From the IMG/VR virus record IMGVR_UViG_2734482782_000005, positions 1-41,225 of that record: a stretch of DNA of 41,225 nt; one strand, written 5' to 3'. The position numbers and the translations under genes were made by a program. How positions within the stretch are numbered: the stretch's first letter is position 1; each line of letters begins with the position of its first letter. The notes under the pieces are model-generated. The model saw nothing but the letters and a program-made list of their open reading frames with translations, did not search any database and was not told where the DNA came from. The stretch comes from a virus. Taxonomy: Duplodnaviria; Heunggongvirae; Uroviricota; Caudoviricetes. Below are positions 1 through 41,225 of the stretch, one piece after another.

Positions 1-1158
1 ATGCTCACCGTTAAGCAGATTGAAGCAGCAAAGCCGAAAGAAAAACCATACCGCCTTCTCGATGGTAATGGCCTGTACCTTTATGTCCCTGTATCCGGGA
101 AAAAGGTATGGCAGCTTCGCTACAAGATTGACGGTAAGGAGAAAATCCTGACCGTCGGAAAATATCCGCTTATGACTTTGCAGGAGGCAAGGGATAAGGC
201 ATGGACTGCGAGGAAAGACATCTCGGCTGGCATCGATCCGGTAAAGGCGAAAAAGGCTTCGTCTAACAACAATTCCTTTAGTGCGATTTACAAGGAATGG
301 TACGAGCACAAGAAGCAAGTCTGGTCAGTAGGCTATGCAACTGAACTTGCAAAAATGTTCGATGACGACATTTTACCTATCATCGGCGGCCTTGAAATTC
401 AGGATATTGAGCCGATGCAACTGCTGGAAGTAATCCGCAGATTTGAAGATCGCGGTGCAATGGAGCGAGCCAACAAAGCCCGCAGAAGATGCGGCGAGGT
501 TTTCCGTTACGCTATTGTCACTGGTAGGGCTAAATATAACCCGGCACCTGACCTTGCTGACGCCATGAAGGGATACCGCAAGAAGAACTTCCCGTTTTTA
601 CCTGCCGACCAGATCTCGGCATTCAACAAAGCACTTGCAACATTTTCAGGAAGTATCGTATCGCTCATTGCGACCAAAGTTTTACGCTACACAGCCCTAA
701 GAACAAAAGAGCTTCGTTCCATGCTATGGAAGAACGTCGATTTTGAAAACAGGATTATCACCATCGACGCCAGTGTGATGAAGGGACGCAAAATTCATGT
801 TGTCCCGATGTCAGACCAGGTGGTTGAACTTCTCACTACACTAAGCTCAATCACTAAACCAGTATCAGAGTTTGTTTTTTCCGGGCGCAACGATAAGAAG
901 AAGCCAATCTGCGAGAACGCGGTATTGCTTGTGATCAAACAAATCGGCTATGAAGGTCTGGAAAGCGGTCACGGATTCAGGCATGAATTCAGCACGATTA
1001 TGAACGAGCACGAATGGCCTGCTGATGCTATTGAAGTGCAACTGGCACATGCCAACGGCGGATCTGTACGCGGGATTTACAACCATGCTCAGTATCTCGA
1101 TAAGCGCAGAGAAATGATGCAGTGGTGGGCGGACTGGATTGATGAAAAGGTGGAGTGA
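1..1158 (+). CDS. intS: Tyrosine-recombinase prophage integrase (IntS-like)
   Basis: 385-aa ORF from ATG at 1; translation matches my recollection of E. coli KplE1/CPS-53 IntS; first gene inside a tRNA-associated prophage. Confidence 0.9.
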   Translation: MLTVKQIEAAKPKEKPYRLLDGNGLYLYVPVSGKKVWQLRYKIDGKEKILTVGKYPLMTLQEARDKAWTARKDISAGIDPVKAKKASSNNNSFSAIYKEWYEHKKQVWSVGYATELAKMFDDDILPIIGGLEIQDIEPMQLLEVIRRFEDRGAMERANKARRRCGEVFRYAIVTGRAKYNPAPDLADAMKGYRKKNFPFLPADQISAFNKALATFSGSIVSLIATKVLRYTALRTKELRSMLWKNVDFENRIITIDASVMKGRKIHVVPMSDQVVELLTTLSSITKPVSEFVFSGRNDKKKPICENAVLLVIKQIGYEGLESGHGFRHEFSTIMNEHEWPADAIEVQLAHANGGSVRGIYNHAQYLDKRREMMQWWADWIDEKVE

Positions 1159-1300
1159 TCCACCTTAACCACTATCGAAGAGCACAAAGCCTTGCAATCC
1201 AGTACAAAACTTTGTTTGTCTCATCAACCATAGCAAGTCATCGATCGATTGAGACTTGGATGATAGACTTCATGCCTTTGATTATTAGCTGATAGAAGAA

Positions 1301-1663
1301 ATGTTAAAACTATTTGCAAAGTACACCTCGATTGGTGTGCTGAACACCCTTATACACTGGGTGGTTTTTGGTGTTTGTATCTATTCCGCGCATACAAACC
1401 AAGCTCTTGCAAACTTCGCAGGTTTTGTTGTGGCTGTGAGTTTTAGCTTCTTCGCAAATGCAAAATTCACATTCAAAGCATCAACTACAACGATGCGCTA
1501 CATGTTATATGTCGGGTTCATGGGAACACTGAGTGCTACTGTTGGATCGGCTGCTGATAGATGTGCACTTCCTCCAATTGTCACTCTTGTCACCTTCTCC
1601 GCCATCAGCTTGGTGTGCGGTTTCGTCTATTCAAAGTTCATTGTCTTTAGGGATGCGAAATGA
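1301..1663 (+). CDS. gtrA: GtrA flippase for bactoprenol-linked glucose (O-antigen modification)
   Basis: 120-aa hydrophobic protein, ATG at 1301, stop overlaps gtrB start (ATGA at 1660); resembles YfdG/GtrA. Confidence 0.9.
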
Positions 1664-2580
1664 AGATATCTCTGGTCGTTCCTGTCTTCAATGAAGAGGA
1701 AGCGATACCAATTTTTTATAAAACGGTACGTGAATTCGAAGAGTTGAAGCCATATGAAGTGGAAATTGTTTTTATAAATGATGGTAGCAAAGACGCTACG
1801 GAGTCAATCATTAACGCTCTGTCCGTTTCAGATCCCCTAGTTGTTCCGCTGTCATTTACACGAAACTTTGGTAAAGAACCAGCATTGTTTGCAGGGTTAG
1901 ACCATGCAACCGGAGATGCTGTAATTCCAATTGATGTTGACCTGCAAGACCCGATTGAGGTTATTCCTCATCTTATTGAAAAGTGGCAGGCAGGTGCTGA
2001 TATAGTGCTTGCTAAACGTTCAGACCGTTCTACTGATAGCCGGCTTAAACGTAAATCTGCTGAATTGTTTTATAAGCTGCATAACAAAATAAGCACCCCT
2101 AAGATCGAGGAAAACGTAGGTGACTTCCGTCTGATGTCACGAGAGGTCGTGGAGAACATCAAACTCATGCCGGAACGCAATCTTTTCATGAAGGGTGTAC
2201 TTAGTTGGGTTGGCGGTCGTACAGATGTCGTTGAATATGCCCGTGCAGAACGCGTTGCAGGAAGAACAAAATTCAACGGATGGAAACTATGGAACTTGGC
2301 GCTTGAGGGGATAACGAGCTTTTCAACCTTCCCTCTGCGCATGTGGACTTACATTGGTCTGTTCGTTGCAGGTGCAGCGTTACTTTACGGGGCATGGATG
2401 ATTTTTGACACTCTCTTTTTTGGGAATGCTGTTAGAGGGTACCCATCACTTCTCGTCTCAATTCTATTTTTAGGCGGCATCCAACTTATCGGCATTGGCG
2501 TTCTTGGAGAGTACATTGGAAGGATTTACGTCGAGGTTAAACAAAGACCCAAATATATATTGAAAGGAATTAAAAAATGA
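1660..2580 (+). CDS. gtrB: GtrB bactoprenol glucosyltransferase (GT2 family)
   Basis: 306-aa ORF with GT2-like N-terminal domain and C-terminal TM helices; translationally coupled to gtrA and gtrC. Confidence 0.9.
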
Positions 2581-4028
2581 TAAACATCAAAATAAAATTA
2601 TTAATTTTGTCCATCATTACTTCCGTTATTGTGTATGGTTATTGCTTATTTAACTTTAGTCTTTCTATAGATGGAGAGTTTTTTGATAATACCATTCACA
2701 CAATATCACTTGGCAGGTGGGGTCATGCCCTGCTTCATCAGTTTATATTACCAGAGCCATACACGCCTTTCTTTTCAGTATTATTATCTTTAGTTATTAT
2801 TGCCATTGCCGCATGGATGGCATCTATTTTTATAACAGAAAATACTCACGAGAGATTGGTTGTTATATTTGGTTTTTTTGCCACGCCGCAACTTGCTTAT
2901 CAATTGCAGTTTACTAACCAGGCAGACACCACAGCTATTGGTATTCTGTTGGTTGTTATATCCGCGATAACATCATTTAAAGCGATGGGTGGTGACAAAT
3001 CATTACTTAATGCAACCATATCTATTGTATGTCTTTGCTGTGCTATATCAATATACCAGTCATTTCTTGTTGTAGCGTTTAGTGTATATGTTGGATTCTT
3101 TATTCTGAGAACAAGAAATAAAGAAAACAATAAATATAAAACATCAATAATTAAATTCTCGTTATATAGCACAGTAATATTCATACTTTCACTTGCATTG
3201 TATTTTATGTTTTTCAAAATAATATTAATTTCGTATGGAGTTGATGATAAGACTGCGGAATATTCAAGATCACAAATGGCGTGGGGTTACAGACAAAATA
3301 GTTATATAATTAATTATCTGTATAACTACACAAAAAACTTTTTGCTTGGAGATACGTTTTTTGGGTTTAGGACGTATATTGTTGGAGTGATTGCTGTAGT
3401 GGTGGTTTTTTTTAACTTAGTATTCAAACGAAACCTAAATAATGCAACATCATGTTTAATGTCACTTGCTTTGGTATTATCTCCTTTAGTTCTTGTTTTT
3501 TATTTCGGAAATAACCAGATGCCACGCACTTACATTTCAATGAGCTTTGTAGTGGCATTTTCAGTTCTGATTATATTCAGAGGCTTGAGTTTAAAGAAAG
3601 AGTTTATTATTATCCCGGTCTTCATGTGCCTTTACTCTACTTATGCAGTATCGGCATTATTTTATTCTGATGATATTGCAAGATCTAGAGATGAGTTTAT
3701 ATCACGAAAGATAGTTTCTGATGCGCAGTCATTAATTAAGCATGGTGAGTCTAGTATTATAACACTTTACTTTCATGGACATATAAATAATGAAAACAGA
3801 TGGAAGTTACGAAACAGTGACACATTTGGAGTGTCTTTCTTTTCTTGGGATAATGGTAACCCTAGAAGAATATGTGCATATATTTCATATTACTCACTAG
3901 CAAAAGTTAGGTGTGAAAAGATATCATCTGGATATGACGCCAACATAGCAATGAAATTGCCGCCATACCCTTACATAGGATATATAAAAAACGAAAACGG
4001 AAAACTAATAATCAATCTTGGTGGGTAA
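2577..4028 (+). CDS. Serotype-specific O-antigen glucosyltransferase (GtrC-type polytopic membrane protein)
   Basis: 483-aa highly hydrophobic ORF, very AT-rich, third gene of gtr operon; ATG 2577 overlaps gtrB stop. Confidence 0.75.
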
Positions 4029-4030
4029 AA

Positions 4031-6064
4031 TTACATAGTTGTACCATCAGCGTATTTCCAAGCTTGAGCCAGTTGATCAAAAAAAACTGGCTTTTTAGTG
4101 TCTATGTTATAGATACTGTGACCGTACCCAAGAAGGTTCTTATTTATAGCGTTTATCTGTGAGGACGTTGCAGCAGTTGGAATGCCAGACCATGCAACAG
4201 TAATTAATATCCAATTACTTCCTGTCCATCTGATGTATGTCCCAGTATCAATTTGGTAGTATATGTGTCCTACAGGTATACCTGTAGGTCTAGCGGAAGA
4301 AAGACCAACAACCTGAAACCCTCTGTCATCAATCCACATTCCAGCCCCTACGTTGGTAATGAACCTCCCAAATGTCACATCATAGTAACTGAAACCGGGA
4401 ATCGCATACCCCGTAAAGCCAGATTTCCAAGAGGCAGAGTTATCAATTGATCTAACTCGAATTGACCTTTTTTCTGCTTCAGTTGCACTCGATGGTGACG
4501 ACGAAGATACCGTGTGAATGGAAACGATATCCACAAGCGTGTTTATTGGTTCTTCGCCACGGAAAATGTACTGGAATCCATCGTAATGACAACCCTGCGA
4601 GTCAATAAATGTCGCCCGAACCCTGTCAGGGCGTCCGTAGTACACGGTAAGCGCATTAGCTGACGCGTAGGCTTCGTTGTAATAGCGTGAACCCTTATCC
4701 TGAATTCTTAGGACGTTTTTATAGTCAACGCCAACGGCTATACCAGCGGTAGTGGTTGTGAACCTGAATTCGTTATCTGAAAAAATCAGGTCGCCCATTT
4801 GCCATGTAGGATTGTCAATTTCATCCTCTGCACCTTGCGCGGAAATCATTATTCCGATTGCAAATGTGCGGCAGCGGTTATCACTGACTTTGAATACATC
4901 TGATTTCTGGTCGTGTCTGTGCGTGAATAGAGCAAAACCATAACCGCCAACTAGGTCATTGTTGTGCAGGTTAACGCGGTGTGTGCCAATGAATTTAAAC
5001 GCGCGTTCAAACGTTGTTTCTGGTGTTTCAGTATTGTAATTGCGCATCACAACACTGTTGTTTTGTACGAATGCGGCGCGGCTAGTTCCTGTCCCATCGG
5101 CAAAACTTGATGCGTAGACTGCATGGCGATCAAGCGGTGCGCCGGCTACACCAAAAATACAGTTGTCGACAGAGATAATCTCACAATCGATAGGGACAGT
5201 ACCATAGCCATAAACACCTGCGCTCCAGTCCTGTGAAGCGAGTTGCTGGAATACGTTGGAGTAACTAGCGCCATAGCACAAGTGAATCTGTGCAGTCACA
5301 GTGTTAACACCAGCACTGATGTTGCGCATTTCTGATCCTTCATAATGCGCATAAACGTTGTTCACAGTAATGCCAACTACAGCACGCCCAACACCACGAA
5401 CTTTTCCGCCGTCAATTTTGACTTTAGTGGTGACGCTTTCGACGCCTGTTCCGTCAAACGTCAGGATCTGGTAGTAGGTGTTTACGTCTGTAGGTGTGAA
5501 GTTAACCCAACCGTCAGCCGTAGATTTGATTGTAATGTCTCTACCATTTAACGATCTGCGAATTGGTGTGTTTATATTCTGTACGTTATCAATGAGAACA
5601 TCAGCACTGTTCTCAAGAGCGGTATCAATAGCCTGTTCAAGACTTCCAGCCTCTGATGTTTTTACAAGACCGCGAACGCCTCCAATGTATGAAAAACCAA
5701 TAGAAGATGAAAGCCTTCCCTCCAGCTGGTCAGGATCGTACTTCAGCACATTCGGAAAATAGAACTGCTGCGCACCATACGCATCGTATACAGCCATTGA
5801 ATGGCCTTGCACAGTTACGAATTTGGCAATCTGTCCGTTATATACCGGGTAACCAGCAGCGTTAATGATGATTGGTTGCGATACAGGAACATGAGAGCCG
5901 TCTTCGTTCTCTACATAAACCTGAATCTGGTTTTCAGGATTTACAGGGTCAGTGTCAATTTTACCGATATAAATTTTGCCATTGGCTACGGCTTTAAAAG
6001 AACGCGCCATAGTGAATAGTTGCGAAGGCATGCTTACCACAACATTTGCGGTGATATCTGACAT
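4031..6064 (-). CDS. Tailspike protein with P22-type N-terminal head-binding domain and a distinct receptor-binding domain
   Basis: Internal ATG at 6064 gives [11 protein letters not shown]..., recalled P22 gp9 N-terminus; GGAG RBS upstream; the rest does not resemble P22 endorhamnosidase; ORF-track start at 6112 is an upstream extension. Confidence 0.85.
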
Positions 6065-6089
6065 TTCATTGCTCCAGACGAATAATATG

Positions 6090-6112
6090 ATGCAACCATG
6101 ATGTGATTGCAT
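6090..6112. promoter_or_regulatory. 23-bp imperfect palindrome (ATGCAA-N11-TTGCAT) in the tailspike promoter region; candidate operator for the adjacent Mnt-like repressor
   Basis: Inverted repeat read directly; lies 26-48 bp upstream of tailspike ATG and upstream of divergent mnt. Confidence 0.3.
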
Positions 6113-6185
6113 ACCGAAATGGTACTATTGAGTATTTATCCAGTAGGTTACGATGCCATTCCACCCAACTGGTGAGGCATCAAGG

Positions 6186-6446
6186 ATGTACAGCAAATAC
6201 GACGAGGCGCAGTTTCACTTGAGACTTCCGCATGAACTCCACGCGAAAATTAAGCAGCGTGCGAAGATGAATAACAGGTCGCTGAACTCAGAGATAATTG
6301 CAGCGATTGAAGAATCATTGGACAAACAAAGCTCTGCATCAGTTTACATTGACGATGCAGAGCGTATGGCAGAACAACAATCTGATATGGTTAAGAAAAT
6401 TGTCTTTGATACGCTCAAGGAGCTATATAAAAAAGACAGCAGCTAA
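6186..6446 (+). CDS. mnt: Mnt-like ribbon-helix-helix repressor (immI-type)
   Basis: Translation from ATG 6186 (MYSKYDEAQFHLRLPHELHAKIKQRAK...NSEII...) resembles P22 Mnt including C-terminal ...VFDTLKELYKK; divergent to tailspike. Confidence 0.75.
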   Translation: MYSKYDEAQFHLRLPHELHAKIKQRAKMNNRSLNSEIIAAIEESLDKQSSASVYIDDAERMAEQQSDMVKKIVFDTLKELYKKDSS

Positions 6447-6535
6447 CTATCAGTTACGGAGGATTTATGCAAAGAGATATGCTGAATATTGCGTTCTACA
6501 TATTTGGTTTTTGCACGTTCCTGGTGTTTGCGAAG

Positions 6536-8815
6536 CTATTCTGACAACGCATCAGACTTGGCACCTTGAGTCAGGGCGTTAATGGCCTTTTGCGCCTGCT
6601 GCATGGCTTTCTCAAACGCTGTTGATCCGCGTGGGGTGTTTGCCATTCGGAGCATTGCATTTCTGAATGGCTCGCTCTCATAGGCGCGAGTAAGAAGTCC
6701 GTAGCTTACCGCTGCGCCAGTTGTCGCCGGGTTCATTGCCGTCCCATATCCGATAATGAACGGGATGGTTTGCTGCCCTGTTGGTGTTGTTACTGCCGCT
6801 TTTGCAGCCTGCTGCGTGGATTGCAGGTAGTTTTTCAATCCTTTCAGATAAGCAGCATCCTGCCCCTTAAATATTATTCCAGTCTGGTTTTGCATGATGT
6901 TAAGCTGCCGAAGGAACTGGTCAGGGGAACCACCTGATTTCTCCATCGCCTTTCCAATGATGCCATTGCGCATTTGCACCCTACCAACACGACCAACTGA
7001 GTTATACAGAGCCTTAATTTCAGATTTGTTCTTGCTGAATAGCATGTTGTTGACAACTTCCGGCGTCAGATCGCCTTTCATGAGAACATTCTTCAGCCTG
7101 GTATTCTTTAGTTTAGCCGCTTCGTCAGCGTAGACGGCATTGGCCTGCTGATATTTACGGAGAGTATCGTTGCCAAGATTCTGACCAATGGCACCATTGA
7201 TATCGTCGGTCATTGCCTTGTAAACGCGCTGAATGGCAGCATCGGAACGGTTTGGTAACACTGGTCGCTCACCCTTCACGTCCATTCTGAACTGGCTGCG
7301 CAGGTCGCTTAATTGCTTCAAATCCAGATTTACAGGACCATCAGGGCCAGCATTGCGAACAAGCTCATCACGATATGACTGAAGTTTTGAAATAGTCTCG
7401 TTATCAGCAACCTTACCAAGCTTCTGCAGGTTAGATATTTCTGTATCAATCTGCTGAATTGCTCGCGCAGGCTGAATGTTTACTCCAGCCATAGCATTCT
7501 GAACCTGCTCCAGTCGATTACCGGCGGCACGACGAATTCCTGATGTTTTCGCTTTAAGGCTGTCAATAACAACAGATGGATCATACTCACCGAATTTATC
7601 AGCAAATCTCTGCACCAACTGGCTTCTCGCTTCCTGTTGCGTTGCTCTCATTCCGCTTGTGCCAGCCAGAGGGATATTTTCTGCTGTAGTCTGCGCCATT
7701 TTTCCGACGCGGGAAGTGGGTTGTAACAGGTCTGTGGTGTGCAGAGGAACGCCTTCACGCTCTGCAAATCTGATAGCTTGCTGTGCTTCTGGCGCGATAG
7801 CACCACGAACGCCACGATAAGCAGCACCTAATCCACGTCCGGCAGCGTTAATAGCACCGCCAGCAAGTACACCAACGCCTAAATCGGTGGCGAGTGCTTC
7901 CGCATCATCTTTCGCACTATTTGCAGCAAGTGATCCAACTGCGTTTTCTGCTAGAAGGCGAGTTGCCCCCTGAGCAATTCGACCAGCAAGTGTTGGTGCC
8001 TGTGCTGCCGCTCTCTCAACGCCAGCAGGAGTGAGGTAAGGCAATGCTTCAGCAAATACCATTCCCTCTGTCGTTTGTGGAGTCAGCGCACCTTGCTGAA
8101 GGCCAAAGTCCTGCTCTAATCCCTGCGTTGTTACTCGTGGTGCTGGGTGATATGTCCCATCGCCAATTCCGAGTTTACCGCCAGCCCAAGCCGCCGCGCT
8201 TGTTACAGCATCGGCAACTGATGCAGGTATGTTTGCCACGTTCACGCCAGCCTGCACCAGTCCGCGACCAGTTTCAGCCGCGGCATTGCCAAGGTCGGAA
8301 ATGAAACCTCCTTGCTGCTGTGGCGCTGCCTGTGTACTTTGCTGTACAGGCTGTTGTGTAGCTTGATTCTTCCTAGGGAGGTATTCATCAGCTTGCTGGT
8401 TGTGCAGACTCTCCGCATATGCAGTGGCATCGTCAGGATTGTCGAACATACCAAGATGCTTTCCCGTCCTCATGAAGTTATCAATAGCTTCATCATCAGA
8501 CATAATGCGACCATCATCACTAACGGTAGGAATCAGCACCTCTCTACCATCTATATTGGTAGACATGCTCCGCACAGTGCTAATGCTGCCATCAGAGTTT
8601 TTAACAACAGGCCGATTGTGAATGTCAATATTACCCTTCTCTAGCAGACCTCTAGGGTAAGCAGAGTAAAACGCTTGTTTTGCCTGCTCTGCATTTTCTC
8701 CGGCTTGCGGGGCAACGACTTCATTGAAGTATTGTTCCTGAGCCTGCGCTTTTTGTTCTGGTGCTAACGCCTGATACTGTGGAGAGGCGATAACATCTTT
8801 CCATGCTTTAGCCAT
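6536..8815 (-). CDS. DNA-ejection (injection) protein, P22 gp16-like
   Basis: 759-aa ORF; position after gp20 in P22 gene order; N-terminus resembles gp16. Confidence 0.75.
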   Translation of the reverse strand: MAKAWKDVIASPQYQALAPEQKAQAQEQYFNEVVAPQAGENAEQAKQAFYSAYPRGLLEKGNIDIHNRPVVKNSDGSISTVRSMSTNIDGREVLIPTVSDDGRIMSDDEAIDNFMRTGKHLGMFDNPDDATAYAESLHNQQADEYLPRKNQATQQPVQQSTQAAPQQQGGFISDLGNAAAETGRGLVQAGVNVANIPASVADAVTSAAAWAGGKLGIGDGTYHPAPRVTTQGLEQDFGLQQGALTPQTTEGMVFAEALPYLTPAGVERAAAQAPTLAGRIAQGATRLLAENAVGSLAANSAKDDAEALATDLGVGVLAGGAINAAGRGLGAAYRGVRGAIAPEAQQAIRFAEREGVPLHTTDLLQPTSRVGKMAQTTAENIPLAGTSGMRATQQEARSQLVQRFADKFGEYDPSVVIDSLKAKTSGIRRAAGNRLEQVQNAMAGVNIQPARAIQQIDTEISNLQKLGKVADNETISKLQSYRDELVRNAGPDGPVNLDLKQLSDLRSQFRMDVKGERPVLPNRSDAAIQRVYKAMTDDINGAIGQNLGNDTLRKYQQANAVYADEAAKLKNTRLKNVLMKGDLTPEVVNNMLFSKNKSEIKALYNSVGRVGRVQMRNGIIGKAMEKSGGSPDQFLRQLNIMQNQTGIIFKGQDAAYLKGLKNYLQSTQQAAKAAVTTPTGQQTIPFIIGYGTAMNPATTGAAVSYGLLTRAYESEPFRNAMLRMANTPRGSTAFEKAMQQAQKAINALTQGAKSDALSE

Positions 8816-10203
8816 TAATCACCCCATAGTGAAGAAAAGTTACTGCTGGCTGCTGGCTGTGATACCTGTGCAGGTTGAGATTGCTTCCGCTGAGATTTAC
8901 CAACATTAACGTTATATTGTTGGTTGTAATTGTTGGTGTATTCCTGAATCTCACGAATCGACTGCTGCATAGCCTCCGGGCTCGAATAGTCAACCTGCGG
9001 CATCCCCTGAAAATACATCTTCGCTTCTGCAACGGTGTTAATACCACTGGCACCCATGTCCCTTGCTGCCGCCACACCCTGATTCTGCATTCTGCCCTGA
9101 ATACGTTGTGCTGAGTTATATAACTGGCGCTGCTCTTTTCCTGTTAATCGGCTGCGAACATCAGCACCAATTGCTGGATTACCTGCACCACCTGTCATTC
9201 CTGTCATGAAATCGAGAGCAGAAGCGTCTGCATTTGCGATCGCGTCGATATCCTTCTTCATGGCATAGTTTTGTGCTGATGCAGACGATGTTGCAGGCGC
9301 TGCGATTGAACTGGCAGGAACGCGAACCATATTCCCCTCGTTGTCGATGCCTTCGTAGAACGCATTAGCCCCAGCGCCATGAAGCTTCCCGCCGACAGTT
9401 ACAGTTCTGCCATCTGATAACTGAACTGTACGCTCATCATTCCCAGCAGTTCCTCTTGTTGACGATCGCTGCATTGCCAAATCCTGACCGCGTCGTGCAG
9501 TAGAAGCAGATAAATCCTGACCGCGCATCGTGATGTTCTGACCACGCGCTGTTAGTGCTTCTCCAGCCTGATTGCTGCGGATTGTCTCTGCAAGTTTTCC
9601 GCGGTCAATCTCACGACCAACGATTCTGTCCTGAACATTGAAGTAGTCAATCGGACCGAGAGCAGCCATCCCAAGGTGATCAACAAACTCACCAAATCCT
9701 GAAGGATTATGCTGATACATCTGAGCAACGTTGTTAGGGTCAACGCCGACGCGCGCCAGTTCCTTGGCGTTGTTTTGCAGCCATGATTGCATTGCTTCTG
9801 GAGACGATGACGCAAGGCGTGCGCCAGCTGCTAAGGTGCCGATAGAATTACGCTGCTCTTCATCAATGAATCCCATGCCTTTACGAACGGATTCAATCTG
9901 GTCTGGATATTGAGTAGCCAACTGACGCAAAGCACCGCGATCACCAGACGCATAAGCATTAGCGTATGCCTGCTGAAATTCTTTCTGCCGCTGAGCCTGC
10001 TTTTCCTGCTGAAACACCCCTGCAATACCTGAAAGACCTTGCAAAGCAGTCAGCCCAACATTGTTAGCGCCTGAACGCTCAATATCATTGTTCTGCCTGA
10101 TAAGCTGAAGCGTATTGCCGATGTCATTTACGCTCGGAGCGTTTGAGTTGACGCCGCCGATACCAGCCAACAATCCGCCATTTGATCCTTGCCAAGTAGC
10201 CAT
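8815..10203 (-). CDS. DNA-ejection protein, P22 gp20-like
   Basis: 462-aa ORF in conserved position between gp7 and gp16 homologs. Confidence 0.75.
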
Positions 10204-10212
10204 GATTACCCC

Positions 10213-10905
10213 TTAAAACAACGAGCCAAGCAATCCGATACCAGCACCAATGCCAGCGCCCCAAGGTGTTGATGTTCCCAAAAGGCTGGCAAGACCTGCA
10301 CCGGCAATCGCACCAGACGTTCCGCCACTAATTGCTGTCTGAAGACTTGATGGTTTATTGGCATTAGCAGCGGCAAGAGCTGCGCTTTGCTGTGCAATGC
10401 TGCTCATGTTGTTGGCGTACGTCTGCCCGGCGTTTGCCTGACCTTGCAGCGCACCAAGCCCAACGTTTGCCAGATTGTTGTAATTGCTCATCTGATTTGA
10501 TAACCAAGACTGACCGAGAGTCGGCGCGATCGTAGCCAGTTGATTGCTTGTGGCTGTCGAACCAAGTCCTCCCGTAGCCTCCGCAGCAGCAAGACTCTGG
10601 TAACGAGCCTGACCTGCAAGGTCTTTATACTGCTGAGAGTTGTAATACTGATTAAGTGCCTGCCCCTGACCTTCTAAACTGGAAAGGTTCTGAAGCTGGT
10701 TAACATACTGCTCCGCAAGAGGCGTGAACGGAGCAAGGTTTTTCATGATCGTCTGCCACTGCTGATTTTGCAGGTCTGCGGCATACTTCTGAGCTTCTGC
10801 TGCATACTTTGCGCTTTTATCAGAGCTACCACCTTTCCCGCCTTTTTCATGGCACCAAGGTTCCTCGCCGCGCAGTTTTCTGCCTAGCTTAAATGCATAT
10901 AACAT
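10213..10905 (-). CDS. DNA-ejection protein, P22 gp7-like
   Basis: 230-aa ORF; N-terminus MLYAF.LGRKLRGEEP...KGGKGGSSDKSAKYAAEAQKYAADLQNQQ matches recalled gp7. Confidence 0.85.
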   Translation of the reverse strand: MLYAFKLGRKLRGEEPWCHEKGGKGGSSDKSAKYAAEAQKYAADLQNQQWQTIMKNLAPFTPLAEQYVNQLQNLSSLEGQGQALNQYYNSQQYKDLAGQARYQSLAAAEATGGLGSTATSNQLATIAPTLGQSWLSNQMSNYNNLANVGLGALQGQANAGQTYANNMSSIAQQSAALAAANANKPSSLQTAISGGTSGAIAGAGLASLLGTSTPWGAGIGAGIGLLGSLF

Positions 10906-10907
10906 GG

Positions 10908-11363
10908 CTATCTCCCGTGATTCAGGAAGTCGATTAGTTCTTCGCGTGTGGCGCTGTAAAAAGTCACGTCATCCACGCCTTTGAAGTATTTCTTGATGGT
11001 TCCTACACGCTTAAGGCCAATCATTGCGCAGTACATCTGACCGTGGCGGAATTTGCGTGCGGCGAACGATGTGACGCACTGAACGGTGGTGTTAGTCAGA
11101 ATGTATCGCCAGAACGCCAGCCCAATTTCCTTGCTGAAGCCGCGAATCTCTGGCAGGTACATGGCGTGGCAATCGAATGTCAGCGGCTGAATCTCCTGAT
11201 AGTAAACAATGCCGCCAAACTGACCGTGCACGTTAACCTCAAAGTAACGGCATTCAGGCTTGTAGTCGTATCCATCACCGTTGTTGCTTCCGGCAATAAT
11301 GTCAGGGTGATTTCCGACTGCTTCGATCAGGTCGATGTTTCGCGTTGGTTTGAAATGAATCAT
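10908..11363 (-). CDS. Head-completion / ejection-associated protein (positional gp14 homolog)
   Basis: ATG at 11363 overlaps tail-needle stop (ATGA); position between gp26 and gp7 homologs. Confidence 0.5.
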   Translation of the reverse strand: MIHFKPTRNIDLIEAVGNHPDIIAGSNNGDGYDYKPECRYFEVNVHGQFGGIVYYQEIQPLTFDCHAMYLPEIRGFSKEIGLAFWRYILTNTTVQCVTSFAARKFRHGQMYCAMIGLKRVGTIKKYFKGVDDVTFYSATREELIDFLNHGR

Positions 11364-22500: not shown

Positions 22501-22807
22501 CTTCTACTCCGGCTTTTTTAGCAGCGAAGCGTTTGATAAGCGAACCAATCGAGTCAGTACCGATGTAGCCGATGAACACGCTCGTTATATAAGCGAGGTT
22601 GCTACTTAGTCCGGCGAAGTCGAGAAGGTCACGAATGAACCAGGCGATAATGGCGCACATCGTTGCGTCGATTACTGTTTTTGTAAACGCACCGCCATTG
22701 TATCTGCCGCGAAGGTACGCCATTGCAAACGCAAGGATTGCCCCGATGCCTTGTTCCTTTGCCGCGAGAATGGCGGCTAACAGGTCATGTTTTTCTGGCA
22801 TCTTCAT
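22484..22807 (-). CDS. S: Holin S (lambda S107/S105 dual-start MKM)
   Basis: 107 aa, [41 protein letters not shown]... matches recalled lambda S. Confidence 0.9.
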
Positions 22808-23098
22808 GTCTTACCCCCAATAAGGGGATTTGCTCTATTTAATTAGGAATAAGGTCGATTACTGATAGAACAAATCCAGGCTACTGTGTTTAGTAATCAG
22901 ATTTGTTCGTGACCGATATGCACGGGCAAAACGGCATGAGGTTGTTAGCGCAACCTCCCGCCACCCGCTTTCACGAAGCCAGCCATTGAGCTGGTTTTCT
23001 TTTATGCAAAGCACACCGCACCGTAGCCACAGCGGATAAGGTGATTATTTTTGTCTGTCTGGTATTTGGTTTGATGTGCTTTCAGAAAGGCCGTGCTT

Positions 23099-23136
23099 AA
23101 AACGCAAAAAGCCCCGAGCTATTAACTCAGGGCTTT
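23099..23136 (-). terminator. tR'-like intrinsic terminator downstream of PR'
   Basis: Minus-strand GCCCUGAG-uuaauag-CUCGGGGC hairpin (one G.U) followed by UUUUUGCGUUUU. Confidence 0.6.
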
Positions 23137-23162
23137 ATTTAACGAGTGCATTTATCCATCGT

Positions 23163-23198
23163 TGGGTCAAATTTACCCAACTTTATTCAAAAAGTCAA
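23163..23198 (-). promoter_or_regulatory. Late promoter PR' with qut region (Q-dependent antitermination)
   Basis: Minus-strand TTGACT (plus 23193-23198), 17-bp spacer, TAAATT (plus 23170-23175), immediately downstream of Q; resembles lambda PR'. Confidence 0.6.
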
Positions 23199-23240
23199 TA
23201 TCATGCCGTTAATATGTTGCTATCCGTGGCAATCATGCTG

Positions 23241-23864
23241 CTAACGTGTGACCGCATTCAAAATGTTGTCTGCGATTGACTCTTCTTTGTGGCATTGCAC
23301 CACCAGAGCGTCATACAGCGGCTTAACAGTGCGTGACCAGGTGGGTTGAGTAAGGTTTGGGATTAGCATCGTTACAGCGCGATATGCGGCGCTTGCTGGC
23401 ATTCTTGAATAGCCGACACCTTTGCATCTTCCGCACTCTTTCTCAACAACTCTCCCCCACTGCTCTGTTTTGGCTATATCAACCGCACGGCCTGTACCGT
23501 GGCAATCTCTGCATCTTGCGCCCGGCGTCGCGGCACTACGGCAATAATCCGCATAAGCGAATGTTGCGAGCACTTGCAGTACCTTTGCCTTAGTATTTCC
23601 TTCAAGCTTTGCCACGCCACGGTATTTCCCCGATACCTTGTGTGCAAATTGCATCAGATAGTTGATAGCCTTTTGTTTGTCGTTCTGGCTGAGTTCATGC
23701 TTACCGCAGAATGCAGCCATTCCGAATCCGGCTTGTGATTGCGCCATCCCCATAGCAGCCATCACATCAGTACCGGAAAGAGAGTCAGAAGCCGTAGCCC
23801 GTGGTGAGTCGCTCATCATCGGGCTTTTTGGCGAATGAAATTTAGCTACGCTTTCGAGTCTCAT
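23241..23864 (-). CDS. Q: Late antiterminator Q (lambda-type)
   Basis: 207 aa, [42 protein letters not shown]... matches recalled lambda Q. Confidence 0.9.
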
Positions 23865-24526
23865 GCGCCTTCTCCCTGTACCTGAATCAATGTGAGATTT
23901 CCGCAGAACACTGCGCCGGTATCGATATACATCTGGTTGGCAAACTTGAGTGGTTTCACTGCTGGCGTATGACCAAAGATGAACGTGTCCGCGCCTTTGA
24001 TTTCTTTCACGATCCCGTCTTGTGAGTTGCTGATTCGTTCGCGGTTCCAGATTACCTGCTGATGATCAACTGGCTTTCCAAACTCGTATTTATCACAAGG
24101 ATAATCGGCGTGGCAGATGACATATTTTTTCCCTTTACTCACCAGTTCGATGATTAACGGAAGTTCATCTGCTTTATGGGCAAGAGCTTTAGCCAGAATT
24201 TCTTTGTCGTAATCGAGATTAAAGAACCAGCCACCGCCATTAAGCAGCCAGTGATTAACGTTTCCACGCTCTGATAAGCCATCAATCATCATTTGCTCAT
24301 GGTTTCCACGTACAGCTCGGAACCAGGTGAATGTGATTAATTCCAGACATTCGACGTTCTCTGTACCGCGATCGACCAAATCGCCAACCGAGATAAGCAG
24401 GTCTTTTTTGGTGTCGAATTCAATCGTATCCAGTTTGTTCATCAGGTTCGTGTAGCATCCGTGCAGATCGCCAACTACCCAAATATTTCGGTATTTGCTG
24501 CCATCAATTTTTTCGTAATAGCGCAT
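23861..24526 (-). CDS. ninI: NinI Ser/Thr protein phosphatase (lambda PPase)
   Basis: ATG 24526 gives [25 protein letters not shown]...GNHE metallophosphatase motifs. Confidence 0.85.
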
Positions 24527-24710
24527 CTCTTTCACTCCATCCGCGATGAACCATGAGAACGTCGTTGACGATGGCGTGCATTTTCCCGTCTTTATCATCA
24601 ACGTATTTTCTGACCGTACCGCGACTACATTTCAGTCTGCGTGCTACTTCTGTCTGGTTTCCGTATGCTTCAACAAGCATGTCTGGAATGGTTTTTACTG
24701 AGAACGTCAT
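24504..24710 (-). CDS. ninH: NinH
   Basis: 68 aa [37 protein letters not shown]... matches recalled lambda NinH. Confidence 0.85.
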
Positions 24711-25318
24711 GCGGCCTCACTTCTGCTATTTCGCAGGTCTTTGAGTTTCTGCTGATATTCCGCCTTGATGGACCTGCACTCTTCGACAGTCCAGCGATGG
24801 CGGCTATGGTTTGATTCGATTTCGTCTACTGCTTCCTGCCCGATGCGGCTAATCAGTTCGACGCGATACGGAACGAGATTTCCGCTTTTGTGCTGGTTAC
24901 ACACCACGCATTGCTTGTGAATATTGCGTTCATCAAATCGGAGTTGAGGTGCCGCAGCAGTTGTCCGGTAATGTCCGGCATCCCACTGAGCAGACGTGAG
25001 CGTTCCGCACGAGATACATGGTAAGTCGCGGTCTCTTTCTCTGATGAAGGCGTTTACGGCTTGTTGGGCTTGTTTAATCCAGTAACTGCGGGGCTTTAAG
25101 GCGAGTTTTCGAATCTTAAGTTTATCTTTCTGTTTCTGCTCCTCTCGTCGTCGTTTCTTCTCTGCTGCTTTTTCCGCTTTTTTGCGTTCTTTACTTCGTC
25201 GTTCGAGTGCTATCTTGGTTCCACACTCTGGAGAGCACCACCACTGATTAGCGAATGCAGGGTGAAACCATTCCCGACATTCATCGTTTTTACATCGTCT
25301 TCGCGCTGGTTTAGCCAT
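24707..25318 (-). CDS. ninG: NinG (Rap) recombination-associated endonuclease
   Basis: 203 aa [37 protein letters not shown]... matches recalled lambda NinG. Confidence 0.9.
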
Positions 25319-25481
25319 CGTCTTCTTCCTCGTACATTGAGCTATTCGGATCGCTCATCAGTTCTGCGCAGCAGTGCTCACACACGTGAACTTCCAGCAC
25401 ATGCAGCTTCTGACCGCAGTTAGCGCACGTTAAAGCCCGCTCGACGCTTTCTTGTTCGTAACTTCGATTTGGGTCAATCAC
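25311..25481 (-). CDS. ninF: NinF
   Basis: Manually translated sub-60-aa ORF ([56 protein letters not shown]); apparent GTG start; overlaps NinE stop and NinG start. Confidence 0.55.
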
Positions 25482-25660
25482 CTTGTTTTCCTCGCACGTT
25501 CTCTAAGCCACCGGATATCCCACAGGTGAGCCGTGTAGTTGAAGGTTTTTACGTCAGATTCTTTTGGGATTGGCTTGCGTTTATTTCTGGAGCGTTTCGT
25601 TGGAAGGTATTTGCAGTTTTCGCAGATGATGTCGGTGAAACTTCGTCGCTGTCGCCTCAT
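25478..25660 (-). CDS. ninE: NinE
   Basis: ATG 25660 gives 60 aa [52 protein letters not shown]... Confidence 0.7.
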
Positions 25661-26184
25661 GCCGCCCTCCTGACGCCCTGCCCGATCGCCATCAATGCCG
25701 ATTTGGATACGGTAGTAAACATCCGTCGAGGACTGATGAACGGTCGCCAAATCAGCAGCATGGAGCCTTTGCTGTTTCCCTTCTTCTCCAGCCCTGTCGA
25801 TGGTTCGATAAAATTAATCCGTCCATCAGTGATGATGCGAACTTCGTCGACACTCTCCAGAGCCTTGCTGAACCATCCGACTGACATATCCTCTGGCACA
25901 AGCATAACTACCGTCTGTCGCTGTTGTATGCACTGCTCAGCGGCTTTTTCCACCCACGGCCTGATATTGCTGTACGGTGGGTTATTCCAGATTGCACCGT
26001 GGCTTATCCACTCAGAATTGAGTGCGTCGTCGGCCTCAGTTAGCCAGTGAGCGCACAGAGCATTTTTGTCGCTCGCTGCCGAATCCAGCCAGAATCCAAA
26101 CTCAATATCCAGTGCATCAAAAAGCCAAAGCGGCGTTTGCCAGCAGTCCTTGTCGTGTGCTGCCGTATTTGATTTGATAGTCAT
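25657..26184 (-). CDS. Phage N6-adenine DNA methyltransferase (Dam-like), occupying the ninC/ninD position
   Basis: ATG 26184 ([26 protein letters not shown]...NPPYS...) with NPPY motif; ATGA overlap with ninB stop. Confidence 0.8.
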
Positions 26185-26609
26185 GCAGCCCGATCTCCCC
26201 ATCGCGCTTTCCACTCCAGAGCCAGTCGCGCTTCGTCTGACCACTTAACGCCACGCTCTGTACCGAATGCCTGTATAAGCTCTAATAGCTCCGCAAATTC
26301 GCTTACACGCATCCTGCTGGTTGACTGGCCTATTACCACAAAGCCATTCCCGGCAAGGTTAGGAACAACGTCCTGCTGCTTTAATGCTGCGGTAAACACA
26401 CACTTCCAGCTTTCTGCATCCAGCCAGCGACCATGCCATTCAACCTGACGAGAGACGTCACCAAGGCAAGCCCAAAGCTTTCGATTCTGGTCTAAGCTGC
26501 GGTTGCGCTGCTTAAACTCGACAATGATGTCTAAATCGCATGTCCTAAGATACTGAATGGCGTTATATCTTATAGATTCATTAGTAAGGTGATATTTGAC
26601 ACATTTCAT
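26181..26609 (-). CDS. ninB: NinB (Orf-family recombination protein) with divergent, AT-rich recoded N-terminus
   Basis: ATG 26609, 1 nt after the HNH stop, GAGG RBS; from about residue 27 (IIVEFKQRNRSLDQNRKLWACLGDVSRQVEWHGRW...) matches recalled lambda NinB. Confidence 0.8.
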   Translation of the reverse strand: MKCVKYHLTNESIRYNAIQYLRTCDLDIIVEFKQRNRSLDQNRKLWACLGDVSRQVEWHGRWLDAESWKCVFTAALKQQDVVPNLAGNGFVVIGQSTSRMRVSEFAELLELIQAFGTERGVKWSDEARLALEWKARWGDRAA

Positions 26610-26610
26610 T

Positions 26611-27198
26611 TTAATACCTCGCAAATTCGCCGAAACATTCATCCGCTTTATTTGCATATACTTTATGAGCTTCCTTTGGGTCATCGTAAAACCCAAGATT
26701 AACTTTCCTCTTGTTGATTACGATTTGCGCCCTCCATTTTCTTGATTTCTTATCCCATGAAACGCCTTTATATCCTGATTTGTTATTTGCCTTTTTGTTT
26801 ACGTTTTGGATGTTTTGAGATCGAGTTGCCAATCTAAGATTTGCTATACGATTGTCATCCCTAACGAGATTTATGTGGTCGATATCACTTTTTGGTAGAC
26901 TGCCATTCATATAGAGCCACGCCAGCCTGTGTGCCTTATAAAGTTTTCCATCGACTTTTATTACCCAGTAGCCTTCGCTACTCTTATGCCCTGCGATATC
27001 CCCAGCATTCATTCTCTGGCATTTCTTTACTTTCCATGTGAATTTCCCTGTTAACTCATCGTAGAGAAGGACTTCTTTAAGTCTCTGCTGAGTTATTTGA
27101 TTGATTGGTTTGGTTGGGTCTGGAAGAATTTGCTGTACCGCGTGAATAGCGTTTTGCTGATGTGCCGGAGATCGAATTTCAAAGGTTAGTTTTTTCAT
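26611..27198 (-). CDS. HNH homing-type endonuclease with AP2-like domain, fused in frame to the first ~32 codons of a lambda-type ninB
   Basis: ATG 27198 with strong RBS (GGGGAGAGGGAAG); N-terminal MKKLTFEIRSPAHQQNAIHAVQQILPDPTKPI = lambda NinB N-terminus, then HNH motifs (DHINLVRDDNRIANLR...SQN) and AP2-like GYKGVSWDKKSRKWRAQI; AT-rich. Confidence 0.8.
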   Translation of the reverse strand: MKKLTFEIRSPAHQQNAIHAVQQILPDPTKPINQITQQRLKEVLLYDELTGKFTWKVKKCQRMNAGDIAGHKSSEGYWVIKVDGKLYKAHRLAWLYMNGSLPKSDIDHINLVRDDNRIANLRLATRSQNIQNVNKKANNKSGYKGVSWDKKSRKWRAQIVINKRKVNLGFYDDPKEAHKVYANKADECFGEFARY

Positions 27199-27213
27199 GA
27201 CTTCCCTCTCCCC

Positions 27214-27245
27214 CAAATAAAAAGGCCTGCGATTACCAGCAGGCC
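27214..27245 (-). terminator. tR2-like intrinsic terminator between ren and the nin region
   Basis: Minus-strand GGCCUGC-UGGUAAUC-GCAGGCC hairpin followed by UUUUUAUUUG. Confidence 0.55.
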
Positions 27246-27271
27246 TGTTATTAGCTCAGTGATGTAGATGG

Positions 27272-27562
27272 TCATTGCCTTACCTCCATAAGCGCCCTAT
27301 TAATAAACGCCGTCATTGGATTTGCACATCCCCACCCCGTACCATCTGGATTTCTTTTAATTGGCTCCTTCTTCACTTTGCGTTTTGCATAAATAACCGT
27401 CTTCCACTTACGCTCAACAACACTCAAATGCCCTTGTTTCACCATATGCCTTGCTGCTTGAGCGATTCTGTTATTTGGTATTCCGGTGATCAGTGCTAAT
27501 TCATGTGGGGAGAATTGTTCATGAGTTTTCAGATATTCCAGGATGATTTCTTTTCCAGTCAC
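27272..27562 (-). CDS. ren: Ren (Rex-exclusion relief protein)
   Basis: 96 aa, MTGKEIILEYLKTH... resembles recalled lambda Ren (96 aa, MTGKEAIIHYLGTH...); apparent GTG start overlapping upstream stop. Confidence 0.65.
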   Translation of the reverse strand: MTGKEIILEYLKTHEQFSPHELALITGIPNNRIAQAARHMVKQGHLSVVERKWKTVIYAKRKVKKEPIKRNPDGTGWGCANPMTAFINRALMEVRQ

Positions 27563-28452
27563 GATCTGCTCCTGTAACTATCCCATGTAAACGCAAGGGT
27601 GCATCCGCCGCCATCATTCATCCTGTCAATAACACGCTCACCAATGAATGCAGACAGTTCATCTTTACTCTGGTTGCTAATCAGGATTGTTGGCTTCATG
27701 TATTCATATCTGGTGTTGATAATTTCGAACATGATTAGCTTTTCAGCATCACTGCCGAACTGCACGCCAACCTCATCGATTATTAACAAGTCAGGATGCG
27801 TAAATTGCCTAATGACTTCTTCTTCAGTTCTGGTTGCGGCCTTAGACCATGTTGATTTGTACTCTCTGGCAATTTTCAACGCAGTGGTAAATATCACAGA
27901 GCTTTGATGCTCGATAATGGCGTGCCTAGCGATAGCCAGTGCAAGGTGGTTCTTTCCAGTTCCAGGCTTACCACACATGACCAGTCCGCCACCTTTTTGA
28001 AGGCGTTCAGGCCACTTACTGGCATATGCCTGGCATACCTTAAGAACTCGCTTTGCATCATCGTTAACAGGCTCATAATTCTGAAGAGTGCAATTTTTGA
28101 ACCTCTCTGGAATATTGAGAGAATTCAACAAATATTCAATTTTTGATTGTCTTGCTCTTTGTTCTGCCTGTTCACGTTCAATCTCTTTCTTACGAATTTT
28201 CTCCTCAAGGCACTGTGGGCACTCAGATTTACTTGAAGTAATTCTTTTTCCTGAGATGGTCAGATATTTCTCATAGGAAGTATATTTACCGTGTTTCTCG
28301 CACTCTTCCACTGTGCTGGTAACTGACATTCCATCTGATGCTGATCCAATTTTGCTAAACTCAAGTTTCTGTTTCAGATCAGAAATGTCATTGATTTTTG
28401 AGTCTACAAGTTGCCTTTGCAGTGCCAGATTGTAACCATTTGTCGTATTCAT
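27559..28452 (-). CDS. Replication protein, DnaC-type helicase loader (AAA+ ATPase) in the P position
   Basis: ATG 28452 (MNTTNGYN...); Walker A GKPGTGKNHLA and Walker B LLIIDEVG; follows O. Confidence 0.8.
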   Translation of the reverse strand: MNTTNGYNLALQRQLVDSKINDISDLKQKLEFSKIGSASDGMSVTSTVEECEKHGKYTSYEKYLTISGKRITSSKSECPQCLEEKIRKKEIEREQAEQRARQSKIEYLLNSLNIPERFKNCTLQNYEPVNDDAKRVLKVCQAYASKWPERLQKGGGLVMCGKPGTGKNHLALAIARHAIIEHQSSVIFTTALKIAREYKSTWSKAATRTEEEVIRQFTHPDLLIIDEVGVQFGSDAEKLIMFEIINTRYEYMKPTILISNQSKDELSAFIGERVIDRMNDGGGCTLAFTWDSYRSRS

Positions 28453-28454
28453 AT

Positions 28455-29300
28455 TCACTCCTGCGCCCATGAAGGCATTTCAGTTTTCCCGTAATCTTTG
28501 GCGGCAAAGTTTTCCTGCATAGCTCGATGCTGCGGCCTCGGTTGAGATTTCCCCTTTGGAGTCTTGGGCTCAAAAATCCCCTGCCAACCACTGGCGATGC
28601 TCTGGTTTATAATTTCTTCAGGTGTATATCCCTTCTCCAGACTTCTGCTTAGAACGTTGATAGCCTGAGTGACGCTTTGCTTAGACTTGATCGACTTACC
28701 TATCTCCTTGCGATAAGTAACCCACGACAACCATGTTTCTGCTGATAACCAATCAGGCAACTCTGTTTCTAGCGGGTCGAACTTCTGAGAAACTTTTTTG
28801 GGGGATATAGGGGGTTTATTAATATTTTCTTTTGTCTTTAAAGAATGTCTTTTGTGTGTCTCTAACTTCGAGACATTGAGTGTCTCTAATTTGGAGACAT
28901 TTTTTGTCTCTAACTTCGAGACAAAGTTGCTAACTTGGAGACACTTGCTGAATTGCCACGCAGATACATCCATGTTTACACCGATTTGATTTCCATCCAT
29001 AAACAGGCAATTCATTGAAATCAGTTCTTTTTTAGCCTTGTTAACATTCTGCCTTGACAGTCCTGTTAACTGAGCAATTTGCTCATCGGCTATTCGATCT
29101 GTTTTCTTATTGAATCCAGATGTTTTCCGGACGTAGGCCAGCATAACTTTCAACTGGCGAGCAGTTAAATCGGCACTTGCGATAGCTTCCAGCAGATCGT
29201 TAGCGAATCTGGTGTAACCATCATCGATGTCAGCCACTCTTCGCTCCTGTTCGGCAAAGTTACCTCTGCCGAAGTTGAGTATTTTTGCTGTATTTGTCAT
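28455..29300 (-). CDS. O: Replication initiator O (lambda-type) containing the origin iterons
   Basis: 281 aa; N-terminus MTNTAKILNFGRGNFAEQERRVADIDDGY... matches recalled lambda O; internal VSKLET repeats encoded by iterons. Confidence 0.9.
   Translation of the reverse strand: MTNTAKILNFGRGNFAEQERRVADIDDGYTRFANDLLEAIASADLTARQLKVMLAYVRKTSGFNKKTDRIADEQIAQLTGLSRQNVNKAKKELISMNCLFMDGNQIGVNMDVSAWQFSKCLQVSNFVSKLETKNVSKLETLNVSKLETHKRHSLKTKENINKPPISPKKVSQKFDPLETELPDWLSAETWLSWVTYRKEIGKSIKSKQSVTQAINVLSRSLEKGYTPEEIINQSIASGWQGIFEPKTPKGKSQPRPQHRAMQENFAAKDYGKTEMPSWAQE
28800..28945. repeat. Lambda-type replication origin: four iterons with 24-bp periodicity plus adjacent AT-rich segment
   Basis: GTCTCTAA(C/T)TT(C/G)GAGACA copies starting 28858, 28882, 28906 and degenerate ~28929; AT-rich tract 28800-28855. 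Confidence 0.7.
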
Positions 29301-29309
29301 AATGACTCC

Positions 29310-29392
29310 TGTTGATAGATCCAGTAATGACCTCAGAACTCCATCTGGATTTGTTCAGAACGCTCGGTTGCCGCCGGGCGTTTTTTATTGGT
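29310..29392 (+). ncRNA. oop: OOP-like antisense RNA overlapping the 3' end of cII
   Basis: Plus-strand promoter TTGAGT (29275-29280), 17 bp, CATAAT (29298-29303); terminator CGCUCGG-UUGC-CGCCGGGCG + UUUUUUAUU at 29363-29392, as recalled for lambda to. Confidence 0.55.
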
Positions 29393-29629
29393 GAGTCCAT
29401 CAAGCGCATACTTAAAAGCCCTGCTAATCGGACTGATATCTGATGCCATTCCGAAAGCACACAAGACCGAGGCAATAAATCTCCAGTCCGTTCTGCTTAT
29501 CTTCGATTCATGACAGCCAATCATCTTTGCCAGACTGCGCTGGGTAAGTGTTGACAGGTTGATGAGTAAATCGGTTTCTGCGCGATCAACATCGCGCTGT
29601 GATAGTTTGCTGTAACTTGTTTGTTCCAT
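29333..29629 (-). CDS. cII: Transcriptional activator CII
   Basis: 98 aa; C-terminal ...LTNKKRPAATERSEQIQMEF matches recalled lambda CII. Confidence 0.9.
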   Translation of the reverse strand: MEQTSYSKLSQRDVDRAETDLLINLSTLTQRSLAKMIGCHESKISRTDWRFIASVLCAFGMASDISPISRAFKYALDGLTNKKRPAATERSEQIQMEF

Positions 29630-29693
29630 TTCTTACTATTTCCATAGGTAAATAATCACCAATACTCATCTTTCGATGAGCGATTAATTAGTT

Positions 29694-29728
29694 ACCGCGT
29701 TGTCGGCGGTGCAGATTGATAAAGAGCG
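29694..29728 (-). promoter_or_regulatory. nutR (boxA + boxB) between cro and cII
   Basis: Minus-strand CGCTCTTTATC (boxA-like) then hairpin ACCGC-CGACAAC-GCGGU (boxB, P22-type as recalled). Confidence 0.5.
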
Positions 29729-29738
29729 GATCCGCTTA

Positions 29739-29954
29739 TTAAGCGGCTTTGTGTTCCGGCGGGAACACGTCATCAAGACTGACTTTTGCGCCTAACTTGT
29801 TTAGGCACGCAACAAGAGCACGGCATGTTTTAAGGTCTGGGAAGCGACGACCAGATTCCCAATGTCCGATAGCTCCCTGTGTGCATCCAACCGCCTTAGC
29901 AAGTGTTGTTTGAGAGATATTCAGTGACTCTCTATATTTTCGTAGGTTGCTCAT
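29739..29954 (-). CDS. cro: Cro repressor (HTH)
   Basis: Internal ATG 29954 with GGAGGG RBS gives 71 aa MSNLRKYRESLNISQTTLAKAVGCTQGAIGHWESGRR...; divergent from cI. Confidence 0.85.
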   Translation of the reverse strand: MSNLRKYRESLNISQTTLAKAVGCTQGAIGHWESGRRFPDLKTCRALVACLNKLGAKVSLDDVFPPEHKAA

Positions 29955-30065
29955 ATGCCCTCCATAGTAACCATGAAACAATAATACGATATGTACTTTT
30001 GGAATGCAAACAAAAAATACATCTTGTGCATGGATGGTTTTAGTACATAGCGTAATAATAAGGAT
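29955..30065. promoter_or_regulatory. OR region: PR (minus) with overlapping operators, and PRM region
   Basis: Minus-strand PR: TTGCAT (plus 30004-30009), 17 bp, TATTAT (plus 29981-29986); operators 29983-29997 and 30042-56; weaker third at 30016-30030. Confidence 0.6.
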
Positions 30066-30725
30066 ATGAAAATGAAATGGTATGAACTGGCTAGATCCAG
30101 AATGAAAGAGCTCGGCATAACTCAAGAGAAGTTAGCTGAAGAGCTTGGTATGACGCAGGGTGGAATTGGTCACTGGTTGCGCGGATCTCGTCATCCATCT
30201 CTTGACGAGATTGGTGTGGTGTTTAAATACCTTGGTATTGATAACGTCTCATTCAACCACGACGGTACATTTTCACCTGCTGGCGAATACTCATCTGCCC
30301 CCGTTAAAAAACAATATGAGTACCCTGTTTTTTCTCATGTTCAGGCCGGGATGTTCTCGCCTGAGCTTAGAACCTTTACCAAAGGTGATGCGGAGAGATG
30401 GGTCAGCACAACCAAAAAAGCCAGTGATTGTGCGTTTTGGCTTGAAGTTGAAGGTAATTCCATGACCGCACCAACAGGATCCAAGCCAAGCTTTCCTGAC
30501 GGAATGTTAATTCTCGTTGACCCTGAGCAGGCTGTTGAGCCAGGAGATTTCTGCATAGCCAGACTTGGCGGTGACGAGTTTACCTTCAAGAAACTGATCA
30601 GGGATAGCGGTCAGGTGTTCCTACAACCACTAAACCCGCAATATCCAATGATCCCATGCAATGATAGCTGTTCCGTAGTAGGGAAAGTTATCGCCAGCCA
30701 GTGGCCTGAAGAGACATTTAGTTAA
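30066..30725 (+). CDS. cI: CI-type repressor with C-terminal S24 (LexA-like) autopeptidase domain
   Basis: 219 aa; N-terminal HTH; C-terminal ...GNSMTAPTG...FKKL...[12 protein letters not shown] resembles P22 C2. Confidence 0.9.
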
Positions 30726-30757
30726 CAGCCTCACCACTCTAAAACACACAACAATAA

Positions 30758-30786
30758 CCCGACCTTAGCGTCGGGTTTTCTTTTTC
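30758..30786 (+). terminator. Intrinsic terminator after cI
   Basis: CCCGAC-cuuagc-GUCGGG hairpin followed by UUUUCUUUUUC. Confidence 0.65.
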
Positions 30787-30850
30787 CAAAATATAAATCA
30801 ATAAAATACAAAGTGTTATAAAAAACCAACCACATTTAGAACATTTTGTA

Positions 30851-30879
30851 TTGACTCAATAAAGTACACATCGTACTAT
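30851..30879 (+). promoter_or_regulatory. PL promoter with overlapping operator
   Basis: TTGACT (30851-30856), 17-bp spacer, TACTAT (30874-30879); perfect palindrome AGTACacatcGTACT at 30863-30877. Confidence 0.6.
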
Positions 30880-30924
30880 TTAGCCATCAGCAGGAAGCTG
30901 GAAGCCAAACGGAACAGATTGGCA

Positions 30925-30959
30925 GGCTCTTTAACTTCGATGGGGCGCTGACAAAGCGC
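30925..30959 (+). promoter_or_regulatory. nutL (boxA + boxB)
   Basis: GGCTCTTTAAC boxA-like then GCGCUGACAAAGCGC hairpin identical to recalled P22 nutL boxB. Confidence 0.6.
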
Positions 30960-31078
30960 AAACAGATACCAAACGAGATGGGTTTGGCGGTGATGTGAAT
31001 TGCAGCTGCAACGACAGCAACCAGAAGATCAGCACCTGGCGCATCACCACCAAAGCCATTTCACATGAGGAAAATATC

Positions 31079-31387
31079 ATGACGGTAATCGTGTACGGAA
31101 AATCAACATTTGCAGGAAATGCCAAAACTCGCCGTCATGAGCGGCGCAGAAAGCTGGCTATCGAGCGTGATGCTATATGCAACATCATCGATTCGATCTT
31201 CGGCACAGACAGTGAGGAACCTGTTCAGGAAGCCCCGAGAAAGCGTTTAAGCATTTCTGAAAAAGCAATATCACTCGGCATCATTAGCAAATCAAATACA
31301 GATGCGAATAGCGGAAGCGTTTGTTTGCCTGAAGTTGCACTGTATGCTGCTGGTTACAGAAGGCAAAAACTAATTACAGCGAGGTAA
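31079..31387 (+). CDS. N: Antiterminator N (P22 gp24-type)
   Basis: ATG 31079 with GAGG RBS; MTVIVYGKSTFAGNAKTRRHERRRKLAIERD... arginine-rich motif; matches recalled P22 gp24. Confidence 0.85.
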   Translation: MTVIVYGKSTFAGNAKTRRHERRRKLAIERDAICNIIDSIFGTDSEEPVQEAPRKRLSISEKAISLGIISKSNTDANSGSVCLPEVALYAAGYRRQKLITAR

Positions 31388-31389
31388 AA

Positions 31390-31668
31390 ATGAAGCCTAG
31401 CATAACAATCAAGCCAGCGAGAGATAATAGCAGGAACCGCCGCAGAGAGGCCAGGAAGGCAGAAAGAGCAGAGAAGGAAAACAAGAGCCGGGAGGAGAGA
31501 AAGGCAGAGATTTTGGAAAAAGGAGGATTGGCTGCCGTGAGGGGTGAAAAAGCAGCTGAATTAGCAGTAGCTCACGAAAAGACAGAGATTGACAATAATT
31601 CTGGTGGAGATGCAATGTTTAAAGTTGTCAATCACGCCCATCAACGAAACCCCAAAAAGAAATGGTAA
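31390..31668 (+). CDS. Hypothetical basic/arginine-rich protein downstream of N
   Basis: 92-aa ORF, GAGG RBS, ATG 2 nt after N stop; no recognised domain. Confidence 0.5.
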   Translation: MKPSITIKPARDNSRNRRREARKAERAEKENKSREERKAEILEKGGLAAVRGEKAAELAVAHEKTEIDNNSGGDAMFKVVNHAHQRNPKKKW

Positions 31669-31670
31669 TC

Positions 31671-31694
31671 AACCCGTCCAAGACGGGTTTTTTA
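31671..31694 (+). terminator. Intrinsic terminator (tL1-like)
   Basis: CCCGUC-caa-GACGGG hairpin + UUUUUUAUU. Confidence 0.65.
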
Positions 31695-31725
31695 TTGCAA
31701 GCAAACCACTTATTTGAGATGAGAT

Positions 31726-32196
31726 ATGACAAAATCATGGAGCGTACCTTTTCCTGAATCAGAAACTGAACATGATGGAATGCCTGTTTTCTGGAGATTC
31801 CAGGCGACAGTTGAAGAAGATGGGATAAAAATATTCGCACTTCAATATATAGCTTTTCATCAGACAGAGCATTATGCATGGTTGGTTCCTGCGCATTGGA
31901 TTGTTGATTTTAAACCAGCACCAAATCAGTGGTTACAGGAATGGAAACAAAGGATAAATAGATATGCAATTAAGAAAGTAGCAAAAAATGCAGAAAGATC
32001 TTTTGCATTCCCGACGAAGAAACTTGCCATTGAAAGTTTATTGCGCCGGAAGAAATACCATTTGATGAGAATCAAACAAGATTTTGCTGTTGTATCAACT
32101 CTTGTTGATGGGATGAAGAATATTGATACATCAACACCAGATATTGAATATAACTTTGGACACAACCAAGAAACAGAAAATTGGGTGTTTTATTAG
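31726..32196 (+). CDS. Hypothetical 156-aa protein on an AT-rich insert between two terminators (unknown function)
   Basis: ATG 31726; clean ORF, Trp-rich, no TM segments; markedly AT-rich relative to flanking phage genes; no recognised family. Confidence 0.6.
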   Translation: MTKSWSVPFPESETEHDGMPVFWRFQATVEEDGIKIFALQYIAFHQTEHYAWLVPAHWIVDFKPAPNQWLQEWKQRINRYAIKKVAKNAERSFAFPTKKLAIESLLRRKKYHLMRIKQDFAVVSTLVDGMKNIDTSTPDIEYNFGHNQETENWVFY

Positions 32197-32298
32197 TACG
32201 AATAAGCACTGTGTATTCATTCCAACGAGTGAATACACGGAGCAATGTCGCTCGTAACTAAACAGGAGCCGACTTGTTCTGATTATTGGAAATCTTCT

Positions 32299-32326
32299 TT
32301 GCCCTCCTATGTGAGGGCAATTTTTT
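32299..32326 (+). terminator. Intrinsic terminator (tL2-like)
   Basis: UUGCCCUC-cuaugu-GAGGGCAA hairpin + UUUUUU. Confidence 0.7.
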
Positions 32327-32338
32327 GACGGAGGATAT

Positions 32339-33307
32339 ATGAGTGAAGTAACAGATTTAGTTGTTATTGAAAAAGCAAATGCAATGACTGTATTTCAGTC
32401 TGCCGACCAGATTGAAGAAATCCTTCAAAAGGTTGAACGTGAAGTTATGTCCTTTGTGCCTGATATCACAACGGCAAAGGGCAGAAAGGAGATCGCTTCT
32501 CTGGCGTATAAAGTTGCGCAGACGAAAACATATCTCGATGGTCTTGGCAAAGACCTTGTTGCTGAACTGAAGGAAATTCCAAAGCTAATTGATGCCAACC
32601 GCAAGACAGTGCGTGATCGACTTGATGAGCTGAAAGCCAAGGCGCGCCAGCCTCTTACTGATTATGAGGAAGAACAGGCGCGGATTAAAGCCGAAGAAGA
32701 AGCTAAGGCAGCAGCTGAAGCTCTCGCAAAGCAAATTGAGTCTGACCATGAAATAGCGATTTTGATGGATCGCGAATTTGACCGCCAAAGAGAAGAGGAA
32801 AGACTCAAAGCGGAGCAGGAAAAGCGAGAGCATGAAGAACGCTTAAAAAGAGAAGCTGAAGAGAAAGCCAGAGCAGAAGCCGAAGCAAAGGCAAAAGCCG
32901 AAATTGAAGCAGCAGCAAGGCGAGAAGCAGAAGCTAAGGCCGCAGCGGAACGTGCAGAGCGTGAACGCATTGAAGCCGAGCAACGAGCACAGCGCGAAGC
33001 AAAAGAGGCAGCAGAACGAGCTGAAAGAGAAAAGCAGGCGGCAATTGAAGCAGAACGCCGAAAAGCACAGGAGGAGGCTGAACGAATCCGGCGCGAGGCT
33101 GAAGCAAAAGAGCAAGCCAGAATAGCAGAAGAAAAAAGAATCAAGGACGAAGAAGAGCGTAGAGCAAAGGATAAAGCTCACCGGAAAGAAGTAAATAACA
33201 AAATACTTGCTGACCTTATCAAGGTTGGCGCATCAGAAGATGTTGCTAAAAATATCATAACAGCCATCGTAAAAGGCGAAGTATTCGCAACAAAAATAAC
33301 CTACTAA
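32339..33307 (+). CDS. Hypothetical coiled-coil protein with long E/A/K/R-rich repeat region
   Basis: 322-aa ORF, GGAGG RBS; central ~150 aa of KAEAE/RAERE-type heptad-like repeats flanked by globular ends. Confidence 0.6.
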   Translation: MSEVTDLVVIEKANAMTVFQSADQIEEILQKVEREVMSFVPDITTAKGRKEIASLAYKVAQTKTYLDGLGKDLVAELKEIPKLIDANRKTVRDRLDELKAKARQPLTDYEEEQARIKAEEEAKAAAEALAKQIESDHEIAILMDREFDRQREEERLKAEQEKREHEERLKREAEEKARAEAEAKAKAEIEAAARREAEAKAAAERAERERIEAEQRAQREAKEAAERAEREKQAAIEAERRKAQEEAERIRREAEAKEQARIAEEKRIKDEEERRAKDKAHRKEVNNKILADLIKVGASEDVAKNIITAIVKGEVFATKITY

Positions 33308-33330
33308 TAAACCAACATAAGGAACCACCC

Positions 33331-33462
33331 ATGATTTACGCAATCGCGGGAGGCGCTCGCATGGGTGCCTTCCAACTAAATGAATCTTTACTTGAACGAA
33401 TCACCCGTAAATTACGTGACGGATGGAAAAGAGTTGAGGTCTTATTATGCGCAATGAAATAG
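33331..33462 (+). CDS. cIII: CIII-like FtsH inhibitor
   Basis: Manually translated 43-aa ORF; ...ESLLERITRKLRDGWKR... matches recalled lambda CIII core; AGGAA RBS. Confidence 0.6.
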   Translation: MIYAIAGGARMGAFQLNESLLERITRKLRDGWKRVEVLLCAMK

Positions 33463-33599
33463 CCATCAATCACCAGATGCTTCGTGCGGCACAAAACAAA
33501 GCAGTAATAGCCCGATTTATTGGTGATTCCAAAATGTGGCTTGAAGCAAATAAAGCGATGAAATCAGCTATCAACCTTCCGTGGTATCGCAGGAAATGA
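33447..33599 (+). CDS. kil: Kil-like small protein (host division inhibitor)
   Basis: Manually translated 50-aa ORF; ...IARFIGDSKMWLEA... resembles recalled lambda Kil; overlaps cIII end. Confidence 0.45.
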   Translation: MRNEIAINHQMLRAAQNKAVIARFIGDSKMWLEANKAMKSAINLPWYRRK

Positions 33600-33754
33600 G
33601 TTTTACAGATAACTGGTCAGACGAAGAATTCATTCGTCAGATGAAAGATTTAATCGGTAACGAAGGAGATATTCATGTCACTTGCAACCACAGTGAAGGA
33701 GAGCAAGTTACAGAGACGCATGTACACGCAGAAAGCTCTCTGGTATCGCCATAA
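33596..33754 (+). CDS. Small hypothetical ORF
   Basis: Manually translated 52-aa ORF with ATGA overlap to kil. Confidence 0.3.
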   Translation: MSFTDNWSDEEFIRQMKDLIGNEGDIHVTCNHSEGEQVTETHVHAESSLVSP

Positions 33755-33853
33755 TGGTGACCGCGAAGGAATGCGGGTATGCCTTAATTTGTCCCGAGTC
33801 GAAGTATTAAATCAGCGTTATTTCCTTGGGCCGTGTCCATTCTGAGGTGAATT

Positions 33854-34561
33854 ATGGATTTGAACAAATTCGATGAGCCATTCAGCCCTGAAGATATCGA
33901 ATGGCGAATACAGCAAAGCGGTAAAACACGCGATGGCAAGGTGTGGGCTATGGTGCTGGCTTATGTCACGAACCGGGCAATCATGAAACGCCTGGACGAT
34001 GTTTGCGGCAAAGCAGGATGGCGCAATGAATACCGCGATATTCCCAACAACGGCGGCGTTGAATGCGGCATATCAATAAAGATTGATTCCGAATGGGTAA
34101 CCAAATGGGATGCTGCTGAAAACACGCAGGTAGAAGCCGTCAAAGGTGGTCGTTCCGGTGCAATGAAGCGCGCTGCCGTTCAGTGGGGAATCGGTCGGTA
34201 TCTGTATAACCTTGAGGAAGGTTTCGCACAAACATCTCTCGATAAAAAGCAGGGGTGGCACAGGGCAAAACTGAAGGATGGAACAGGATTTTACTGGTCC
34301 CCTCCATCGCTGCCGGGATGGGCAATGCCAGCATCTGGAAATCAACCATCACCAGAAAATACCAACCAGAAATCTCCATCGGTTGACTGCGAACAAATCC
34401 TGAAAGACTTCAGCGATTATGCGTCAACAGAAACTGACAAGAAAAAACTCATCGAGCGTTATCAGCGTGACTGGCAATTAATGGCTGGCAACGAGGAGGC
34501 GCAGGCTAAATGCGTTCAGGTAATGAACATCAGAGTTAACGAACTAAAACAGGCGGCATAA
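33854..34561 (+). CDS. Rad52-family single-strand annealing recombinase (Sak-like)
   Basis: 235 aa; ...GVECGISIKIDSEWVTKWDAAEN...GAMKRAAVQWGIGRYLYNLE... typical of Rad52/Sak; directly upstream of ssb. Confidence 0.7.
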   Translation: MDLNKFDEPFSPEDIEWRIQQSGKTRDGKVWAMVLAYVTNRAIMKRLDDVCGKAGWRNEYRDIPNNGGVECGISIKIDSEWVTKWDAAENTQVEAVKGGRSGAMKRAAVQWGIGRYLYNLEEGFAQTSLDKKQGWHRAKLKDGTGFYWSPPSLPGWAMPASGNQPSPENTNQKSPSVDCEQILKDFSDYASTETDKKKLIERYQRDWQLMAGNEEAQAKCVQVMNIRVNELKQAA

Positions 34562-35035
34562 ATGGCAAGCAGAGGCGTAAATAAGGTGATCATTATTGGT
34601 CGCCTTGGGCATGATCCAGAAATCAGATATTCACCATCAGGAACGGCATTTGCAAACCTTACAGTTGCTACGTCAGAACAATGGCGTGATAAGCAAACTG
34701 GAGAGCAAAAGGAGCAGACGGAGTGGCACCGCGTGGTAATGAGCGGGAAACTGGCAGAAATTGCCAGCGAATATCTGCGAAAAGGCTCTGAGGTTTATCT
34801 TGAAGGCAAATTGCGGACAAGAAAATGGCAGGATCAAAGCGGACAGGATCGGTTCACTACCGAAGTTATCGTGGGCGTTGGTGGAACCATGCAAATGCTT
34901 GGTGGCAAGCAAGGAGGAAATGAACAGTCTTCACCTCAGCGAAATAACGGTCAGCAACAAAGACAGCAACCTCAGCAGCAATGGAATCACAGCGAACCAC
35001 CTATGAACTTCGACGATTCGGATATTCCGTTCTAG
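34562..35035 (+). CDS. ssb: Single-stranded DNA-binding protein
   Basis: 157 aa; OB-fold N-terminus, G/Q-rich linker, acidic C-terminal tail ...DDSDIPF. Confidence 0.9.
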
Positions 35036-35044
35036 GAGCTGAAT

Positions 35045-35524
35045 ATGAAAATCTGCTCAAGATGCCATCAACAGAAGGAAGAAAGGGACTTTCAAATCAG
35101 AAGAGCATCCAGAGATGGATTAACTGCCGCTTGCCGGGCTTGCCTGGCTGAATACGACAAAGAGCGCGCGGGATTGCCACATCGAGTATCAGCAAGGAGA
35201 GAATATCAATCATCGGAACGCGGCAGAGAACGGTGTAACGCAGCCAAAAAGCGGTTCATTCAGAGCAACCCATGGAAAAGAAAAGCCCACATCATCGTGG
35301 GTAATTTTTTGCGCGACGGTAAGCTAATCCGACCACCACAATGTGAGTGCTGCGGATCAGAATGTAAACCACAGGCGCACCACTGCGACTACAGCAAACC
35401 AACCGATGTGATGTGGCTCTGCAAGTCATGTCATGTCGAGTGGCACAAACATAACAAACCTATCTACCCAGACGAGGAGACAGTAACTCTCCCTTTCCCT
35501 CGTCACGCTATTCACGCAATTTAA
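35045..35524 (+). CDS. HNH nuclease-domain protein
   Basis: 159 aa; C-terminal CECCG...AHHCDY...WLCKSCHVEWHKH HNH/zinc-finger motif. Confidence 0.6.
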   Translation: MKICSRCHQQKEERDFQIRRASRDGLTAACRACLAEYDKERAGLPHRVSARREYQSSERGRERCNAAKKRFIQSNPWKRKAHIIVGNFLRDGKLIRPPQCECCGSECKPQAHHCDYSKPTDVMWLCKSCHVEWHKHNKPIYPDEETVTLPFPRHAIHAI

Positions 35525-35532
35525 GGACTTAC

Positions 35533-36081
35533 ATGAATCACTTGATGGTTGACCTTGAAACAATGGGCAACGGGCCATACTCGCCAGTTATTTCTATTGG
35601 GGCGGTATTCTTTGACCCGAATACCGGAGAAACAGGAGAAGAGTTCTCGGTAAATATCTCGCTTGAGTCATCAATGCGATATCGAGCGCGTCCTGACGCT
35701 TCAACGATTTTATGGTGGATGGAACAGAGTGAAGAAGCCAGAAAATCGCTAACCAGCAACACTCAGGAGCTTTCAACGGCTCTTTCATGGTTATCTGAAT
35801 TCATCATAAAGAACGCTAACCACAAATTCGTTCAGGTTTGGGGGAATGGGGCATCATTTGACTGCGTTATTCTCCGCAACAGTTATTCGCTGACAGGGCA
35901 GCCAGTTCCGTGGCAGTGGTGGAATGACCGCGACGTAAGAACAATCGTCGAACTTGGGAAGGTAATAGGATTCGACCCTAAGCGAGATATGCCATTCAAA
36001 GGAACTCGCCACAACGCGCTTGATGATGCCATTCACCAAGCCAAATACGTTTCAGCGATCTGGAAAAAGTTAGCTAAATAA
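35533..36081 (+). CDS. DEDDh 3'-5' exonuclease (DnaQ-like fold)
   Basis: 182 aa; motifs VDLETMG, WGNGASFD, HNALDDA. Confidence 0.7.
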   Translation: MNHLMVDLETMGNGPYSPVISIGAVFFDPNTGETGEEFSVNISLESSMRYRARPDASTILWWMEQSEEARKSLTSNTQELSTALSWLSEFIIKNANHKFVQVWGNGASFDCVILRNSYSLTGQPVPWQWWNDRDVRTIVELGKVIGFDPKRDMPFKGTRHNALDDAIHQAKYVSAIWKKLAK

Positions 36082-36097
36082 TCAACAGGAGAAAACC

Positions 36098-36391
36098 ATG
36101 CCAGCGCCTCTGTATGGTGCGGACGACGCGCGCCGCTGTTCCGGCAATTCCGTATCGGAGGTGCTGGATAAATTCAGAAAAAACTACGATCGGATAATGT
36201 CGCTACCGCAGGAAACGAAAGAGGAAAAGGAATTTCGCCACTGCATATGGCTTGCAGAGAAAGAAGAACGCGAGCGAATTTACCAGACATCAATCCGACC
36301 ATTCCGCAAAGCCACATATACCCACTTCCCTGAAATTGACCCGCGCCTGCGTAATTACCGCTCACGCTATGGCGCTATCAGTAATGACTGA
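36098..36391 (+). CDS. Hypothetical early protein
   Basis: 97-aa ORF with AGGAG RBS. Confidence 0.5.
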
Positions 36392-36401
36392 GGAATTTAC
36401 C

Positions 36402-36566
36402 ATGAGAGGACTTGCATACAATCCCGGCATTCTTCCGGCAGAAATGATTATTCGCCAACGCGTAAAGCCAATGCCATCGAGAGAGGAATTGCTTAAGAGA
36501 AATTCTTTTCCATCAGTAAATCAAAACAAATATCTGAATGCAATGTGGCGGAGTGGGAAGAAATGA
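36402..36566 (+). CDS. Small hypothetical early protein
   Basis: 54-aa ORF from internal ATG 36402 with GAGG RBS; ORF-track start 36252 is an extension. Confidence 0.35.
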
Positions 36567-36994
36567 AACAAATGACACTAATTGAGATGGATGGATTTCT
36601 GAAAGGTAAATGCATCCCACGAGATTTAAAGGTTAACGAAACAAACGCTGAATATCTTGTCCGTAAGTTCGGTGAACTTGAATCAAAACTGGAAACGGCG
36701 TTGCGGGAGTGTCGTTCTGCTGGAATCACGATTGATAACCTTGAGGCTAAATGCGCGAAGATGGCTGCTGAAAATACATCGCTTAAGCAATCTGAGAAGG
36801 AATTTAATGACTTTTGTCGTGAGGAGTTTAGCGAATGGGAAGATGATGTTACTGAAACTCCAGTTACCGATGCTTTCCTGGCTGAAGTGCGGGCGCAGGG
36901 GGTAGAGATGTTTGCTGACCATCTGTTGTGCCCAGACCTTGATGACACTATCCGTGACTTTGCTGCCCAGCTTCGCAAAGGAGGCAACCAGTGA
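36563..36994 (+). CDS. Hypothetical acidic early protein
   Basis: ATG 36563 overlapping upstream stop (ATGA); 143 aa. Confidence 0.5.
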
Positions 36995-37536
36995 GTGTAA
37001 CGGTTGAAAAGATTGATGTGTTGTCATTCGTTATAACCGGTGCAGAGCGACTAGATCCGGTTCGAGTGATGATTGAAAACTACGAACCTGGTAAGGGAAG
37101 AATCACCATCACCTGCTACGGAAAAGCGTGGACTGCGGCTTGGTTTGCTATGGGCGGTGATGATGTGCAGACGTTCATTAAGCGGGTCAGCAACGAGTAT
37201 CTAATCGGCTATTTCGACCCTCAACTGCGAAGCACGGTCGACGATGACAACGATGCAAATCTGCTTTTCGTGAAGTCAGAAATCATAAAGTTACGAAGAG
37301 AGAGAGAAATCGACGCGGTACAGGCTCGCGAAATGTGGGACGAGTCGGAAAACGCCGATGACGTAAAAGAAAGCTGCTGTTGTTTCGGTGTCGGTAACAA
37401 ACTGCTGAATCTCTTTGGTGATGATCCGTGGTATGCAGGCTGGCCAACGGCACCAAACCCGAAATACCAGTATCTGGAACGCGTACTTAATGCAGTGAGA
37501 GACGGTCTTAAGCAAATAGAGAAGGTGGAACCATGA
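36991..37536 (+). CDS. Hypothetical early protein
   Basis: 181 aa; GTG start 36991 with AAGGAGG RBS 7 nt upstream. Confidence 0.5.
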   Translation: MSVTVEKIDVLSFVITGAERLDPVRVMIENYEPGKGRITITCYGKAWTAAWFAMGGDDVQTFIKRVSNEYLIGYFDPQLRSTVDDDNDANLLFVKSEIIKLRREREIDAVQAREMWDESENADDVKESCCCFGVGNKLLNLFGDDPWYAGWPTAPNPKYQYLERVLNAVRDGLKQIEKVEP

Positions 37537-37832
37537 CTGTATGTCTTATTGATAAACGTCGACGTGGGCAACAAATACCATCTGTTGAAATGCCGAATCA
37601 CACATGGTTTTGCGTACTTGATATCGATGGTATGGATACGTTGGTTGACACTCGTCATTACTGCGATACCGCAACAGCTACTCCGGCGAAAGCAAAGAAA
37701 ATGGCTGCTCTGATAGAAAACTGGACTCCACCTGATGGTTGGTGCAATGGGAATGATCGAGATTGGCATGAAAAAATGAAGGGCTATATCTGCGATTTTT
37801 TACGTAAATGCAACGGATTCAGGGTGATGTGA
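37533..37832 (+). CDS. Hypothetical Cys/Trp-rich early protein
   Basis: 99-aa ORF, ATG 37533 overlapping upstream stop. Confidence 0.5.
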   Translation: MTVCLIDKRRRGQQIPSVEMPNHTWFCVLDIDGMDTLVDTRHYCDTATATPAKAKKMAALIENWTPPDGWCNGNDRDWHEKMKGYICDFLRKCNGFRVM

Positions 37833-37833
37833 C

Positions 37834-38586
37834 ATGAGCAAGATTGACTATCAGGCACTGCGTGAAAAGGCAGAAAAAGCAACGTGTGGTGAGTGGTCGC
37901 TCGAATATGGAGAGGGCCGATTTGATGGTGATGATGCGCTAATTCATCGTGAAGTTGCTGGATATATTCCCATTTGCAGAATTGAAGGAGCGCATCCAGA
38001 AAGCGGTTTCGATGAAGATTTCCAAATAGAACAGCAGGCCAATGCTGAATTCATCGCCGCAGCCAATCCGGCTACCGTCTTGGCGCTGCTGGGCGAGCTG
38101 GAAACAGCAAAAAAGCGCATAGCAGAACTGGAAGCCGAACCTGTAAGCCAAACTTGCAAGTTGCCAGTTAATACACCTTGCCAAGATGCGCCAGCCCATA
38201 TCTGGCTGCAAACGGCTGGAGTATGGCCAGAAGATGGCGAGTTAAGCGAATTAACGTGGTGCAGCCACAATCAGCACCATGATGACACGCTATATGTTCG
38301 AGCTGACCTTGTGAATGGCAACTATCCGGTAACTCCGGATAGTTGGATAAGCTGTAGTGAGCGAATGCCGGGATATCCGATAGAGGTTCTTGTTGCATTT
38401 AAATCTGATGCCGATGGCGAGCCATGTCTTGATACGGGAGTTGCAATTCTATTTCCTGACGGAAAGTGGCGTGGGGGTGGAGTTTTTTATGTGATGAATG
38501 GGGATCGAAAATATCAATACAGAGAATGTGTTAGAGAAGTAACCCACTGGATGCCTCTACCAGAACCGCCGCAGGAGATGAAGTAA
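37834..38586 (+). CDS. Ead/Ea22-like early protein (possible DUF551-type C-terminal domain)
   Basis: 250 aa; N-terminal MSKIDYQALREKAEKATCGEWS...ANAEFIAAANPATVLALLGELE... typical of lambdoid Ead/Ea22-like proteins as recalled. Confidence 0.55.
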   Translation: MSKIDYQALREKAEKATCGEWSLEYGEGRFDGDDALIHREVAGYIPICRIEGAHPESGFDEDFQIEQQANAEFIAAANPATVLALLGELETAKKRIAELEAEPVSQTCKLPVNTPCQDAPAHIWLQTAGVWPEDGELSELTWCSHNQHHDDTLYVRADLVNGNYPVTPDSWISCSERMPGYPIEVLVAFKSDADGEPCLDTGVAILFPDGKWRGGGVFYVMNGDRKYQYRECVREVTHWMPLPEPPQEMK

Positions 38587-38864
38587 TGGACTCCTTTGCG
38601 AAATATACGATTATTGACTGGATTGCCTTCCTTCAGGTTTTGCTCATCTGGTTTTATATGGCTTACAGGAGTGGACAGTGGATTGTCAGTGTAGCCTGTA
38701 GCAAGGGATGGCGTTGGTGGAACAGAAAGAATAAAAAAGCACTGGCATTGGATTCGTTTTACGAAGCATTCAATCTTAACAGCCTTCAGCCTGGTTCTGT
38801 CATTGTAGTCACCACTCAAAGCGGCATGACCATTCAGATTCATAAACCAAAAGAGGAAAAATGA
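38586..38864 (+). CDS. Hypothetical small membrane protein
   Basis: 92-aa ORF with one hydrophobic segment; start overlaps upstream stop. Confidence 0.45.
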   Translation: MDSFAKYTIIDWIAFLQVLLIWFYMAYRSGQWIVSVACSKGWRWWNRKNKKALALDSFYEAFNLNSLQPGSVIVVTTQSGMTIQIHKPKEEK

Positions 38865-38950
38865 TGTGGCCTATATGTGTTAATTGCGGACGGATGTGCC
38901 TATCTGGATGGTGCCGAAGGTGCGACAAATGCACGAAGAAAAGACAATAA
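38861..38950 (+). CDS. Putative 29-aa cysteine-rich peptide (zinc-ribbon-like CxxC...CxxC)
   Basis: Manually translated MMWPICVNCGRMCLSGWCRRCDKCTKKRQ; ATGA overlap with upstream gene. Confidence 0.3.
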   Translation: MMWPICVNCGRMCLSGWCRRCDKCTKKRQ

Positions 38951-39022
38951 CAATCCTCGCACTCGCGGGGATTTCTTTTATCTGAACTCGCTACGGCGAG
39001 TTTTGTTTTATGGAGATGATAA

Positions 39023-39190
39023 ATGCACTTCCAAGTCACAGGTGAATGGAATGGAGAACCATTCAACAGAGTTATCGAAGCAGAGAACATCAACGACTGC
39101 TATGACCACTGGATGCTGTGGGCGCAGATAGCACATGCAGACGTAACCAATATTCGAATTGAAGAACTGAAAGAACACCAAGCCGTCTGA
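39023..39190 (+). CDS. Small hypothetical protein upstream of torI
   Basis: Manually translated 55-aa ORF (MHFQVTGEWNGEPFNRVIEAENINDCYDHWMLWAQIAHADVTNIRIEELKEHQAV), GGAG RBS, stop inside terminator hairpin. Confidence 0.4.
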   Translation: MHFQVTGEWNGEPFNRVIEAENINDCYDHWMLWAQIAHADVTNIRIEELKEHQAV

Positions 39191-39206
39191 TGGCGGTTTT
39201 TTATTG
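39183..39206 (+). terminator. Intrinsic terminator at end of early-left operon
   Basis: CCGUC-UGAU-GGCGG hairpin (one U.G) + UUUUUUAUU. Confidence 0.6.
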
Positions 39207-39212
39207 CCTGAT

Positions 39213-39228
39213 TTGCAGGTTCGATTCC
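39213..39228 (+). other. 16-nt tRNA T-arm-like fragment (TTGCAGGTTCGATTCC) upstream of torI
   Basis: Canonical T-stem/T-loop GCAGG-TTCGATT-CC; contiguous in tRNA register with the 3'-end core at 39522-39536. Confidence 0.5.
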
Positions 39229-39247
39229 CTATTCGGAGATAGCACTC

Positions 39248-39448
39248 ATGCAACACGAACTACAGCCTGATTCCCTGGTTGATTTGAAATTCATCATGGC
39301 TGATACTGGCTTCGGTAAAACCTTCATCTACGACCGTATTAAGTCCGGCGACCTGCCAAAAGCCAAAGTTATCCACGGGCGAGCAAGATGGTTATATCGT
39401 GACCATTGTGAATTCAAAAATAAGCTCTTAAGCCGCGCCAATGGGTAA
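39248..39448 (+). CDS. torI: Excisionase-like recombination directionality factor TorI
   Basis: 66 aa, MQHELQPDSLVDLKFIMADTGFGKTFIYDRIKSGDLPKAKVIHGRARWLYRDHCEFKNKLLSRANG, matches recalled E. coli TorI; GGAG RBS. Confidence 0.85.
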   Translation: MQHELQPDSLVDLKFIMADTGFGKTFIYDRIKSGDLPKAKVIHGRARWLYRDHCEFKNKLLSRANG

Positions 39449-39521
39449 AATAGCGGGTAAAATATTTCTCACATCTAAAAAATACCATTCCAATCAATCC
39501 CCTGCCGCTTCAAGTAGATGT

Positions 39522-39536
39522 CTGCAGGGGACACCA
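39522..39536 (+). other. Putative attR core: 15-nt copy of a tRNA 3' end (CTGCAGGGGACACCA)
   Basis: Sequence ends in CCA preceded by acceptor-stem-like AGGGGAC; matches recalled 3' end of E. coli argW and the KplE1 core repeat; host-like DNA follows. Confidence 0.6.
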
Positions 39537-39977
39537 GATACCCTTCAAACGAAATCTACCTTCACCCCGTAAAAGATGGGTTTGGCAGCACACTTGCCTT
39601 ATATCTACTCATTTTTACTGCAACAGGTTGAAATCTCAGCACTGTCAGAAAGCGCTGATGACTAAACAGCCCTGAGCCGGGCGATGTAACCATCACACAG
39701 AATCCTGATAGCGAAATATGGCGTGACTCGATACTTCACTCCGCAATGCATTCCTTGATGAATTCGCAGGACCGTGATACACGGGACAGGTCACTGAATG
39801 ACGACAATGTCCTGGAAATCAGCGAACCGCGCATCTGAAGTACATTTGAGCGACTGTACCAGAACATGAATGAGGCGTTTGGATTAGGCGATTATTAGCA
39901 GGGCTAAGCATTTTACTATTATTATTTTCCGGTTGAGGGATATAGAGCTATCGACAACAACCGGAAAAAGTTTACGT

Positions 39978-41225
39978 CTATATTGCTGAAGGTACAGGCG
40001 TTTCCATAACTATTTGCTCGCGTTTTTTACTCAAGAAGAAAATGCCAAATAGCAACATCAGGCAGACAATACCCGAAATTGCGAAGAAAACTGTTTGGTA
40101 GCCTGCGTGGTCAAAGAGTATCCCAGTCGGCGTTGAAAGCAGCACAATCCCAAGCGAACTGGCAATTTGAAAACCAATCAGAAAGATCGTCGACGACAGG
40201 CGCTTATCAAAGTTTGCCACGCTGTATTTGAAGACGGATATGACACAAAGTGGAACCTCAATGGCATGTAACAACTTCACTAATGAAATAATCCAGGGGT
40301 TAACGAACAGCGCGCAGGAAAGGATACGCAACGCCATAATCACAACTCCGATAAGTAATGCATTTTTTGGCCCTACCCGATTCACAAAGAAAGGAATAAT
40401 CGCCATGCACAGCGCTTCGAGTACCACCTGGAATGAGTTGAGATAACCATACAGGCGCGTTCCTACATCGTGTGATTCGAATAAACCTGAATAAAAGACA
40501 GGAAAAAGTTGTTGATCAAAAATGTTATAGAAAGACCACGTCCCCACAATAAATATGACGAAAACCCAGAAGTTTCGATCCTTGAAAACTGCGATAAAAT
40601 CCTCTTTTTTTACCCCTCCCGCATCTGCCGCTACGCACTGGTGATCCTTATCTTTAAAACGCATGTTGATCATCATAAATACAGCGCCAAATAGCGAGAC
40701 CAACCAGAAGTTGATATGGGGACTGATACTAAAAAATATGCCGGCAAAGAACGCGCCAATAGCATAGCCAAAAGATCCCCAGGCGCGCGCTGTTCCATAT
40801 TCGAAATGAAAATTTCGCGCCATTTTTTCGGTGAAGCTATCAAGCAAACCGCATCCCGCCAGATACCCCAAGCCAAAAAATAGCGCCCCCAGAATTAGAC
40901 CTACAGAAAAATTGCTTTGCAGTAACGGTTCATAAACGTAAATCATAAACGGTCCGGTCAAGACCAGGATGAAACTCATACACCAGATGAGCGGTTTCTT
41001 CAGACCGAGTTTATCCTGAACGATGCCGTAGAACATCATAAATAGAATGCTGGTAAACTGGTTGACCGAATAAAGTGTACCTAATTCCGTCCCTGTCAAC
41101 CCTAGATGTCCTTTCAGCCAAATAGCGTATAACGACCACCACAGCGACCAGGAAATAAAAAAGAGAAATGAGTAACTGGATGCAAAACGATAGTACGCAT
41201 TTCTGAATGGAATATTCAGTGCCAT
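39978..41225 (-). CDS. cscB: LacY-family oligosaccharide:H+ symporter, probably sucrose permease CscB
   Basis: 415-aa 12-TM MFS protein; collinear with LacY motifs (DKLGLKK, FDQQ); translation matches my recollection of E. coli CscB. Confidence 0.8.
   Translation of the reverse strand: MALNIPFRNAYYRFASSYSFLFFISWSLWWSLYAIWLKGHLGLTGTELGTLYSVNQFTSILFMMFYGIVQDKLGLKKPLIWCMSFILVLTGPFMIYVYEPLLQSNFSVGLILGALFFGLGYLAGCGLLDSFTEKMARNFHFEYGTARAWGSFGYAIGAFFAGIFFSISPHINFWLVSLFGAVFMMINMRFKDKDHQCVAADAGGVKKEDFIAVFKDRNFWVFVIFIVGTWSFYNIFDQQLFPVFYSGLFESHDVGTRLYGYLNSFQVVLEALCMAIIPFFVNRVGPKNALLIGVVIMALRILSCALFVNPWIISLVKLLHAIEVPLCVISVFKYSVANFDKRLSSTIFLIGFQIASSLGIVLLSTPTGILFDHAGYQTVFFAISGIVCLMLLFGIFFLSKKREQIVMETPVPSAI

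Follow-up and report, generated by a model that had tools for sequence, protein, structure and literature searches.

An apparently complete mosaic P22-like prophage of the Sf6/HK620 subgroup at the argW locus of an Escherichia coli strain

The window, the whole 41,225-nucleotide stretch of DNA that was analyzed, contains a prophage with a calculated size of ~39.7 kb, inside the range of phages HK620 (38.3 kb), Sf6 (39.0 kb), and P22 (41.7 kb). The int and torI genes sit at its opposite ends. The first (positions 1 to 1158, plus strand) was predicted to encode an IntS-type tyrosine integrase of 385 amino acids (99% amino acid identity to K-12 IntS and 98% to Sf6 gp16 and HK620 Int), and torI/xis (39248 to 39448, plus strand) a TorI protein 100% identical to K-12 TorI, HK620 HkaC, and Sf6 gp18. 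The torI/attR region (39248 to 39537, plus strand; 96 to 98% nucleotide identity to K-12, Sf6, and HK620) closes in a 16-nt core, CTGCAGGGGACACCAg, at 39522 to 39537, giving the exact right end of the prophage. The core sequence of KplE1-type att sites is published (PMC2951348), and this 16-nt core, CTGCAGGGGACACCAT, is duplicated and bounds the prophage, with the attR copy mismatched in its last base. Because the window begins at the int ATG, the attL core and argW are not contained in positions 1 to 39536, and placement of attL relies on a second assembly. Contig L020, identical to window positions 1 to 10028 (0 mismatches over 10,028 bp; 100% identity), carried both 176 bp upstream of int, with the attL core inside the tRNA-Arg(CCU) gene argW and overlapping its 3' end. 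The host flank on the right contains a cscB sucrose permease gene of the csc locus (39978 to 41225, minus strand; 100% amino acid identity to an "oligosaccharide MFS transporter"); in strain 401651, the cscB homologue is followed by cscK, cscA, and cscR. The insertion lies at the 3' end of argW in an E. coli strain, beside its csc sucrose locus.

Next to int lies an O-antigen glucosylation cassette (1301 to 4028, plus strand) composed of gtrA (1301 to 1663; 97% amino acid identity to YfdG), gtrB (1660 to 2580; 90% to YfdH), and gtrC (2577 to 4028; Pfam GtrII, E = 2e-25). The gtrC region had a low GC content (0.32), and its product was 99% identical to a protein of equal length in E. coli LR-28. 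A tblastn search (E ≤ 0.01) detected no similarity between GtrC and YfdI, contrary to a preliminary description in which the third gtr gene was a yfdI homolog. The same description had IntS, gtr, and TorI genes bracketing a full phage genome; int, gtrA, and gtrB on the left and torI on the right do so, but gtrC is not YfdI-like and attL and argW lie outside the window.

Thirteen full-length genes on the minus strand (4031 to 20482) form a morphogenetic operon in P22 order: terS, terL, portal, scaffold, coat, gp4, gp10, gp26, gp14, gp7, gp20, gp16, and tailspike. The 677-amino-acid tailspike (4031 to 6064) contained a P22 gp9-type N-terminal head-binding domain (Pfam PF09008 Head_binding, residues 17 to 129, E = 1.9e-67) and a divergent receptor-binding domain, and it matched a tailspike of LR-28 at 97.5% over all 677 residues. 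Between the tailspike and gp16, an orphan Mnt-like repressor of 86 amino acids (6186 to 6446, plus strand; Pfam Arc and Repressor_Mnt) was 49% identical to P22 Mnt, and its partners arc and ant were both absent from the prophage. The remainder of the operon (6536 to 20482, minus strand), in which every gene had the full length of its counterpart in Sf6, HK620, the A2 prophage, or phage 683R2, comprised gp16 (6536 to 8815), gp20 (8815 to 10203), gp7 (10213 to 10905), gp14 (10908 to 11363), the tail needle gp26 (11363 to 12211; 86% amino acid identity to Sf6), gp10 (12211 to 13629), gp4 (13638 to 14120), hkbT (14095 to 14280), coat (14323 to 15594; 99%), scaffold (15606 to 16490; 99%), portal (16504 to 18630; 99%), TerL (18633 to 20045; 100%), and TerS (20042 to 20482). 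Virion and packaging genes matched Sf6 over 10.6 kb at 96.6% nucleotide identity. By comparison, P22 portal and scaffold were ~32% identical, and P22 coat and TerL gave no match. The P22/Sf6-type assignment made earlier holds and can be narrowed to the Sf6/HK620 type. Divergence from Sf6 was found in the N-terminal 115 amino acids of TerS, a type shared with phage record vB_EcoP-683R2 (97%), and in the N-terminal 152 amino acids of gp16, whose 759-amino-acid length class is found in Salmonella, Citrobacter, and Enterobacter.

Small late genes and the lysis cassette occupy 20485 to 22807 (minus strand) and include ORFs for a DUF2560 protein (20485 to 20727), Sf6 gp66-like (20831 to 21211) and gp65-like (21450 to 21602) proteins, Rz (21590 to 22027), Rz1 (about 21643 to 21828), R (22024 to 22500), and S (22484 to 22807). 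A late promoter PR' (TTGACT-17-TAAATT, 23198 to 23170) with a downstream terminator (23136 to 23108) was located on the same strand next to Q (23241 to 23864, minus strand), and the Q-qut region was 96 to 97% identical to lambda and HK620 at the nucleotide level. Of a lysis and late-control set previously called lambda type, Q (97% nucleotide identity) and S and R (each 99% amino acid identity) were of that type, but Rz was of the Sf6/P22 type (97% to Sf6, 90% to P22, and 58% to lambda).

The nin region, also on the minus strand, contained ninI (23861 to 24526), ninH (24504 to 24710), ninG (24707 to 25318), ninF (25311 to 25481), ninE (25478 to 25660), a Dam methylase gene (25657 to about 26184), ninB (26181 to 26609), an HNH endonuclease gene (26611 to 27105), a 93-nt ninB' relic (27106 to 27198), ninA (about 27198 to 27275), and a Ren-like gene (27272 to 27562). 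Upstream lie ORFs predicted to encode a DnaC/IstB-like loader (27559 to 28452; Pfam IstB_IS21) and an O-like initiator (28455 to 29300; Pfam Phage_rep_O), the latter enclosing four ori iterons (28852 to 28946). These replication genes were 94 to 100% identical to those of phage Bas106 at the amino acid level. Lambda-type ninE to ninI, O, and cII had been proposed; ninE to ninI were, with Q, 97% identical to lambda in nucleotide sequence, but the match to lambda O was confined to the N-terminal 115 amino acids (58%), cII was 44% identical, and the partner of the O-like protein is a DnaC/IstB-like ATPase, not lambda P.

The immunity region (29333 to 30879) contained cII (29333 to 29629, minus strand), nutR (29694 to 29728, minus strand), cro (29739 to 29954, minus strand), three OR dyads (at 29983, 30017, and 30042), cI (30066 to 30725, plus strand) with its terminator (30756 to 30777), three OL dyads (at 30805, 30838, and 30863), and PL (30851 to 30879). 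A P22 immC (C2) immunity was considered and rejected, as was the earlier reading of the repressor as C2-like: it was 71% identical to lambda cI versus 37% to P22 C2. Its C-terminal domain was ~98% identical to that of lambda cI and kept the Ala-Gly, Ser, and Lys residues of RecA-mediated cleavage, and its DNA-binding domain was of the CP-933H/Stx1-phage immunity type. The region as a whole was 92 to 98% identical in nucleotide sequence to CP-933H-type and Stx1 phages, 683R2, and Dewey.

The antitermination system was of the P22 type, as first described. N (31079 to 31387, plus strand) was 67% identical to P22 gp24, with which it has the arginine-rich motif (ARM) GNAKTRRHERRRKLAIERD in common, and nutL (30926 to 30959, plus strand) contained boxA GCTCTTTAA and boxB GCGCTGACAAAGCGC; boxA, the left boxB, and the right boxB ACCGCCGACAACGCGGT were identical to those of P22 nutL and nutR. 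Beyond a Nun-like ORF, the plus strand carried genes of the PL operon with accessory and recombination roles, namely orf156 (31726 to 32196), an Sf6 gp33-like gene (32339 to 33307), cIII (33331 to 33462), kil (33447 to 33599), erf (33854 to 34561), ssb (34562 to 35035), an Sf6 gp26-like gene (35045 to 35524), a gene for an Rv2179c-like exonuclease (35533 to 36081), abc2 (36098 to 36391), a DUF2737 gene (36402 to 36566), and ea-type genes up to 39190.

Among known phages, Sf6 (AF547987; Lederbergvirus Sf6) has the same integrase, TorI-type recombination directionality factor, and attP core, nearly all virion, packaging, and lysis genes at 96 to 100% amino acid identity (with the tail needle gp26 at 86%), the same erf-ssb-gp26 recombination block (98% nucleotide identity), and the same nin genes. 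It differs in that the oac O-acetylase takes the place of gtrABC and the receptor domain of the tailspike is another one. Its immunity is of the 434 type, its N of the lambda type, and its Q, accompanied by two tRNAs, of the phage 21 type; its helicase is of the DnaB type, and its ninG carries IS911. No IS element was found in the prophage, in which TerS differs at the N terminus, gp16 is longer, the Dam methylase is intact, and HNH and Nun-like genes are present. HK620 (AF335538), CUS-3, Kapi1, vB_EcoP-683R2, IME10, and Bas106, P22-like phages and prophages of the argW site, share the argW recombination module with the prophage and agree with it in head genes and in lambdoid layout. The TerS type and immunity region (97.8% nucleotide identity) are common to the prophage and 683R2, as are replication and early-left genes to it and Bas106; each of the six diverges from the prophage in the tailspike and the cassette for O-antigen modification, in immunity, in the type of N or Q, and in accessory genes, and none covers at least 80% of either window half.

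Nucleotide alignments totaled 24.2 kb for Sf6 (mostly 95 to 99% identity), 16.3 kb for HK620, 5.3 kb for lambda, and 3.0 kb for K-12 CPS-53. These totals bear out a mosaic whose modules are of the lambda, P22/Sf6, and KplE1 types, as do the protein identities, but the small CPS-53 share does not fit the earlier view of an intact relative or ancestor of KplE1. Matches in CPS-53 (blastn) were limited to window positions 1 to 2584 and 39182 to 39536 and one weak 105-bp match (73%). That KplE1/CPS-53 was derived by internal deletion from such a prophage, its full-length version or ancestor model, is suggested by the identity of IntS (99%), YfdG (97%), YfdH (90%), and TorI (100%) to K-12 and by agreement in att core, argW site, and gene order at both ends, and the attL/PintS region on contig L020 was 97.7% identical in nucleotide sequence to that of KplE1. 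This derivation is nevertheless improbable. Only IntS, YfdG, YfdH, TorI, and 40 amino acids of YfdS have a counterpart among the 18 CPS-53 features; the other 13 (yfdI, yodE, tfaS, yfdK, yfdL, yfdM to yfdR, yfdT, and ypdJ) had none (tblastn, E ≤ 0.01), with a weak 34% partial ORF-level match of YfdM to the Dam methylase (blastp), and genes missing from a presumed ancestor cannot come by simple deletion. The KplE1 tail-fiber-assembly proteins TfaS and YfdK both matched lambda (36 to 37% amino acid identity) and gave no match to four near-complete P22-like phage genomes, which argues that the body of KplE1 did not come from such a podovirus. The KplE1 element measures 10.2 kb, lacks a repressor (PMC2951348), and is bordered on the right by dsdC, where the prophage here has the csc locus. 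By these alignments, the two elements are related only through the int/torI/att recombination module and gtrAB. Conservation of this module is already known for the intact phages HK620, Sf6, and CUS-3 and for other argW prophages, and related argW phages carrying it are viable (PMC2951348, PMC3509656, PMC8787464).

For every structural, lysis, regulatory, replication, and recombination ORF, a sequenced phage or annotated prophage contained a homolog of equal length, and the genes needed for packaging, for assembly of head and tail, and for lysis, regulation, replication, and recombination were full length relative to at least one reference. No truncated essential gene or missing function was found among the ORFs compared with references. 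The statement that no genes were obviously truncated stands for essential genes, with the ninB 5' fragment beside the inserted HNH endonuclease gene as the sole relic. The cis-acting sites looked for were all present (att cores at both ends, ori iterons, PR' and its terminator, PL, other terminators, operator dyads, and nut sites). As proposed at the outset, the prophage looks intact at the level of sequence, where missense, promoter, or packaging-site defects are invisible.

Neither among phages (50,697 records searched) nor among complete E. coli genomes did any one record cover at least 80% of either prophage half. Such a result, and the capacity of long near-identical segments among lambdoid prophages to mislead short-read assemblers, would fit an assembly chimera of at least two lambdoid prophages from the same strain. 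That origin is very improbable, given the independent L020 contig, identical across the flank-int, gtrC-tailspike, and mnt-gp16 joints, a canonical gene order with no function duplicated or missing, and a matching att core at both ends. More plausible, yet still unlikely, is a prophage that looks intact but is defective or domesticated, failing to induce or make particles and perhaps persisting because of exclusion functions and of serotype conversion by gtrABC. An intact sequence need not mean a working phage, no plaque-forming phage with this exact mosaic is represented in the phage records, several recent recombination joints lie inside the gp16, gp20, and TerS genes, and the Mnt-like repressor without arc or ant suggests module decay near the tailspike; against this, the recombinant proteins each have full-length relatives of the same architecture, and the gene and site inventory is complete and free of IS elements. 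Taken as a whole, with its intactness, argW insertion, and limited relation to KplE1, the element is very probably a temperate podovirus of mosaic makeup, apparently complete, that belongs to the P22-like phages (genus Lederbergvirus, Sf6/HK620 subgroup).

By homology to studied phages, the modules of this podovirus would be expected to work in concert. LexA-like cI would bind OR and OL, at three dyads apiece, and maintain lysogeny, and SOS induction is expected from its lambda-type C-terminal domain with RecA-cleavage residues. PL and PR would then fire, with P22-type N acting at P22-type nut sites; the O-like initiator and DnaC-like loader would drive replication from the iterons, and lambda-type Q would switch on PR'. 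Headful DNA packaging would rely on the terminase, portal, scaffold, and coat, all of the Sf6 type; S, R, Rz, and Rz1 would lyse the cell, and IntS together with TorI would cut the phage DNA out at the 16-nt cores. During lysogeny, gtrABC may glucosylate the O antigen recognized by the tailspike and so block superinfection.

A rare homolog of HK022 Nun is encoded directly after the N gene. The 92-amino-acid ORF (31390 to 31668, plus strand; PHROG 5632 "Nun-like," E = 1.5e-29) is followed by a terminator (31671 to 31689), and its product ends in ...VVNHAHQRNPKKKW. The C-terminal motif VVNHAHQRNPxKKW is identical to that of HK022 Nun at 13 of 14 positions, and its KKW corresponds to Nun K106, K107, and W108, which are required for arrest (PMC4496710). 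Both proteins also have an N-terminal ARM, and both genes lie in the PL operon, but overall identity is 30%, the lengths are 92 versus about 109 amino acids, and the ARMs differ (RDNSRNRRREARK here versus SRDRRRIARWEKRIAY in HK022 Nun). HK022 is known to lack N, and its record has no N-gene annotation, whereas the Nun-like gene here follows a functional-looking N. No promoter for lysogenic expression of the ORF was detected.

In all five lambdoid contexts examined, the Nun-like ORF lay 2 to 8 nt after N; it also has its own conserved ARM (RDNSRNRRRE). Three other contexts had a partner N with a similar ARM (GRRRERRA) and a nutL boxB whose 5-bp stem is capped by a GAAA tetraloop, (N)GGCU-GAAA-AGCC(N), a boxB that this prophage does not have. 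These arrangements tentatively suggest that the ORF may represent an undescribed family of Nun-type transcription-arrest factors genetically paired with N, and that the N/nut system of this prophage may have been swapped for the P22 type. Given that exchange and the absent GAAA boxB, the Nun-like protein here would possibly act only on foreign phages. If so, it would be a putative nut-specific exclusion factor, and in the native pairing, Nun-like protein could be a competitor of N on transcripts of its own phage.

The window consisted of one lambdoid prophage followed by 1.7 kb of host flank, with the map orientation opposite to convention: int and gtrABC (1-4028) were on the plus strand; the late, nin, replication, and PR-side genes (4031-29954) were on the minus strand; and cI and the PL operon (30066-39448) were on the plus strand. 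No tRNA genes were found in the window, and GC content was uniform (0.44 to 0.52) except in the gtrC region (0.32). The att core of KplE1 (CPS-53), the cryptic argW prophage of K-12, has been published as CTGCAGGGGACACCAT (PMC2951348) and was found once in the window (39522-39537, last base mismatched). Homology to Sf6, HK620, and K-12 CPS-53 stopped exactly at this core, and the right boundary of about 39536 proposed in the preliminary description is therefore correct. Because the window starts at the int ATG, attL lies outside it. The left flank was present on a public contig (L020) with no mismatches to window 1-10028 and an identical predicted GtrC protein. This contig carried mlaA, yfdC, and tRNA-Arg(CCU), with a perfect core embedded in the tRNA 3′ end and separated from int by 176 bp; over this stretch, identity to the attL/PintS region of K-12 was 97.7%. 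The two cores together give an element of ~39.7 kb core to core. The genomes of HK620 (38.3 kb), Sf6 (39.0 kb), and P22 (41.7 kb) span a size range that includes this value.

The right flank (39538-41225 of the window) held cscB of the csc sucrose utilization locus (cscB, cscK, cscA, and cscR; compare 22870-27117 of L007), whereas dsdC/dsdX occupy this position in K-12. Because the prophage adjoins csc rather than dsdC/dsdX, the argW island of the strain is of the csc type. A csc-linked argW prophage was also carried by two assemblies labeled “DH5alpha” (NZ_CP026085.1 and NZ_CM135829.1), in which the matches equaled those of E. coli W (NC_017664 and NC_017635) in identity, coverage, span (22,021 bp), and piece count. 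K-12 carries just the 10-kb CPS-53 beside dsdC, so these two assemblies are probably mislabeled.

Coverage of the window was measured separately for each reference (blastn), which provided the whole-prophage alignment that the preliminary description had called for. Sf6 covered 24.2 kb (mostly 95 to 99% identity), HK620 covered 16.3 kb (mostly 91 to 98%, some segments 79 to 85%), P22 covered 10.0 kb (mostly 70 to 85%), and lambda covered 5.3 kb (Q and ninE-I, 97%; S-R, 93%; 3′ half of cI, 94%). K-12 CPS-53 covered 3.0 kb (1-2584 at 90%, 39182-39536 at 96%, and a 105-bp match at 73%). No phage record or complete E. coli genome covered at least 80% of either prophage half, and each module was found elsewhere at 92 to 100% identity; the exact mosaic is new, and its individual modules are already known. 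The prophage is an unremarkable new addition to the Sf6/HK620 group, and as one more mosaic among the well-populated Sf6/HK620-like argW prophages, it is a main finding of little weight.

The 59 ORFs of the window (58 from the prophage plus the flanking cscB) were compared with the full ORF complements of Sf6, HK620, lambda, P22, Bas106, and the prophage of E. coli 401651, and key genes were additionally compared with those of the A2 prophage, phage vB_EcoP-683R2 (683R2), and E. coli LR-28. All packaging, head, tail, ejection, lysis, Q, nin, replication, cII, cro, cI, N, and recombination genes matched a homolog of the same length end to end, and the small genes cIII, kil, Rz1, Sf6 gp30-like, and hkaI were intact. 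The interruption of hkaB by integration was expected, since this gene spans attP. Three proteins were recombinant but whole. TerS (146 aa) had only its C-terminal 31 aa in common with Sf6 and was 99% identical to TerS of the A2 prophage and 97% identical to that of 683R2. Residues 1 to 115 (20131-20486), where the DNA-binding domain is expected, were unrelated to TerS of Sf6 and HK620, and this divergence suggests that pac-site specificity differs. The TerS gene of 683R2 (ON470594) is annotated “HNH homing endonuclease,” an apparent annotation error. In gp16 (759 aa), the N-terminal 152 aa were non-Sf6; a fusion artifact was rejected, as 759-aa homologs with 100% coverage were found in Salmonella, Citrobacter, and Enterobacter. 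The third, gp20, resembled its Sf6 counterpart over 236 aa; across its full length, it was 99% identical to the A2 copy. GtrC and the tailspike had the same lengths as the intact annotated LR-28 genes (99% and 97.5% identity, respectively). Searches of the window for sieA, sieB, arc, ant, ral, a lambda/P22-type xis, and the Sf6 tRNAs found none; each is a nonessential accessory or has an analog in its place.

The sole relic was a 93-nt 5′ fragment of a lambda/P22-type ninB (27106-27198), upstream of and in the same frame as an HNH_3/AP2 endonuclease gene (26611-27105, minus strand) inserted at the ninB mosaic joint. Downstream lay a full-length ninB (26181-26609, minus strand) whose N-terminal allele differed, and the whole arrangement (26181-27216) was also present in E. 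coli 401651 (99% identity). Lambda can do without its nin region, so the relic should not affect viability. A full-length Dam-family N6-adenine methyltransferase gene (25657-26244, minus strand; Pfam Dam, E = 3e-64) was also present, unlike in Sf6, where the C-terminal half alone is present as an ORF and the gene appears disrupted; in K-12, YfdM represents a fragment of a related gene (34% identity). The prophage had been described as an apparently intact relative of KplE1; this description was largely correct, and the intact appearance held up under close alignment.

The KplE1 part of that description was overstated and already known. Among 18 annotated CPS-53 features, counterparts were limited to IntS (99%), YfdG (97%), YfdH (90%), TorI (100%), and YfdS (40 aa), and GtrC (GtrII Pfam domain) had no detectable similarity to YfdI. 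Lambda contained weak homologs of the KplE1 tail fiber assembly genes TfaS and YfdK, and of YfdO; the four near-complete P22-like phage genomes compared had none. With so few counterparts and these weakly lambda-like genes, KplE1 did not arise from this genome type by deletion, which corrects the idea that it is simply a deleted Sf6-like phage. The common ground of the two elements is the argW recombination module plus gtrAB. A recombination module shared between KplE1 and such phages is already in the literature: the int/TorI/att relationship has been known since 2007 to 2012, and the Kapi1 paper makes the same point on attP as the earlier argW recombination module literature (PMC8787464).

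The PL promoter (TTGACT-17-TACTAT) was located at 30851-30879, and a terminator sat 3′ of cI. At both nutL and nutR, boxA and boxB were identical to those of P22, as had been proposed for boxB. The repressor, described earlier as P22 C2-like, was instead 71% identical overall to lambda cI and 37% identical to C2; its C-terminal domain was ~98% lambda cI, with the Ala-Gly cleavage site and the catalytic Ser and Lys retained, and its helix-turn-helix (HTH) domain was unrelated to both. The cII-cro-cI block was 92 to 98% identical (nucleotide) to that of phages annotated with a CP-933H-type repressor, Stx1 phages, 683R2, and Dewey. Three candidate operators, A(G/A)TAC-N5-GTAyT dyads, were found at each of OR and OL by script (one mismatch allowed); an inverted-repeat search at seed 6 detected no operators. 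Relative to lambda cI and the 401651 PGAP call, the cI product was shorter by 14 and 12 aa, respectively, but N-terminal truncation was rejected because the HTH domain was complete from residue 10 (Pfam), the ATGs at 30066 and 30072 were preceded by a Shine-Dalgarno sequence (AAGGA), and the three operators fit within the 111 bp between cI and cro. Of the proposed lambda-type genes, Q, S, R, and ninE-I held up (nucleotide identities of 97%, 93% for S-R, and 97%, respectively); Rz was of the Sf6/P22 type (97% to Sf6, 90% to P22, and 58% to lambda), and the initiator resembled lambda O over its N-terminal 115 aa alone (58%), and its partner was a DnaC/IstB-like ATPase, not lambda P. Four iterons, each with a TGTCTC...GAGACA dyad, were spaced ~24 bp apart inside the O-like gene.

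PR′ (TTGACT-17-TAAATT) was followed by a terminator with a 13-bp stem. The late leader (22808-23240) contained no tRNA genes, and the window had a lambda-type Q/qut, whereas Sf6 and Bas106 have tRNA-Asn and tRNA-Thr at this position beside a phage 21-type Q. Between gp16 and the tailspike gene was an orphan Mnt-like repressor gene (6186-6446, plus strand; Arc and Repressor_Mnt domains) with no arc or ant partner. The 121-bp divergent spacer beside it held an ATGCAA...TTGCAT dyad, and the repressor may control a Pant-like promoter reading into the tailspike gene.

Homology points to a life cycle in which lysogeny would be maintained by an SOS-cleavable cI, early antitermination would proceed through P22-type N/nut, replication would depend on the O-like initiator and DnaC-like loader, and late control would be exerted by a lambda-type Q. 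Packaging would be headful and Sf6-type, lysis would be mediated by S, R, Rz, and Rz1, excision would require IntS and TorI, and the O-antigen receptor would be modified by gtrABC. The prophage could be of practical use as a reagent, being a seroconverting phage that appears inducible and whose gtrABC and tailspike form a defined pair.

Immediately after N was a 92-aa ORF (31390-31668, plus strand), with a strong terminator directly 3′ of it (31671-31689), that matched PHROG 5632, “Nun-like transcription termination factor” (E = 1.5e-29). It was 30% identical to HK022 Nun (E = 4e-10), and its C-terminal VVNHAHQRNPxKKW nearly matched that of Nun, including the KKW residues that Nun requires for arrest (PMC4496710); its ARM (RDNSRNRRRE) was distinct from that of HK022 Nun. 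The C-terminal motif VVNHAHQRNPKKKW was conserved in the window and in four other loci (L012, L016, L017, and L019 at 4001-4279). Only 11 relatives, all unnamed, were found among ~5.8 billion proteins, and the gene was found in 33 of 5,426 complete E. coli genomes (DNA search), annotated as hypothetical in every case. A tblastn search of 50,697 phage records returned no match, which is not evidence of absence, as the low-complexity filter probably masked the Arg/Glu/Lys-rich query. No paper describing Nun homologs outside HK022 was found in the literature searched, and a review calls the exclusion specificity of Nun unique.

The Nun-like gene was directly 3′ of N in every context reaching upstream, at 2 to 8 nt past N in three other distinct prophage types. 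In these, N had a GRRRERRA-type ARM and nutL a GAAA-tetraloop boxB; neither this boxB nor that of lambda was found in the window. The N protein of L019 (3636-3998), compared with that of the window (31079-31387), had a GRRRERRA-type ARM but a P22-like C terminus (LPDVALYAAGYR..ITAR). The N proteins are thus themselves mosaic, and the combination indicates a recombination point inside N that separates the RNA-binding half from the presumed RNA polymerase-contacting half. Within the prophage, only the Nun-like gene could open a new question: a conserved N/Nun-like pair would allow a test of how a factor for arrest and one for antitermination coexist when their RNA-binding motifs are similar.

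Follow-up and report, generated by a model that had tools for sequence, protein, structure and literature searches.

The region upstream of the tailspike gene of this P22-like prophage probably represents a Mnt-only remnant of the phage P22 immI region. In the reading that we favor, a 13-bp element next to the mnt-like gene would be the operator of the encoded repressor, mnt would be autoregulated, the tailspike gene would be served by the late promoter, and a neighboring 23-bp palindrome would belong to the tailspike leader. The entire stretch of DNA that was analyzed, 41,225 nucleotides in length, is referred to as the window in the following; judged by a close match to Escherichia coli S56, the prophage that it contains appears to be inserted at the argW tRNA gene. 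The features of the locus are compiled in Table 1.

Table 1. Genes and predicted control elements in and around the intergenic region between the tailspike and mnt-like genes.
Feature	Position	Strand	Remarks
Tailspike gene	4031-6064	-	677 aa; P22-type N-terminal head-binding domain (Pfam Head_binding, 1.8e-67)
Tailspike Shine-Dalgarno sequence	6070-6075	-	GGAGCA; kept as CTGGAGCA in all lineages
23-bp imperfect palindrome	6090-6112	-	ATGCAACCATGATGTGATTGCAT; 9-bp stem, 5-nt loop; 25 nt separate its end from the tailspike ATG
Predicted operator of the Mnt-like repressor	6111-6125	none	A-TACC-GAAAT-GGTA-C; center at 6118; inverted 4-bp boxes 5 bp apart
Predicted Pmnt	6128-6154	+	-35 TTGAGT (6128-6133), 15-bp spacer, -10 TACGAT (6149-6154); start near 6161
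Weak tailspike-directed promoter candidate at the Pant-homologous position	6131-6159	-	-35 ATGGCA (6159-6154), 17-bp spacer, -10 AATACT (6136-6131)
mnt leader	6162-6177	+	CACC-N5-GGTG palindrome/hairpin (6162-6174); Shine-Dalgarno sequence GAGG (6174-6177)
mnt-like repressor gene	6186-6446	+	86 aa; Pfam, PDB, RefSeq start
25-aa hydrophobic ORF	6468-6545	+	MQRDMLNIAFYIFGFCTFLVFAKLF; GGAGG ribosome-binding site; 21 nt after the mnt stop codon
Ejection-protein gene at the position of P22 gene 16	6536-8815	-	759 aa; last late-operon gene before the mnt module

The mnt-like gene and its neighborhood

An earlier note on this DNA had recognized a homologue of Mnt between the gene at the gene 16 position and the divergently oriented tailspike gene, and both the gene call and its placement are confirmed by Pfam, the PDB and the list of open reading frames. 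The N-terminal part of the 86-aa protein (residues 7-49) matches the Pfam family Arc (PF03869; 8.3e-15) and corresponds to a ribbon-helix-helix (RHH) domain, while residues 57-82 match Repressor_Mnt (PF11423; 3.3e-14), the C-terminal tetramerisation helix. The protein also matches the Mnt chains deposited in the PDB (1MNT, 5e-19; 1QEY, 1.7e-8), and it is 48% identical to the Mnt protein of P22. These matches identify it as a genuine Mnt-family repressor in which the RHH domain is followed by the tetramerisation helix. Its gene occupies the family's slot between the homologues of genes 16 and 9 and is read against the late operon, just as the gene for the same type of two-domain protein is in P22; a symmetric operator abutting the gene's own -35 region, a further trait of the family, is predicted here from the comparison of loci. 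We consider the start codon at 6186, which is also called by RefSeq in E. coli S56, to be the correct one. An alternative start at 6153, which would extend the protein to 97 aa, was rejected: it lacks a Shine-Dalgarno sequence, its ATG falls inside the conserved block TACGATGCC around the predicted -10 region, and both RefSeq and the alignment with P22 back the downstream start. The dN/dS ratio of the RHH domain amounts to 0.06-0.09, and this strong purifying selection on the repressor domain argues that the protein is functional.

The two flanking genes belong to the tail and the ejection apparatus, respectively. The 3' end of the ejection-protein gene matches gene 13 of Sf6 (annotated as a DNA transfer protein and P22 gp16-like), and its product is listed in RefSeq as a lytic transglycosylase domain protein. 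The tailspike gene starts with the ATG at 6064-6062, so that the edge previously given as 6065 has to be shifted by one position; the listed ORF reaches back to a further in-frame ATG at 6112.

Neither tblastn searches of the 41-kb window (14 queries) nor a Pfam scan covering 20 ORFs of the early region revealed a homologue of Arc, Ant or SieA, and none of these ORFs carries an Ant, KilAC or Bro domain. The only tblastn match to the Arc query is the mnt-like gene itself. Hence, the earlier note was right in stating that arc and ant are missing. A complete immI region consists of mnt, arc, ant and sar behind a Mnt-repressed Pant promoter, and P22 possesses arc, ant, sar and sieA; the prophage studied here, in contrast, has none of these four genes, the hexamers of its Pant are degenerate, and this promoter has probably decayed.

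The 25-aa ORF that follows mnt is probably co-transcribed with it, and no terminator is predicted between the two. An intact copy exists in 64 of 85 related loci and also in Sf6, which is devoid of mnt; in P22, by contrast, orf59a is the downstream gene. The putative cargo behind mnt varies between loci: it would be a 25-aa membrane peptide here, and a Rap1a-domain protein or lipoprotein-like ORFs elsewhere.

The predicted operator and predicted promoter of mnt

Adjoining the 23-bp palindrome, and missed by the earlier note, lies a 13-bp palindrome, TACCGAAATGGTA, at positions 6112-6124. We infer from comparative evidence that this TACC-GAAAT-GGTA element, and not the 23-bp palindrome, serves the Mnt-like repressor as its operator. 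Our comparison set comprised about 85 loci with this type of Mnt from Escherichia, Buttiauxella, Serratia, Klebsiella and Rahnella. In 83 of 85 loci, mnt is accompanied by an exact TACC-N5-GGTA sequence whose distance from the gene is constant; the sites of the remaining two are one base off. The TACC and GGTA boxes are invariant, even across lineages whose synonymous sites are saturated, whereas the 5-bp spacer between them varies (GAAAT, GAAAC, TAAAT, TAAAC, AAAAT, GAGAC, GTTAA). When 13 lineages, including P22, are aligned, the invariant columns are those of the operator boxes, the ATTG of the -35 region and the TA..ATG of the -10 region; the columns of the operator and of Pmnt line up with the operator and Pmnt that are annotated for P22 in NC_002371. 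A perfect palindrome of the 4-N5-4 type is expected by chance 0.5 times per 121 bp. The element is present in the window as a single copy, and searches for TACC-N5-GGTA and for the 15-mer with up to three mismatches added just one chance-level match. The idea of a second operator elsewhere, for instance in front of a relocated ant gene, was dropped on these grounds.

The DNA-reading β-strand of the Mnt-like protein has the sequence AQFHLRL. In Mnt, the residues that contact the DNA are Arg2, His6, Asn8 and Arg10. The operator half-site co-varies with the recognition strand: HFNFR is paired with GGTCCAC in P22, QFNLR with AGACCAC in phage L and 720R6, and QFHLR with ATACCGA in the prophage studied here. 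Each TACC box would be read by one dimer of the repressor tetramer through its QFHLR β-strand. EC.P3, GF-2, phiKp_30 and Kapi1 were considered as carriers of additional specificity classes and were set aside, as they are too divergent to be placed in register. The operators of the RHH proteins Arc (TAGA) and CopG (TGCA) are likewise built from 4-bp boxes 5 bp apart (PMC2724298). TACC-N5-GGTA shares this geometry, and all three elements are symmetric, 13 bp in length and overlap a promoter (PMC2724298), although the boxes themselves differ. The QFNLR strand of Arc is close to the QFHLR strand found here, but Arc and CopG lack the C-terminal tetramerisation helix of Mnt.

The predicted Pmnt promoter closely resembles its P22 counterpart. 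Its -35 hexamer, TTGAGT, lies 10 bp from the operator center, exactly as TTGAGA does in P22, and a -10 region of the form TAnnAT stands in the same register with the operator center in both. Mnt is known to stimulate Pmnt. Because the predicted operator abuts the -35 region with this P22-like 10-bp offset, the repressor would be expected to autoregulate, either positively or negatively, a small, prophage-expressed operon, which would consist of mnt and the ORF for the 25-aa membrane peptide. The Pmnt spacer is 15 bp in this lineage as compared to 17 bp in class 2, VSe13, L and 720R6, and a spacer of this length would make the predicted Pmnt a poor promoter. Since a better match to the sigma-70 consensus is present further upstream (CTGACA-17-AATAAT, positions 6058-6086, plus strand, 10 of 12 positions), the start site of the mnt transcript is uncertain. 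The mnt leader block TCCACCCAACTGGTGAGGCATC is conserved.

The 23-bp palindrome and transcription of the tailspike gene

The tailspike gene of P22-like phages is transcribed from a single late promoter (PMC2629481; PMC8022706), and in the prophage studied here it would likewise be reached by read-through from the late promoter. The 23-bp palindrome in its leader was correctly located by the earlier note; it is, however, imperfect, with 8 of 9 arm positions pairing on the plus strand, and it is not statistically unusual. With moderate confidence, we regard it as a tailspike-leader element that most likely adopts a stem-loop fold in late mRNA. Its predicted fold energy is -9.0 kcal/mol in the tailspike sense (z -2.9) versus -6.6 for the other strand, and single-base variants of the stem are tolerated as G-U pairs only in the tailspike-sense RNA. 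Among 12 sequence variants of the stem, 96% of the cells are paired. When each P22-type leader was folded separately, the leaders of P22, L, 720R6, Sf6 and further phages proved to have stem-loops of unrelated sequence in the corresponding place, and for 11 of 12 the tailspike sense gave the better fold.

It is somewhat unlikely, though by no means far-fetched, that the palindrome has no function at all and is a chance inverted repeat in a lineage-specific leader. Inverted repeats of its quality occur 1.67 times per kb, and one is present in 10% of the 121-bp intervals of the window; its covariation is weak and not significant (47 of 500 shuffles reach the score), and the 81-nt context of the stem folds no better than shuffled sequences do (z -0.9). 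What a chance repeat would not lead one to expect is the recurrence of stem-loops at this position, with their bias in strand, in the unrelated leaders of at least five lineages, nor the occurrence of UG, UA and CG at one stem position together with one double compensatory change. No Rfam family is detected between positions 5800 and 6800 at E <= 1. The stem-loop may weakly terminate or attenuate transcripts that are not antiterminated, or it may be a structure of the mRNA end. A terminator scan of the minus strand flags the palindrome as terminator-like, with 9 pairs, of which only 3 are G-C, followed by the tail CATATTATTC; if it terminates at all, the terminator is a weak one.

The earlier note had assigned a different role to the palindrome, namely that of the Mnt operator, placed over a dedicated tailspike promoter that would be shut off in the lysogen. 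The location of the palindrome in the gap between mnt and the tailspike gene, close to the tailspike ATG, would fit such a role, and so would the weak hexamers that overlap it (ATGCAA-17-CATATT or ATGCAA-19-TATTAT) and a compensatory G:C to T:A change in L005 by which its symmetry is preserved. Nevertheless, we hold this model to be highly improbable. The palindrome is confined to one near-identical lineage plus L005, and it is missing from class 2, VSe13, L007, L008, L056, L080 and L101-L105 despite an identical DNA-binding strand of the repressor. Lineages without it carry unrelated sequence in its place, and 11 of 44 distinct upstream sequences associated with the same repressor type do not contain it. 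Conversely, the mnt-less Sf6 has kept a part of it; it is TACC-N5-GGTA that tracks mnt instead. Its 6-bp arms, 11 bp apart, do not fit RHH operators with their 4-bp boxes separated by about 5 bp, and the restriction of the tolerated G-U pairs to the tailspike-sense RNA speaks against a role as a DNA site as proposed. The overlapping hexamers are poor matches (the -35 region agrees at 3 of 6 positions), a standard promoter scan of positions 5900-6700 detects no minus-strand promoter, and the tailspike gene is part of the late operon. Consequently, tests of the earlier proposal should target positions 6105-6130 rather than 6090-6112.

The broader suggestion that Mnt controls the tailspike gene in a rewired circuit fares better in one respect: there is a weak tailspike-directed promoter candidate, and it resides exactly at the position homologous to P22 Pant, the promoter that Mnt targets in P22 and that would here have lost its target genes and its consensus. 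Mnt bound at 6111-6125 might repress a residual Pant-type promoter that reads into the tailspike leader, thereby keeping the tailspike gene off in the lysogen or acting as a roadblock by which the level of late read-through is adjusted; this would be compatible with autoregulation of mnt. The candidate scores 8 of 12 in a relaxed scan and its predicted start, near 6124, lies inside the operator. The operator has stayed intact after the deletions that removed arc and ant, and that of phage L is perfectly palindromic (9/9). Furthermore, Villafane et al. speculated about an influence of Mnt and Arc on the late read-through that reaches the tailspike gene (PMC2629481), and the strong selection acting on a lone Mnt needs some explanation. 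We nonetheless find this model doubtful. The candidate falls below the promoter threshold of the standard scan, and its -10 region is degenerate and changes from one Mnt-only lineage to the next (L, TATATC; 720R6, TGCATC; class 2, CAAATC; here, AATACT), whereas the elements of Pmnt are conserved; moreover, the distance from the operator to the tailspike ATG varies between 54 and 76 bp among lineages. In our assessment, the candidate is probably a decayed Pant.

Related modules and the retention of a lone Mnt

Mnt-only loci have been encountered before. In ST64T, ST104, Para1 and phage L, the ant moron consists of no more than mnt and one gene of unknown function (PMC2629481; PMC8022706); like the prophage studied here, they have mnt in divergent orientation to the tailspike gene, lack arc and ant, and possess one small gene. 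Since such "ant morons" were already described by Villafane et al. in 2008 and by Zaworski et al. in 2020, the arrangement is not a novelty. VSe13, 720R6 and L have mnt and the tailspike gene as immediate divergent neighbors. Phage L retains the operator and Pmnt, but it belongs to the QFNLR/AGACCAC specificity class, its downstream gene orf62 is convergent, and the stem-loop in its tailspike leader differs in sequence. VSe13 shares the Mnt type and the operator with the present prophage, but lacks the 23-bp palindrome. IME10 and Sf101, in contrast, contain the same module at 97% DNA identity, the 23-bp palindrome included; the mnt-like gene is unannotated in IME10 and is labeled "partition protein ATPase" in Sf101. 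Our analysis thereby exposes a recurrent misannotation of Mnt under this name. Among 5,426 complete E. coli genomes, 427 carry this Mnt module.

Autoregulation alone leaves unexplained why a lone Mnt is retained under selection. In P22, the Mnt protein of the prophage also represses ant on a superinfecting genome. A lone Mnt could be retained to repress the ant promoter of incoming relatives with the same operator, so that the prophage would be protected from a superinfecting antirepressor. This would be in line with the repression of arc and ant by Mnt in the P22 prophage (PMC11016777), with the strong purifying selection on a domain that is without a target in cis, and with the Ant-like gene or fragment near mnt in the Serratia relative L008 and in VSe13. 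Such a function in trans is, however, improbable. Neither arc nor ant lies beside the operator in any of the at least 119 IMG/VR loci listed or in the 85 Mnt loci, and in almost all of both sets the divergent neighbor of the operator is the tailspike gene. An operator-fronted arc-ant operon was found neither among the IMG/VR pattern matches listed (at least 119 loci) nor in a protein scan with P0113, whose matches are mostly remote RHH proteins.

A more far-reaching and quite tentative view, which at present we would not favor, is that lone Mnt modules, rather than being decaying remnants of immI, are self-contained cassettes maintained by selection within the late operon. The operator, Pmnt and mnt would drive the expression of variable cargo from the prophage, the operator situated 54-76 bp upstream would gate non-antiterminated transcription of the tailspike gene, and the pairs of recognition strand and operator (those with HFNFR, QFNLR and QFHLR) would represent specificity classes.

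The reading that we prefer, a Mnt-only remnant of immI, reveals no new kind of regulatory circuit. Its value lies in the pairing of the QFHLR strand with the TACC boxes, which would constitute the third natural combination of a Mnt recognition strand and its operator, beside those of P22 and phage L, and would provide a ready data point for a recognition code of RHH proteins. At the same time, strong purifying selection is seen on lone Mnt repressors from several enterobacterial genera, which lends a sharper form to the question posed by the authors of the phage L study as to whether such a mnt gene is a remnant or a gene with a new function.

The lone mnt gene and its prophage setting

The window is a P22-like (Lederbergvirus) prophage that opens with its integrase gene and runs at its right end into host DNA; no tRNA gene was found in the window. 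The earlier note had placed an Mnt homologue between the gene in gp16 position and a divergent tailspike gene and had reported arc and ant to be missing, and this arrangement is borne out throughout. In addition to its Pfam matches, the 86-aa protein matches the solved structures of the N-terminal (1MNT, 5e-19) and tetramerisation (1QEY, 2e-8) domains of Mnt and is 48% identical to P22 Mnt, while no homologue of Arc, Ant or SieA was found within the window. The tailspike start, formerly given as 6065, is off by one base.

Features of the prophage, in window positions
Feature	Position	Strand	Remarks
Integrase gene	1-1158		Window start; followed by gtrA, gtrB and a GtrII-type gene
Upstream sigma-70 match	6058-6086	+	CTGACA-17-AATAAT, 10/12
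Tailspike gene	ATG at 6064		Divergent from mnt; Head_binding domain 1.8e-67
23-bp palindrome	6090-6112		ATGCAACCATGATGTGATTGCAT; imperfect
Predicted Mnt-like repressor operator	6111-6125		TACC-N5-GGTA at 6112-6124
Predicted mnt promoter (Pmnt)	6128-6154		-35 hexamer TTGAGT at 6128-6133; start near 6161
CACC-N5-GGTG element	6162-6174	+	Small palindrome/hairpin
mnt Shine-Dalgarno	6174-6177	+	GAGG; assigned
Mnt-like repressor gene	6186-6446	+	86 aa; Pfam Arc 8e-15, Repressor_Mnt 3e-14
25-aa hydrophobic ORF	6468-6545	+	MQRDMLNIAFYIFGFCTFLVFAKLF; strong ribosome-binding site GGAGG; starts 21 nt past mnt stop
Gene in P22 gene 16 position	6536-8815	-	Other side of mnt
Dam-family N6-adenine methyltransferase gene	25660-26244	-	nin-like region
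HNH-AP2 endonuclease-like gene	26614-27216	-	nin-like region
AlpA-type excisionase-like ORF	39248-39448		Precedes permease gene
CscB/LacY-family permease gene	39978-41225	-	Pfam LacY_symp 1.7e-193; host DNA, right end

The Mnt-only arrangement at the tailspike was already known. The region has been named the "ant moron", and phages ST64T, ST104 and Para1 carry in it mnt and one unknown gene only (Villafane et al., 2008, PMC2629481); phage L is organized in the same way, and its authors asked whether its mnt is a remnant or has acquired a new function (Zaworski et al., 2020, PMC8022706). The window's locus resembles these ant morons in possessing mnt without arc and ant. GenBank also holds its module already, unannotated or misnamed, in the closest published phages IME10 and Sf101 (both ~97% identity across 5900-6700). 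Of 5,426 complete E. coli genomes, 427 carry the module. In E. coli S56 it is present at 99% identity in a prophage adjoining the argW tRNA gene (order: yfdC, tRNA-Arg, intS, gtrA, gtrB, gtrC, tailspike, "Arc family DNA-binding protein", ejection proteins), whose part next to argW, intS through the capsid gene, closely resembles the window's left. The public records of Sf101 and the RefSeq records of P22 and ST64T call Mnt a "partition protein ATPase" or "putative chromosome segregation ATPase", an annotation error propagated between records. A gene similar to the HNH-AP2 gene of the nin-like region lies between tailspike and mnt in two relatives (L101 and L105).

A predicted operator that travels with mnt

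Our comparison set comprises 85 loci coding for the window protein's N-terminal sequence (MYSKYDEAQFHLR...) and having at least 140 nt upstream; they derive from IMG/VR viral contigs, from GTDB genomes (Escherichia sp., Buttiauxella, Serratia), and from contigs of Klebsiella aerogenes, Rahnella and metagenomes. TACC-N5-GGTA is found in 83 of them, and the remaining two depart from it at a single base. The spacer of 5 bp takes several forms (GAAAT, GAAAC, TAAAT, TAAAC, AAAAT, GAGAC, GTTAA), while the boxes are invariant in the same comparisons in which synonymous sites of mnt are saturated; the boxes are therefore under constraint.

The P22 record carries annotations for the mnt operator, Pant and Pmnt. 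When P22, phage L, 720R6, VSe13 and the window were aligned on the mnt-sense strand, all five displayed a 7-bp half-site, one base, the inverted half-site, a Pmnt -35 region (TATTGAG or TATTGTG) and, after 15-17 bp, a -10 element TAnnAT. Operator centre and -35 hexamer are 10 bp apart in P22 (TTGAGA), and the window shows the same distance. Moreover, the half-site covaries with the DNA-reading strand of the protein: HFNFR goes with GGTCCAC in P22, QFNLR with AGACCAC in phage L and 720R6, and QFHLR with ATACCGA in the window and VSe13, the central CC/GG and the arginine being common to all three specificity classes. According to what Knight and Sauer reportedly found in 1989, N-terminal residues set the specificity of Arc and Mnt. 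The window's site further shares the 13-bp layout of 4-bp boxes and a 5-bp spacer with the operators of Arc (TAGA) and CopG (TGCA) (PMC2724298). On the basis of the P22 register, the strand/half-site covariation and the Arc/CopG geometry, we assign the predicted operator and Pmnt as listed in the table. We found no earlier description of the QFHLR/TACC specificity class, nor of a demonstration that this operator, rather than the 23-bp palindrome, is conserved.

The predicted Pmnt carries two caveats: its spacer measures just 15 bp in the window's lineage, and a stronger sigma-70 match lies upstream. The -35 of this match overlaps the tailspike start codon, its predicted start falls near 6093 at the palindrome's edge, and its -10, AATAAT, is unique to the window (AATGAT in all relatives). 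It could represent a second mnt promoter, which would put the operator at about +18 to +32. The CACC-N5-GGTG element just before the Shine-Dalgarno sequence has boxes resembling TACC/GGTA and could serve either as a stem in the 5' part of the mRNA or as a second, weak site for binding; phage L and the relative L007 have small hairpins in the equivalent position.

The 23-bp palindrome and tailspike transcription

The palindrome that the earlier note linked to Mnt at the tailspike promoter does exist, but is unremarkable by itself because inverted repeats of such quality occur in 10% of the window's 121-bp intervals. Its distribution argues against an Mnt operator: the exact sequence (71/85 loci) is confined to the dominant, near-identical lineage, a related locus (L005) has a variant, other lineages contain unrelated sequence in its place, and Sf6, which lacks mnt, retains the left arm and part of the right, in contrast to the near-universal TACC-N5-GGTA.

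With moderate confidence, we view the palindrome as one lineage's own form of a tailspike leader stem-loop. Folded as tailspike-sense RNA, it gives a 9-bp stem that includes a single G-U pair (-9.0 kcal/mol, z -2.9); the complementary strand, which carries a C-A mismatch, reaches -6.6 kcal/mol. P22, L, 720R6, class 2 (a separate lineage with the same Mnt type), K. aerogenes, Buttiauxella and Sf6 have stem-loops of unrelated sequence 25-30 nt before the tailspike ATG, and 11 of 12 folded leaders, counting the window's own, show the higher stability in the tailspike sense. Among 12 distinct palindrome variants, pairing holds in 96% of cells, UG, UA and CG all occur at one position, and L005 has a double compensatory change; this covariation was not significant against shuffle controls (47/500), and a palindrome devoid of function is a live alternative to the leader stem-loop. 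A terminator scan flagged the palindrome as a weak terminator-like site; for phage L, intra-operon terminators were suggested to trim downstream mRNA or to stop transcripts without antitermination (PMC8022706). The stem-loop element ACCGTAGCCAYGCT(G/T)(C/A)GG is present in two copies before P22 gene 9 (4048-4066 and 4160-4178 of locus L004) and in two copies in the relative L080; the one closest to the tailspike corresponds to the conserved leader stem-loop, and the repeated sequences may mark boundaries of recombination.

The tailspike is treated as the final gene of a single-promoter late operon (PMC2629481; PMC8022706), and within 5900-6700 our promoter scan had no hit on the minus strand. 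A second, relaxed scan returned two weak tailspike-directed candidates. One consists of the candidate -10/-35 elements that the earlier note had placed over the palindrome, with a -35 scoring 3/6. The Pant-homologous candidate, ATGGCA-17-AATACT (8/12), would start near 6124, inside the predicted operator; its -10 has a different, degenerate counterpart in each of the other Mnt-only lineages (TATATC, TGCATC, CAAATC), in contrast to the conserved Pmnt elements. A residual Mnt-repressible tailspike promoter is improbable in our estimation, and it is not what selection maintains.

What a lone Mnt may control

The dN/dS of the ribbon-helix-helix domain is 0.06-0.09 versus L005, the Serratia relative L008 and VSe13, and the Mnt-like protein is therefore under purifying selection. 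In all lineages examined, mnt diverges from the tailspike with no arc or ant in between, and the genes downstream of it differ. The 25-aa ORF overlaps at its end with the 3' end of the gene in gp16 position. It is preserved intact in 64 of the 85 loci as well as in the mnt-less Sf6 (L003, from 3261), and could encode a small membrane peptide expressed by the prophage. Phage L and 720R6 have lipoprotein-like ORFs downstream of mnt on the other strand. In two metagenomic relatives (L101 and L102, 3258-3620), the start of a gene for a Rap1a domain, a family of type VI secretion immunity proteins, overlaps the mnt stop codon, which suggests that Pmnt drives variable cargo genes.

Several roles can be envisaged for the lone Mnt. 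It possibly gates transcription into the tailspike, and a role of Mnt/Arc in tailspike read-through has been speculated upon before (Villafane et al., 2008, PMC2629481). Trans-immunity against the ant of an incoming phage is likewise possible; among the matches listed (at least ~119 IMG/VR loci), none had an ant operon behind a TACC-N5-GGTA operator. The role with the best support is that of an autoregulator of a small operon expressed from the prophage.

Follow-up and report, generated by a model that had tools for sequence, protein, structure and literature searches.

A conserved AT-rich gene of the HK97 gp45/933W L0079 family in a cassette slot of a lambdoid early-left operon

Results

Organization of the early-left region

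The window, that is the whole stretch of 41,225 nucleotides of viral DNA that was analysed, corresponds to an Sf6/P22-like temperate phage or prophage of Escherichia coli, and at the ORF under study its + strand runs in the direction of PL transcription. At the upstream end of the region lies cI (30066-30725), followed by a hairpin at 30756-30777 that scores as a terminator on both strands and at which the PRM/cI transcript likely ends, a short distance ahead of PL. A candidate PL promoter with the sequence TTGACT-17-TACTAT is located on the + strand at 30851-30879 and matches the consensus at 9 of 12 positions. We infer that this site is PL, as its position between the cI terminator and nutL fits such an assignment. 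The nutL site itself (30926-30959, + strand) could be read directly from the sequence and consists of a boxA-like GCTCTTTAAC at 30926-30935 and the boxB GCGCTGACAAAGCGC at 30945-30959, the latter being of the P22 type. Downstream of nutL, the + strand encodes an antiterminator N of the P22 gene 24 type (31079-31387; Pfam PF25694 N_peptide, E 3.9e-38; phrog_271), which carries the P22-type arginine-rich motif GNAKTRRHERRRKLAIE. N is followed by a Nun-like ORF, a first terminator, the ORF under study (31726-32196) and a 142-nt structured non-coding stretch that ends in a second terminator. Beyond terminator 2, the operon continues with a gene for a 322-aa Glu/Ala/Lys-rich protein, small ORFs, a Rad52/Erf-type annealing protein and SSB. 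The 322-aa protein gene (32339-33307, + strand) belongs to phrog_1376, which is of unknown function, and has no Pfam family; it is common to Sf6, IME10 and other P22-like phages, and its product, which some records label 'TolA protein', has a long Glu/Ala/Lys/Arg-rich, coiled-coil-like middle part.

The Nun-like ORF (31390-31668, + strand) encodes 92 amino acids and was assigned to phrog_5632, 'Nun-like transcription termination factor', with an E-value of 1.5e-29. Its C-terminus, VVNHAHQRNPKKKW, matched the Nun chain of HK022 (6alg_N) with an E-value of 5.4e-5 and is nearly identical to the motif with which HK022 Nun arrests RNA polymerase, whereas the N-terminal arginine-rich motif of the Nun-like ORF differs. 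In HK022, Nun replaces N, and it is therefore unusual that N and a Nun-like protein are encoded in tandem within a single PL operon. Among 5426 complete E. coli genomes, 33 have the Nun-like module with its terminator, one of them being E. coli W; in the phage collection, a tblastn search gave no match for the module.

Both terminators flanking the gene are on the + strand. Terminator 1 (31671-31694) has an 8-bp stem with five GC pairs and a 3-nt loop (31671-31689), followed by TTTTTTATT with its six T's, while terminator 2 (32299-32326) combines an 8-bp stem, likewise with five GC pairs, and a 6-nt loop (stem-loop 32299-32320) with the tract TTTTTT. Their fold energies are -14 and -16.5 kcal/mol, respectively, with z-scores of -3.3 and -2.9 relative to shuffled sequences, and both are reported just 3′ of stop codons. 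Altogether, 13 terminator-like sites were found in the 6-kb region, compared to an expectation of 6.7 +/- 2.9, and terminators 1 and 2 ranked among the three best.

The initial annotation had located the gene in the PL operon, had seen no obvious sigma70 promoter and had proposed that expression probably depends on N-antiterminated PL transcription only. The operon context is indeed evident from cI, the PL-like site, nutL and N upstream, and no sigma-70-like site was found on the + strand between 30879 and 33602. The distance from the preceding stop codon to the ORF is only 57 nt and is taken up by terminator 1 and the ribosome-binding site. Since a dedicated promoter is absent and an intrinsic terminator lies ahead of the gene, N-antiterminated PL transcription is the obvious route for its expression in this phage, and the proposal is supported by the anatomy of the region. 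N, loaded at the P22-type nutL, would allow RNA polymerase to read through the terminator at 31671-31694 into the ORF, so that the gene of this phage would be transcribed only from PL and with N present. It would be an early gene of the lytic cycle and should be silent in a lysogen.

The ORF encodes a conserved soluble protein

The ORF extends on the + strand from an ATG at 31726 to a TAG stop codon at 32194-32196 and comprises 156 codons in an intact frame, precisely as initially annotated. The exact protein sequence is present in the database as WP_047667604.1. The gene had also been described as AT-rich relative to its neighbours, which holds: its GC content is 0.363 (36.3%; GC3, 0.287), as compared to 0.45-0.49 for the neighbouring genes and a window mean of 0.464 (46.4%), which corresponds to the 3.8th percentile of 471-nt windows. 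A transmembrane segment is absent, as previously stated, the maximum Kyte-Doolittle mean over 19 residues being 0.56.

An AT-rich ORF that has carried the annotation 'hypothetical' for 25 years and that, in the window, is preceded by a weak Shine-Dalgarno sequence (GAGA, not GAGG) could conceivably be a chance or decaying reading frame without function. However, comparison with the Pectobacterium and Brenneria copies revealed strong purifying selection, with pS values of 0.78-0.92 (synonymous sites being saturated) against pN values of 0.18-0.27, and the dN/dS ratio relative to the HK97 copy was 0.19. The 156-codon frame was retained in 80 of 80 IMG/VR loci, which are near-identical E. coli prophage copies obtained from a close alignment and were used for flank statistics only. 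Together with conservation across genera and the confident AlphaFold2 prediction described below, these selection figures and intact frames effectively refute the non-gene reading, to which we assign a negligible probability. We conclude that ORF 31726-32196 encodes a real, soluble, folded protein of 156 amino acids that belongs to the HK97 gp45/933W L0079 family (PHROG 1636).

The family assignment is unambiguous, as residues 1-156 of the protein aligned with positions 1-156 of the 156 positions in the PHROG 1636 profile with an E-value of 5.2e-110. HK97 gp45 (NP_037731) and 933W L0079 (AAD25424) are 97-98% identical to the protein over all 156 residues, and other full-length copies at this level of identity are phi24B vb_24B_11c, BP-4795 ORF18 and an unannotated ORF in H-19B. 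Full-length homologues with 54-98% identity were found in Escherichia, Pectobacterium, Brenneria, Cronobacter and Rosenbergiella, the homologues from outside Escherichia (Pectobacterium, Brenneria, Cronobacter, Rosenbergiella and metagenomes) accounting for the range of 54-85%. Members lie on the PL strand of the early-left (PL) operon of lambdoid prophages, either after N, as in the window, or before xis-int; the Pectobacterium and Brenneria homologues are at this different place in the same operon, directly upstream of xis-int. The protein is encoded in 86 phage records, and the whole gp45 cassette was present in 563 of the 5426 complete E. coli genomes, or about one in ten. Most Stx phages carry the gene, including 933W, phi24B, BP-4795, H-19B and many Stx1a and Stx2a phages.

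None of these matches comes with a function. PHROG 1636 is annotated as being of unknown function, the matches in PHROGs were to unknown-function families only, and all database names of the protein are 'hypothetical' or 'prophage protein'. At E-values up to 1, searches of Pfam and NCBIfam returned zero families, including the models of Ral, Ea10 and other named accessory proteins of the PL operon, and the only match among the PADLOC defence models, Cas1_II (E 0.0095, 13 bits), was at the level of noise. The earlier view that the protein has no recognizable domain is thus correct with respect to Pfam, but it overlooked full-length membership of PHROG 1636. Likewise, the homology searches and structure prediction that the initial annotation had proposed yielded no characterized homologue and no match to a solved fold, but showed the gene to be already catalogued as HK97 gp45/933W L0079. 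The gene has long been catalogued though it is uncharacterized, and the sequence itself is no discovery. Literature searches by gene names, accession numbers, locus tags, peptide and lambdoid anti-defence hotspots retrieved no paper on the gene from the searchable full text, which is incomplete, and the protein is absent from the sequences in the supplements of the large screen of coliphage accessory genes by Silas et al.

The gene occupies a cassette slot

The boundaries of the gene cassette became apparent by alignment of the window with HK97 and 933W, where homology starts 26 nt before the ATG (∼31700) and ends at the T-tract of terminator 2. The 5′ boundary is formed by a conserved 26-nt leader with the ribosome-binding site, AGCAAACCACTTATTTGAGATGAGAT (31700-31725, + strand), which is common to HK97, 933W and three further loci (L014, L016 and L017). 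At 31716-31725 of this leader, the window reads GAGATGAGAT and 64 of the 80 IMG/VR loci read GAGGTGAGAT. The change from GAGG to GAGA represents a weaker Shine-Dalgarno sequence, and translation of the window copy may be less efficient.

The 3′ boundary of the slot is formed by a conserved structured non-coding element (32206-32298, + strand) together with terminator 2. The element contains a perfect 12-bp hairpin at 32211-32238, and the stretch from 32197 to 32338 folds with an energy of -50.9 kcal/mol (z -5.8). Identical or near-identical copies (>95%) of the region ∼32206-32326 are present in HK97, in 933W and in lambda, where it lies between ral and ea10. With >95% identity, this 3′ element was found in 2241 of the 5426 E. 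coli genomes and in 327 phage records, and it is much commoner than any of the cargo genes beside it. Terminator 2 is annotated as a putative terminator in HK97 and is homologous to the lambda terminator between ral and ea10; we take this region to be the tL2a of lambda. We discarded the idea of a 3′ UTR and terminator specific to the ORF, as the element is also present in lambda, which has no such ORF. No RNA family was detected by Rfam within 29000-36000 at E-values up to 1. Apart from termination, the 3′ element may have a further role, for instance in processing or stability, or as a recombination linker.

Direct indications for cassette exchange were provided by E. coli strain 10 (L016, 3815-4440). 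This strain has the same module of N, Nun-like ORF and terminator, and its leader of 26 nt and the location of its ATG are identical as well, but the slot holds an unrelated 140-aa hydrophobic ORF (phrog_3054), after which the same 3′ element follows. Because the same leader and 3′ element surround an unrelated gene in strain 10, the region is a cassette slot. Upstream of the leader, the 80 IMG/VR loci display 21 distinct sequences, whereas the 3′ element is present in 68 of them, 64 times at the same 9-nt offset. The linker ...AATAAACACTGCACTG precedes some gp45 copies and, in lambda as well as strain 10, is also found ahead of the 3′ element. Cassette exchange is precise to the start codon, with the linker AATAAACACTGCACTG recurring at cassette junctions. 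This suggests that cargo may be exchanged by recombination at short conserved linkers.

The aligned flanks show that the ORF is a swappable accessory cassette in a slot between N and the terminator element that follows ral in lambda. Alternative cargoes of this one slot are sieB and ral in lambda, the membrane-type ORF in strain 10 and gp45 in HK97, 933W and the window. The initial annotation had described the position as typical for genes of the ral/sieB type. This was confirmed, the 3′ flank being at least 95% identical to the element after ral in a lambda prophage, and since the flanks in strain 10 hold an unrelated gene, the positional argument is supported by flank homology and goes beyond analogy.

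These boundaries bear on the location of the ORF between two strong terminators, which the initial annotation had pointed out. Both terminators are real and on the + strand, but both belong to the neighbouring modules or flank. Terminator 1 is outside the block of gp45 homology that starts at ∼31700, and HK97 and 933W have neither a terminator between N and the gp45/L0079 gene nor a Nun-like module. Terminator 1 is part of the adjacent Nun-like module, from where it would gate entry into the cassette, and the layout between two terminators is an accident of neighbouring modules.

The slot anatomy invites the question of whether the gene could be a prophage-expressed moron that serves superinfection exclusion, defence or lysogenic conversion, like lambda sieB or HK97 gp15. 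Its low GC content, its presence or absence between conserved flanks and the terminator downstream would all suit a moron, other occupants of the slot are lambda sieB and the membrane-type ORF of strain 10, and a benefit to the host could explain why the gene is so prevalent in E. coli prophages (563 of 5426 genomes). However, in the window there is a strong terminator and no promoter-like site directly upstream, the gene is oriented in the same direction as the repressed PL transcript, and its product is soluble without a transmembrane segment. Also, the only PADLOC match was at noise level, and relatives of the gene reside in genomes of virulent-type phages, within strings of early genes. 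We therefore consider prophage expression of this kind improbable.

Predicted structure and wider superfamily

A profile search of 1.84 billion cluster representatives identified 86 relatives (representatives at 50% identity), with profile E-values to this wider superfamily reaching 1e-10. Most of these relatives are 130-160 aa long, share 18-28% identity and belong to phrog_13631 and phrog_25384. The long proteins P0062 and P0080 were discarded as candidate domain fusions, being repetitive and spurious matches to the profile, and P0052 merely has an N-terminal extension, which is not an informative fusion. The superfamily is spread over Stx and HK97-like coliphages and phages of Vibrio, Erwinia, Rhizobium, Achromobacter and Bacteroidota, and its members are found in the early-gene strings of these diverse phages.

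When 82 relatives were included in the alignment, AlphaFold2 produced a model with a pLDDT of 95.9 and a pTM of 0.83, as compared to a pLDDT of 72 with 21 close homologues only. The model predicts strands at residues 19-30, 33-46, 50-55 and 83-86, short helices at 57-61 and 66-74, a 33-residue helix at 98-130 and an ordered C-terminal tail. A search of solved structures gave no significant match for the protein, while Foldseek returned 12 structural matches in BFVD (E 2e-7 to 1e-3; TM 0.45-0.65), all of them uncharacterized. The confident model thus points to a fold without a solved relative.

Conservation across the superfamily is confined to the near-invariant residues G33, T47, K87 and A101 and a basic motif, K..V.K....RFAF.TK..A..SL..RK..QL.HLK. 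Residues 56-131 have a net charge of +11, whereas the termini are acidic, and the enterobacterial subfamily has conserved tails with the motifs SWxVPFPESE (N-terminal) and YNFGHNxETExWxF (C-terminal). The best PDB profile match, to the GIY-YIG protein 1zg2, was non-significant (E 0.48), but there are locally similar segments (AFPSKEEAM versus AFPTKKLAI and RRKKEQL versus RRKKYHL) that might be taken to indicate a highly diverged enzyme, such as a degenerate GIY-YIG-type nuclease. In the ORF protein, neither the GIY, YIG, Arg and Glu motifs of that superfamily nor its fold could be recognized, and we consider a diverged enzyme very improbable.

No conserved partner gene was apparent in any of the gene neighbourhoods examined, including those of distant homologues, and the neighbours named in the following were each encountered a single time. 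A homologue in a Vibrio phage (L006, 5801-6963) adjoins genes for a cro-like HTH protein and pRha, that of phage Bas81 (L102, 3501-4798) adjoins a ParB-like gene and RusA, and that of Pantoea phage LIET2 (L103, 2465-3980) adjoins a cytosine methyltransferase and TerB. Such neighbours could be reconciled with a nucleic-acid-binding accessory factor that serves the phage's own early transcription, replication, recombination or lysis-lysogeny decision, host immunity not being its target. In the window, N and the Nun-like gene are located nearby and Erf and SSB downstream. The basic central region (residues 56-131, with a charge of +11) also fits this idea, as do the K/R positions that are conserved in the long helix. 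On the other hand, the gene is patchily distributed among otherwise near-identical lambdoid phages and lambda lacks it entirely, its position in the operon is variable, no neighbour is conserved, and the protein contains neither an HTH nor another known DNA-binding fold. Such a role in phage development is a serious contender, but we think it unlikely.

Discussion

The present analysis places ORF 31726-32196 in the PL operon of a lambdoid phage as a conserved accessory gene, the identity of which with HK97 gp45 and 933W L0079 explains nothing mechanistically, because none of these proteins has an assigned function. Regarding the anti-defence or host-modulating role that had been suggested for the gene, no homology, fold match or publication bears on the matter. 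The absence of matches to known families, defence models and solved structures, the pattern of conservation and charge, which fits binding, and the lack of a conserved partner gene lead us to infer that the product is a non-enzymatic binding protein. Our best guess, which is a tentative one, is that this protein uses its conserved basic surface in early counter-defence or host takeover. This role appears the most plausible in view of the accessory distribution of the gene, its early timing, the hot-spot location, the absence of catalytic-type conservation and the presence of relatives in unrelated phages.

According to this tentative model, binding would be stoichiometric and would involve the basic surface composed of strand 83-86, the loop that follows and the first half of helix 98-130 (KKVAKNAERSFAF...RRKKYHLMRIK). 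Candidates for the binding partner would be nucleic acids and acidic proteins of the host, and target specificity may be determined by the acidic tails that are conserved at both termini in the enterobacterial subfamily. The protein would most likely act in counter-defence or host takeover early in infection, while being dispensable on laboratory hosts. A more far-reaching version, which we consider possible but doubtful, holds that gp45/L0079 is the founder of a structurally unprecedented family of early effectors that neutralize host immunity or another host function via the basic helix, and that the slot between N and the terminator is a general site for counter-defence genes.

Roughly a tenth of the complete E. 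coli genomes and most Shiga-toxin phages carry the gene, which adjoins N, would be expressed at the onset of the lytic programme and has remained uncharacterized after 25 years in the databases. What is new here is the anatomy of the cassette slot, the assignment of both terminators to neighbouring modules, the confident model of a fold without a solved relative, and the wider phage superfamily. If the protein turns out to be a counter-defence or host-takeover factor, it would add a new family, and the slot from N to the terminator, with its conserved leader and terminator flanks, would be worth searching for further such genes. Otherwise, the gene is one of many ordinary uncharacterized accessory genes.

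Comparison with known systems

The closest known counterparts are HK97 gp45, 933W L0079, phi24B vb_24B_11c and BP-4795 ORF18, which share the leader, the 3′ element and the place in the PL operon directly after N. The HK97/933W-type loci differ from the window in having no Nun-like gene or terminator between N and the gene. Members of the wider superfamily (phrog_13631 and phrog_25384; for example A0A0A0YXB3 of Erwinia phage phiEa2809) share the three-stranded sheet, the short strand and the long basic helix, but they are only 18-28% identical, lack the SWxVPFPESE and YNFGHNxETExWxF tails of the enterobacterial subfamily and are likewise uncharacterized. Tudor/PWWP/MBT-type (SH3-like) barrels and PipX are also among the closest known systems.

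Morons of lambdoid phages, such as HK97 gp15, were reportedly defined by Juhala and colleagues in 2000. The ORF is moron-like in being an extra gene between conserved flanks, with a deviant base composition (GC 0.363 versus 0.464) and a terminator downstream, and the same flanks hold ral in lambda, the unrelated ORF in strain 10 and the gp45 ORF in the window. It differs from a moron in that it has no promoter of its own, no sigma-70-like site being present on the + strand of 30879-33602, and in that the downstream terminator appears to belong to the flank, which is common to phages without the gene, and not to the insert. The absence of an own promoter and the origin of the terminator in the conserved flank indicate that the ORF relies on transcription of the operon and does not form an autonomous unit.

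As for the lambda genes, ral and sieB are found in this very slot, which is bounded by N and by the conserved terminator element ahead of ea10/ssb, with a 3′ flank that is at least 95% identical. An exclusion gene of the SieB type would encode a membrane protein and be expressed from the prophage independently of PL, whereas the ORF in the window is on the PL strand, has no promoter and encodes a protein without a transmembrane segment. The protein also has no sequence similarity to Ral (no Pfam match at E-values up to 1) and is longer, with 156 aa as compared to the 66 aa of Ral. Nevertheless, like lambda ral, the ORF is a small accessory gene that would be transcribed from PL.

Follow-up and report, generated by a model that had tools for sequence, protein, structure and literature searches.

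Layout of the Prophage and of the torI Module

The window, meaning the whole stretch of 41,225 nucleotides that was analyzed, is a prophage of the KplE1/HK620/Sf6/Kapi1 type at argW and a full-length, ordinary member of this published family. The window begins at the ATG of intS (1–1158, + strand), which marks the left prophage end and encodes a P4-type tyrosine integrase. The gene was identified from its sequence and from Pfam matches to the Arm-DNA-bind_3 (8.5e-26), Phage_int_M, and Phage_integrase (1.9e-38) domains, and it is annotated as intS in 1,899 E. coli records (1,895 genomes). The argW gene and attL fall just beyond the intS end of the window. In strain ws5-3, which carries a near-identical prophage, an intact argW with the core is followed by the same integrase gene intS. 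The P′ arm also lies outside of the window and is present in related attP and attL sequences. Open reading frames for a small membrane protein and a glycosyltransferase-like protein follow intS (1312–1800) and look like the gtrA/gtrB O-antigen modification genes, as found in KplE1 (yfdGHI) and in Shigella serotype-converting phages.

The gene for the recombination directionality factor (RDF, or excisionase), torI, is located at the opposite end of the prophage (39248–39448, + strand). It was recognized as an open reading frame with homology to annotated torI genes, and the 66-residue product gives a full-length match to PDB 1Z4H (E = 6.6e-43). The Shine–Dalgarno sequence GGAG of torI is found at 39235–39238 (+ strand), and GGAG is kept in 16 lineages. 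The gene order in the phage is thus torI, attP, and intS. This order, with attP between xis and int, has been published and is unusual (PMC8787464). An open reading frame of 43 codons (39441–39572, + strand) overlaps the torI stop codon, crosses the attR core, and has no Pfam match. The HK620 and Sf6 counterparts carry the annotations hkaB and gene 17, respectively, and the C-terminus of the product would be altered upon integration; it is probably not a gene. TorI modules of the Enterobacterales type were also found on short metagenome-assembled contigs labeled Actinomycetes and Parachlamydiaceae (L018 and L035), and these taxon labels are probably an artifact of binning or contamination.

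Upstream of torI, an early-left gene of 55 codons that is common to lambda-like phages was identified by homology at 39023–39190 (+ strand); in those phages it directly precedes xis-int. An intrinsic terminator, with its stem at 39180–39199 followed by a run of T, occupies 39180–39203 (+ strand) just before the left border of the module, and a terminator recurs at the equivalent position in several lineages. The homology of the window to lambdoid phages stops at approximately 39216. Across the family, the left neighbor of the module is either this lambda-type gene with its terminator or a P22-type xis gene of which only a truncated 5′ piece is left. The truncated piece (...SLTLDEAC(A/Q)FLKIS) abuts the T-loop element described below in K-12 KplE1 (L003, ~1925–1975) and in Salmonella phage Emek (L011, 1740–1795), and it was also observed in IMG/VR loci such as L061 and L065. 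We take it to be the N-terminus of a P22-type Xis. The arrangement suggests that the torI-attP-intS module replaced a xis-int module through junctions within xis.

Identity of the Two argW Segments

Two short segments of tRNA sequence flank torI. The 16-mer TTGCAGGTTCGATTCC occurs once in the window, at 39213–39228, and the 15-mer CTGCAGGGGACACCA occurs once, at 39522–39536. An unoccupied argW gene (L002, 1441–1515) ends in AATTGCAGGTTCGATTCCTGCAGGGGACACCA. The first segment is identical to nucleotides 46–61 of argW, an E. coli tRNA gene with CAGGTTCGATTCC, and the second to nucleotides 61–75. When joined with an overlap of one nucleotide, the two segments give the exact last 30 nucleotides of argW. 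The initial annotation had read the segments as tRNA 3′ pieces that match argW, abut with a one-nucleotide overlap into a 3′ end of ~30 nucleotides, and enclose torI with its ribosome-binding site, and all of this was borne out. The calculated chance expectation for an exact 16-mer is ~2e-5 in 2 × 41 kb, and shuffled sequences gave a mean of 0.04 matches with up to two mismatches allowed, so the match to argW is not due to chance.

The segment at 39213–39228 (+ strand), hereafter the distal copy, comprises the 5′ strand of the T-stem, the T-loop, and the first two bases of the 3′ strand. It is followed by CCTATTCGG in place of the TGCAGGGG of the tRNA. A degenerate tRNA 3′ end was considered after the 16-mer (GGAGATAGCA compared with GGGGACACCA). 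It was discarded, since 6–7 of 10 positions match, the GGAG is constrained as the ribosome-binding site, and the likeness is not significant by a hand count. No tRNA gene was detected in the window with ARAGORN. No Rfam tRNA match at E ≤ 10, and no tRNA-like structure, was found in 38900–39800.

The attR Core and Its Own T-Loop

The segment at 39522–39536 (+ strand) is the attR core and crossover site, as had been proposed. In other E. coli strains, the homology of unoccupied argW loci to the window begins at 39522; this comparison with an unoccupied attB had been put forward as a check, and both segments match argW in it. Bacterial DNA starts at 39537. The right bacterial flank of the window contains a gene for an oligosaccharide MFS transporter (39978–41225, – strand) where K-12 has dsdC; we presume that this gene is the sucrose permease gene cscB. 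The chromosome next to argW varies among strains. The published core is CTGCAGGGGACACCAT(T), of 16–17 nucleotides, for KplE1 (PMC2951348) and for Kapi1 (PMC8787464). The base that follows CCA at attR is G in the window, hence a repeat of 15 nucleotides.

The core has a T-loop homologue of its own. For its identification, 38 distinct attR and attP sites from E. coli, Salmonella, Klebsiella, Citrobacter, Enterobacter, Serratia, Pantoea, Erwinia, Edwardsiella, and other hosts were compared. Three positions to the left of TGCAGG, the six bases TTCGAT are found in register with argW. The columns of this hexamer agree with argW in 82–97% of the 38 sites, except for the C column, where the agreement is 55%. 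The next three bases are GT(A/C) in nearly all 38 sites, compared with TCC in argW. In the window the degenerate homologue is GTAGATGT (39514–39521, + strand), which adjoins the core on its left, and in most other genera it is TTCGATGT. The E. coli version, GTAGATGTC (39514–39522), is on this alignment a derived form of the TTCGAT-GT(A/C) pattern. The attP and attR sites match argW over ~24 nucleotides (39511–39536 in the window and the 38 related sites) save for this near-constant difference of three nucleotides, which probably marks the left edge of strand exchange.

The T-loop homology beside the core in the 38 sites makes the distal piece a duplicate and not a missing half. Judged from these alignments, the segment at 39213–39228 is a separate second copy of the argW T-arm, and the locus holds two T-loop copies, of which the proximal one is degenerate and the distal one exact. 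The initial annotation had preferred a single identity block of ~30 bp that was later split by the torI module. According to that account, the ancestral attP contained a contiguous 3′ segment of argW, into which a torI cassette of 293 bp was inserted between TTCC and TGCAGG. The two pieces are exact and abut in argW with a one-nucleotide overlap, which resembles a precise insertion in which a minimal target was duplicated. The right end of the presumed insert, however, is T-loop-like (TTCGAT) and in register in 38 sites from many genera, and an unrelated cassette would not end in this way. The presumed insert also holds the functional P arm.

A search for the unsplit form gave the same answer. 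With a synthetic query for the unsplit junction, the best E. coli matches included only two-piece matches with torI still present, and the unsplit pattern, in which the 16-mer runs straight into TGCAGGGGACACCA, gave 0 hits in IMG/VR. The distal copy has just 12–15 nucleotides in common with argW outside of E. coli, which makes its exact abutment with the core a detail specific to E. coli. Insertion of torI into a contiguous tRNA segment is thus regarded as very improbable. A synthetic fusion of the argW T-arm to torI, as would result from a deletion via the 16-nucleotide repeats, was found at ≥80% coverage in 0 of 5,426 E. coli genomes.

The initial annotation had also suggested that the location of the RDF gene within the tRNA homology couples excision to restoration of the tRNA. 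This does not hold. An attR of 135 bp, which lacks the 16-mer, suffices for excision of the K-12 element in vitro (PMC3509656), and the distal copy is not required for that reaction. The left primer of this fragment (attR-IHF2, CTCTTAAGCCGCGCCAATGG; PMC3509656) maps to 39426–39445 of the window, within the last torI codons. The fragment starts 23 nucleotides before the torI stop codon. Its approximate equivalent in the window is 39426–39563 (+ strand), which extends to ~27 nucleotides beyond the core, with an estimated right end, as the K-12 flank differs. Only the last ~23 nucleotides of torI overlap the functional attR arm, and this overlap is already known. The argW gene is restored at attL through the core borne by the phage, as seen in the sequence of strain ws5-3 and as published (PMC8787464).

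Two GGGTAAAAT repeats extend over the torI stop codon (39444–39464, + strand). By sequence likeness, they are candidate arm-type sites of the P arm for IntS, whose arm-type sites share TAAA (PMC2951348). In the HK620 record, an attP repeat is annotated over the equivalent bases. The five sites at which TorI acts lie in attL and not in attR (PMC2951348).

The att Core Labels of the CUS-3 Record

The 16-mer upstream of torI is also found in K-12 KplE1, HK620, Sf6, CUS-3, and CUS-3-like prophages. In the GenBank record of CUS-3 (CP000711.1), TTGCAGGTTCGATTCC is labeled as the "attL core" (L004, 1693–1708) and as the "attR core" (L005, 1–16), where the record ends. This labeling treats the 16-mer as a genuine att core for integration and excision, and it is indeed a direct repeat of 16 nucleotides, with one copy in argW at attL and the other close to the right prophage end. 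However, in the CUS-3-like prophage of E. coli S88 (L169, 2170–2500) the 16-mer is followed by torI and the standard core CTGCAGGGGACACCAT, and only then by dsdC. The arrangement in S88 implies that the CUS-3 record omits torI and the real attR and that its "attR core" label is wrong. CUS-3 also encodes an integrase of the IntS type, its attL runs on into the standard core and the P′ arm, and the published KplE1 and Kapi1 cores are the standard sequence (PMC2951348; PMC8787464). The 16-mer is almost certainly not an att core.

The alternative offered in the initial annotation, that two att-type events are superimposed, came close to the data in requiring two separate tRNA-derived blocks. The database labels are corrected accordingly: the "attR core" of CUS-3 is not an att core. 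The case also serves as a caution that not every direct repeat with tRNA likeness is an attachment site.

Distribution and Conservation of the Distal Copy

The distal copy marks the left border of the exchangeable torI-attP-intS module. The exact 16-mer is present in 75 of the 80 E. coli loci from IMG/VR. In these 80 loci, the deviation from consensus is 0.4% per site in the 16-mer and 4.3% at the third codon positions of torI, and the 16-mer is thus ~10 times less polymorphic. The length of the match to argW reaches 16 nucleotides in E. coli only; it is 15 nucleotides in Serratia (CAGGTTCGATTCCTG) and 12–13 nucleotides in most others.

The part that is retained across genera is the decamer GTTCGATTCC, which occurs once in the window (39219–39228, + strand). 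The decamer contains GTTCG at 39219–39223, corresponds to the T-loop part of attB, and has its first base 29 nucleotides upstream of the torI ATG. Elements with the decamer were found in Escherichia, Salmonella, Citrobacter, Enterobacter, Serratia, Pantoea, Erwinia, and Edwardsiella. In 16 lineages, 9 of the 10 positions of the decamer, GTTCGATT(C/T)C, do not vary, a figure that holds for carriers only because these lineages were picked for carrying the motif. The flanks of the decamer show a majority identity of 38–88% in the same 16 lineages, and torI averages 78% nucleotide identity and 61% identity at third positions. The GTTCG starts at –29 or –28 relative to the torI ATG in 14 of 17 sequences. 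A tandem second copy of the decamer is found in the lineage of Erwinia phage Midgardsormr38, with a period of 16 nucleotides (L008, 1785–1816), and in L123, with a period of 13 nucleotides. A degenerate second copy, CTCGATTC, is found upstream of torI in L017.

The element is absent from Klebsiella phage RCIP0114, Erwinia phage EhrS_49, and several prophage lineages, and it has been deleted in lineage L021. Since several lineages, isolated phages among them, do without it, the element is dispensable for the recombination cycle.

Most plausibly, the distal copy would derive from argW DNA captured on the attL side or from an older att event. It might then be a functionless scar of such an event (an aberrant excision, a capture on the attL side, or a former att site) that is merely carried along at the module border. 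Fragments of tRNA genes are common as scars at integration hot spots, the element coincides with the left border of the exchangeable module, beside truncated P22-type xis remnants or a terminator, and several phages do without it. A scar should decay, however, and the decamer is invariant where its flanks and the third positions of torI have diverged. The fixed distance to the ATG and the tandem duplication in separate lineages are also not expected of a scar. A functionless remnant is for these reasons considered unlikely, and the alignments indicate that the decamer is under purifying selection.

Promoter and RNA Readings of the Element

The tRNA likeness would be incidental if the conserved bases belonged to a promoter of the pI type. 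Activated by cII and starting at or after the torI ribosome-binding site, such a promoter would provide integrase without the RDF during lysogenization. The HK620 and Sf6 records place a "cII protein" binding site and a "pI" promoter on exactly these bases, and the HK620 equivalent of TTGCctgatTTGC (39204–39216, + strand) is annotated as the cII-binding site of a "phage integration" promoter. The tetramer TTGC appears twice in the window, at 39204 and 39213, and lambda-like phages carry TTGCgtgtaaTTGC at the equivalent position with respect to the upstream gene that they share with the window. The boxes of cII sites are spaced by six nucleotides (TTGC-N6-TTGC), but the spacing here is N5, and the first box in K-12 is TTAC. 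Other genera keep the decamer without the second TTGC, and the invariant block would fall in the spacer. A consensus scan for a sigma-70 promoter at the left border of the module gave no match, which also counts against a pI-type promoter. We consider this promoter reading improbable.

An element acting in RNA was considered as well. A hairpin resembling the T-arm, or pairing of UUCG with YGGA at the Shine–Dalgarno sequence, could limit the translation of torI on read-through transcripts. In the minimum free energy fold, UUCGA pairs with UCGGA of the ribosome-binding site, and GGAG is preceded by C or U in 15 of 16 lineages. A full hairpin (GACAGG...CCTGTC) is formed by the versions from Edwardsiella and Pantoea stewartii. 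The fold does not surpass that of shuffled sequences (z = –0.83), though, and most lineages have not maintained the T-stem. Neither an Rfam family nor a tRNA signal was found for the region, and a pairing of four base pairs fails to explain ten invariant bases. Regulation through RNA is accordingly judged decidedly improbable.

A short upstream open reading frame (GTT CGA TTY) with a stop codon 5–6 nucleotides before the torI ATG is seen in many lineages. This candidate was rejected, as 7 of 18 sequences contain no start codon for it and the frame is also closed 8–9 codons upstream in L017, L025, and L026.

A Candidate Operator for torI

The element at 39219–39228 would most likely serve as an operator for the recombination proteins, acting on torI. 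Taken as a whole, the locus is a KplE1-type prophage with an ordinary core and, apart from it, a selected copy of the T-arm that would function as a protein operator for torI, a reading which we favor with modest confidence. TorI, IntS, or both could bind to the decamer, ~29 nucleotides before the torI start, and so control the expression of torI. Binding by TorI is suggested by the pentamer GTTCG, which the decamer has in common with the TorI sites of attL; the cores of those sites are GTTCG, GATCG, and GTCCG (PMC2951348). Binding by IntS is suggested by the identity of the decamer to the T-loop portion of attB beside the crossover, since the decamer copies the half-site that the core-binding region of the integrase would contact.

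Around torI, 8 additional copies of GTTCG were counted, compared with 4.6 expected, and the excess is not significant. An inverted copy (CGAAC) is located at 39256–39260 of the window, in codons 3–4 of torI and 32 nucleotides downstream of the GTTCG of the decamer. It is found at codons 3–4 in E. coli only and is absent in other lineages.

In a more specific version of the operator reading, the tRNA T-loop copy was co-opted as a mimic of the attB half-site for feedback control of the RDF, and the TorI pentamer GTTCG is itself derived from the T-loop of the target tRNA. This version is offered as tentative, and we regard it as possible but doubtful.

The promoter and regulatory region of torI has been described as uncharacterized (PMC2951348), and excision is said to hinge on expression of the RDF. 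In this well-studied model of excision control, a conserved element of ten bases that keeps a fixed distance to the RDF start offers a concrete candidate for how torI is controlled. The T-loop identity of the bases upstream of torI and their deep conservation appear to be undescribed in the literature searched, and an earlier mention is possible.

Comparison with Known Systems

The module itself is already known, and the distal copy is a new element within it. The KplE1 (CPS-53), HK620, Sf6, and Kapi1 modules have the same integrase type, TorI, core, and order of torI, attP, and intS as the window, together with the 16-mer upstream of torI. The window differs in its right flank, where an MFS transporter gene is found instead of dsdC, and in its attR repeat of 15 nucleotides.

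The xis-int-attP region of lambda with its pI promoter resembles the window in several respects: the early-left gene with its terminator lies upstream, the leftward operon ends in an RDF gene, and TTGC boxes occupy the corresponding place. In contrast to lambda, attP is here located between the RDF and integrase genes, and the RDF sites are on the integrase side (attL). The boxes are spaced by N5, and the conserved block is a copy of a tRNA T-loop, which lambda lacks.

Some RDFs double as transcriptional regulators, such as Cox of P2 and Vis of P4. TorI represses intS through sites of the GTTCG type beside the –35 box (PMC2951348). The decamer would be one further candidate site of this kind, before TorI's own gene. 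The TorI sites of the P′ arm work cooperatively in arrays and have C after GTTCG, whereas the decamer is single in E. coli and has A at this position.

Elements borne on tRNA genes carry a duplicated 3′ segment of the tRNA at the far end, and extra partial tRNA copies are common. Identity blocks and direct repeats at tRNA-borne prophages and islands were reportedly described by Reiter in 1989 and by Williams in 2002. The distal copy differs from such repeats in that it lacks the tRNA 3′ end and lies inside the phage, ~310 bp from the crossover. It moves as part of the phage, and instead of decaying it has been conserved across genera.

Follow-up and report, generated by a model that had tools for sequence, protein, structure and literature searches.

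The DNA analysed here carries a prophage whose right end is followed by a permease gene on the opposite strand, and this arrangement raises the question of which chromosomal site the prophage occupies and what gene lies beside it. The window, meaning the whole stretch that was analysed, comprises the 41,225 nucleotides of IMG/VR record IMGVR_UViG_2734482782_000005. Its first three bases are the intS start codon and its last three the cscB ATG on the minus strand, indicating that it was cut on gene boundaries. The genes cscK, cscA and cscR as well as argW and attL lie outside the window, having been observed solely in contigs that are identical to its two ends. The original prediction had placed the insertion in the argW locus of a csc-positive Escherichia strain, and this was borne out on both counts, by argW near intS and by csc genes on the source contig. 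It is virtually certain that the right end represents the attR site of a prophage of the Sf6/HK620/KplE1 type integrated at argW in a csc-type Escherichia coli, with cscB adjoining, and no observation speaks against this reading. The features of both ends are listed in Table 1.

Table 1. Features at the two ends of the window (positions are those of the window).
Feature	Position	Strand	Description	Basis or remark
intS	1..1158	+	Tyrosine integrase, 385 aa, at the opposite (attL) prophage end	Named IntS; Pfam Phage_integrase and Arm-DNA-bind_3
torI/xis	39248..39448	+	Excisionase (recombination directionality factor), 66 aa, last prophage gene before attR	TORI_ECOLI cluster
attR core CTGCAGGGGACACCA	39522..39536	+	15 bp	Identical to the argW 3' end
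Spacer from attR to the cscB stop	39537..39977		441 bp of csc-type-specific chromosomal DNA	No intact gene
Decayed DUF4942 gene fragment	39603..39889	+	About 285 bp, approximately aa 38-151 of 281	In-frame stop; internal deletion of about 54 bp shifting the frame
Hairpin	39925..39968	-	10 nt after the cscB stop, 11-bp outer stem	Without U tract
cscB	39978..41225	-	Complete 415-aa protein, predicted sucrose:H+ symporter of the LacY/oligosaccharide:H+ symporter family	ORF, profiles, DNA identity, neighbours

Integration of the prophage at argW

A search with ARAGORN detected no tRNA gene in the entire window. The left end is extended by a contig that matches window positions 1-4158 with 0 mismatches and has the gene order mlaA-yfdC-argW-intS, the end of the gene for tRNA-Arg(CCU), i.e. 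argW, being found 161 bp upstream of the intS start codon. Since argW adjoins intS in this contig, argW is the integration locus.

The same site is recognisable at the right end. The 15-bp core CTGCAGGGGACACCA, present in a single copy in the window, constitutes the last 15 nt of tRNA-Arg(CCU) both in genomes with an unoccupied site and in the contig identical to the left end, where this second copy of the core forms the end of an intact argW beside the integrase. Matches of the window to the free phages HF4s, N7, Kapi1, Sf6 and IME10 extend through torI and end at position 39536, and the match to the KplE1/CPS-53 prophage of E. coli K-12 also ends there, after which the K-12 sequence continues into its dsdC flank. 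Genomes that are csc-positive and prophage-free match the window from position 39522 onward. The three sites can thus be written as argW followed by CTGCAGGGGACACCA and TTTATC for attL, CTGCAGGGGACACCA followed by GATACC for attR, and argW followed by CTGCAGGGGACACCA and GATACC for attB. The prophage is integrated at argW and its right boundary is position 39536; the prediction that an attR core would be followed by host DNA therefore held, as the core equals the argW 3' end and the breakpoints of phages and empty sites coincide with it.

The direct repeat found here has 15 bp, compared with the published 16 bp (16-17 bp for KplE1-type systems). The phages Sf6, HK620, KplE1 and Kapi1 have in common the 16-bp att site ATGGTGTCCCCTGCAG in argW (PMC8787464), and the core of the window corresponds to 15 of those 16 nt. 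A G follows the CCA of the tRNA (position 39537) in csc-type attB and attR, as against a T in the phage's arm at attL and in K-12; this difference between the csc-type flank and the phage in the base after ACCA shortens the repeat by one base pair. The argW gene is also used by some Stx phages (PMC10132054). Two phage records, ON470594.1 and ON470589.1, run past the core into the csc spacer as far as window position 39800, and these appear to be prophage-derived sequences that retain host flank.

The relatives of the prophage are evident from its last gene as well as from its virion genes. The TorI protein is identical to that of K-12, the gene is annotated as torI in both K-12 and the O104:H4 strain, and its counterparts in phages HF4s, N7 and Kapi1 are annotated as excisionase. 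For the virion genes, the identity to Sf6, HK620 and vB_EcoP-683R2 is 95-97%. As in KplE1 (CPS-53), Sf6, HK620 and Kapi1, an IntS-type integrase gene is located at attL, the xis gene at attR, and the core is that of argW. The right end is best explained as attR of a P22-like prophage of the Sf6/HK620/KplE1 type. The differences from these relatives concern the gtrC-like gene and the early region, which are mosaic here, and the chromosomal side of attR, which is dsdC in K-12 and in MP1 (the host of Kapi1) but the csc spacer in the present case.

Beside intS, a gtrA/gtrB/gtrC-like module for O-antigen glucosylation occupies positions 1301-4028 of the plus strand, encoding proteins of 120, 306 and 483 aa. 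The domains recognised in this module, in the contig identical to window positions 1-4158, are GtrA, GT2 and Glucos_trans_II. The gtrC-like part is rare: the stretch 1098-4100 was matched by only one complete genome (LR-28), with 98% identity and without the intS part.

By analogy with tyrosine integrases in general and with KplE1, Sf6 and HK620 in particular (PMC8787464), IntS would have recombined attP with attB; the integration duplicated the 15-bp core. The phage arm would have restored the tRNA's 3' end, leaving argW intact at attL, just to the left of the window, while the other core copy precedes the DNA found directly downstream of argW in prophage-free csc-positive strains, i.e. the spacer and then cscB. 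TorI together with IntS would presumably reverse the reaction and excise the prophage. The cscB gene itself is untouched by the integration and converges on torI.

The permease CscB and the csc locus

The ATG of the permease gene forms the final three bases of the window, so that the open reading frame is complete. Its product scored 643.5 bits against Pfam LacY_symp, covering positions 2-412 of the 413 of the model and thus its full length, and 594 bits, again over the full length, against the NCBIfam model TIGR00882 for oligosaccharide MFS transporters, which has a cut-off of 220. The gene is 100% identical at the DNA level to the E. coli chromosomal loci encoding WP_001197025.1, including that of O104:H4. 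RefSeq names this protein 'cscB: sucrose MFS transporter' (isolate NRZ96606, beside cscK, cscA and cscR), and UniRef gives the exact sequence the name 'Anion symport for sucrose'. The published forward primer with which the csc cluster of E. coli W was cloned (PMC6599523) matches exactly at 39937-39963, which may serve as a partial stand-in for a comparison of CscB with that of E. coli W. On the grounds of its sequence the permease is CscB, and the original reading of a complete minus-strand member of the LacY family as CscB was confirmed by the DNA identity to a named cscB, by the profiles and by the csc neighbours.

The nearest relative of CscB with a solved structure is LacY (PDB 1PV6 and 2Y5Y), with an E-value of 1e-63 over residues 11-399. 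The two proteins belong to a common fold family, and in the alignment the charged residues by which LacY couples H+ and binds its sugar count as conserved in CscB: D129, R147, R300, K317, H320 and E323 are positioned opposite E126, R144, R302, K319, H322 and E325 of LacY, all being retained except for the glutamate E126, which is replaced by aspartate. Further differences from LacY are the replacement of D237 and K358 by asparagine and serine, respectively, as well as the locus and the substrate. The position corresponding to LacY E269 is occupied by V267, the closest acidic residue being E270, opposite LacY N272 and three residues off. Residue 353 of CscB is the wild-type glutamine; the Q353H variant has been described as faster (PMC6599523).

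The sequence beyond the window was found in the source contig JUCB01000005.1 (GCA_000797605.1; 594,660 bp), which was reached via a protein from the right arm of the prophage and agrees with window positions 28834-41225 with 0 mismatches over 12392 bp. In this contig cscB is followed by cscK, cscA, cscR, a C-terminal fragment of DsdX, dsdA and emrY, so that a look past the window for cscK and cscA, as had been proposed together with the prediction, was positive. The product of cscK is a PfkB fructokinase (NF006957 equivalog, 508 bits), that of cscA a GH32 sucrose hydrolase (TIGR01322, 480 bits) and that of cscR a LacI-family repressor; all four genes including cscB are intact, full-length open reading frames. 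The DsdX fragment, a 72-aa open reading frame, matches only positions 374-445 of the 445 of the DsdX model, and the D-serine ammonia-lyase gene dsdA that follows it is full-length, while dsdC is absent from the source contig. The locus is the csc-type variant of the argW-dsdA variable region, in which dsdC is missing, dsdX is truncated and dsdA is kept, cscB-cscK, cscA and cscR occupying the position of dsdC and of the greater part of dsdX.

This organisation is that of the csc regulon in strains EC3132, W, O157:H7 EDL933 and O104:H4, which have the order argW, spacer, cscB, cscK, cscA, cscR, truncated dsdX and dsdA. In O104:H4 2011C-3493 the gene for WP_001197025.1 is followed by a PfkB kinase gene, cscA, a LacI-family regulator, a dsdX pseudogene, dsdA, emrYK and evgA. 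In contrast to those strains, a full-length prophage is present in argW here, and cscB is consequently found about 40 kb from the tRNA gene instead of 441 bp; otherwise nothing of substance differs. The presence of csc at argW, a recombination hot spot, in replacement of dsdCX is known from E. coli (PMC4366372, PMC7486766, PMC11251922), and the genotype with dsdC lost and dsdX truncated has been associated with sensitivity to D-serine and with phylogroups B1, D and E (PMC4366372, PMC11251922). The arrangement is therefore an ordinary one, both csc at argW and the use of argW by Sf6, HK620, KplE1 and Kapi1 being already known. Its main value lies in annotation: the integration site is argW, the right boundary lies at 39536, and the host is a csc-type E. 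coli without dsdC and with a truncated dsdX.

A comparison of positions 39537-41225 with E. coli genomes, likewise proposed at the outset, showed these 1689 bp to be 100% identical to many chromosomes. The cscB flank was found in 2653 of 5426 complete E. coli genomes (approximately 49%), amounting to 2656 genomic matches, all of them chromosomal, with a median of one and a maximum of two per genome. The cscB allele of the window is the common one, occurring in more than 1000 contigs. The junction of torI, attR and csc was present in 377 complete genomes, counted where at least 80% of positions 39400-39977 was covered. The same torI-attR-cscB junction also occurs in O104:H4 2011C-3493, the strain of the 2011 outbreak, whose prophage is interrupted by IS1, contains pseudogenes and looks degraded. 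In NZ_CP019256.1 (strain 13TMH22), IS1203 of the IS3 family is inserted in the stretch equivalent to 39537-41225.

Judging from homology and from the literature (PMC11251922, PMC6599523), CscB would import sucrose together with a proton, sucrose/H+ symport being known for the proteins of EC3132 and W. Inside the cell, CscA would act as invertase and split the sucrose, CscK would phosphorylate the fructose, and CscR would repress the csc genes, as reported in the same studies (PMC11251922, PMC6599523).

That the permease might instead be LacY, RafB or another paralogue of the LacY family, at a locus unrelated to csc, is suggested by its membership of the LacY_symp family and by the fact that NF007077, a generic 'galactoside permease' model, accepts it as well. 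The identity to LacY, however, amounts to only 33% over 385 aligned positions, the identical RefSeq protein bears the name cscB, and its matches are exclusively chromosomal, typically at one place per genome. The synteny of cscK, cscA, cscR and dsdA on the source contig refutes this reading, which was rejected as having hardly any chance of being correct. Equally negligible is the probability that the junction is an assembly artefact in which two unrelated contigs, one with the prophage and one with csc, were fused. The draft status of the source assembly would allow for this, but the junction recurs in the complete genomes counted above, and its breakpoints coincide exactly with the att core. 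Of a different weight is the idea that the strain is csc-positive in genotype only and grows on sucrose slowly or not at all. Growth that depends on csc is typically slow, and five csc+ scr- isolates failed to grow on this sugar despite having no visible genetic defect (PMC11251922); moreover, the window encodes the wild-type Q353 and not the faster Q353H form. Against this, the four csc genes are intact and full-length and the cscB allele is a common one, and we consider a purely genotypic csc-positive state the less probable case, though one with a real share of the probability.

The spacer between attR and cscB and its DUF4942 relic

The DNA between the att core and the stop codon of cscB had been described in the original prediction as some 440 bp of non-coding, host-like DNA. 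This description stood, as the 441 bp are chromosomal and contain no intact gene, with the correction that the spacer is specific to csc-type strains and carries the remains of a DUF4942 gene. In csc-positive genomes without the prophage, an identical sequence comes directly after argW, and RefSeq genomes of identical sequence have no intact gene annotated in it. A search of positions 39100-40100 against Rfam at E<=1 returned only RAGATH-25, a chance match with 15 bits as compared with a gathering score of 49, and a scan of the spacer for promoters and terminators gave nothing convincing, apart from a weak 5-bp stem at 39584.

The relic was recognised with tblastn, using an intact 281-aa DUF4942 protein as query. 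Residues 76-151 aligned to 39662-39889 (76 aa, 51% identical, E 2e-19) across an in-frame stop, while residues 38-65 aligned to 39603-39686 in a different frame; according to the DNA alignment, the two pieces are separated by the deletion of about 54 bp. Intact DUF4942 genes at other places in E. coli chromosomes have a DNA identity of approximately 73-77% to positions 39690-39881. One such gene stands at the end of a CP4-type island in strain R8, in the company of an antirestriction gene, a JAB-domain gene, a YeeU-family antitoxin gene (cbeA type), cbtA, DUF5983 and DUF957. RefSeq annotates 90 bp of the region as a DUF4942 pseudogene; the corresponding 30-aa open reading frame gave no match in Pfam, the homology being seen with blastn and tblastn against the intact gene. 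Judged by this homology, most of the spacer is the relic of an island gene and not part of the core backbone.

The prediction had implied ordinary host backbone, conserved and without a separate history, and this would account for a spacer that has neither an intact open reading frame matching a family nor an Rfam match and that is 100% conserved in many genomes. K-12 and other strains of the dsdC type, however, have none of the spacer DNA, their similarity to the window ending with the core's last base, and some 285 bp are homologous to DUF4942 of CP4-type islands; this interpretation is largely refuted and very unlikely. The csc genes might instead lie in the stump of an older integrative island of the CP4 type that used the argW att site. 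They would then have arrived as cargo by site-specific integration and not by homologous replacement of dsdCX, and the present phages would re-use the site. This tentative proposal is put forward because the DUF4942 relic starts about 65 bp from the end of the tRNA, in the orientation expected for such an island, and because csc-type and dsd-type sequences part precisely at the final base of the att core; it is nevertheless the less likely history. A second, degenerate argW 3' end beyond cscR, as a possible mark of the distal limit of such an island, was sought in a csc-positive genome, allowing at most 3 mismatches over 23 nt, and only the tRNA copy was found. No new biology is involved here, the DUF4942 relic being a minor clue to the way in which csc might originally have come to argW.

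On the distal side of cscB, a 96-nt stretch at the hairpin listed in Table 1 folds with a predicted energy of -19.9 kcal/mol (z = -3.2 relative to shuffled sequences). The consensus terminator scan did not report this hairpin, which may be an atypical terminator. In NZ_CM176496.1 (strain Eco_23-3571), the match to the spacer is limited to 45 bp (39856-39900), at positions 1440092-1440136 and under an annotation as P22-like gp4; this sequence suggests a deletion that fused a prophage remnant to the csc flank.
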